This document shows positions 1 through 49,799 of a stretch of DNA of 49,799 nucleotides, piece after piece. The position numbers and the translations under genes were made by a program. Each line of letters begins with the position of its first letter. The stretch's first letter is position 1. This DNA comes from Chiloscyllium plagiosum. Taxonomy: Eukaryota. The notes under the pieces were generated by a model. That model searched no databases. It had not been told where the DNA came from and saw nothing but the letters and a program-made list of their open reading frames with translations. The stretch lies in assembly GCF_004010195.1 (NCBI RefSeq), contig NC_057754.1:504369-554167 (forward strand), given 5' to 3'.

Positions 1-11
1 TCACTGCCTTT

Positions 12-140
12 ATTCCTGATGAAGGGCTTTTGCCTGAAACGTCGATTTTACTGTTCCTCGGATGCTGCCTGAACTGCTGTGCTCTTCCAGCACCACTAAT
101 CCAGAATCTGCTTTCCAGCATCTGCAGTCATTGTTTTTAC
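12..140 (+). mobile_element. Penelope-derived short element (pLTR/3' end) with minimal hammerhead motif
   Basis: CTGATGA(16-22)-agggc tttt gcct-GAAAC-GTC; body shared with copies at 1304, 10667, 27732 and 47382. Confidence 0.7.
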
Positions 141-169
141 CTAGCATTTATGTGTCTCTTCCTAATTGC

Positions 170-428
170 CTAGAGGGCAGTTAATAGTCAACCACATTGG
201 AGTCACACGTAGACCAGACCAGGTAAGGATGGCAGTTTCCTTCTCTAAAGGACATCAGTGAAGTAGATGTTTTTTTTCCTGACAATCAACAATCATCATT
301 AGAGTCTTAATTTTTTAAAAAATAATGAATTCAAATCCCACCACCTGCCACGGCAGGATTCAAACCTGGATCCGCAGAACATTACCTGGATCTCTGAGTT
401 AACAGTCCAGTGATAATGCCACAGGCCA
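170..428 (-). mobile_element. tRNA-headed SINE (second family; related copies ~14595-14880 minus, ~44145-44275 plus)
   Basis: B-box-like GGTTTGAATCC on the minus strand; body similar to the other copies in the window. Confidence 0.6.
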
Positions 429-1303
429 TCATCTCCCTGATACTGCTGGGCTATCTTGGAATTCACTGATATCCCTAATACCTGCACCATCTTTAAAAGG
501 TGCCTGGACAAGCCTGTCAGTCCAGGGCTGTGCTGCATGGTTCCTGATACTTGCCCCAGATGTGGTAGGCAAGGGAAATTTGGTGCATTGCTTTGCAGGC
601 AGGGACGTGGAGGTTCTACTGGACAGGTGCTGCATAGGCTGTGCATCCTTTTACCCCAGAACCTGCAGAGGAGACCATGACTCCTCAGAGATTGCCATAA
701 GAGTCAGTACAGTCTTTTTTGTATGGAGGAACCTGACAGCAATAACTCTGAATGCCCTCTGCATTGTCACTCATTTACTCATGAGACCTCCACACCTGCA
801 CCAAAGTAGCAACGATGTCATCCACTTTCATCTCCCTTAATACCAGTCTCTCATTCCAAGAGGAAAACAGCCTGCAAGAGGACAAAAGGAATCAAGATGG
901 GTCATAGCCTGCTCATTATTCAGCTCCTCATCTCTTATGTGGAAACCATCCTGACTCTGACTACCCCAAGCAGCAAACATACCATGTCAAGCCTTTGAAT
1001 TGGTGGCAGAGGCTGCCCTTGACCTATTGTAATGGGAGCATCTAAATAAAGGCGATCTTCCTTGGCTTGACTGAAGATGGCTGCCAACCATAGCAAGCCT
1101 CCATATCAGTGTCTTGTGTTAAACAGCAAGGCAATACAGCCTGGTATCTCTGGTTGAGGGGTGAGGCACAAAAAGGGAAGGAATGGTAATGTACGGCAGT
1201 GATTCTGTGAGCATCTATGTAGTGGATGTAGGTTTGCTTGCTGAGCTGGAAGGTTCATTTTCAGACGTTTCGTCACCGTACTAGGTAAAATCTTCAGTGA
1301 GGC

Positions 1304-1433
1304 AAAAGTAAGGACTGCAGATGCAGGAAGCCAGAGTCTGGATTAGATTGGTGCTGGAAAAGCACAGCAGGTCAGGCAGCATTTGAAGAGCAGGAAAATC
1401 GACGTTTCAGGCAAAAGCCCTTCATCAGGAATG
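1304..1433 (-). mobile_element. Penelope-derived short element with hammerhead motif, nested in another Penelope pLTR
   Basis: Close to the reverse complement of the 12-140 element. Confidence 0.7.
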
Positions 1434-1448
1434 GAGGCCAGCAATAGT

Positions 1449-1520
1449 GCACTTGTGGCGCAATTGTGGCGCGTCTAACTCCAGATCAGAAGGTTGCGTG
1501 TTCTAATCACACCAGGCTCA
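1449..1520 (+). pseudogene. tRNA-Trp(CCA) pseudogene
   Basis: 72 nt colinear with vertebrate tRNA-Trp (GTGGCGCAA..GCGCGTCT.ACTCCAGATCAGAAGGTTGCGTGTTC.AATCAC); mismatches in the acceptor, anticodon and T stems. Confidence 0.85.
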
Positions 1521-2359
1521 TTGATGCCTCTGGATAAAGCACCGCTGATGATTCCTGCTATTTATATGTTTGGGTTTCTTTGGGTCGGTGATGTCATTTC
1601 CTGTTCTTTTTCTCAGGGGGGTGGTAAATAGGGTTCAAGTCAATGTGTTTGTTGATAGAGTTCCGGTTGGAATGCCATGTTTCTCGGAATTCTCGTGTAA
1701 GTCTCTGTGTGGCTTGTCCGAGGATAGATGTGTTGTCCCAGTCAAAATGGTGTCCTTCCTTATCTGTATGTAAAGATACTAGTGAGAGAGGGTCATTTTG
1801 TGGCTAGTTGATGTTCATGTATCCTGGTGGCTAGTTTTCTACCTGTTTGTCCAATGTAGTGTTTGTTACAGTTCTTGCACGGTGTTTTGTAAATGACATT
1901 AGTTTTGCTTGTTGTCTGTATAGGTTCTTTCAAGTTCATTAGCTGCTGTTTTAGTGTGTTGGCATGGAGTGCTTGGAGCGTAGGCTTGGAGTGAGTGTGT
2001 GTTAAGGGAGCAAGCTGGAGATGCAGCCTGATCCTGACCATGTGCTGGGTGCGTGTCCCTGAGCACACAGTATTCTTGCTGCAGCATTACAATAATTACT
2101 GCTTGTTCAGCCCAAGGTGCAGCATTAAAGTGCAAAAGTATACTGTAAGTGGATCAGAGGTGAGCCATGAGCATTCTTAGAAACTGGCACAAATTGGATG
2201 CCAATGTCAAAGGATGTAGGGTTCATGTGGCTTGTGCCCATGGAGCATGCCCTGAACTGTTAGTGGCCAGTGTCCAGCTTTGATGTCTTTGGAGCAAGCG
2301 GCAAGCTTTGACATCCATGTTGAGAATTCTTGACATCTAGCTTGTTATCATTTGGTAAG

Positions 2360-3790
2360 ACAGGAAGTTGCTAACATTGTCCTTTATTTAAAAGGGGAGA
2401 ATAGGGTAAACCAGGAAACTACAGGCCATTCATCTAACCTTGGTGCCTGGAAAGTTATTAGAAAGAATTCTAATCAACAGAATATATGTGCACTTGGAGA
2501 GACACAAATTCTTCAGGGATAGTCAGCATGGATTTGTTAAAGGAAGATTGTGTTTGACAAATTTGATGGAATATTCTGAAGAGTTAACCAGGTACATTGA
2601 TAAGGAAAATGCATTTGATGGGGTCTACGTATATTTTAACACAACTTTTGATAAGGTGCCTCATGACAAGCTAGTCAAAAAAGTAAGATCCCACGGAATC
2701 CAAGGCAAAGTTAGTTCCAAAATTGGTTGAGAGGCAGTGTATGGAAGTGTGTTTCCAGTGTGGTTCTGCAGGAAAAGAATAGTCATAAACTGCAGGAGGA
2801 TTATAATGGACTGGTCAAGTGGGCAGTGACAAATGGAAGTCAACTCAGTAAAGTGCCAGGTAATGTATTTGGGAAGAGCTAATAAGACAAAGAATTACAA
2901 TTTGAATGGTAGGAATTTGGGAAGTATTGAAGATTAGAGGAACATTGGTGGGCACATCCACAGATCCTGAAGATAGATAGGTAGATTAGGAGGACAGGTG
3001 GATAGAATAGTCGAGGAAGTATATGGGATAATTGCTTTTATGATCCAAAGCAGAGAATACAAGAGCAAGAAGGTTATATGAGAACTGTATAAAACACTGG
3101 TTAGGCCACAGCTGGAGTATTGCATGCGGTCTGGTCTCCACATTTTAAAAAAGCATGTAATTGCACTAGAACGGCTGCAGTCGTAATGAAGTGAGTTGTG
3201 CCATTAGTATGGCATTTAATAAGCTATAAACCCCCTTAATGGGTAATTCGTTGCTGCCAAGTGAGAAATAGTACTGGTCACCCTGTTATAGGAAGGATAT
3301 TATTAAGCTGGAGAAGTTTCAGAAGAAACTTACAAGGATGTTACCTAGAATGGAAGGTTTGAGTTATAAGGAAAGGCTGAATAGACTAGGATGCTGCCTT
3401 GACAGAAGGATCTGCACTCTGAGGAAAGGTTGGGGTTGTTTCTTTGAACAGTGAAGCTTTAGCAGGGACCTGACAGAGTTGAATAAGATCAAGTAGGGCA
3501 AAGATAGAATGGCACTTTTTCCGCTGGTAGAGCAGTCAATAAACAGGGGACATAGATTGAAAGTAGGGGGTTGAGGTGAAGAGGAGAGACTTCTTTTTAC
3601 TCAGAGAGTGGTGGAAGTCTGGAACCCACTGCCCGAGACAATGAATGATTCAGAAGCTCTTGTAACATTTAAGCAGTATTCACATTTTCATTTGGGTTGT
3701 CAAAGTCTACAGTGCTATGGTGCAAAAACTAGAAAAATAGAATTAGTGTAGTCAGATCTTTGTTGACTACTGTGGACACATTGGGCCATT
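2360..3790 (+). mobile_element. Old CR1 LINE fragment (RT to 3' end)
   Basis: GKLLERIL..SQHGFVKGRLCLTNL..FDKVPH; many stops and frameshifts. Confidence 0.85.
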
Positions 3791-4012
3791 AATGGATCAG
3801 TAGTAATGAAGTGAGTTGTGCCATTAGTATGGCATTTAATAAGCTATAAACCCCCTTAACGGGTAATTCGTTGCTGCCAAGTGAGAAATAGTACTGGTCA
3901 CCCTGTTATAGGAAGAATATTATTAAGCTGGAGAAGTTTCAGAAGAAACTTACAAGGATGTTACCTAGAATGGAAGGTTTGAGTTATAAGGAAAGGCTGA
4001 ATAGACTAGGAT
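3183..4012 (+). repeat. 210-bp direct duplication (3183-3392 and 3803-4012)
   Basis: Two copies 620 bp apart, 2 mismatches by eye. Confidence 0.92.
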
Positions 4013-4532
4013 TTTTTCACTGGAGCATAGGAGGTCAGAGTTGATCTTATAGAGGTTTAGACCATAAGAGCATGACATAAGAGTGGAGGTAAGGCCATTC
4101 GGCCCATTAAGTCTACTCCGCCATTCAATCATGGCAGATGGGCATTTCAACGCCACTTACCCATGCTCTCCCCGTATCCCTTAAAAAAATCTGATAAGGT
4201 GAATGGCAGATGTCTTTCTCCTAGGGTGAGGTGTTTCAAGACTAAGAGGCCTAATTTTAAGGTGAGAGGAGAGAGTTTTAGAAAATAAATAGGGGACAAA
4301 TATTTTACACAGAGGGTGGTTCACATGTGGAATGAACCTCCTGAGAAAGTGGTGGATATGGGTGCAATTACAGCATTTAAAAGACATTTGGATAAGTACA
4401 TGAATAGGAAAGGTTTGGAGGGAAAGGGGCCAGGAGCAGGCCTTTGGGACTAGTTTAGTTTGAGATTATGTTCAGCATGGACTGGTTGGACTGAATGATG
4501 TATTTCCGTGCTGTATGACTCTATGATTCTAA
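3890..4532 (+). mobile_element. CR1 LINE 3' fragment with a nested minus-strand CR1 tail (~4062-4182)
   Basis: CR1 C-terminal motif (FTQRVV..WN.LP) and ctatga-type tail. Confidence 0.8.
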
Positions 4533-4974
4533 CTCATCCTGCCACTCGTTAGATGCACAAAAGTTTCAATGGGTTGCTCCTGGCATCAAGATAGGTCCCC
4601 ATCTGGTGCAATGGTAGTATTCCTACACCTGGACCAGGAGGCCTGGGTTCAAATCCCACCTGCTCCAGAGGTGTGTAATGATATCTCTGAACAGATTGAT
4701 TAGAAAAATAGATTAAATGAAAGAAAGGTAGGTCCGCCAGATTTGCATAATGCTTCCACAAATCCTGCTTTAGCACATGGCATTGAGAGCTCCTATAATA
4801 TTCCACCCAATGACTGCCTCCACCACGCTCTAAGAAAGAGAGTTCCACAGACCCAAGAACCTCAGAGAAACATGATCTCAATCACCATCTTAAATGGGAG
4901 AGCCCTGATTTTTAGTTCCATTCTGTCCTACAAGGGGAAACATCCTTTCAAATCGACTCTGTCAAGTCCACTCA

Positions 4975-6270
4975 AGACATAGAAACTAGGAGCAGGAGTA
5001 GGCCATTTGGCTCTTTGAATGTGCTCTGCCATTCAATATGCAGCTGATCCTCTATCTGAGCACCATACTTCTGCATTCTCTCCATGTGCTTTGATGTCTT
5101 TAATATCTAAAACATTTTGAATATACTCAATCACCCCCTGTCCTCCACAGCCTTTTGTGGTATTGTGTAACACAGATTGACAGGCTCTGAGTGAAGAAAT
5201 GTTTCCTCATATCAGTCCAAAATTGTCTATTCCATGTCCTGAGACTGTGACCCTGGTTCAAGACACCTTAATGAAAAAACATCTTCTCTGCATCTAATTT
5301 TTCTCATGCTATTAGAATTCTACACATTTCAATGAGGTCTCCCCTCATTCTTCTAAACTCTAGTGAATACAGGTCCAGTCGAACTGATCCCTCCTGATAA
5401 CACAGTCCTCCCATTCCCTGGTATCAGCTTGGTGAACCTCTGCTGCATTCCCTCTATGGCAAGTATATCCTTTCTTAAGTAGTGAGACCAAAACTACATG
5501 CAATACTCCAGATGCAAGCTCTGTATAACTGAAATAACACATGTCTATTTCTGAACTCAAATCATCCTGAAGTGAAGGTCAACAAACAGCTTGTCGTCTT
5601 AATTACTTGCTGCACCTGCTGATCTAATTTCATTGACTAGTGAGTAAGGACACTCTGATCTCTTTGTACGTCCACACATCCCAATATATCACCATTTAAA
5701 TAATACTCAGTGTTCTGTTTTTCTCACCAAAGTGTATAATATCACACTTATCCATGTTATACTGCATCTGCCATGTGTGTCTAAATACTCAATTTGTCTC
5801 AATTGCCCTGAAGCCTCCTTGCATCCTCCTCACAACCTTAAAATCCTACCTAGTTTACGGTGTCAGCAAACTTGTAAATACTGTATTTGGTTCCCTCAAC
5901 TAAGTCATTTATATATATTATAAATAGCATGGGCCCAAGCACTAGTCATTGCCTGCTACCTGGCAGAAGACCCATTTATTCCCATTCTCTGTTTCCACTC
6001 TGTCAACCAATTTTCAATCCATGCCTGTGTAAAACCCCAATTGTTTGTTTTAATTTTGCCCACTAACTTCTTATATTTGACATTATCAAAAGCTTTCTTG
6101 AAATCTAAATATGCCACATCCACTAGTTCTTCCTTATCAATTCTACTTGTTGCATCTTCAGAAAAATTCCAGTAGATTAGTTAAGCAAGATTTCCCTTTC
6201 ATAAACTTGGCTTTGTCCAATCCTGTTAATGTGTCCAATTGTTCTGTTATCATTTCTCTTACAGTAAACT
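4975..6270 (-). mobile_element. CR1 LINE fragment
   Basis: Degenerate RT and 3' UTR similar to other CR1 copies in the window. Confidence 0.8.
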
Positions 6271-6706
6271 CTAGATTAGCAACAAACCAGTCAACTATAA
6301 ATACTGTGGACATGGGGGATTATAACTGAGGGTAGGGATTTCAGGTCATTATTGCCACTGAATTGCAACTTGACAATGTCAAATTAACATGATTGGTCTA
6401 GATTTGTCCTAAAGTGAAATTTTCAAAGGAAGCTGTACACAAATCTTTTATGGTTTGAATCCATCTAAGATATTGCTCCCAGAAAGAGATGAGTATATGG
6501 AATATACTGTTATGTAAAGAGGTTTAAGTTCTGTTGAGGCAACTGGAGGGAGATACATGAATGATTTATGCAATAGCAGGATATGGAGAACAGAGGGAAA
6601 ACTTAATATCAGATGGAGTGAGATATATGTATGGACTATAAATGCTCTACTAACCAGATGGGCTATTTTACCTAATTCTGTGGTGTAACTTGATCAGAAG
6701 TTTCTT

Positions 6707-6980
6707 GAATCCCTACAGTGTAGAAGCAAGCCATTCAATCCATCAAGTCTATTCTGAAGAGTGTCCCACCCAGACCCACCCTCCTACCATATAACCCTGC
6801 ATTTCCCATCTACCTACCCTGCACATCTTTGGACTGTGGGAGGAAACAGAAGCACCCAGAGGAAACCCACACAGACACGGAGAATGTGTGAACTCCACAT
6901 AGACAGTCACCCAAGGATAGAATTGAACCCAGGTCCCTAGCACTGTGAGGCAGCAATGCTAACCACTGAACCACCATACC
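6707..6980 (-). mobile_element. HE1-type (V-SINE) tRNA-derived SINE
   Basis: Reverse complement resembles the 26413 and 34548 copies (A/B boxes, gtggagtt..cacattctcc core). Confidence 0.85.
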
Positions 6981-7027
6981 ACTCCAGTTGATAGAAAGTG
7001 ACAACAGATAATCCAGAAGCAATCTCA

Positions 7028-7033
7028 TTTATT
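7028..7033 (-). promoter_or_regulatory. Polyadenylation signal of SPINK-like gene A
   Basis: AATAAA on the minus strand just downstream of the TAA stop. Confidence 0.65.
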
Positions 7034-7053
7034 CATTCTACATTTGCAAGGTT

Positions 7054-7132
7054 TTAGAAAGTAATGCTCCAATTTGGATTATCTGTTAAGCAGGATCGAT
7101 CTAGAAGTCCTGTGGTGTCTGTATCATTTAGC
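7054..7132 (-). CDS. SPINK-like gene A exon 4 ((W)LNDTDTTGLLDRSCLTDNPNWSITF*)
   Basis: Strong acceptor ttttccttctttttcag|; phase-compatible; places Cys VI 17 residues after Cys V; AATAAA about 20 nt after the stop. Confidence 0.8.
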
Positions 7133-7869
7133 CTGAAAAAGAAGGAAAATTGTTAAGTAATTGTTTTATTTTTGCCATCACACTTTGCCATAGAATCTTG
7201 TAACAAGCTCACTCCATGTTAAACAATAAATCATGAGTTCTTTCCACCAACTGCAATGGTATATCAACAAGTTAAATGGCAAAAAGAAATCCTGCAGTGT
7301 GCACCAGATTTCTCTGCCAGTCAGTCACATGAGCCAGGAGACAAGTTTGCCATATCATTCTTTCGGGGTTATATCTCCTCTGCTTAATCATCTTTTAAAA
7401 AAATAGCTACAGTAGATGGGAATAAAATAGGAGCTATAATGTAGGGAGAAAGTGCTGCTGGTCTTGATTTTTTCTGTGTTAAGCCCTGCTCTGGGTCCTC
7501 TTTCTCATCTAGAAATTGAGTAACGTTAGCATGGACAGGACAGAAAGCTGAGATTATTGTTTTCACTGTTACCTTGGCATATTTGGTGACACATTGCCTC
7601 TGACTCTGAAGTCTGTGAGTTTGAGCCTTACTGAAGGATTGCTACAGACCAGGAAGTTCTTCCAGAAACTTTTCAAGAAGTTGAAGGGAAGGTGACAGGA
7701 AGGGCAAATAATCAGGCAACTTGGTACTAAGGAAAAACTCCTACCTCCACCTCAGAAGTTATGTCCTGGTGAGGAAAACCTATGGTCAGCGTCCCTGACC
7801 TGTGACCAATTGAGACCCTTTAACATTGGAACAGGAGCGGGCTGTTTAGCTGCTTGAGTCTCATTTGGA

Positions 7870-9766
7870 GGGCAAGCCAGGAGCAGCACCTGGCACACCT
7901 AAAAATCTGGAGAAGCTACCAAACAGGACTACTTGCATGCCAAAAAGTATAAGCAGCAACTGATAGACAGAACTAAGCAACCCTACAACTAATGGATCAT
8001 ATCTAAGCTCTGTAGTCCTGTCAAATCCAGTCATGAATGGTGGTGGACACTTCCTACCCTCAATAATGAAAGAGCCAACACAACAATACAAAAGGTAAAT
8101 CTGAAGCATTCATAACAAACTTCAGACAGAAGTACCGAATGGATAATCCTCTCAGTCTCCTTAGGTAGTCCCCATGATCATGGATGACAGTGTTCAGCTA
8201 CTTCAATTTATTCCATGTGATCTCAGGAAATGTTTAGAGGCATTGGATACTGCAAAGGCTATGGGCCTAGACAACATTCAGACAATTGTACTGAAGACTT
8301 GTGCTGCAGAACTTGCTACTCCCCTTTTCAAGCTGGTCCAGTACAGTTGCAACACTGGCATTAACCCAACAATGTGGAAAATTGTCCAGGTATGCCGTGT
8401 ACACTAAAAGCAGGACAAATCCAACCTGGCCAATTACCATCCCATCAGTCTACTCTCAATCATCAGTAAAGTGTTGGAAGATGTCATCAACAGTGTGATC
8501 AAGTAGCACCTGCTCAGCAACAAGCTGCTCAGTGACACCCAGTTTGGGTTCCACCAGTTTGGATTCCACTCAGCTCCTGACTTCATTACAGCTTTGGATC
8601 AAACATGGAAAAAAGAGTTGAATTCAGAGGTGAAAGTGACAGCCCTTGTTAACAAGGTCACATTTGACAAAGTGTGGCATTAAAGAGCCCTAGCAAAACC
8701 GGAATCAATGGGCACTGGGGGCAAACTCTGCACTGGTTCGAGTCATACCCTGGCTCATAGGAAGATGATTATGGTTGTTAGAGGTCAGTGACCACAGCTT
8801 CAGGACATCTCTGCATGTGTTTCTCAGGAAAATGTGGAAGACCCAACTATCTTCAGCTGCTTTAACAATGAACTCCCTCCCATCACGGATCTTCGCCAAT
8901 GATTGCACAATGTTCAGCATTATTCACGGCTCCTCAGATACTGAAGCAGTCGATGTTCAAATGCAACAATGCTGGACAATATCCAGGCTTGGGCTGCAAA
9001 ATGGAAAGTAACATTTGCACCACACAAATGTCAGACAATGACAATCTCTAATAAGAGACAATATAACCACCACCACTTGACATTCTTTGGTGCTATCATT
9101 ACCGATCCCCCCACTATTAATATCCTGGAGGGGTTACCATTGACCAGAAACTCAAGCAGACTCGCAACATAAACACAGTGGCTACAAGAACAGATCAAAG
9201 CTAGGATTATTGCAGTGATAAACTCGTCTCCCGACTCCCCTCCAGTCTCTAAAAGCCAGGAGTGTAATGGAATCCTCCCAACTTGACAGGATGGGTGTAA
9301 CTCAAAAAGCTTGACAACATCCAGGACAAAGCAGCCCGCTTGATTGGCACCTCATCCACAAACATCCACTCTCTCTACCACCGAGGCCCAGTAGCAGCAG
9401 TGTGTATACTATCTTCAAGGTGGACTGCAGAAATTCACTAAAGATCCTTAGACAACCCCCTCTAAATCCATGACCACTTCCATCTAGAAGGACAAAATCA
9501 GCTTATACATGGGAACACCATCACCTGCAAGCTGCCCTCTAAGCCACTCACCATCCCAACTTGGAAATATATCACTATTCCTTCAGTGTCACTGGGTCAA
9601 AATCCTGGAATTCCCTCCCTAAGGGCATTGTTGATCAACCTACAGCACGTGGACTGCAGCAATTCAAGAAGGCAGCTCATCACCATCTTCTCAAGGGTAA
9701 TTAGGTACAGGCAATAAATGCTGGCCCAGCCAGCGACCCCACGTCTCATGCGTGAATAAAAAAAAG
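7870..9766 (+). mobile_element. Non-LTR LINE of the CR1/L2 group (second family), RT region to A-rich 3' end
   Basis: LDTAKAMGLDNI..VLKTCAAELATPL, FAND (FADD), WAAKWKVTFAPHKC; ends gaataaaaaaaa. Confidence 0.85.
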
Positions 9767-10666
9767 ATTCATTGAGATCTTGGTTGGACTGTGGCCTAAC
9801 TCCATATACCTGCCTTTCGCCATATCCTTTCATACCCTTGCTTAACAGAAAAACTATCTCAGATTAGAATAAACAACTGCCATTGTCATCATATAGAATA
9901 CAGGGAGAACTAGCTATTTGTATACAGAACTAGCTTGAAGGTAGAAGAGTAAGGGTGACGGTGGAGGGTTGCTCTTTAGACTGGAGGCCTATGACCTGTG
10001 ACGTTCCACAAGGATCAGTGCTGTGTCTACTGCTTTTCGTCATTTATATAAATGATTTGGATGTAAACATGGGAGGTATAGTTAGTAAGTTTGCAGATGA
10101 CACCAAAATTGGAGATGTAGTGGACAGCAAAGAAGGCTACCTCACAGTACAACGGGATTTTAATCAGATGGGCCAATGGGCTGAGGAGTGGCAGATGGAG
10201 TTTTGGAGAGGCAAATCAGGACAGGACTTATACTTAATGGTAAGGTCCTGGAGAGTGTTGCTGAACAAAGAGACCTTGGAGTGCAGGTTCATAGTTCCTT
10301 GGAAGTGGAGTCACAGAGAGATAGGATAGTGAAGAAGGCATTTGGTATGCTTTCTTTTATTGGTCAGAGTATTGAGTATAGGAGTTGAGGGGTCATGTTG
10401 CGGCTGTACAGGACATTGGTTAGGCTACTTTTGGAATATTGTGTGCAATTCTGTTCTCCCTCCTATCAGAAGGATGTTGTGAAACCTGAAAGGTTTCCAA
10501 AAAGATTCACAAAGATGTTGCCAGTTAGGAGGGTTTGAGCTATAAGGAGAGACTGAATAGGCTGGGCCTGTTTTCCTGGAGCGTTGGAGGCTGAAGGGTG
10601 ATCTTATAAATGTTTATAAAGTCATAAGGGGCATGGATAGGGTAAATAGACAAGGTCTTTTCCTTG

Positions 10667-11116
10667 AGGAGAAAGTGAGGTCTGCAGATGCTGGAGATCA
10701 GAGATGGAAATGTGTTGCTGGCAAAGCACAGCAGGTCAGGCAGCATCTAGGGAACAGGAGAATCGACGTTTCGGGCATTAGCCCTTCTTCAGGAATGAGG
10801 AAAGTTGGTCCAGCAGGCTAAGATAAAAGATAGGGAGGAGGGACTTGGGGGAGGGGCNNNNNNNNNNNNNNNNNNNNNNNNNNNNNNNNNNNNNNNNNNN
10901 NNNNNNNNNNNNNNNNNNNNNNNNNNNNNNNNNNNNNNNNNNNNNNNNNNNNNNNNNNNNNNNNNNNNNCATTTCCGATGCCCCTCCCCCAAGTCTCTCC
11001 TCCCTATCTTTTATCTTAGCCTGCTGGACCAACTTTCCTCATTCCTGAAGAAGGGCTAATGCCCGAAACGTCGATTCTCCTGTTCCCTAGATGCTGCCTG
11101 ACCTGCTGTGCTTTTC
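10667..11116. mobile_element. Penelope-like insertion with inverted pLTR arms around an assembly gap
   Basis: 16-bp TSD caaggtcttttccttg (10651-10666 / 11117-11132); arms are reverse complements, each with CTGAAGA..GAAAC-GTC. Confidence 0.85.
10858..10969. other. Assembly gap (112 N)
   Basis: Run of N. Confidence 1.
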
Positions 11117-12214
11117 CAAGGTCTTTTCCTTGGTTTGGGGAGTCTAGAACTGGAGGGCATAGGTTTAAGGTTTCAAGGGAAAGATTTAAGAGGGACCTTA
11201 GGGGCAACATTTTCACGCAAAGGGTGGTGCGTGTATGGAATGAGCTGCCAGAGGAAGTGGTGGAGACTAATACAATTACAATGTTTGAAAGGCTTCAGGA
11301 TGGGTATATGAATTGAAAGGATTTAGACGAATATGGGCTGAGTGCTGGCAAATGGGACGAGATTAATTTAGGATATCTGGTCAGCATGGATGAGTTGGAC
11401 CAAAGGGTTTGTTTTTGCGCTGTACATCTCTATGAGTCTAAGTGCTTCCAATCATCTTTCCTTCACCGTCTGGCCCTAATTCTCAGACTATGCCTCCTCG
11501 TTCTAGACTCTCTAACAAGTAGAAATAATTTACCTTTATCTATCCCGTCTTTCCTGTTATTATCTTGACGAATTCAGTCGCGTTACCCCTTACACTTCTA
11601 AGTGCTGTGATGTGGAGGTGCCAGTGTTGGACTTGGGGTGGACAAAGTCAGAAATCACAAGACACCAGGTTTCACTCCAACAGGTTTATTTGAAGCCGCA
11701 AGCTTTTGGAGCACTGCTCCTTCATCCGGTTAATTCACTCCCTATTGCACTAAAACCTGATATCGGGTGACTTCTGACTTTCTAACTTCAAGGGACTACA
11801 GGCCTAATTTGTATCATTTCTTCTCATAATTTAACCCCTGTAGTTTTACGAATATTACCTCGACTACAGGCCTAATTTGTATAATTTTTCCTCATAACTT
11901 AACCCCTGCTGTCTTGGTATTACTTGTAAAACTATGTTGTACTTCCTCCAAAACCAATATATCCTTTCTAAGGTGTGATAGAGAGTAGGAACAGCAATAG
12001 ACTATTTGGCTCTTCAAGCTTGCTCTGCTGTTCTATGAGGTCATGCCTAATCATTGTACTCAATTGCATGTACCCACTTTCACCCCATAATCTTTGAACC
12101 CTTTTGCCCTAGGAATTATATCTAACTCTTTCTTGAAAACAAAGTGGTTTGTTAATGATTATTTAAAGTCTTCTCCACAGCTCTGGTCAATTAACTTTGT
12201 TCCAGGTGGATGAG

Positions 12215-13360
12215 AAAACTTAAGAAAGAACACCAAAAATGAGAGCAGGAATAGGCCACCTGGCTCCTTGAGCCTGCTCCACCATTCATTAAGATCGTGG
12301 CTGATCTTATCGTCCACTTACCCGCCTGATCACCATAATCCTTAATTACTTTACTGTTCTAAAATCTATCTATTATTGCTTTAAAAATATTCAATAAGGT
12401 AGCGTCAACTGCTTTACTGGACAGGGAATTCCACAGATTCACAACCCTTTGGATGAAGAAATTCCTCCTAACTCAATCCTAAATCTGCTACGCTTATGCC
12501 CCCTAGTTCTAGTTCCACCCGCCAGTAGAAACAACCTCTTTTTATCTATTCCCTTCATAATTTTATATGTTTCTATAAGATCCCCCTTCATTCTTCTGAA
12601 TTCCAGTGAGTATAATCCCTGTCTGCTCAACATTTCCATGTAAGCCATCCCTCTTAACTCTGGAATCAATCTATTTAACCTCCTCTGCACTCCCTTCAGT
12701 ACCAATGCATCCTTTCTCAAGTAAGGAGATCAAAATTGTACACAGTACTCCAGGTGTGACCTCACCAGCACCCTATACAACTGCAGCATTATCTCCCTGT
12801 TTTTAACTCTATCCTTCCAGCTATGAAGGACAATATTCCATTTGCCTTTTTAATTACCTGCTACACCTGCAAACCAACTTTTTTTGAGATTCATGCACAA
12901 GGATGCCCAGGTCCATCTGCACAGCAACACACTGCATTTTTTCACCATTTAAATAATAGTCCATTTTGCTGTTATTCCTACCAAAATGGGTGACCTCACA
13001 TTTACGAACATTGTACACCATCTGCCAGAGCTTTGCCCTCTCATCTTAGTGTCATCTGCTAATTTTGACACACTATACTTGGACCCCAACTCCAAATCAT
13101 CTATGTAAATTGTAAACAATTGTGGTCCCAACACTGATCTCTGAGGCACACCACTAGCCATTGATCACCAACAAAAAAACAACCATTTATCCCCACTCTT
13201 TTCTGTTAGTTAATTAATCCTCTGTCCATGCTAACATATTACTTGTAACGCCATGCACCTTTATCTTATGCAGCTGCCTTTTGTGTGGCACCTTGTCGAA
13301 TGCCTTCTAGAAATCCAGAAACACCACATCAGCTGGTTCCCCCTTGTCCATTGTAATGTC
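12215..13360 (-). mobile_element. CR1 LINE fragment
   Basis: [49 protein letters not shown]. Confidence 0.9.
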
Positions 13361-14305
13361 CTCAAAACTGTCAACCTTACCAAGTAATCCAGGTTGGAGA
13401 GTGAGTGAGGCCCTGGTTTGTCCTAATCTTGAGCTGATTGGAGGTACAGGTGGGGGTAGGGGGAAGTTGAGGCTTTGCTGTTCCAGGCAATAATGTACCA
13501 AGTAGCTTGCTGGCTGACCCCTTAGGTTCCTGATACAGACAAAAACAGAAATCACTGGAAAAACTCAGCGGACTGGCAGCATCTGTGGAGAAAAAGCCTA
13601 GTTAATGTTTTGGATCCAGTGACCCTTCTTTAGAACTCCAATAGTGAGAACTACCAAAATGTTAACTTTTCTTTCCAGCACTTGCTCTTTTTGTGTCTGA
13701 TTTTCAGCATCTAGTTTTTTGTTTAGTGCCTAATAGGTATTTGATACGGCCTGGCTTTCTCATTGGTGGTGGGGTGGGTTGTTCAGCATGCTATGATGTT
13801 CATCCCCAAATTCTAACCCAAAAACAGAAAATCCCAGCTATGTTGTCAGTTGAGAGAAGATGACAAACATAGGCACAGTTTAGATGATTGCAAAGGATGC
13901 CATAGTAAAAATTTAAGAAAAACAATAAACTGCCCTGAAAAACTGTTCTCTTTCAACTAATCACCTCAAAAAACACACACCTTTCCCTTGTTACTAGCTT
14001 GTCAGTGCTTTGTTATTGTCTCTGCCCTAATTTAAAGTGTTCTGGAATGACCTGTGGGATGTCATAAGGTGTCATGCAAATGCTCATGATTTTCCTATTA
14101 CTGGTGAGAATGTGCAGCATGTTGGTGCTATGTAGTCCAGTTGTGAGGCTATTCTATATCAAGCATAGCAATAATGAGTTTAATGAATAAGAAAAGCTCA
14201 TGGTATCATTTTGAAATAAATAGTAGCCAGCGTCTTTTTTTAAAACTTTGTTCCTGTGAATTAGGCATTGCTGGCAAGATCAATATTTGTTGCCCAACTT
14301 TCATT

Positions 14306-14572
14306 CATAGAATAGAATCCTTATAGTGTGGAAGCAGGCCATTAGGTCCATTGGGTTCACACCGACTCTCCAAAAGGCATCCTGCCAGACCTAGCCCACT
14401 ACCCTATCCCTGTAACCCTGCATTTCCCTCAGCCTACACATCCCTAGACACTATGGACAATTAAGCATTGGCCAGTCCACCTAATATGCACATATTTGGA
14501 TTGTGGCAGGACACTGGAGCACCCAGAGGAAATCCACGGAGACACAAGGAGAATGTGCAAACTCCTTGCAGA
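14306..14572 (-). mobile_element. HE1-type SINE, 5' truncated
   Basis: Similar to the full copies at 26413 and 34548. Confidence 0.8.
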
Positions 14573-15326
14573 AAGTCATTGTTCATGAACTGAGTGGCTT
14601 GCTCAGCAATTTGAGAGGGCAGTTAAGAGTTAACCCATATTACTGTGGGCCAGGAGGCACATATAGGCCAGTCCAGGTAAAGATGGCAGGCATCCTTCCC
14701 TAAAGGTCCTTAGACAACCAGATGAGTTTTCCAATAATAGCTTCATGGTCACCATTTCCAAGACTAATTTTCACTTCTATATTTATGGAATTTAAATTGG
14801 TCCAGCTGCTGTGATGGGACTTGAGCTTGTATTTCCAGAGGATGTATCTGACCTTCTTGGTTACTAACATTATCACTATGCTAATACATGATAGAACTGA
14901 TGGTAATGGTGTACAAGTGCTAGCTTGGATATACTCCTCCAGCTTATCAGTAAAAGTGTTTACTAATCTGTTATAAATAGCAAGGTAATGCTGGGCTAAA
15001 ATTGGGGATCAATATGATTAATGACAGCGCAGGCTGTTTGATGTTTTTAAACATTGAGGTGAGGTAAATCATTTTCACTTTCAACATTTCCAAATCACCT
15101 TCCAGTCCCTATGATGTGGTGGGAAGTCAATTTGCTAAAACCCAATCAATCTTCAGAAATCTTGTTTTTGCTTCTATTTCAATGGAAATAACTTGCAGGT
15201 TTTTGGGAAACTACTTGATGCTATATTCAAGTATTAATTTATGCTAGGCAGTGGTGAAGCAGGGGCAGAGGAGGCATTCACAGCTGAAATTTTGTCAAGT
15301 ACAAAAGGGACTCCAAAGACACTAAC

Positions 15327-15448
15327 CAGCCGAAAAGACAAAGTAGACAGCGATATCCATAAGTTGGACCTTCTGGAGTGCACAACACAGGTATCGTCAA
15401 GGGACACACCGGAAATTGCCAGATGTCATCACAACGGGGGTCCAAGGG
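15327..15448 (-). CDS. SPINK-like gene A exon 3 (Kazal core, Cys I-V)
   Basis: Acceptor ctgttcatttcag|, donor TG|gttagt; CPLTIPVLCTPEGPTYGYRCLLC fits the Kazal signature C-x7-C-x6-Y-x3-C-x2-C. Confidence 0.9.
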
Positions 15449-15637
15449 CTGAAATGAACAGGCTGATAATATAAGCAACTAAAAAACATCAGCTATCTTT
15501 GAGAATAACAAAATAAACTCAAAATGGGATCATAAGAAACAGCCTACTGATGGTAAGGGGAAAAAGTATAGTTGGTGGGGCTACTGTAATTTTCAGTCTC
15601 TTTTAACAAGCAAGCAGATTTAAGCTTAAAACCTCAC

Positions 15638-15672
15638 CAGATTGGCATCCACAGAAGAAATCCAAAGTAGAC
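15638..15672 (-). CDS. SPINK-like gene A exon 2 (35 nt, (G)LLWISSVDANL)
   Basis: Acceptor ctgcctttttcag|, donor |gtgagg, phase 1-0, same size as gene B exon 2. Confidence 0.85.
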
Positions 15673-16208
15673 CTGAAAAAGGCAGACACACACAATTATC
15701 ACAAAGTCTAAATAGTACGAAGATCTGTAGTAAATAATTTGTTTACTGAGAAAGGAAACATTTTGAAATTATGGGGATTCCTACTTAATTCAAATTAGAT
15801 CTTTTAATAAATTGGATTGTTCAAATGATTTCAGTTGAAGATTATTGATTGTATTTACTCACGATTACAATAAACAATCAATAAAGACAATTAGCAGTTC
15901 TCTTCAACAAATCCTGATTATGACTGTTGACTATTACATTGTTGCATTAATGGAATGGAAGATCTGAATTTGTTTTCTGCTGATGGACATTTAAATTTTA
16001 TCAATGCTAACCTATCTATTCCCTTCAGATAAATTCACAGTGACAGTGCAGGTCCTTTTAAAATACCACCACTCAGATCAAACCTTTTATTAAAGGTAGA
16101 ACATTAGTTCAGTTAGAATTCACATTTATAAGAATTCTCTCTTTGATATCCCAGTGTTCTACAAATATCAAACAAAAATCAAAAAATATAATCATAAGTA
16201 TTACCCAC

Positions 16209-16263
16209 CAGTGAAAATGAGAACCACAATCGTGATAATGAGAGAGATTCCATGTATCTTCAT
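16209..16263 (-). CDS. SPINK-like gene A exon 1 (signal peptide MKIHGISLIITIVVLIFT-G), 55 nt coding
   Basis: cttcacaATGAAG start context, hydrophobic stretch, donor G|gtgggt; same length and start context as gene B exon 1. Confidence 0.88.
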
Positions 16264-18293
16264 TGTGAAGTTGCTGAATATGAGTTAAACAGTGTAGCTA
16301 TACATCCTCTTCCAGTTTACAGTATTACCATTGACATCCTGAAAGTCCCTGGATTGGACTAAATAAGTGACTAAATAATGGTTTTCAAAAGTTTTTATTT
16401 GATTTCAATAAGTGATTCTAGCAACAGTAGCATGTTAAAACAGCACCTTTAATCTCGGCCTTGGCTCTGTATACAGACCAGAATAAGGAGATGAATATTG
16501 GCATCAAAGGTTCTTTATGGAGTGAGTTTCAGGCTTATCATTAATTTTGCAAACCAAACAATATATGTTTTTAAAATTCCATCATTGAGCAGTTATATTT
16601 CCGTCAGAGAAACAAGAATGTTTGTTGTAGACTGTATCTCCTTAATCTGTCAGCAGCCTTTCTCATAGTTGGCCATACAATTCATCCCCCAGCGGTTCAC
16701 CTCTATCGTCTGGCTGGTTGGGACTTCACTTGTCAAGTTCCATTCTTATTTATCATGTTGTAGCCAGAAAATTATCAGAAACAACTTCACTTCATCAGCA
16801 TTAGCAGCAATACCTCTGGAACACTTCAAAGATCTACCCTCAGTGTCCTTATATTTCATAAGTAAACCATCCAGCCCACTCTGTCATTCTATCTGATCTT
16901 CCATCTCTACTACATTCTCTCTCACTAGCTCCACATCTGTCATTCCCAACTACCCAACTATATGTTGATCTCTGACTTGAAAATACTCAGTACAAATAGA
17001 TTATTGATTTCTGACTTGAATATACTCAACACCAACAGATTATGGATATATAACATCTTTAATGCAATTAAATGTCTCAAGGTTCTTTACAGGACCCAAG
17101 TATTTCATATGCCAGTGAAGAAAATATACAGCAGGTGACCAAAACCCTGGTCAAAGAGGTAGGTTTTGTGGACTGTCTTAAAGGGAGAAAGTGGAATTGG
17201 TAGATAGATGACAGATGTAAGGAGAATTTTCCAGAATTGAGGACTGAGCCAACTGAAGGCATGGAGTGATTAAAATTCACTTCAAAAGTAGAAGAATGCA
17301 GATGAGTGGAAGGGTTGAAAGGGTTTGGAAGAGATTACAAATAAAGGAGTGCTGAAGCTGTGGTGTAATTTGCAAACAAAGATGAGAATTTTAAAATCAA
17401 GCTATTGCTTTGCCAGCAATCAGTGTAGGTCAGGGAGGACAAGGATCATAGGGGAATGGGATTGATGTTGTGTTAAGACATCATCAGCAGAGTTTTTGAT
17501 AAACTCAGGTTTATAACTGGTGTTATTTGGGAGATTAGCCTGCTACGAATGCAAACGAGTAGTCAAGAATAGGGATACTGAGAGCAGGTATGAGTGTTTC
17601 ATGTATGAGAGTTGCTTTCTCAAAAAATGGTGAATTTGTGGAATTCATTACCACAGAGGGATATCAAGGCTGGGTCATTAAGTATATTAAAGACTGAGAT
17701 AGACAGATTTTTAATCATTGAGGGAAACAATGATTTTAGTGATAAGACAAGAGTTGAGGAATATTAGATCAGTCACAATCTCATTGAATGGCAGAGTGGA
17801 CTCGTTGGGCTAAATGGCCTACTTCTATTCCTATATCTTACAATTAAGGATTTAAATATGCTACTGTTCTGAGCACTCTGTCTATTCATTAATCTAAATA
17901 TAATTCCCAAAATATGGATCTGAGATTTTCCCCTTTGTGTGGGAGACAGCTAACAAACAATCCCGACTGTTGAGTTTACACACAGGACTACATGCTAATG
18001 ATAGTCAATGCACAACGAATATCTTACACCATTAAGCACCTTTACACTGGCTGCTAGCTTGCCACAGACTGCTGACTAGTCAGAGGTCAGGACACGCTAA
18101 ATGCTATGGACAATCATTTGTGACCCAGCATCAATCAAGTTTTCTTTTCCTTCTTATCATGGTGTGGGGGTGTCAAGGGGAAAGGGGGTTTGGAGGCAAA
18201 GGTGTGAGTTTGCTTTCAGAGGCCATCCCTTTGCCCACCATCTATATCTCTGTTTTCCCCCCACATTGGAGTAATTGACACTTGCCCTCCCAC

Positions 18294-18883
18294 CTGGGAG
18301 GTCATGTTGCGGCTGTACAGGACATTGGTTAGGCCACTTTTGGAATATTGCATGCAATTCTGGTTTCCTTCCTATTGGAAGGATGTTGTGAAACCTGAGA
18401 GGGTTCAGAAAAGATTTACAAGAATGTTGCTAAGATTAGAGGATTTGAGCTATAGGAAGAGGTTGAATAAGCTAGGGCTGTTTTACCTGGAGCTTCACAG
18501 GCTGAGGGGTGACCTTATAGAGGTTTCTAAAATCATGAGGGGCATGGCTAGGGTAAATAGACAAAGTCTTTTCCCTGGGGTGAGGGAGTCCAGATCTAGA
18601 GGGCGTAAGTTTAGGATGAGAGGGGAAAGATATAAAAGAGACCTAAGGGGCAACTTTTTCACACAGAAGATGGTACGTCTATGGAATGAGCTGCCAGAGG
18701 AAGTGGCGGAGGCTGGTACAATTGCTACATTTAAAAGGCATCTGGATGGGTATATGAATAGGAAGGGTTTGGAGGAATATGGGTGGGTGTTGACAGGTGG
18801 GACTAGATTGGGTTGGGATATCTGGTCGGCATGGACAAGTTGGACCGAAGAGTCTGTTTCCATGCTGTACATCTCTATGACTC
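18294..18883 (+). mobile_element. CR1 LINE 3' fragment
   Basis: LYRTLVRPLLEYCMQFW..RLRGDLIEV..FFTQKMVRLWNELP. Confidence 0.92.
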
Positions 18884-19249
18884 TACCCCCAAACAGAGCA
18901 GACATTTCATCCTTGGTTTATCTGTTGGGAAACCAGCTACCTTTCTTGCCCGCTGGGGAGATGGTGAATTGCTGACCTTCTGTAGTCATTAGTAGTCCAT
19001 TTAACAGCCTTAATTGCTAGTAAGTCAAGAACATCACCCATGGAGCTTTTTTTGAGCTGTTTTTAATAGACTCATGAGATGTGGGCATTGCTAGCTGCAC
19101 CAGCATTTTTTGCCCATGCCTACTTGACCTTAAGAAGGTGAGCTGCATTCTTCTTCCACTGGAGTCCATGTGGTGTAGGTAAGCCCACAATGTTATAGGC
19201 TGTAGTTTCTGGTAAATGGTAACACCTAGAATGTTGCTATTCCTTAGAC

Positions 19250-20130
19250 TCACTTCCAGTCACAGCTGACAATATCAGACTTTGGATACAGAAAGATCCA
19301 GTCCCGGCAAAACTGAAACAGCTGGTTGTAATGTGGGAAACCAAAAGACTGTCACAACCAGAATTGAAACTTTTTGGACTCGGAGAGGCTAGATCACAGT
19401 AGAGAAAGGCAAATTATTTTGGGGACCAAGAGTGATTGTCCCAAGCAAAGGTCACTGCCAGATACTGGCTGCACTCCACCAGGGTGATCCAGGGGTTTCC
19501 AAAACAAAGATGTTGGCGAGAAGTTATGTCTGGTGGCCAGGTTTGGTTGCAGACATAGCTGCAGTGTGGGGCAGTGCCCAGAGTGCCAAAAAGGACAAAA
19601 ATTGCCACCAGCTGCTCCGCACATTTGTGGGAATGGATGGGTAAATCTTGGATTCTGTTACACATCAACTATTTAGGGTCCTTTCATGGGCTCAATGTTC
19701 TAAGTCATTGTGGACGCCCACTCAAAATGGCTGGACATGCATAGAGTTCTTTAATCAAACATGGGCATAATGATAGAAAAACTGCACATATATTTTGCAA
19801 GACATAGACTACCGGAAGTGTTGATCTTCCGATAATGAACTATCATTTAACAGCAGGGAATTCGAGAATTTCCTAAAGTTGAATGGTGGTTGTCATATAA
19901 GGACATCCATATCAGCCATTATTCAATGGTCTGGCCGTAAGTCGTACAAACTTTGAAAACAGGTTTAAAGAAACAGCCTACAGCTTTACTAGATATGAAA
20001 CTGTCCAGATTCCTATTTGATTACAAGACCACCCCTCATGCAACTATAGGGATAGCTCCAGCAGAGTTGCTAATGGGAAGAAAAGTCTGCACTAGGTTAA
20101 ATCTGATCTTCTTGGACTTGATGGAGGTGG
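19250..20130 (+). mobile_element. Ty3/Gypsy LTR retrotransposon integrase remnant
   Basis: LHQGDPGVSKTKMLARSYVWWPGL (Zn-binding region), VIVDAHSKWL, LSRFLFDYKTTPHATIGIAPAELLMGR; frameshifted. Confidence 0.88.
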
Positions 20131-20224
20131 GTTGACTTGTCACTTTCCAGTCCAAGTTTGGATATTGTCCAGATGTTGCAGCATTTGGATATGGACTGCT
20201 TCAGTGTCCTATTGCTCAGCATTT

Positions 20225-20488
20225 ATAGTCATAGAGTCATACAGCACGGAAACAGACACTTTGGTCCAACCAGTACATGCTGAACATAATCCCAAGCTAA
20301 ACTAGTCCCACCTGCCTATTCCTGGCTCATATCCCTCCAAAGCTTTCCTGTTCATATATCCATCCAAATGTCTTTTAAACCTTGTATTTGTACCTGCATC
20401 CACCACTTCCTCAGGAAGTTCATTCCACACGCGAACCACCCTCTGTGTAAACATTTGCCTCTTATGTCTGTTTTAAATCTCTCTCCTT
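20225..20488 (-). mobile_element. CR1 LINE 3' end
   Basis: Reverse complement of the CR1 tail seen at 4260-4530. Confidence 0.8.
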
Positions 20489-21828
20489 AAAAAAAAGGGA
20501 CAGTTCATCTCCTGGCCCAATTATTCCCCTTCTTACATCCTTTGCCACCTTCAGGAATGAGAAAACTCCACCCCCAGTTTTGATACATTTCTCTTACTCT
20601 TTTTATGTGACATTGTGCAATCAACTGTGTAACAATCAAACTTAATGAGCTTGTTCCTTATCAATAACTTTAATGTTACCAGGTTATTCTTAAATAATTT
20701 CACTCTTGTTATATATCATTGCTAATTCACCAAATAAAACCTCTTAATAAATAAATCTTTGATTCATTGCCATTTTGTACCAGTCAATCTGGACATTTTC
20801 TTTTAAATTATTAGATTTCTGGCACTTCTTATCAACTCATTAAAGTTGTCTAAGATATTTGTGTCAATGTGCACTGGCATGTCATTTCATTCAATTTACT
20901 GAAGTGGCTATGCCTTTAAAGTCAGTCCTGGTATAAAATTTTAAATTAACAAACCTTACCTTAACAGACAAAAGCTAAATATTCTATATATGGTGAGAAA
21001 TCAATATGTCAGTGATAATTTAGCAAGCTTCAGAACCCTTTCATTAACCCTTTCTTTACATTGGTTTTGCATTTTTACTTTATTTCCAATTCACCAATGA
21101 CATCAAGATTTGAACAAAAATGTTTTCCTCATAACAGCTTCACTTCAGTTACTTTCTTTCCCACGATGGTGTGTTGAATGATTTCCACAGTGCTGGATGT
21201 TACTGATTAAGCCTGAATGAGATTGAGAATACCTGTCAATCTATGATCATCTTGTGACTCTCTTGCTAAATGAAGAAAAACAGTTCCTTTTAAATTTCTG
21301 ACAAGCTGAATGTCTGTTGGCTAAGGAATTCAGTGAATGTATAGAGGACCATGTTTTTGTTCCCTGGGTTTTAGTGAAATGATCCAGCATTTAAAATCAA
21401 AATATTGTGGATGCTCAAAATCTGAAACTAACACCAAAAGTGCTGCAGAAGCTCAGTAGGTCTGGCACCATTTGTGGAGAGAGAAATCGAGTTAATGTTT
21501 TGAATCCAATATGGTCTTTGGTGTTTTAGAGAAAAGTCATATCAGATATTAAATGTTAACTGTCTTTCTCTCTCCGCAGCTGCTGCCAGGCCTGAGTTTC
21601 TTCAGTATGTTCTGTATTTGTTTTAGACTAAGTTATTCATTAATCTGTTCTGTGTTGTTTGTGTTTCATTTGGTAAATTTGTAAATAAATTCTGTTTTGT
21701 TTAAATCTAAGCGGGTTGACCAAATGCATCACTTCTGGAATATCCGTATCTGCAAAGTTAGTGTCCAGGTTACTTTCTTAAAATGTTGTGAGGGGGTTTG
21801 GCCTGGTCCATAGCAGTAGCCAAGCTGT

Positions 21829-22564
21829 AGATTAAATAGATAGATAGATGGATAGATAGATAGATAGATAACTTACAGTGTGGAAACAGGCCCTTCGGCC
21901 CAACAAGTCCACACCGACCCTCCAAAGAGCAACCCACCCAGACCCATTCCCTGACATTGCTCCGAAGAGCAACCCACCCAGACCCATTCCCCGACAATCG
22001 AGGCCAATTCCTGGAATGGCAGGATTACCTTACACTGAAAGACTGAAGCGACTGGGCTTGTATACCCTTGAGTTTCGAAGACTGAGAGGGGATCTGATTG
22101 AGACGTATAAGATTATGAAAAGATTGGACAGTCTGGCAGTAGGAAACATATTTCCACTGATGGATGAGTGCCGAACCAGAGGACACAACTTAAAAATACG
22201 GGGTAGACCATTTAGGACAGAGCTCAGGAGAAACTTCTTCACCCAGAGAGTGGTGGCTGTGTGGAATGCTCTGCCCCAGAGGGCAGTGGAGGCCCACTCT
22301 CTGGATTCATTTAAGAAAGAGTTGGATAGAGCTCTCAAAGATAGTGGAATCAAGGGTTATGGAGATAAGGCAGGAACAGGATACTGATTAGGAATGATCA
22401 GCCATGATTATATTGAATGGCGGTGCAGGCCCGAAGGGCTGAATGGCCTACTCCTGCACCTATTGTCTATTGTCTACCCCTTCACCTAACACGATGGGCA
22501 ATTTAGAATGGCCAATTCACCTAACCTGCACATTTTTGGATTGTGGGAGGAAACCGGAGCACCC
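21829..22564 (-). mobile_element. HE1-type SINE with (TATC)n tail, split by a plus-strand CR1 3' fragment (~22000-22476)
   Basis: SINE 3' part 21829-21991 (with a 32-bp internal duplication) resumes at 22477; the CR1 piece has an open C-terminus (LEFRRLRGDLIETYKIM..FFTQRVVAVWNALP). Confidence 0.85.
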
Positions 22565-23714
22565 AAATGTTAAACCAGTGTCAGCAGCCAAGTCTTAATA
22601 CAGAGTCCTGTACAGTAGCATATTCCTCATGGTTTGGGAAATCACATTTCAACAAATTTCCACAAGCTGAAACAAACTCAGTGAAAGCCAAGGGTGGGGA
22701 TGATAGAGATTGGGCCTTTTTTTCATTTTTATTCACTCATGCGATATGGGCATCAGGGGTTGGCTAGCATTTTATTGCCTGACCCTGGTTACTCTTGAAA
22801 AGGTGCCAGTGAGATGCCTTATTGAACTGCTACTGTCCACAGATGACATTCAATTTGCAACTCACAGCTTGTTGTTTGAGCTTAAATGCACCTAGTTCTA
22901 GAGGCAGAGGTGCATAATCAGTGGAGGAGAGGACGCTGGGGGAGAAGGGCCAAAGGATGACCAAGATTTGAGCTGTAGGGGAAAGAGAGTGCCAGGCCTG
23001 GGAATATCCTAGCCAAAACATTACAGGCTCAGGCTCTTGGACTTTGGCAAACAGAAAATACGTGATATCTGAAACACGTGGCTCAGCAATGTGTGGATCA
23101 ACGTACAGCACGTAGACTGCAGCGGCAATAAATGCTGGCCTGCCAGAAACGCCCACATCCCACGAGAGAATTTTTAAAAAATCATTATTAACACTACTGT
23201 CACAGGACACACTGTACTTTGTTTCACCAAAACATTACTGCATGTACTCTGAACCCTAAATAATGTCTAACTGATTGGCAACTCTGTACAAACTTTTCCT
23301 TCAGCATCAGGGGTTGGCTAGTGTATTTTGTAAATGCATAATGTATTTTGATGTAGTTTTTCTGGGCCATCTTGGAACAAGATAATGTTCTATTATGAGT
23401 GCTCCTCATATAATCTCAGGCCAGACTAATAGGTTGCTTTCAAATTATAGTTATTAACAAATTTTGTGTGTCGTCATAGAATATAGAACAATACAACGCA
23501 GAACAGGCCCTTCAGCCCTCAATGTTGCGCTGACCTGTGAAGTAATCTAAGCTCATCCTCCTCCACTATTCCATCATTATCAATGTGCTTATCCAAGGAT
23601 TCTTTAAATCTCAGTGATGTTAAAAAGAATCAAGATCTGTGCTGTACAGGCTTCACCTCCTGGCAAAAGCATGTCATGTGACAGGTCACAGTCACATCAC
23701 AGGTTACTACATCT

Positions 23715-24773
23715 CATAGAGTCATAGAGGTGTACAACATGGAAACAGACCCTTCTGTCCAACTCGTCCATGCCAACCAGATATTCTACCTAATTTAATC
23801 CCATTTGCCAGCACTTGGCCCATATCCCTGCAAACCTTTCCTACTCATATACCCATCCAAATGCCTTTTAAATGTTGTAATTGTACCAGCCTTCACCCCT
23901 CCCCCTCCCTTCCACTCCTCACTGCCACCAACTGGATTTACTCCTCCCATTGACCAACCAGGTCGTACCCTCTACCTGTCTTTATCTATCCCCTCTTCAC
24001 CACCTGCCCTCCGCCACCCTCTTTATCTGCAGCTCCGCCTACACCCAGCCTCAGTCCTGAAGAAGGGTTACACCTGAAATGTCGATTTCTCCACTTCCTG
24101 TCTGGCTTGCTGTCTGGCTTGCTGTGTTCTTCCCAACTTCCTGCCTGTCTACTTTGGATTCCAGCATCTGCAGTTTTTGTTGTCTCCACCACTTCCTCTG
24201 GAAACTCATTCCAAGTATGCACCACACTGTGCGTGCAAAGGTTGCCCCTTAGATCCCTTTTAAATTTTTCCCTTCTCACCCTAAGCCTACGCTCTCTAAT
24301 TCTGGACTCCCCCACCCCAGGGAAAAGACCTTGCCTATTTATCCTATCCATGCCCTCATGATTTTATACACCTCTATTAGGTCACCCCTCAACCTCGACG
24401 CTCCGGGGAAACAACCCCAGCCTATTCAGCCTCTCCCTGTAGCTCAAATCCTCCAACTCTGGCAACATCCTTGTAAATCTTTTCTGAACCCTTTCAAGTT
24501 CACAAAATCCTTCCAATAGGAGGGAAACCAGAATTGCACACAGTATTCCAAAAGTGGCCTAACCAATGTCCCAACTCCTATACTCAGTGCTCTGTCCAAT
24601 AAAGGAAACCATATCAAATACCTTCTTCACTATCCTATCTACCTGCAACTCCACTTTAAAGGAACTCTGAACCTGCACTCCAAAGTCTCTTTGTGCAGCA
24701 ACACTCCCCAGGACCTTAACATTAAGTGCATAAGTCCTGCTCTGATTTGCCTTTCCAAAATGCAGCACCTCAC
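23715..24773 (-). mobile_element. CR1 LINE 3' portion with a nested Penelope 3' fragment (~23897-24184, plus)
   Basis: LHFGKANQSRTY..; nested piece contains CTGAAGAagggttacacctGAAA. Confidence 0.85.
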
Positions 24774-25399
24774 GTTGAGAGAACATTATCTCTCCCAAAG
24801 TATTTTATCAGTTTCCAATATTGTTAACTATAAGTATTTTCTTAACATTATTGAATGAAACATTTGTCTATAAGTGTTCCTATTTAACTGAATGTATTTC
24901 CAGCTTCAACATCTCTGCGATTTGGCCATTTAGAGTGGTGTCAGAGGGCAGTGGCTTGAAGGCTAGACAGAACAACAATTTCAGCACCTGAAACATAAAG
25001 ATTGGAATTATTAATGAATCGCAAAGTTTGTAATAGAAAGGGCAAGTGGTCAGTGGGCTGTCACATTAGGATGAAAATAGGTAGGTACTTATTGATATAC
25101 CACTTCTGCTTGACTGAACACTGGGTAGTTTTATCTCTTTTATTATGTCTTCTGTTGAAGAGAAGGTCTGACAATGAAAGGCTGTCAGTGTTGAAGTTGC
25201 ACCAATTCAAATTCACTTTAAAGGATCCATCCAAGAACTGCAAAGAATCAGAATTGCTGCTTACAGTGAAAGATTTGTCAGGACTGTAGAGAATGTATCT
25301 GAAGTTACTGATAAAAAGACAACATAAGAGGAATTGCAATGTTAATTGTTTCAGATATAAATCTCAGACACGAGCTAAAGAATTTTCTGAGCTCACATG

Positions 25400-26208
25400 C
25401 ATAGCGAAACATCATTTTACTACTTCCTGAACACAGAGTCCCCCTACCAGTTTCCTCTTCCAACGCACCATCCTTTAACACTTCTACCAACTCCAACTAG
25501 ACCCCACCAAGAACATCTTCCTCTCCCCACCCTCTGCAAGGACCATTCCCTTTGCCCGTCCTTGGTTCGCACCATTCTCTCCCCGCACCGGCACATCAAT
25601 CCCTCAATTCCATCCAGGGCCCAAACAGTCCTTCCAGGTGAGACAGAGGTTCACCTGCCTCTCTTCCAACCTAATTTACTACATCAGGTGCTCCTGATGT
25701 GGTGCGCTCTACATCGGGGAGACCGAACATAAACCTAGGCAACGGTTCGCCAAGCACCACAGCCAGATTCACTGGACCTCCCAGTCACCGTCTATTTTAA
25801 TTCCCCTTCCTTCTCCCTTTCCGACATGACTATCCTTGGGTTCCTCCATTGCCACAATGAACCCAACCGCAAATTGGAGGAATAACACCTCATCTTCCAC
25901 CTGGGCAGCCTATAGCCCAGAGGACTCTGAGTTATCCAATATCAAATAACCTCCCTTCTCCCGACTCCCTTCCCAGCCCCTCCCCCTCTCTTCCAGTTAC
26001 TGGATTCATTCCTCCCATTGACCAACCAGGTTGCACCCTCTGTGTTCACCTATTCCCACTTCACCACCAGGCTCCCCTGAACCCCTTTATCTGCAGCTCC
26101 CCCTACACCCACCCCCAGTCCAGAAGGGTTACACCCAAAATGTCAACTTCTCCACCTCCTGATGCTGCCTGGCTTGCTGTGTCCTTCCAGCCACTTGCTT
26201 GTCTACCT
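25400..26208 (+). mobile_element. Penelope-like element (Neptune-type) fragment with decayed GIY-YIG
   Basis: FTCLSSNLIYYIRCS*CGALYIGETEHKPRQRFAKH at ~25650-25757, followed by a C-rich UTR and pLTR. Confidence 0.8.
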
Positions 26209-26412
26209 GCAGCCAGTAACCATCACAGACACAGAAGCAAAAAAAAAAACACGATCTTCTCATCCATCAACCTCCATGTACACACAGGAAGCAACCAGAG
26301 AGCAGCGATACCAACCGGGGCAGCATCAACGACATCCACCACTGTCCAAGCAGACATATGCTCATTCCTGAAGTGGTTTCAAGGTCCTCAAGACCCTCTC
26401 TGTCCCTGTTTT

Positions 26413-26730
26413 GGGCGGCACGATGGCACAGTGGTTAGCACTGCTGCCGGAGACCCGGGTTCAATTCCCGCCTCAGGCGACTGACTGTGTGGAGTTTGCA
26501 CATTCTCCCCGTGTCTGCGTGGGTTTCCTCCGGGTGCTCCGGTTTCCTCCTACAATCCAAAACATGTGCAGGTCAGGTGAATTGGCCATGCTAAATTGCC
26601 CGTAGTGTTAGGTATGGGGTAAATGTAGGGGTATGGGTGGGTTGCGCTTCGGCGGGTCGGTGTGGACTTGTTGGGCCGAAGGGCCTGTTTCCACACTGTA
26701 ATCTAATCTAATCTAATCTAATCTAATCTA
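26413..26730 (+). mobile_element. HE1-type SINE, young full-length copy with (TAATC)n tail
   Basis: A box TGGCACAGTGG, B box GGTTCAATTCC, V-SINE core, microsatellite tail. Confidence 0.9.
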
Positions 26731-27572
26731 CTTCAGTATTGCTGAAGAATTAGCCATACGCACAGATTCTCCTGTTCACTATGACCTCAAGGAATTTCAT
26801 TGGCCTCACACTGTTCCTAATTGAAAGACCATTGTAAAACCAAAAGTACTGGAACTTTCACCATTCTTTTTTATTCATTCATGGGATGTGGGCTTGGCTG
26901 GTTGGAGCAGCATTGATATTGTCCATTCCTAGTTGCCGTTCAGGTGATTAACTGCCTTCTTGAATCACTGTCCATTTGATGTACGTACACCCTCAATGCT
27001 GCTATAGAGTGAGTTCCAGTATTTTGACAAGAGGACACTGAAAGAACAGTGTTATTTTTCAAAGTCAGGACTGGCTTAGAAGAGACTGCAGGGGCTGTCC
27101 CCACATTACTGCTGTCCTTGTCCTTCTAGATGACTGTGGTCATGGGTTTAGAAGGTGCTGTCTAAGATTTCTAGGGTGAATTTTTGTAGTGCATCTTGTA
27201 GATGGTACACATAACCACTGCTGAATATCTACGGAAGAGAGAGTGAATGTTTGAAGGTGTGGTGCCTATCAATTAGTCTGCTTTGACCTGGATGGTGTCA
27301 GAGTTCTTGAGTGTTGTTGTAGCTATACTCATTCAGGCAAGTGGGGAGTATTCCGTCACACTCCTGACCTCTATGTTATAAAAAGTAGACAGCCTTTTGG
27401 GAGTCAGGAAGTGAGTTACCCAGTGTAGGATTCCTAGTCTCTGACCTGTACTGGTAGCCACACTATGTACATGGTTAGTCCAGTTCAGTTTTTGGTCATT
27501 GACCTGACCTTGTTGCATTTGAATGTGGACTGCTTCAGTATCCGAGGAGTTGCAAATGTTGCTGAACATTAT

Positions 27573-28290
27573 TGTTATAGTATGGGGTAAACCCTCCTGC
27601 TTAACTTAAACCAGCAACACAGAAAAGATTTATCCTCTGCAGTAATCTGTGAAAATTCAAGAGGCCAAGAACTATTTAAAGTACAAGTTAACAACTTTAT
27701 TTCTTAAAATATAACAGAGAATAATTAATGAGGAGAAAGTGAGGTCTGCAGATGCTGGAGATCAGAGCTGAAAATGTGTTGCTGGAAAAGTGCAGCAGGT
27801 CAGGCAGCATCCAGGGAACAGGAGAATCGACGTTTCGGGCATAAGCCCTTCTTCAGAGAATAATTAATGACTATTTACAACTCGTTCCTCTAACCTATCT
27901 TTTGTGTTCCCTTCTATAATACTAGTCTGATGAACCCCACCCCCCCCCTCCGATTAAGATTTACCAAAAATTCAAGTTTTCAAAATCAGCCAGCTGTCGG
28001 ATCTTCTATTTGGATCTTCCTGTGTCTTCTTCTTAGGGATTATGCTTCACCGGTCACAGATCGATAAAGGTACTTTTAAGAGAGCTATTTTGGGGGTTAT
28101 AATTTAAACTCATTGGCCTAATTTGAATCTGTTTTTGTCTGCAGGCAACCAGCTACCCTAGCTACCCCAGCAACCCCAGTAACTGGACCACATTCTACAT
28201 TGTATCTTATTCAGAACACTTGACGCTGTCAGGTCATTCTTTTAGCTTTGAACTCTCTTAAAGGTACAGTACACCCACATCTGCATAACA
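27573..28290 (-). mobile_element. Solo LTR
   Basis: TGTTAT...ATAACA termini, 4-bp TSD ttat (27569-27572 / 28291-28294); AATAAA on the minus strand; the host LINE resumes on both sides. Confidence 0.8.
27732..27856 (-). mobile_element. Short Penelope-derived insertion with hammerhead motif
   Basis: 17-bp TSD cagagaataattaatga (27715-27731 / 27854-27870). Confidence 0.85.
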
Positions 28291-29039
28291 TTATTCAGTC
28301 ACCAATGAACATCTCCACTTCTGAGCTTATCATGGAGGGAAGGTCATTGATGAAACAGCTGAAGATGGTTGACCCTACGTCACAACCCTGAGGACCTCCA
28401 GCATAGATGTCCTGGAGCTGAGATGACTGATCTCCACCAACATAACCACCTTCCTTTGTGTCACTTTAGAGTTTTCCCCAGTGTGAGGAAAACTGTAATA
28501 GAATATCTGAATCAAAGATTCCAAGTTCATTGATTAGCATCTGTCTAGCATTTGACTTCATTTCTCAATGGTGATTCAGTACTTCATTATCTGGAATACC
28601 AAGTTGATTCTTGTGTATGATGTTATTTTTAAAAACTTAGGGATACAACTGGATATTAAGCACTCAAGAATGATTCAGTCATCAGTCCAATTGTGTTGAG
28701 TTATACCAGCTTCTCCATTGCATCATCTCCCACCTCTTCTGTTGTTGAAAAGGACTTTAGACAGTCACTAATGGGAGCAACATAAACTCTGCACTCTAAA
28801 GCTAATAGTTCATGTGGATAGTCAATGTGTGAGTTGCCAAATCTGATTACCTAGTCCATGAGATATTAATTCTGAAGTGAATTTATGAGGTATCAACCTT
28901 GGAGTAATTTTATGTGCTATTAATCCAGGAGAGAGGTTACAAGGTGTTAGTCCTGGAGTGAGTTTGACGTATTGATCAATTTATGTGATAGTTGATGCGT
29001 TTATGAAGTATTAAAATTAGAGGGTAAAGTCGCCAGAGT

Positions 29040-29226
29040 GTTAACAGGTCATAGAGCTAATCTTCCATTTGAGAAAGATGAATGGTGATGGTTTAAGGTG
29101 AGGGTCACCATGCCTCAGGGAAGTGGGGAAGTTGATAATGAGATCCCTTCATGATAATCTCAGTCAATGCCAGACTGAACCCACGCTGGTGGCATTGCCA
29201 TCAGTCATCCAGCCAACTGAGCTAAC
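29040..29226 (-). mobile_element. tRNA-headed SINE-like repeat (second copy ~32020-32217)
   Basis: Minus strand starts TTAGCTCAGTTGG with a GGGTTCA B-box-like motif; two diverged copies. Confidence 0.6.
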
Positions 29227-29379
29227 TTTGAGTTTACAAGGCATTTCTTCTGGAGAAGGTTAATGAGATTGTAGTGGGGCAGTGAGTTTACAAGCTATTC
29301 AGGACAGAGTTTATAAGGTATTAATTTAGATATGTCAATGAGGTATTAATGACACATTGAGTTAATTAAGGTGTTAATT

Positions 29380-29556
29380 TGTAAATGAGTTAGAAAGGTA
29401 TTATTCTTGGATGAGTTTGCAAGATATTAATTCTTGAGTGAATTCGTGAGATATTAATTCTTAAGTGACTTAATGAGATATTAATTCTTGAGTGAGTTAG
29501 TGAGATATTAATTCTCGAATTAGTGAGGTATTAATTCTTGTGTTCTTGAGATATTA
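29380..29556. repeat. AT-rich minisatellite, ~27-bp unit gagatattaattcttgagtgagttagt
   Basis: About 6 imperfect tandem units; more degenerate copies at ~28860-29010 and ~29310-29380. Confidence 0.8.
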
Positions 29557-29618
29557 CCTTGTGATACCTAAAGCTGCATTTATAAAGATAACGCCAAGGT
29601 AATGCTTTCAAACATGAT

Positions 29619-29624
29619 TTTATT
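29619..29624 (-). promoter_or_regulatory. Probable polyadenylation signal of SPINK-like gene B
   Basis: AATAAA on the minus strand about 120 nt downstream of the stop. Confidence 0.6.
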
Positions 29625-29744
29625 TCATTCACAATTCTACTATTCATTAAAATATGCTTTTTTTAAAAGTTTGCTGCTGCAATCAAACAAATTCTTAATT
29701 TCGTTTTTGAAAAGACAGGTTGAAATGTTATCATTGTTGTGGAA

Positions 29745-29790
29745 TTAACATTCTCCAAAGTGTTTTATTAAGATCTTATTGCCACTCAAT
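29745..29790 (-). CDS. SPINK-like gene B exon 4 ((R)LSGNKILIKHFGEC*)
   Basis: Acceptor ttctgttttcttttcag|; ends I-x3-G-x-C-stop as in SPINK1-type proteins; Cys V-x17-Cys VI. Confidence 0.93.
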
Positions 29791-30132
29791 CTGAAAAGAA
29801 AACAGAAATCATAATTAAGACCCAGACTTGCACCGTAAGACACTGGAGCACAAGTAGGCTGTATGGGCCATTAAACCTGCACCGCCATTCAAAGAGATCA
29901 TGGCTGATCTAATAATCCTCAACTCCACTTTCCTGCTTTTTCTTCCTTAACCCTTGATTCCCTTACTGATTAAGTATCAGTCTATCTCAGTCTCGAATAT
30001 ACTTAATGACCCAGACTCTGAGGTAAAAAATACTCCACAGGTTCACCACCCTGTGAGAGAAGAAATCCCTCTCAATCACTGTCTTTAGATCAAGATTGGT
30101 GATATAGTGGACAGTGAAGAAGGTTATCTAAG

Positions 30133-30981
30133 TTCAAAGTTTATGAGAAGATTTGTAGCTCGGATGCTCGTTGCTGTGGTTCTGTTCGCCGAGCTGGAAG
30201 TTTTTGTTGCAAACGTTTCGTCCCCCGTCTAGGTGACATCCTCAGTGCAGTCCTTGCATGGGATTTTGTACACTACATTAGTTTTGCTCATGCTGGGTAT
30301 CGGGTCCTTCGTTCTGGTGAGTTGTTGTCTGAGAGTGGCTGTTGGTTTGTGTGCTGTTATAAGTCCTAGTGGTCGCAGTAGTCTGGCTGTCATTTCAGAG
30401 ATGTTCTTGATGTATGGTCCCATGCAAGGACTGCACAAAACACCATATAGGACAAACAGGAAGGCAGCTAACGATCCGCATCCACGAATATCAACTAGCC
30501 ACGAAACGACACGACCAGCTATCCTTACGGGGTAAACGTAGGAGTATGGGACTGGGTGGTATATGCTTCGGCGGGTCGGTGTGGACTTGTTGGGCCGAAG
30601 GGCCTGTTTCCACACTGTAAGTAATCTAATCTAATCTAATCTAGTAGCCACACACGCAGACGACAAACAACATGGATTTGACTGGGACAACACTACCATT
30701 ATAGGGCAAGCGAAACAAAGAACAGCCAGGGAATTCCTAGAAGCATGGCACTCATCCACAAACTCCATCAACAAACACATCGACCTGGACCCAATATACT
30801 GGCCACTACAGCGGACAGCTGAAACTGACAACCGGAAGCGGCAGGGACAGGCCACTATAAATGCCGGAGGAAACACCACAGAAGCGCTTCACATGAGGCT
30901 TCCAAGCACTGAGGATGTCACCTAGACAGGGGACGAAACGTTTGCAACAAAAACTTCCAGCTCGGCGAACAGAACCACAGC
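30133..30981. mobile_element. Penelope-like element (Poseidon-type) with inverted pLTRs, internally inverted GIY-YIG region and nested HE1 tail (~30528-30641)
   Basis: 13-bp TSD aaggttatctaag (30120-30132 / 30982-30994); KTNVVYKIPCKDC on minus, PCKDCTKHHIGQTGR..AREFLEAWHS on plus. Confidence 0.9.
30906..30945 (+). ncRNA. Minimal type I hammerhead ribozyme motif (inverted twin at 30209-30248, minus)
   Basis: gca-CUGAGGA-u-gucaccu/aggggac (stem II)-GAAAC-GUU^ugc; stem I gca/ugc; palindromic ACGU stem III typical of Penelope-associated hammerheads. Confidence 0.75.
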
Positions 30982-32225
30982 AAGGTTATCTAAGATTACA
31001 AAGAGTCTTCATCAGTTGGGTTAATGGGCTGAGGAGTGGCAGATGGATTTTAATTTGGATAAATGCGAAGTATTGTATTTTGGTAAAATAAACAAGGGCA
31101 GGATTTATACAATTAATGGTAGGACCCTGGGTAGTTTTGTAGAACATAGAGACTTATGTTCAGGTACATAATTCATTGAAATTTGTGTCATAGGAAGACA
31201 GGATAATTAAGAAGGCATTAGCGCGCTTGCCATCATTGCTTAGACCTTTGAGTATAGAAGTTGGGACTGCATGTTGAGGTAGTACAGAATGTTGGCGAGG
31301 CCTGTTCTGGAGTTCCAAGTGCAGTTCTGCTGTAGGAAGGATATTATTAAATTACAGAAGGTTCATAAAAGATTTACCAGGGTGTTGCCAGAATTGGAGG
31401 ATTTGATTTATAAAAATAGAATGGATAGGCTGAGACTTTATTCACTGGAGGGTAGGAGGTTGAGGGGTGACCTTATAGAGATTTATGAAACCATGAGGTG
31501 CATAGCTAAGGTGAAATCAAGGGTCTTTTTGCGAAGGGGCATATTTTTAAGGTGAGAGGAAAAGGTTTAAAAAGGACATGAGGGGCACGTTTTTGTACAG
31601 ACAGTGGTTTCATCAAAGGGAGATCATGCCTGACAAATCTATTGTAATTCTTTGATGAGGTAATGAGCAAGTTAGACAAACAAGAGCTAGTGGACCTGTT
31701 CTATTATATTCCTAGCTTCATTACCTAAGGGGCCGATGTTTACTTTGGCCTCTCTTTATAATTTTTAAGGAAGCTCTTATTGTCCATTTCTATATTACTC
31801 ACTAGTTTACCCTCATTTTATTTCCCCCCATCTTTTCTTGACTTGTAAAAATTTCCCAATGCTATCACTTATCTTTGTCATATTATGTATTTTTTTCAAT
31901 TTGATACTATCTTTAACTTGCTTGGCTAACCATGGTTGGTTTTATCTCCTTCAAATCTTTCTTCCACTCTGGGATCTATCTTTACTGTGAGCCATGAACT
32001 ATTTTATTAAATTAAGTGACCACAGCCCCACTGCAACATTGGGTTATTTTCTTATTAGAGAGAGACAACTGATAGTGGTTTAATTTGAGAGTCTCAGGTG
32101 AGCGGAGAAGTTGAGAATGAGAATCCTTCATAGTAACCTTAGCTGGTATGGGAATTGAATCCACATTGTTGGCACTGCTTTGCCTTACAAACCAGACATC
32201 ACACCAGCTGAGCTAACTTACATAA

Positions 32226-35200
32226 AATATAGAACATTGCAGCGCAGTACAGGACCTTCGGTCCTCGATGTTGCGCTGGCCTGTGGAACCAATCTGAAGC
32301 CTATCCACCCTACACTATTCTGTTTTCATCCAAATGTTTAGCCAATGACCATTTAAATGTCCTTAAAGTTGGCGAGTCTACTACTGTTGCAGGCAGTGCA
32401 TTCCATGCCCCTACTACTCTCTGAGTAAAGAAACTCCCTCTGACATCTGTCCAGTATCTATCAGCCCTCAATTTAAAGCTATGTTCCCTCATGCTAACCA
32501 TCACCATCTGAGAAAAAAGGCTCTCACTGTCCACCCTATCTAACCTTCTGATTATCTAATATGTCTCAATTAAGTCATCTCCCAACAAAACCAGAGTTTT
32601 GTATAGCTGCATAATGACCACGTAGCTCCGAAATTCAATCCCTCTACCAATAAAATCTAACACGCCTTCTTAACAACCCCATCGACCTGGGTGGCAACTT
32701 TCAGGAATCTATGTACGTGGACACATGGATCTTTCTGCTCATCTACACTACCAAGAATCTTACTATTAGCCCAGTACTCTGCATTCCAGTTGCTCCTTCC
32801 AAAGTGAATCACCTCACACTTTTCTGAGTTAATCTTCATTTGCCACCTCTCAGCCCAGCTCTGCAACTTATCTATGTCCTTCTGTAACCTGCAACAGCCT
32901 TTAGCGCTATCCACAACTCCACTGACCTCTGTGTCATCTGCAAATTTACTAACCCATCCTTCTATGCCCTCATCTAGGTCGTTTATGGAAATTACAAACA
33001 GCAGTGGTCCCAAAACAGATCCTTGCAGTACACCAAAAGTAAATGAACTCCAGGATGAACATTTCCCATCTACCACCACCCTCAGTTTTCTTTCAGCTAG
33101 CCAATTTCTGATCCAAGCCGCTAAATCACCCTCAATTCCATGACTCCGTAATTTCTGCAGTAGCCTACCGTGGGGAACCTTATCAAACGACTTACTGAAA
33201 TCCATGAGCACCACATCAACCATTTTACCCTCATCCACCTGTTTGATCACATTCCCAAAGAATTCAATAAGGTGTGTGAGGAATGATCTACCCTTCACAA
33301 AATCATGTTGACTGTCCCTAATCAACTTATTCCTTTCTAGATGCTTATAAGTCCTATCTCTTACAACCTTTTCCAACACTTTACCCACAACCAAAGTAAG
33401 GCTCACTGGTCTATAATTACCGGGGTTGTCTCCACTCTTCTTCTTGAACAAGGGTACAACATTTGCTATCCTCTAGTCTTCTGGCACTGTAGACAATGAT
33501 GACATAAAGATCAAAGCCAAAGACTCTGCAATCTCCTCTCTGGATTCCTAGAGAATCCTAGGATAAATCTCTTCTGGCCCAGGGGACTTATCTATTGTTA
33601 CACTTCCCGGAATTGCCAACACCTCCTCCTTGTGAACCGTAATCCCATCTAGCCTGCATCTCAGTATTCTCTTCGACAACATTGGCTTTTTCCAGTGTGA
33701 ATACTGATGAAAATACTCATTCAGTACTTCACCATCTCCTTGGACTCCATGCACAACTTCCCACTACTATCCTTGATTGGCCCAAATCTTTCTCTAGTCT
33801 TTCTTTTATTCCTGATATACCTATAGAAAGCTTTAGGGTTTTCCTTGATCCCATCTGCCATCAACTTCTCGTGTCCCCTCCTGGCTCTTCTTAGCTCTCT
33901 CTTTAGGTCTTGCCTGGCTAATGTGTAACTTTCATGCGCCTGAACTGAGCCTTCACATTTCATCCTAACATCAACTTTCCTCTTCCTCTTGAAAGGAGAT
34001 TCACTTCTTTAGTAAACCATGGCTCCCTCGCTCAACCACTTCCACCCTTTCTGACAGGTACATACTTATCAAGGACACACTGTAACTGTTCCTTGAATAT
34101 GCTCCACATTTCAATTGTGTCCAATCCCTGCAGTTTCCTTCCCCATCCTATGCATCCTAAATCTTGCATAATCACATCATAATTGCCTTTCCTCCAGCTA
34201 TAACTCTTGCCTTGCGTTATGTACCTATCCCTTTCCATCACTAAGGTAAACATAACAGAATTGTAGTCACTATCACCAAAGCGCTCACCTACCTCCAAGT
34301 CTAACACCTGGCCAGGTTCATTACCCAGTACCAAATCCAGTGCAGCCTCGCCCCTTGTTGGCTTGTCTACATACTGTGTCAGGAAACCATCCTGCACACA
34401 TTGGACAAAATCTGACCATTTAAAGTACTCAAACTATAGTATTTCCAGTCAATATTTGGAATGTTAAAGTCCCCTATAACAACTACCCTGTCACTCTTGC
34501 TCCTATCGATAATCACCTTTGCTATCCTTTCATCTCTGGAACTATTGGGCGGCACGGTGGCACAGTGGTTAGCACTGCTGCCTCACAGCGCCAGAGACCC
34601 GGGTTCAATTCCCACCTCAGGCGACTGACTGTGTGGAGTTTGCACGTTCTCCCCGTATCTGCATGGGTTTCCTCTGGGTGCTCCGGTTTCCTCCCACAAC
34701 ACAAAGATGTGCAGGTCAGGTGAATTGGCCATGCTAAATTGCCCGTAGTGTTAGGTAAGGGGTAAATGTAGGGGTATGGGTGGGTTGCGCTTCGGCGGGG
34801 CGGTGTGGACTTGTTGGGCCGAAGGGCCTGTTTCCACACTGTAAGTAATCTAATCTAATATTCGGAGGTCTATAGAAAATTCCCAACAAGGTGCCCTCTC
34901 CTTTCCTGTTTCTAACCTCAGCCCATACTAACTCAGTAAACGAGTCCTCAAACATCCTTTCTGCCACTGTATTACTGTCCTTGACTAAAAATACCACACC
35001 TCCCCCTCTTTTACCATCTTCTCTGTTCATACTGAAACATCTAAATCCTGGAACCTGCAACAACCATTCCTGTCCCTGCTCTATCCATGTCTCTGAAATG
35101 GCCACAACTTTGAAGTCCCAGGTACCAACCCATGCTGCAAGTTCACCGACCTTATGACAGATGCTCCTGGCATTGAAGTAGACACACTTCAAACCACCTT

Positions 35201-36570
35201 CTTGCTTGCCAGTGAACTCTTGCAAACTTGAAAGCTCATTTCTGACCTCACTACCTCAACCTCCTGGACACTGGAACTACATTTTAGGATTCCCTTCCCC
35301 TTCTGAATTAGTTTAAACCTTCCCAAAGAGCATTAACAAATCCCCCCCCCCCCCAGGATATTAGTACCCCTCTGGTTCAGGTGTAGACCATCCTGTTTGT
35401 AGAGGTCCCACCCACCCCAGAATGAGCCCCAATTATTCAGGTATTCAAAACCATCCCTTCTGCACCATGCCTACAGCCACGTGTACAACTCCTCTCTCTC
35501 CCTATACCTGTCCTCGCAAGCACGTGGCACAGGCAACAAACCAGAGATAACAACTTTTTTTTCTAGCACTAAGCTTCCATCCTAACTCCCTGAATTTCTG
35601 CCTTAAATCCCAAACCCTTTTCCTACCTATGTCATTAGTACCTATGTGGGCCACGACTTGGGACTGCTACCCCTCCCCCTCAAGGTTCCCAAAAACACAG
35701 TCCAAGACATCATGGACCCTGGCACCTGGGAGGCAACACACCAACCATGAGTCTCTCTCGTGCCCACAGAAATTCCTATCTGTCTCTCTAACTATGGAGT
35801 CCCCAGTGACTAATGCTCTGCTCATCTCCCCCCCTTCCCTTCTGAGCAATATGGACAGACTCTGTGCCAGAGACCTGTACCCCATTGCTTACCGCTAGTA
35901 AGTTATCCACCTCAACAGTATCCCAAATGATATACTTGTTATTGAGGGGAACAGCCGCAGGGGTTCCCTGCACTGCCTGCGGGTTCCCTTTCCGTCCCCT
36001 CACTGTAACCCATCTGCCTCTTTCTTGTACTTGAGGTGTGACTACCTCCCTGTAACTTTTCTCAATAACCCACTCTGCCTCCCTAATGATCCAAAGTTCA
36101 TCCAGCCCCAACTCCAATTCCCTAACATGGTTTTTGAGGAGCTGGTGTTGAGTGCACTTCCCGCAGATGAAGTCAGCGGGGACAGTAGTGGTGGCCCTTA
36201 CCTCCCACATTCTGCAGGAAGAACATTCAACTGCCCTAACCGCCATTACCACTATTCTAAATTCCCAAAGAGACTGTAGAAAAATAAAGAATGAAAAAAC
36301 TAGTTATTTTACCAATCTGGCGCACAGAACCTTTTTTTTAGTTAGAGGAGGAGGACGGGTGGAAGGCACTACCTAAGTAGTATTTCTGGTAATGTAACCA
36401 CCCAAATATATTACTTCAGTTACTCAGCAATCCCGTGCCTGTTAATGCTCAGCATGTGCTCTGCCTATTCACGAGGTAAGTGATTCACCTTTCTGGTCGA
36501 TGCTCCCACTCTTCCTGCTGCTGAAACAAAAATGGAGGGCCCCGACACACGAGGTAAGTTTTTAAATGCC
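32226..36570 (-). mobile_element. Near full-length CR1 (HER1-like) LINE: ORF1 (Zn finger plus SGNH esterase) and ORF2 (APE endonuclease plus RT), disrupted
   Basis: ORF1 AVECSSCRMWE..CGKC, ALVTGDSIVR..VCCLPGARV; ORF2 LKCVYFNARSI, NYRPVSLT, QGSVLGPLLF, SKFADDT. Confidence 0.93.
34548..34858 (+). mobile_element. HE1-type SINE, full-length, nested in the CR1 endonuclease region
   Basis: Near-identical to the 26413 copy; short tatt duplication at the flanks. Confidence 0.9.
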
Positions 36571-36899
36571 CCCACTTAAATTTCTGCAAATTTTCCTCAA
36601 TCGTCTTTTCTTCTAAATTCTATTACCAGTCAACCCCAGCCAATTCTGTCCTCACCCCTATATAATTAACCTTTTTTTAACTTCAGCACAATTGTTTCTG
36701 ACCCAAGTTTCTCACTCTCAAACTGAATATAAATTCCACTATGTTATGATCACAGTTCCTTTAGGGGATCTTTTACACTGAGATCATTATTAAACCTGTC
36801 TCGTTATACATTGCCAGATCTAAAGTAGCTTGATCCCTGTAGAATCCAAGACATATTTTTGTTTAGATGCCTTAAAAATCTCCTGATTTATTCTTTGTC

Positions 36900-37840
36900 T
36901 TACAGGAGGATAGATTGTTAGCTGAAAGGCAATAGATTGCAAAAGGAGAATGTGCAATGAGACCTGGGTATCCTTGTACACCAGCCGCTGGCAATAAGCA
37001 TATACATGCACCAGGGTGGAGAAGACAAATGTTATGTTGGCCTTCATAGTGAGAATTGCAACACAATAACCTACTTTCTTCCCACACTTTTTGATCCTTT
37101 TAGCCCTAAGAACTATACCTAATTCTTTCTTGAATACATTCAATCACACGAGGTAAGTTTTTAAATGCCCCCACTTAAATTTCTGTAAATTTTCCTCAAT
37201 CGTCTTTTCTTCTAAATTCTATTACCAGTCAACCCCAGCTATCATAGAGGATATTCCACTATCATAGAGGATATTCCACTAAACATAGAGGAATTGAGTA
37301 CAGGAGTAGAGAATTACAAATTCTTGGTGCGATCACATCTGGAATATTGTGCACAGTTTATTCTCCTTATTTAAAGAAGAATGTTCTGGCTATGGAGGGA
37401 GTGCAGCAAAGGTTTAACAAACTGATTCCTTGGATAACAGGACTGATATAGGAAGACAAACTTGAGTTTAGAACAATTAGGGAGAATCTCACAGAAACTT
37501 ATAAAATTCTAACAGGGGGTAATCACACAGGGAGTCCAAAATCAGGAGCCACAGTTTAGTGTATGGGATATGCTATTTAGGATGACCATAAGAAGAAAGA
37601 TCTTCACCTAGAGAGTGATGATACTTTAGAATTCTCTGCCACAGAAAGTGATTGAGGCCAAAATATTGAATGTATTCAAGAAAGAATTAGGTATAGTTCT
37701 TAGGGCTAAAAGGATCAAAAAGTGTGGGAAGAAAGTAGGTTATTGTGTTGCAAGATCAGCCGTGATCATATTGAATGATGGAGTAGGCTTGAAGGGCTGA
37801 ATGGCCTATTCCTGTTCTTCTATGTTTGGTGTTTCTACAT
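36900..37840 (+). mobile_element. CR1 LINE 3' fragment containing a templated-insertion scar
   Basis: Degenerate CR1 C-terminus and 3' UTR. Confidence 0.8.
37056..37292. repeat. Composite local duplication: inverted 89 bp + direct 95 bp + 20-bp tandem
   Basis: 37056-37144 = reverse complement of 37665-37753; 37145-37239 = 36546-36640; (atcatagaggatattccact)x2 at 37241-37280. Confidence 0.9.
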
Positions 37841-38411
37841 GTCTATTGATGTTAGAGGGCCTTCTCTCACCAGTGTATTTTTCTCATTGTTGTTTCTTAA
37901 CCTCCAACATTATGAAGTCGACATCATCTCATTTCATGCTGTCAAACGTATTGCTCAACATATTAACAAAACTACTTCACCAAGCTTCACTTCTTTCCTG
38001 CAATCCTTAGGTTTTTTTTTAGTTAGCTAAATACAGTGTGATAATACAACAACTCATTTTTTCTTGTTCATTGAGAAATCCTGGTGTATATATTCTTTTA
38101 GCCTGAATTAAACATTTGGATGGTTTAAACAAGTTCTCACATTTATGACAACTCTGGGAATACTCAGACTTGATTTACACACACTATTACAGCGGGTCGT
38201 GACAAGAAAAAGCACCATCTTTATAGATTGGGTTCTATTGTCGGTTGTTGAGTAAATTGACTACCTTAAAATAAGGCAAATCATTCCTGTAGATTTTCAG
38301 ACAGCCAACATTGCTCAAATCAAAAATGGCCGGAGTACACATCCTGTAATTTGGTGGTCACAGACTTTTCATTTAATTCTCTATTGTGAGACTAACAGCA
38401 AAGACACTGAC

Positions 38412-38524
38412 CTTATTTCACCACACAGTACACATCGGTTTGGAAACGTATTTCCATCGATATCACAAACTGGAATATATTCTCTAGTACAGATAGGGGC
38501 ATTAGGATAGTCTTCACAGTGTGG
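38412..38524 (-). CDS. SPINK-like gene B exon 3 (Kazal core PHCEDYPNAPICTREYIPVCDIDGNTFPNRCVLCGEI)
   Basis: Acceptor ccattttcag|, donor AG|gtcagt; textbook Kazal C-T-R-E-Y-x-P-V-C-x2-D-G-x-T-[YF]-x-N-x-C-x2-C. Confidence 0.95.
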
Positions 38525-39660
38525 CTGAAAATGGTAAAATTAATACATAGGTATTTTAAATATCTGAATGTGAAATTCAGTTGCATAGTGCAGCTTCTAA
38601 CATGTTGGTATGATTCTATTTTGATGGCACACACAGTCCATCCAGCTGGTGAGGCCCTAGAGTTTCAATGAAGAACACAAGCTTCATACTATGGCCTCTG
38701 CCAAGTTGAAGCTGGTCGTCTCCATTCTCCTGGATACATCAATGCTTAATCCAGCCTCCGAGTATCTTATTTTCATATCTAGATGCTGACCAGTGGACTC
38801 ACTTTGACTGGTCCTGGGATTTCTGGTATGTCATGACCTCTCCAGAGGCCAATTGTGGACAGAACCATTAACCCTAATAACTCTGTTCACACAATGGCAT
38901 CAATATATGAATATGCCTCTTGGTTATGTACCTTTTTTTATGAGTCTGCTGAATTGAATGGCACAATCACAACTGGATCCCATTGCATCATCTCCTGTTT
39001 CCATTTGCATCTACTCATGATCGATCATTTATAGGACCCATTTGTCCCAAATAAAATTCCAAACTAGCCACTGAACTGACTACTGGCTTGTTAACAAGCT
39101 CAATTGTTTAATAATCTGAATCAGGCCCTATACTGGCCTCTGCCTTCTACCTACAAAAGTATTGATGGTCAAAACAATGACAGCAAACCAGCGCAATAGC
39201 CAATTACATTGATATTCACACCATCCTGCTCACTCCCACCCTCCCCACCACCATAAGGTGAGCATTCTGCCCCTTCTCCTTTAGTATTTCCTTAAACATA
39301 TGTGACAACTCAGAGAGCCTGGGCCTAATAATTATTACTTGGTGTACCTTCTGTTTGACTCTCTCTGGACATGGTGTTCTTTCAGTCAGATTTGTCAATT
39401 AAATATGAACCAGTGTGTGTTTTGGGTCAGTTTGAGCACAGACGCATCACAGCAGAAAAACCCAGCGCTGACCTTCCCTGTGTGAATCGCTGCTGATGCA
39501 AAATTAGATTCCCTCATGGATGTTTCCCTTCAGGACCAATGAGCCAATGACTAGGAATTGGAGACCTACTGCTCTATAATCATCAATGTTGGACTGAGCA
39601 TAAAAACAACATTAAAACAACAAGGAGAATTTAACATCAACAGAACATGTTAAAATTAGA

Positions 39661-39905
39661 AACCAAAAGAGAAAATGCTGGAAAGTCTCAGCAGGTCTGG
39701 CAGCATCTGTAAGGAGAGAAAAGAGCTGACGTTTCGAGTCTAACTGACCCTTTGTCAAAGCCCATGAGCTTTGATAAAGGGTCAGTTAGACTCGAAATGT
39801 CAGCTCTTTTCTCTCCTTACAGATGCTGCCAGACCTGCTGAGATTTTCCAGATTTTTTTCTTTTGGTTTCAGATTCCAGCATCCGCAGTAATTTGCTTTT
39901 ATCCA
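39661..39905. mobile_element. Penelope-derived fold-back insertion
   Basis: About 100-bp inverted arms around a 6-nt loop (39762-39767); 14-bp TSD atgttaaaattaga (39647-39660 / 39906-39919). Confidence 0.85.
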
Positions 39906-39926
39906 ATGTTAAAATTAGACTTCCAC

Positions 39927-39961
39927 CTCATTCTTATCGGAAAGGTGAATCTTGGCCAGAT
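39927..39961 (-). CDS. SPINK-like gene B exon 2 (35 nt, (D)LAKIHLSDKNE)
   Basis: Acceptor ccatttcctgtttcag|, donor GAG|gtggaa (weak), phase 1-0 linking exons 1 and 3 in frame. Confidence 0.8.
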
Positions 39962-40679
39962 CTGAAACAGGAAATGGAGAACTCATTAAAAGGGCACAAA
40001 CTTACATCGACCACATAGCACATACACATTTACTGAGCAGTTGGAGAGACCATTGATAGTGGCTATTCTACTTAGCAAAGCAACTAAATAAATCATCAAG
40101 TAACTAAAGATTTGAAACAAGGTTAGAAAAATGACATTGCTGCCTCAAACTACAATCCTTTAGCATTTTGGCTGTTAGATAAGAGTTCAACATGTCCCAA
40201 TTCAGTCATCTGAAATAAAATTATAAGTACCACTGCTCAGATCTAGGACTCCTTAAGAATAATATTTTGTGAATTGGTGAAACCATTAAATCTGTCCAAT
40301 AAAATATTAGTTATTGTTATCAAGTGGTTTTCTGTGCTATTTCAGATTAAGTATTACATCTGAATTGTCCTGTGTGCTTAATAGGCATGTCAGAGGAACA
40401 TTTTTCATTTTAAAACTTGTAAAATTCCTTCTAATCAATCAGAAGGACTGATGATGTGTGTTTAGGGATACCAAGGAGGAAATCTCAATGGATGTGTAGC
40501 TGTTTACTCCCACACTCCTGTTCATCAGGAAACTTTTACAAGGACTGGCATGATCTCTCAGTTCGACTTTGCACAGTTCATGGTTGCTAGTCTATGGTTC
40601 TAAAGGATGTAGGACAGTATTTAGCAGATATATGTTTCCAAGTAACCACAAAATATGCAAACGTAGCAACATTGCTCAC

Positions 40680-40734
40680 CAACAGTAGCAAGGACCGTAG
40701 TCATAGTGACAAGAAACACTCTGCCCATCTTCAT
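40680..40734 (-). CDS. SPINK-like gene B exon 1 (signal peptide MKMGRVFLVTMTTVLATV), 55 nt coding
   Basis: cagcttcacaATGAAG start, donor G|gtgagc. Confidence 0.9.
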
Positions 40735-42339
40735 TGTGAAGCTGCTAGACAAGAGTCAGATGTTTGAATGTGTGTAGACAGTTTCACCTGCCCAGTGCTC
40801 CTGGCATCACATCATCGGTGTTCACAAATCATCATATTCTGAAAATAGACGGTAATAAGATAATAAAGAATTACCTTTGAAATAATTATTTGAAGATTGA
40901 GCATTATAATACTTATGTAACACTCATGCAGCCAGTAATAAAGGAGCCCATGAATCTCACCAGTTTAAAAGTCACACTTTGGGAGTAAAGCAGTTGAGTA
41001 AGTGACCTAACTTGTGCTTCTAAGGATTTGCTACATGGCATTACCATCATTTCCAAGTTCCCTTCCAGGTCACCCAACAGCTAAACTTCAGAATATATCA
41101 CTATACCTTCCTTATTACTGGATCACTGCCCTGCCTGACTGCAGTAATCCAAAAAACCTGTCACCACATTTTTAACAGATAATCTAGGATTATTTATGGA
41201 GCTGTGCCCCAAAAAGGAATGATTTAAAAAATACAGTATTGGCAGTAACAGTCTGCCTCTATTATTTACACAGCCCATGGAATGGAGGGAACCATATTGC
41301 AATAGACACGGACAGGGATGGGACGGGATGCTCTTTGGAGGGTTGGTGTGGACTTGATGGGCCAAATGGCCTGCTTCCACACTGTAATGATTCTATGAAT
41401 TCCAGTGTGAGAGTAACTTTGTGAGACTTAAAACATTTACTTTTGTAAAGGATTCCCTTTATAGTTATCAATGATTAACACTGAAAATAGACCAAAAGTC
41501 ACTACCTTAATCTGACCAATATGATAAAGATTGAAGTGACACAGCTGCAGTATGCTCTCTTCTCAGATGAACAGGGCAAAAGAGCCTCAAAACATTCCGT
41601 TGTTATAGTAACAGAACAAGAAAAGCTGAGAGATGCTGGGCAATGGAGTCTTGTATCAGAGAATTTGTGGACAGAGGAATAGTGCGATGATGTAACAGAG
41701 TGTAAATGGGCGAGAGGTTTGATATTTTAGTCTGGATTGTTCTGCTCTTTATTCTGACTGAGGCAAGACTTCTTAGTAACTGTTAAGTTAAGTTAATTGT
41801 TACATGGTTACTTGACGGAAGGTTACAAAGCAGCAAGCGCCACTTTGTATACCATCCAATTTCTTATCAGAATGTGAACACATGCCTACTGAGGGAAACA
41901 CAGAGAATGCTGGAAAAGCTCAGCAGGTTTGGCAGTATCTGTTGGCTGAGAGACAGAGTTGACAGGGTGGATGCTGAGAGGATGTTATTTCAATGGGAAA
42001 AGTTGGAGATTTAGAGGATTAGTTTCTCTCAGAGTTGTGAATTTTTGAAACTCTCATCTACAGTGCGCAGTGAGGGTGAGGTCATTGAGTATTTCCAAAG
42101 CAGGGGTTGATTCTTGTGTAAGGTTATCAGAATGGTCTTCATTTCTTCAATTTGGTGCTTCCTCACTGGCACTGCCAGACATATAAATAAGCTCCACCAC
42201 AAGATGAGGAGAAGAATCTTCTTATTAAACAAGCTTTTATTTAGCATGTGTGAATCCACAGAACATCAAGATCTACATTCTTAGCCCTTCTTTCTTGTTC
42301 CAAAAAGTTCTTTGCCTTCATTTAGTTTTTATAATTTTT

Positions 42340-43776
42340 AGGGAGGAGATTGCTGAGCCTTTAGCTTTGACCTTTATGTCATCATTGTCTACAGGAATAG
42401 TGCCAGAAGACTAGAGGATAGCAATTGTTGTACCCTTGTTCAAGAAGAAGAATGGAGACAACCTCAGTAATTATAGACCAGTGAGCCTTACTTTGGTTGT
42501 GGGTAAAGTGTTGGAAAAGGTTGTAAGAGATAGGAATTATAAGCATCTAGAAAGGAATAAGTTGATTAGGGACGGTCAACATTTTTTTGTGAAGGGTAGG
42601 TCGTGCCTCACAAACCTTATTGAGTTCTTTGAGAAGGTGACCAAACAGGTGGATGAGGGTAAAGCTGTTGATATGATGCTCATGGATTTCCATAAGTCAT
42701 TTGATAAGGTTTCCCACGGTAGGCTATTGGGGAAAATACGAAGTCATGGAATTGAGGGTGATTTAGCGGTTTGGATCAGAAATTGGCTAGCTGAAAGAAA
42801 ACTGAGGGTGGTAGTTGTTGGGAAATGTTCATCCTGGAGTTCATTTACCATTGCTGTGCCGCAAGGATATGTTTTGGGGCCACTGCTGTTTGTAATTTTT
42901 ATAAATGGCCTAGATGAGGACGTAGAAGGATGGGTTAGTAAATTTGCAGATGACACTAAGGTCAGTAGAGTTGAGGATACTGCTGAAAGATGTTATAGGT
43001 TACAGAAGGACAGAGCTGGGCTGAGAGGGGGTAAATGGAGTTAAACACGGAAAAGTGTGAGGTGATTCACTTTGGAAGGAGCAACTGGAATGCAGAGTAC
43101 TGGACTAATGGTAAGATTCTTGCTAGTGTAGATGAGTGGAGGGATCTCAGTATCCATGTGCATCAATCCCTGAAAGTTGCCACCCAGGTTGATAGGGTTA
43201 TTAAGAAGGCATACAATGTGTTTCCTTTTACTGGTAGAGGGATTGAGTTTTGGAACCATGCGGTCATTCTGCAGCTGTACAAAACTCTGGTGTAGCCGCA
43301 CTTGGAATATTGCGTACATTTCTGGTCACCGCATTATGGGAAGGATGTGGAAGCTTTAGAAAGTGTTCAGAGGAGATTTACTAGGATGTTGCTTGGATTG
43401 GAGGGAAGGTCTTATGAGGAAAGGCTGAGGGACTTGAGGCAGTTTTCAATAGAGAGAGGTGACTTAATTGAGACATAGGGTAGACAATGAGAGCCTTTTT
43501 CTTCGGATGGTGATGGCGAGCATGAGGGGGCATAGCTTTAAATTGAGGGGTGATAGATATAGAACAGATGTCAGAGAGTAGTAAGAGCATAGAACGCCCT
43601 GCCTGCAATAGTAGTAGACTTGCCAACTTTAAGGGCATTTAAATGGTCATTGGATAGACATATGGATGAAAATGGAATAGTGTAGTCACATGGGTGTCAG
43701 GTTGGTTTCACAGGTCGGCACAACATCAAGGGCCGAAGGGTCTGTACTGCTCTGTAATTTTCTATAATCTATTCTA
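42340..43776 (+). mobile_element. CR1 LINE 3' half (same subfamily as 32226-36570)
   Basis: NYRPVSLTLVVGKVLEKVVRDR..PQGYVLGPLLF..SKFADDTKV. Confidence 0.93.
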
Positions 43777-44919
43777 AGCTGAAAAGTATCAGAGGATTCT
43801 TGATAAACTGTCTCAAGAGCCGGAAAGACAGGAACAACTTCTGGAAGAGAAAAAACAAGGCCTGCTAGTCCCAGGTTCTCAAGATCACCCCCATGCCTGT
43901 AACCTGACCAGAAAACTCCAAAGTGGGATCATAAAATTGATGAAACTCTTTGAAAAGCTGATGAAGTTTCTTAGATAACATCCAATCTTCTTGACATGGA
44001 GCTTCAATAGGTGGAGAAAGGAGTGGAAAATTTTCAAGATGTCATTTTGTCATCACTTTGGCTTGAAATGTCTTCACAGTGGCAGGAATATCTAGTAGCT
44101 TCTGTAAAAGACCTAGCTCAAAAGCGAAAGGTATTGAGCTATTGTTAGTGGACTATTAATCCAGAGATGCATGTCACATCCTGAGGACCAGGGGTTGAAT
44201 GCCACCATGGCAGAGGGTGGAATTTGAATTCAATAAAAAGAAAACCTGGGAATTATAAATCTAATGATGATATTATTGTTCAGAGTAACCACCATACAGT
44301 CTTCTGGAGACAAGGTTCCACCTTCACATTGAGAATACCCTTCATTGTATGTGTGGCACTAGCACCATGCTAAATGGGACAGACTCAAGACTGGGCATCC
44401 ACAAGGCACTGTGCTATCAGCAGCAACAATTGTAATTAAATACAATTTGCAACCTCATGGCCTTGCATCCCCCACTCAACTATTACCATCAAGCACAGAA
44501 AATCAACCCAGGTTCAATGAAGAGCGAAGGAGGGTATGCCAGAACAGCACTGGACAAACCTCAAACGTAGCCATTAACACAGGAATAGTTGCATCATAAG
44601 TAGTAAGTGATAGAGAGAGCTAAATATTTTCATAACCAACGCATCAGATCTAAGCTCTACAGTCCTGCCACATCCAGTTTACATGCACAGTGACTCAGTG
44701 GTTAGCCCTGCTGCATCCACCTTGTCAACTCTGTTTCTCACTCTCCAGATATTGCCAAGCCTGCTGAGCTTCTCCAGCATTCTTTGTCTTTGCTTTAGTA
44801 CTCATGTGTTAGTATTTTAAAAAGAAATTGGATGATATATCAAGTCCCGTTTGCCACCTTGTAGCCTTACCATCAAGTGGCCGCTTAACAGCCACCATGG
44901 TTTAACAGTTGCTAAGAAG

Positions 44920-45230
44920 GGACATGGGTTTGATTCCAAACTTGGGTGACTGTCTGTGGAGTTTGCACATTCTCCCCGTGTCTGCATGGGTTTCCTCCGA
45001 GTGCTCTGGTTTCTTCCCACAGACCAAACATGTGTAGCTTGGGGTGAATTGGCCAGGCTAAATTGTCCGTAGTGTCCAGGGATGTGCAGGCCAGATGGTT
45101 TAGCCAAGAGAAATGTAAGGTTACAGAGATGGGGTAGGGAGGTGGGTCTGGGTGCGATGCTCTTTGGAGGGTCAGTCTACACTTGATGGATTGAACGGCC
45201 TGCTTCCACACTGTAGGGATTCTATGATTC
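44920..45230 (+). mobile_element. HE1-type SINE (older copy)
   Basis: V-SINE core and CR1-like tail. Confidence 0.8.
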
Positions 45231-45589
45231 AATGAACTTACTGGAAAAGGAGGCTCTACAAAAAAGCCGCAACATTAACATTTTGGATCTCCAGTACTGT
45301 GACTGTATCTACACCAAATGGACTGCAGTGGTTCAACAAGGCAGTTCACCATGACCTTGTCAAGGGTAGTTAGGGATAAGCAATAACTGCTGGACCTGTC
45401 ATCAATGCCCTCATCTCATGAATGAATTTAAAAAAAGCTTTGCCTTAAGGCCAGGCGTGTGATGGACACATTTGACACCGATTCATAGTATCCATTTTCT
45501 TCTGTCCCTTAGATCTGGCATCAAATATTGGTGGGCAGATTTTTCAATTGATCAACCTCATAAAATTAACATAAACTCTACTGGGTAGG

Positions 45590-45975
45590 ATTGATTGTTT
45601 TATTGCTATCACATTATGAGATACAGTGAAAAGTATTGTTTAGTGTGTTATACAGGCAGATTGTACCATACAAAGTGCATCAGGGTAAGCAGAACAGAGT
45701 GCAGAGTACAGTATGGTGCTGGAAAAGCTCAACAGGTCAGGCAGCATTTGAGGAGCAGGAGAATTAACGTTTGAAGGGCTCTTGCCTGAAACGTCGATTC
45801 TACTGCTCCTTGGATGTTGCCTGACCTGCTATGCTTTTCCAGCAACACACACTCGACTGCAGAATACAGTATTACAGCCACAGAGAAGGTGCAGAAAGAG
45901 AAATCTGAATTAACAGCAGGAAAGAAGCTGTTCTTAAATCTATTCGTGCGTGTATTCAAATTTTTATATCTTCTG
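45590..45975 (-). mobile_element. Rex1/Babar-like LINE 3' end, split by a Penelope-derived fold-back (45715-45857)
   Basis: RTNRFKNSFFPAV C-terminal motif; insertion flanked by tgcaga[g/a]tacagtat (45700-45714 / 45858-45872). Confidence 0.7.
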
Positions 45976-46049
45976 CAGTAGTGATCTGTTACATCAGATA
46001 TCCATTTTATTTAGTGCCCACAGCTTCATGCTTGCTTCTGCAATGCCAT

Positions 46050-47365
46050 GAGAAGTTACATGTATTTGGAAAGGCAAGGACTGATTAGGGATAGGCAACA
46101 TGGCTTTGTGTGTGGGAAATCATGTCTCACGAACTAGATTGAATTTTTTGAAGAAGTAACAAAGAGGATTGATGAGGGCAGAGTGGTGGACGTGATCTTC
46201 ATGGACTTCAGTAAGGTGTTCGACAAGGTTCCCCATGGGAGACTGGTTAGCAAGATTAGATCTCATGGAATACAGGGAGAACTAGCCACTTGGATACAGA
46301 ACTGGCTCGAAGGTAGAAGACAGAGGGTGGTGATGGAGGGTTGTTTTTCAGACTGGAGGCCTGTGACCAATGGAATACCACAAGGATTGGTGGTGGGTTC
46401 ACTACTTTTCGTCATTTATATAAATGATTTGGATGTAAACATAGGAGGTATAGTTACTGAGTTTGCAGATGACACCAAAATTGGAGGTGTAGTGGACAGT
46501 GAAGAAGGTTACCGCAGATTAGAACGGGATCTTGATCAGATGGGCCAATGGGCTGAGGACTGGCGGATGGAGTTTAATTTGCTGCACTTTGGAAAAGCAA
46601 ACCAGAGCAGGACCTATACACTTAATGCTAAGGTCCTGGGGAGTGTTGCTGAACAAAGAGACTTTGGAGTGCAGGTTCATAGCTCCTTGAAAACAGAGTC
46701 ATAGGTAGATAGATAGTGAAGAAGGTGTTTGGTATACTCTCCTTTAATACTCAGAATATTGAGTATAGGAGTTGGGAGATCATGTTACGGCCATACTGGA
46801 CATTGGTTAGGCCACTTTTGAAATATCGCATGCAATTCTTATCTCCTTCCTGTAGGAAGGATGTTGTGAAACTTGAAAGGGTTCAGCAAAGACTTACAAG
46901 GATTTTGCCATGATTGGAGGATATGAGCTATAGAGAGAGGTTGAATAGGCTGGGACTGTTTTCCCTGGAGTGTCGGAAGTTGAGGGGTAACCTTACAGAG
47001 GTTTATAAAATCATGAAGGTCATGGATAGGGTAAAGAGACGAAGTATTTTCCCTGGGGTGGGGGAGTCCAGAACTAGAGGGCATAGGTTCAAAGTGAGAG
47101 GGGAAAGATATAAAAGGGACCTAAGAGGCAACCTTTTCACATAGAGGGTGCTGCGTGTTTGGAATGAGCTGACAGAGGAAGTAGTGGAGGCTAGTACAAT
47201 TGCAACATTTAAAAGGCATCTGGATGGATATATGAATAGGAAGGGTTTGGAGGGATATGGGCCAGATGCTGGCAAGTGGGACTAGATAGGGTTGGGATAT
47301 CTGGCGGTCGGCATGAACAAGTTGGACTGAAGGGTCTATTTTTCCATGCTGTGCATCTCTATGAC
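46050..47365 (+). mobile_element. CR1 LINE 3' half
   Basis: MDFSKVFDKVPHGRL..FVIYINDLD..FADDTKIGG. Confidence 0.93.
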
Positions 47366-47381
47366 ACCATGCCTCTAAGTC

Positions 47382-47470
47382 CTGAAGAAGGGCTTATGCC
47401 CGAAACGTCGATTCTCCTGTTCCCTGGATGCTGCCTGACCTGCTGCGCTTTTCCAGCAACACATTTTCAG
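47382..47470 (+). mobile_element. Short Penelope-derived insertion with hammerhead motif
   Basis: 9-bp TSD ctctaagtc (47373-47381 / 47471-47479); starts CTGAAGAagggcttatgcccGAAACGTC. Confidence 0.8.
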
Positions 47471-49009
47471 CTCTAAGTCTCGTGTATGTTAGTTTCTGCT
47501 GGAATCATCTGAGAATCCTTGGGTATATTCACTGTCACCAATCCTACTGTTGTATCAGTCTATGCTATTGCTAGAGTGGTACCACACAAAGTCTTCAGCA
47601 GAAGGTAGGCCAAATCTTGATAAATGATGATTCGGTTTATTACATATTATTTAGTAGCTAGTTACATTACATCTCTAATACATGCTTGTCTCAGAAAAGA
47701 TTTTCATGTTCAACTTAATATTAGAATGTAGAATATCCTTTATTGGCGCACATATTCAATATAAATTACAATGAAAAGTGTGTACCATCACTGTATATAG
47801 GCAGCAATCACATTAACTTATAATAACATTTTTAAAAGATCGCTTAAAGATAGTCCAACATTTCCTTCCCAATTGCTGCAGCATCCTGCCAGCAAAGTAC
47901 CGCTCCGGGCTTCCTAGCCCACTCCATGTTCCAAGTGTCCCACTCTGGGCTTCCCAGTCCATGCCATGTCACCGAGAGTCTCCTGCTCCAGGCTTCCCAG
48001 CCCACACCACAGTGCCGCCAAGGGCCCACTCCAGGCGAAAGCAAGAGTCCTGCTTCAAGCTTCACAAGTTGGCTGACTGACTCTGTAGCAACAGTGTCTT
48101 TGAAGATGTTGCCGCCACCACTCCAAAGCATATCAAAACCGCCTCCTGCTGAAGAACACTCCTTATCAGGTAAGTTTGAGAAAAAAGAAGGGGAAGAAAG
48201 AAAAAGAAAAGGACAAGCCCGGGCACAGGAGCCTGTATGTTGCCTGCTTTGCTGCAGTCATCTTGGTGGCAATTAAGTGAGATTACTTGTTTAGAAACAC
48301 GTTAATACAAAGAACAAACATTGAACAGTTAACTTCTGGTGAACAAATCCACAATTCATTGTACAAAAAGAACTCTGGTTAGCTCCTCTCCAGCAACACT
48401 AGTTTGTATCTTGTTACATGGAGCTTATCTTGTGATGTTAGTTAGCCTTTCCAGGCACTAAATGCCTTAAACAACAAGAAGCAGCTGCCAGTCACAGTCA
48501 ATTACATTCCGAATACACTTACAGTGCTCAGTCAGACAATGGGTTCCACTGTCCTGGTGAACGCCATTCCTTGAACAACTTTCCTCAGGAACTCTTAGTC
48601 TTATGATTTTCAGGTGTCTAAATGTTAGAAATTTTCTTGAGTCAACAAACAAGACTGTTCTCTGAGCACAATGTACCAGTTGTAGTTGGTACTGAGCCAA
48701 CAGGATCTTCCAGAGAATGGTACAGGCTTTGGCTGATGGTGGATAAATAAGACTTGTTAAACAGAAAATTGGGAAGTGAAACAAGCAATCTATCTCAAAT
48801 GGGATAAGACTAATAGATGTTTAATAGGACAAAATATGACTTGTAGCCAATAAGTTGTCAGCTATACAGTTGGCCAAATGTTCCCCTTCACTGGAGTCAA
48901 TAGGAAAGAATATCAATGTCCTGGCACTTTCTGTTGATCAGAAACTGAGCTAGACTATCCATATAAATATAGTGACTACAAGAGCGGGTCAGAGAATAGG
49001 GATCTTACA

Positions 49010-49582
49010 GTGAGAAACTCACCTCCTGACTCCCCAAAGTCTGACCACCATCTACAAGGCACAAGCCAGGAGTGTGATGGAATACTGTCCATTTGCCTGA
49101 ATGAACATAGCTCTAACAATACTCGAGAAGCTTGACACCATCCAGGACCAAGCAACCCGCCTGACTGGCAGCACATCCACAAACATTCATTCCCTTCATC
49201 ACTGATGCACAGTAACAACAATCATGTACCATCTACAAGATCCACTGCAGAAATTCACCAAAGCTCCTTAGAAAGCACCCTCCAAACCCATGACCACTGC
49301 CATCTAGAAAGACAAAGGCAGCAAATACCTTGGAACACCACCACTTGCAAGTTCCGCAACCCGCCACTTACCATATTGACTTGGAAATATATCACTGTTC
49401 CTTCAGTGTCACGGGGTCAAAATCCTGGAACGCCTGTCTTACAGCATTGTGAGTCTACTCACAGCACTGGATTGCAGTGGTTCAAGAAGGCAGCTCAATA
49501 CCATCTTCTCCAGGGAATCTTGGGATGTGCATTAAATGCCAACCCAGCAGGTAGCATCCACACCATGTGAGTGAATAAAAGA
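49010..49582 (+). mobile_element. LINE (second family) 3' fragment
   Basis: Colinear with 9220-9766. Confidence 0.85.
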
Positions 49583-49799
49583 ATCACAAAAAGGAGAGTC
49601 CTCACTTTCTCCTAGTTGATCTTAACCTTCTGCGAATCCTCTTGCAAGGATGCCTACCTTGAAGAAACCGTCCTCCTCCTTCTACAAGGATCTCTCACTG
49701 CACCCCCCCCCCCCCCCCCAGGTCATCTCCTCTTCCCTGAAGCCGCCAACACCCCCTCTCCAGCCTATCACCCTCACCTCCTTCCACCTATTGTATTCC

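Follow-up and report, generated by a model that had tools for sequence, protein, structure and literature searches.

The introns of mammalian SPINK genes follow a phase pattern of 1/0/2. SPINK1 has four exons and six cysteines joined in three disulfides (PMC8873584). In Kazal domains, an Asn side chain holds the P2 and P1' carbonyls of the reactive-site loop (PMC3082530). Human SPINK1 and the ovomucoid third domain OMTKY3 keep this Asn and a conserved Asp, and a route from Kazal inhibitor to ligand has been proposed for mammalian SPINK1 and SPINK4. For sharks and rays, no description of single-domain SPINK genes was found in a search that covered titles and abstract openings.

The locus analysed here carries two such genes, A and B. 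The reading we prefer, held tentatively and a little short of an even chance, is that they arose long ago when a SPINK-type gene with four exons and one domain was duplicated in tandem, and that B is an atypical inhibitor.

Gene models of the tandem pair

Both genes are predicted from the DNA of the window (the whole 49.8-kb stretch of Chiloscyllium plagiosum DNA analysed), with four exons each on the minus strand:

Gene A, whole: 40734-29745, minus strand; open frame of 82 aa, P1 Arg
Gene A exon 1, coding part: 40734-40680 (55 nt), minus strand; ATG, signal-peptide core and phase-1 donor, matching orthologue N-termini
Gene A exon 2: 39961-39927 (35 nt), minus strand; phase-0 donor, collinear with orthologues
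Gene A exon 3: 38524-38412 (113 nt), minus strand; Kazal Cys1-Cys5 with reactive site Thr-Arg-Glu-Tyr (P2-P2'), Kazal_1 at 43.4 bits
Gene A exon 4: 29790-29745 (46 nt), minus strand; last strand, Gly-x-Cys6 and stop, 12/14 and 13/14 aa identical to orthologues
Gene A putative polyadenylation signal AATAAA: 29619-29624, minus strand; 120 nt past the stop
Gene B, whole: 16263-7054, minus strand; open frame of 96 aa, P1 Leu
Gene B exon 1, coding part: 16263-16209 (55 nt), minus strand; ATG, hydrophobic signal and phase-1 donor, 29/55 nt identical to A exon 1
Gene B exon 2: 15672-15638 (35 nt), minus strand; phase-0 donor, 15/35 nt identical to A exon 2 (43%)
Gene B exon 3: 15448-15327 (122 nt), minus strand; divergent Kazal Cys1-Cys5, Pro-Leu at P2-P1 and GPTYGYRC, 24/36 aa identical to a ray protein
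Gene B exon 4 (probable): 7132-7054 (79 nt), minus strand; Cys6 and an 11-residue tail, 18/46 nt identical to A exon 4
Gene B putative polyadenylation signal AATAAA: 7028-7033, minus strand; 20 nt past the stop

All six introns run from GT to AG, the phases are 1/0/2 in each gene, and the third introns span 8621 nt (A) and 8194 nt (B). A cysteine spacing of 8-7-10-2-17 is common to both, Cys6 of B hinging on the choice of exon 4. A preliminary description of this DNA had proposed two same-strand four-exon genes with 55- and 35-nt first exons, these phases and this spacing, P1 Arg opposite Leu, downstream AATAAA signals and introns above 8 kb; all eight exons and each of these features were found. 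Its remark that seven of the eight exons escape the open reading frame track is consistent with the frames, as only exon 3 of B lies in a stop-to-stop frame of at least 60 aa (66 aa) and the other seven lie in frames of 27-52 aa. The vertebrate single-domain SPINK architecture that it recognized is likewise borne out by four exons, phases 1/0/2 and one domain over exons 3-4, SPINK1 also having four exons (PMC8873584). The pair establishes this layout, with at least two paralogues, for cartilaginous fishes.

The five-cysteine pattern of exon 3 occurs twice in the six frames of the window and in none of 200 dinucleotide-block shuffles, and a scan of both strands for an ATG followed by a hydrophobic stretch and a phase-1 donor returns the starts of A and B only. 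Chance is therefore ruled out for the pair. With regard to the larger elasmobranch SPINK cluster proposed in the preliminary description, a third Kazal exon was looked for in the window and not found by the cysteine pattern, by tblastn queried with the exon-3 frame of each gene or by the exon-1 scan. A single two-domain gene is also ruled out, since A and B each possess a separate ATG exon, stop codon and AATAAA signal, and the orthologues of A are 82 aa long.

By their sequences, A and B are paralogous, with 13 of 50 residues identical over the domain, while B and its ray counterpart share 27 of 50; the old local duplication that had been proposed is upheld. Exon 3 of B is 42% identical to that of A in nucleotides, its donor matches in 14 of 20 positions, and the sequence immediately 5' of the ATG is common to the two genes. 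Both N-termini combine a basic start with a hydrophobic core, the 9-residue hydropathy peaks being 2.1 (A) and 3.1 (B); the 19-residue core of B could be an uncleaved anchor. We agree with the preliminary description that orthology to SPINK1, SPINK2 or SPINK4 is not assignable from the window, in which no neighbouring protein-coding gene was recognized.

Gene A and its orthologues

Gene A is, on the evidence of its predicted protein, an ordinary trypsin-type Kazal gene, a matter of routine annotation and already annotated in other sharks. Exon 3 alone scores 43.4 bits against Pfam Kazal_1 (PF00050; cut-off 21), and two orthologues score 59.5 and 54.8 bits. These are the RefSeq 'ovomucoid-like' proteins XP_038643233.1 (Scyliorhinus canicula; 67/82 identical) and XP_078061240.1 (Mustelus asterias; 63/82), predicted proteins of 82 aa like A, with the same cysteine spacing, a basic P1 (Arg/Lys) and no difference of note from A. 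No function for either was found in the literature searched. The expectation that such genes are easy for annotation pipelines to miss thus fails for A, which has full-length RefSeq orthologues in two sharks, and holds for B, for which one 'uncharacterized' ray gene was found.

Among solved structures, the top single-domain match of A exon 3 is SPINK1 (E 1.1e-7); human SPINK1/PSTI (7qe9, 7qe8, 1cgi) and OMTKY3 (1cho) are the best single-domain matches of A and an orthologue (orthologue E 5e-11), and PEC-60/SPINK4 ranks far below SPINK1. In gene A the Asn that braces the loop sits two residues ahead of Cys4, and the P2-P2' loop, Thr-Arg-Glu-Tyr, is canonical. The gene differs in carrying Asp after Cys3 where SPINK1 and OMTKY3 carry Gly, and its Cys1-Cys2 gap is longer than that of OMTKY3. 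By analogy, the product of A is very probably a secreted, standard-mechanism inhibitor of trypsin-like proteases with disulfides 1-5, 2-4 and 3-6; Kazal chemistry suggests that its Arg would enter the S1 pocket, the loop that presents it being held in place by the conserved Asn.

The altered scaffold of gene B

The Pfam Kazal_1 check that succeeds for A fails for B, whose exon 3 alone scores 13.5 bits, under the cut-off of 21. Our own Kazal profile gives 14.9 bits with exon 3 and 13.0 once exon 4 is added, which is no gain. A profile built from B and the ray sequence has 29 matches among solved structures at E<=10, all 29 of them to Kazal proteins; in the ESM Atlas, exon 3 of B lies nearest to Kazal clusters at 0.86, which serves as a lead only.

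The one relative of B found is a Narcine bancroftii gene, represented by the RefSeq 'uncharacterized' proteins XP_069750313.1 and XP_069750312.1, which are identical to B in 24 of 36 residues from Cys1 through the rest of exon 3. XP_069750313.1 shares 27 of 50 residues over the domain and the 8-7-10-2-17 spacing, and Pro-Leu at P2-P1 and the motif GP[ST]YGYRC are common to ray and shark. Isoform X2 has a 17-residue Cys5-Cys6 gap like that of B, and isoform X1 has a different last exon. The full-length ray proteins match no Pfam family at E<=10, and the nearest ESM Atlas clusters of the full protein are unrelated. A predicted model of the ray protein, steered by a Kazal-loaded alignment, is poor, with a mean pLDDT of 53.7 and a pTM of 0.33; over the domain the pLDDT is about 60-74 and the order strand-strand-helix, and the top fold matches are Kazal yet weak, with a best E of 0.69 in Foldseek and a Z of 3.3 in VIA. 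A word-limited search of 5.8 billion protein clusters returned no candidate for B exon 3 and, for the B/ray profile, the ray protein only (one of eight candidates); among 15 matches in 1.84 billion representatives, the ray protein is the sole single-domain relative, and no shark B-like protein appears.

Four scaffold positions are changed in shark B and its ray counterpart alike: Thr replaces Gly, Glu/Tyr replaces Asp, a Pro stands two residues beyond, and Tyr replaces Asn. Three of the four carry the same residue in the two species (Thr, Pro, Tyr). Because the ray protein is altered at the same four positions, the B lineage is older than the shark-ray split, and B is, as far as sequence can tell, a conserved elasmobranch Kazal variant predating it. 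Both proteins are without the loop-bracing Asn (or a small polar residue in its place) and the G-x-D-G turn after Cys3; SPINK1 and OMTKY3, as noted, differ from B in keeping Asn and Asp. Across 41 comparison cores, which come from 13 proteins and include many near-identical repeats and so are not independent, the Asn position is Asn or Ser in all 41 and never aromatic, Asp is conserved in all 41 and Gly in 40; five proteins with unrelated cysteine repeats were excluded from the comparison set. As Ser stands at the Asn position in 8 of the 41 cores, Asn appears dispensable for the Kazal fold. The near-invariance of Asn/Ser, Asp and Gly elsewhere also implies that the loop of B is perhaps non-inhibitory. 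The pair accordingly diverged by more than the P1 residue: Arg versus Leu stands, but the proposal that P1 alone marks different protease targets is too simple for a gene that has lost scaffold residues and scores below the Pfam cut-off.

Several features would fit retained inhibition. P2 Pro (25/41) and P1 Leu (11/41) are the commonest residues at those positions among the comparison cores, and shark and ray have the same unprimed side, F-P-V-C-P-L, as far as P1 but differ throughout P1'-P4'. In the preferred reading of B as an atypical inhibitor, Kazal chemistry suggests a secreted product that keeps the six-cysteine frame and Pro-Leu at P2-P1. Its loop brace would have been rebuilt before the shark-ray split, leaving an inhibitor of weaker, temporary or narrow action against a Leu-preferring protease of the chymotrypsin, elastase or subtilisin type. 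The most plausible site of action would be a gut, skin or genital-tract secretion, a guess at tissue from mammalian SPINKs.

Alternatively, A may be an ordinary inhibitor while B is a non-inhibitory, secreted Kazal-fold ligand or binding module acting through an aromatic Phe/Tyr/Trp surface. We place this not far behind the preferred reading, at distinctly less than even likelihood. The four changed positions, three of them alike in shark and ray, are in its favour, as are three aromatic residues that B and the ray protein share and that A and its orthologues lack: a Phe ahead of the loop, the Tyr in place of Asn and a Trp where exon 3 ends. PEC-60 is not known to inhibit trypsin, a point that our literature search did not confirm. 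Among solved single-domain structures, PEC-60/SPINK4 (PDB 1pce) matches B best; it has the 8-residue Cys1-Cys2 gap of A and B, and carries Ser, not Asn, at the bracing position where B has Tyr. Action through EGFR has been reported for both SPINK4 and SPINK1 (PMC11245600, PMC8873584). However, the PEC-60 match is weak (E 0.022-0.049) and equalled by ovomucoid, PEC-60 keeps a VCGTDG core and P1 Arg unlike B, and Pro-Leu is a common inhibitory P2-P1 pair kept in both species. The bolder form of this proposal, that B founds an undescribed elasmobranch Kazal-fold family, maintained from before the shark-ray split, that gave up inhibition for secreted signalling or binding through the conserved Phe/Tyr/Trp surface, is likewise less likely than not; on this view B-type genes escape Pfam and so go without a name or an annotation in the genomes of sharks and rays.

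Decay is a third possibility, in which B is a silent or degenerating copy in this species and the ray gene shows only the past importance of the lineage. Exon 4 of B does look degraded beside that of A (GGA to CGA, TAA to TTA), and the two large searches returned no shark B-like protein. Against this stand an open frame across four exons, three canonical introns of three, six cysteines, a signal-like N-terminus and AATAAA 20 nt past the stop, and the 24/36 identity to the ray in exon 3 leaves little time for decay, which makes this reading improbable. A look-up of sequencing records for exons 1-3 of B listed no RNA record (4 of 16 rows contain the DNA, one study), an outcome that counts neither for nor against expression.

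B may thus inhibit weakly or do something else; it is, by its sequence, a modest but real new variant. In it, nature has run an experiment on the Kazal scaffold: the loop-holding Asn is replaced by Tyr and the change is kept in shark and ray. The A/B pair offers a direct test of whether a Kazal domain inhibits without the brace, or of how one becomes a non-inhibitory ligand. It also illustrates how small secreted elasmobranch genes slip under Pfam and remain 'uncharacterized'.

The last exon of gene B and the repeat surroundings

Exon 4 is the least certain part of B, although 7132-7054 is probably the correct last exon. Among the 1040 AG sites downstream, the combination of a strong acceptor with a Cys as codon 14 and an AATAAA is unique to 7132; such a site arises in 4 of 300 shuffles, and the opposite strand of the 49.8 kb yields one by chance. 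Its acceptor matches that of A in 19 of 30 nt. With A exon 4 it agrees in 18 of 46 nt, a level that 48 of the 1040 sites reach and that is comparable to those of exons 2 and 3 (43% and 42%). Relative to A, the Gly codon GGA has become CGA, leaving no Gly before Cys6, and the stop TAA has become TTA, hence the 11-residue tail; one of two N-glycosylation sequons lies at the start of the exon and the other in the tail.

It seems unlikely that gene B, though real, takes a different last exon, whether at site 12108, in the gap at 10859-10970 or outside the window, or that its splicing varies as it does in the ray gene. The ray last exon matches 7132-7054 in only 3 of 14 residues, keeps Gly-x-Cys6 and, unlike B, has no tail and no sequons; the repeat-borne site 12108 scores better against it (BLOSUM 26 versus 10), the ray gene has two isoforms with differing last exons, and the three-part test also picks out the one chance site on the opposite strand. 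Site 12108, however, has a weak acceptor, lies in a repeat and has no AATAAA within 200 nt, and the uniqueness of 7132, its A-like acceptor and its exon-level identity to A argue for the exon listed here.

The assembly gap at 10859-10970 is unsized. The description of the pair as hidden in retroelement DNA applies to its setting, the long introns and intergenic DNA being 36-47% self-repeat, and not to the exons. A retroelement origin of the exons is rejected, with 0 of 540 coding bases of the two genes in self-repeats. RVT_1 or endonuclease matches occur in five of the nine ORFs scanned in the window.

Gene models, repeats and paralogy

A six-frame pattern scan revealed two Kazal-like cysteine patterns in the window, near 38500 and 15400, both on the minus strand. 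Reading of the DNA combined with an acceptor scan gave two complete four-exon models, gene A (82-residue product) and gene B (96 residues).

Predicted exons of genes A and B
40734-40680, minus strand, gene A exon 1 (coding), 55 coding nt
39961-39927, minus strand, gene A exon 2, 35 nt
38524-38412, minus strand, gene A exon 3, Kazal Cys pattern
29790-29745, minus strand, gene A exon 4, from acceptor scan
16263-16209, minus strand, gene B exon 1 (coding), 55 coding nt
15672-15638, minus strand, gene B exon 2, 35 nt
15448-15327, minus strand, gene B exon 3, Kazal Cys pattern
7132-7054, minus strand, gene B exon 4 (probable), from acceptor scan

All six introns are GT-AG with phases 1/0/2, AATAAA lies 120 nt (A) and 20 nt (B) past the stop codons, and both products have the Cys spacing 8-7-10-2-17, with Arg at the reactive-site P1 position in A and Leu in B. 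The window contains the five-Cys pattern at two places, none of 200 shuffles contains it, and an exon-1 scan of both strands returned the starts of A and B only. These predicted models represent real genes, and the preliminary description of two four-exon genes with 55- and 35-nt first exons, these phases and one Cys spacing was recovered in both. Its placement of the pair "hidden in" retroelement DNA needs revision: none of the 540 coding bases falls within self-repeats, so the exons are unique DNA, and the genes are interleaved with retroelements. Self-repeats make up 40% and 47% of the third introns, and LINE reverse-transcriptase fragments are present in the window.

Aligned without gaps, the nucleotide sequences of A and B agree at 29/55 positions in exon 1, 15/35 in exon 2, 45/107 in exon 3 from Cys1 and 18/46 in exon 4, and 13 of 50 residues are identical between the Kazal domains. 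Sequence directly 5' of the ATG is also common to both, as are 14 of 20 positions after the third donor; self-comparison of the window gave no long aligned block between them. The pair is an old duplication.

Gene A, an ordinary Kazal protein

Exon 3 of A alone scores 43.4 bits against Pfam Kazal_1 (cut-off 21). A word-limited search gave two candidates, both relatives: full-length 82-residue RefSeq "ovomucoid-like" proteins of Scyliorhinus canicula and Mustelus asterias, identical to A without gaps at 67 and 63 of 82 positions. They are independent confirmation of all four exons and suggest a shark origin for the window. The reactive loop reads Thr-Arg-Glu-Tyr, the bracing Asn two residues before Cys4 is kept, and SPINK1 is the best single-domain match among solved structures. 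Going by established Kazal chemistry, A is very probably a secreted trypsin-type inhibitor that would act on trypsin-like proteases by the standard mechanism; it is a further member of an already known and annotated kind of protein. A and both shark orthologues carry Asp directly after Cys3 (Gly in 40/41 comparison cores) and Phe in place of a Tyr found in 41/41, which are small lineage marks.

Gene B, a divergent lineage shared with a ray

The Kazal_1 assignment, which held for A, did not extend to B, whose exon 3 scores 13.5 bits, below the cut-off. A word-indexed protein search with this exon gave no match; exhaustive phmmer gave 15, one of them single-domain, from the electric ray Narcine bancroftii (68% identity); it is annotated as an "uncharacterized protein" with two isoforms, neither matching Pfam at E<=10. 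Isoform X2 has the Cys spacing of B, 8-7-10-2-17. Because it matches B at 27 of 50 domain positions and A at only 15, this similarity suggests that the two are orthologues and that the B lineage arose before sharks and rays diverged, several hundred million years ago. Isoform X1 has a different last exon, with five residues between its final two Cys. In both ray models (P0008, P0020), a second Met 16 residues after the annotated start opens a 28-residue signal-like stretch, as long as that of B; the annotation may begin too early.

Against 41 distinct Kazal cores, which come from 13 proteins, include many near-identical repeats and are thus not independent, B and the ray protein are altered at the same four positions between Cys3 and Cys4. 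Gly (40/41) is Thr in both, Asp (41/41) is Glu in one and Tyr in the other, a variable position is Pro, which is outside its five commonest residues, and the bracing Asn (33/41, otherwise Ser) is Tyr. Work on a solved Kazal complex describes this Asn side chain as gripping the P2 and P1' carbonyls, keeping the loop rigid (PMC3082530). The two proteins also share Phe ahead of the loop and Trp closing exon 3. In favor of inhibition, their P6-P1 residues are identical and include Pro-Leu at P2-P1, the commonest residues there in the comparison set. All 29 matches of a B/ray profile to solved structures are Kazal proteins, the best single-domain one being PEC-60/SPINK4 (E 0.022). The better ray model (mean pLDDT 53.7), built from a Kazal-loaded alignment, has weak Kazal top matches (Foldseek E 0.69; VIA Z 3.3, rmsd 3.3, 53 aligned), and the folding contributes little to the assignment.

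B would be a secreted protein with six Cys, a Kazal fold and a rebuilt loop brace. It is a novel variant with SPINK gene layout and Cys frame, and is not filed as a standard Kazal inhibitor because it passes neither the Pfam nor the loop-brace test. Since P2-P1 is kept, our tentative first choice, at somewhat under even chances, is a weak, temporary or narrow inhibitor of a Leu-preferring protease. A non-inhibitory ligand is the second choice, roughly a one-in-three prospect; its precedent is the reported EGFR-mediated action of SPINK4 and SPINK1 (PMC11245600, PMC8873584). Tight canonical inhibition is improbable, and equally so a silent copy. By title and opening abstract text, no paper in the literature searched dealt with shark or ray SPINK genes of the single-domain type; genome or transcriptome supplements could list them.

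Last exon of gene B and neighboring elements

Among 1040 downstream AG sites, only that of 7132-7054 has a strong acceptor together with Cys as codon 14 and an AATAAA no more than 200 nt from the stop; shuffling produced such a site in 4 of 300 cases, and the opposite strand holds one by chance. Compared with exon 4 of A, single-base differences in the Gly codon before Cys6 and in the stop codon leave B without the Gly and with an 11-residue tail. This exon is probably correct, a judgment separate from the function readings. Counting against this exon, it matches the last exon of the ray protein at just 3/14 residues, the third intron contains an unsized gap, and a minus-strand site at 12108 scores higher but is repeat-borne. 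The latter is a repeat end with a weak acceptor and a 15-residue peptide placing Gly-x-Cys at the Kazal Cys6 position; it is probably chance and possibly an alternative last exon. The gap, the window's only one (112 N, 10859-10970, within 10719-11118), is flanked by a 139-nt inverted repeat (98.6%) and is probably an assembly artefact, leaving the true length of this intron uncertain.

Intron 3 of A contains a long broken LINE on the same strand (32200-36600, minus) with endonuclease and RVT_1 pieces, a Cys-rich ORF lacking a Pfam match (35788-36303) and a SINE-like insert (34545-34859) 92% identical to 26411-26717. At a LINE 5' end (36546-37753), a 95-nt direct repeat (99%) overlaps a perfect 89-nt inverted repeat, reflecting recent rearrangement or local mis-assembly. 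An 813-nt element at 30171-30983, with 78-nt inverted ends (99%), is split by a SINE-like piece; its 133-residue frame lacks a Pfam match and may resemble a Penelope-type GIY-YIG fragment. A MITE-like 236-nt palindrome (39647-39882; 118-nt arms, 90%, no spacer) lies 45 nt past the 3' end of exon 2 of A, with related pieces at 21421-21627 and 45711-45850. A plus-strand tRNA-Trp(CCA) at 1448-1521 is possibly a tRNA-derived repeat head, given its low Rfam score (37.2 bits).
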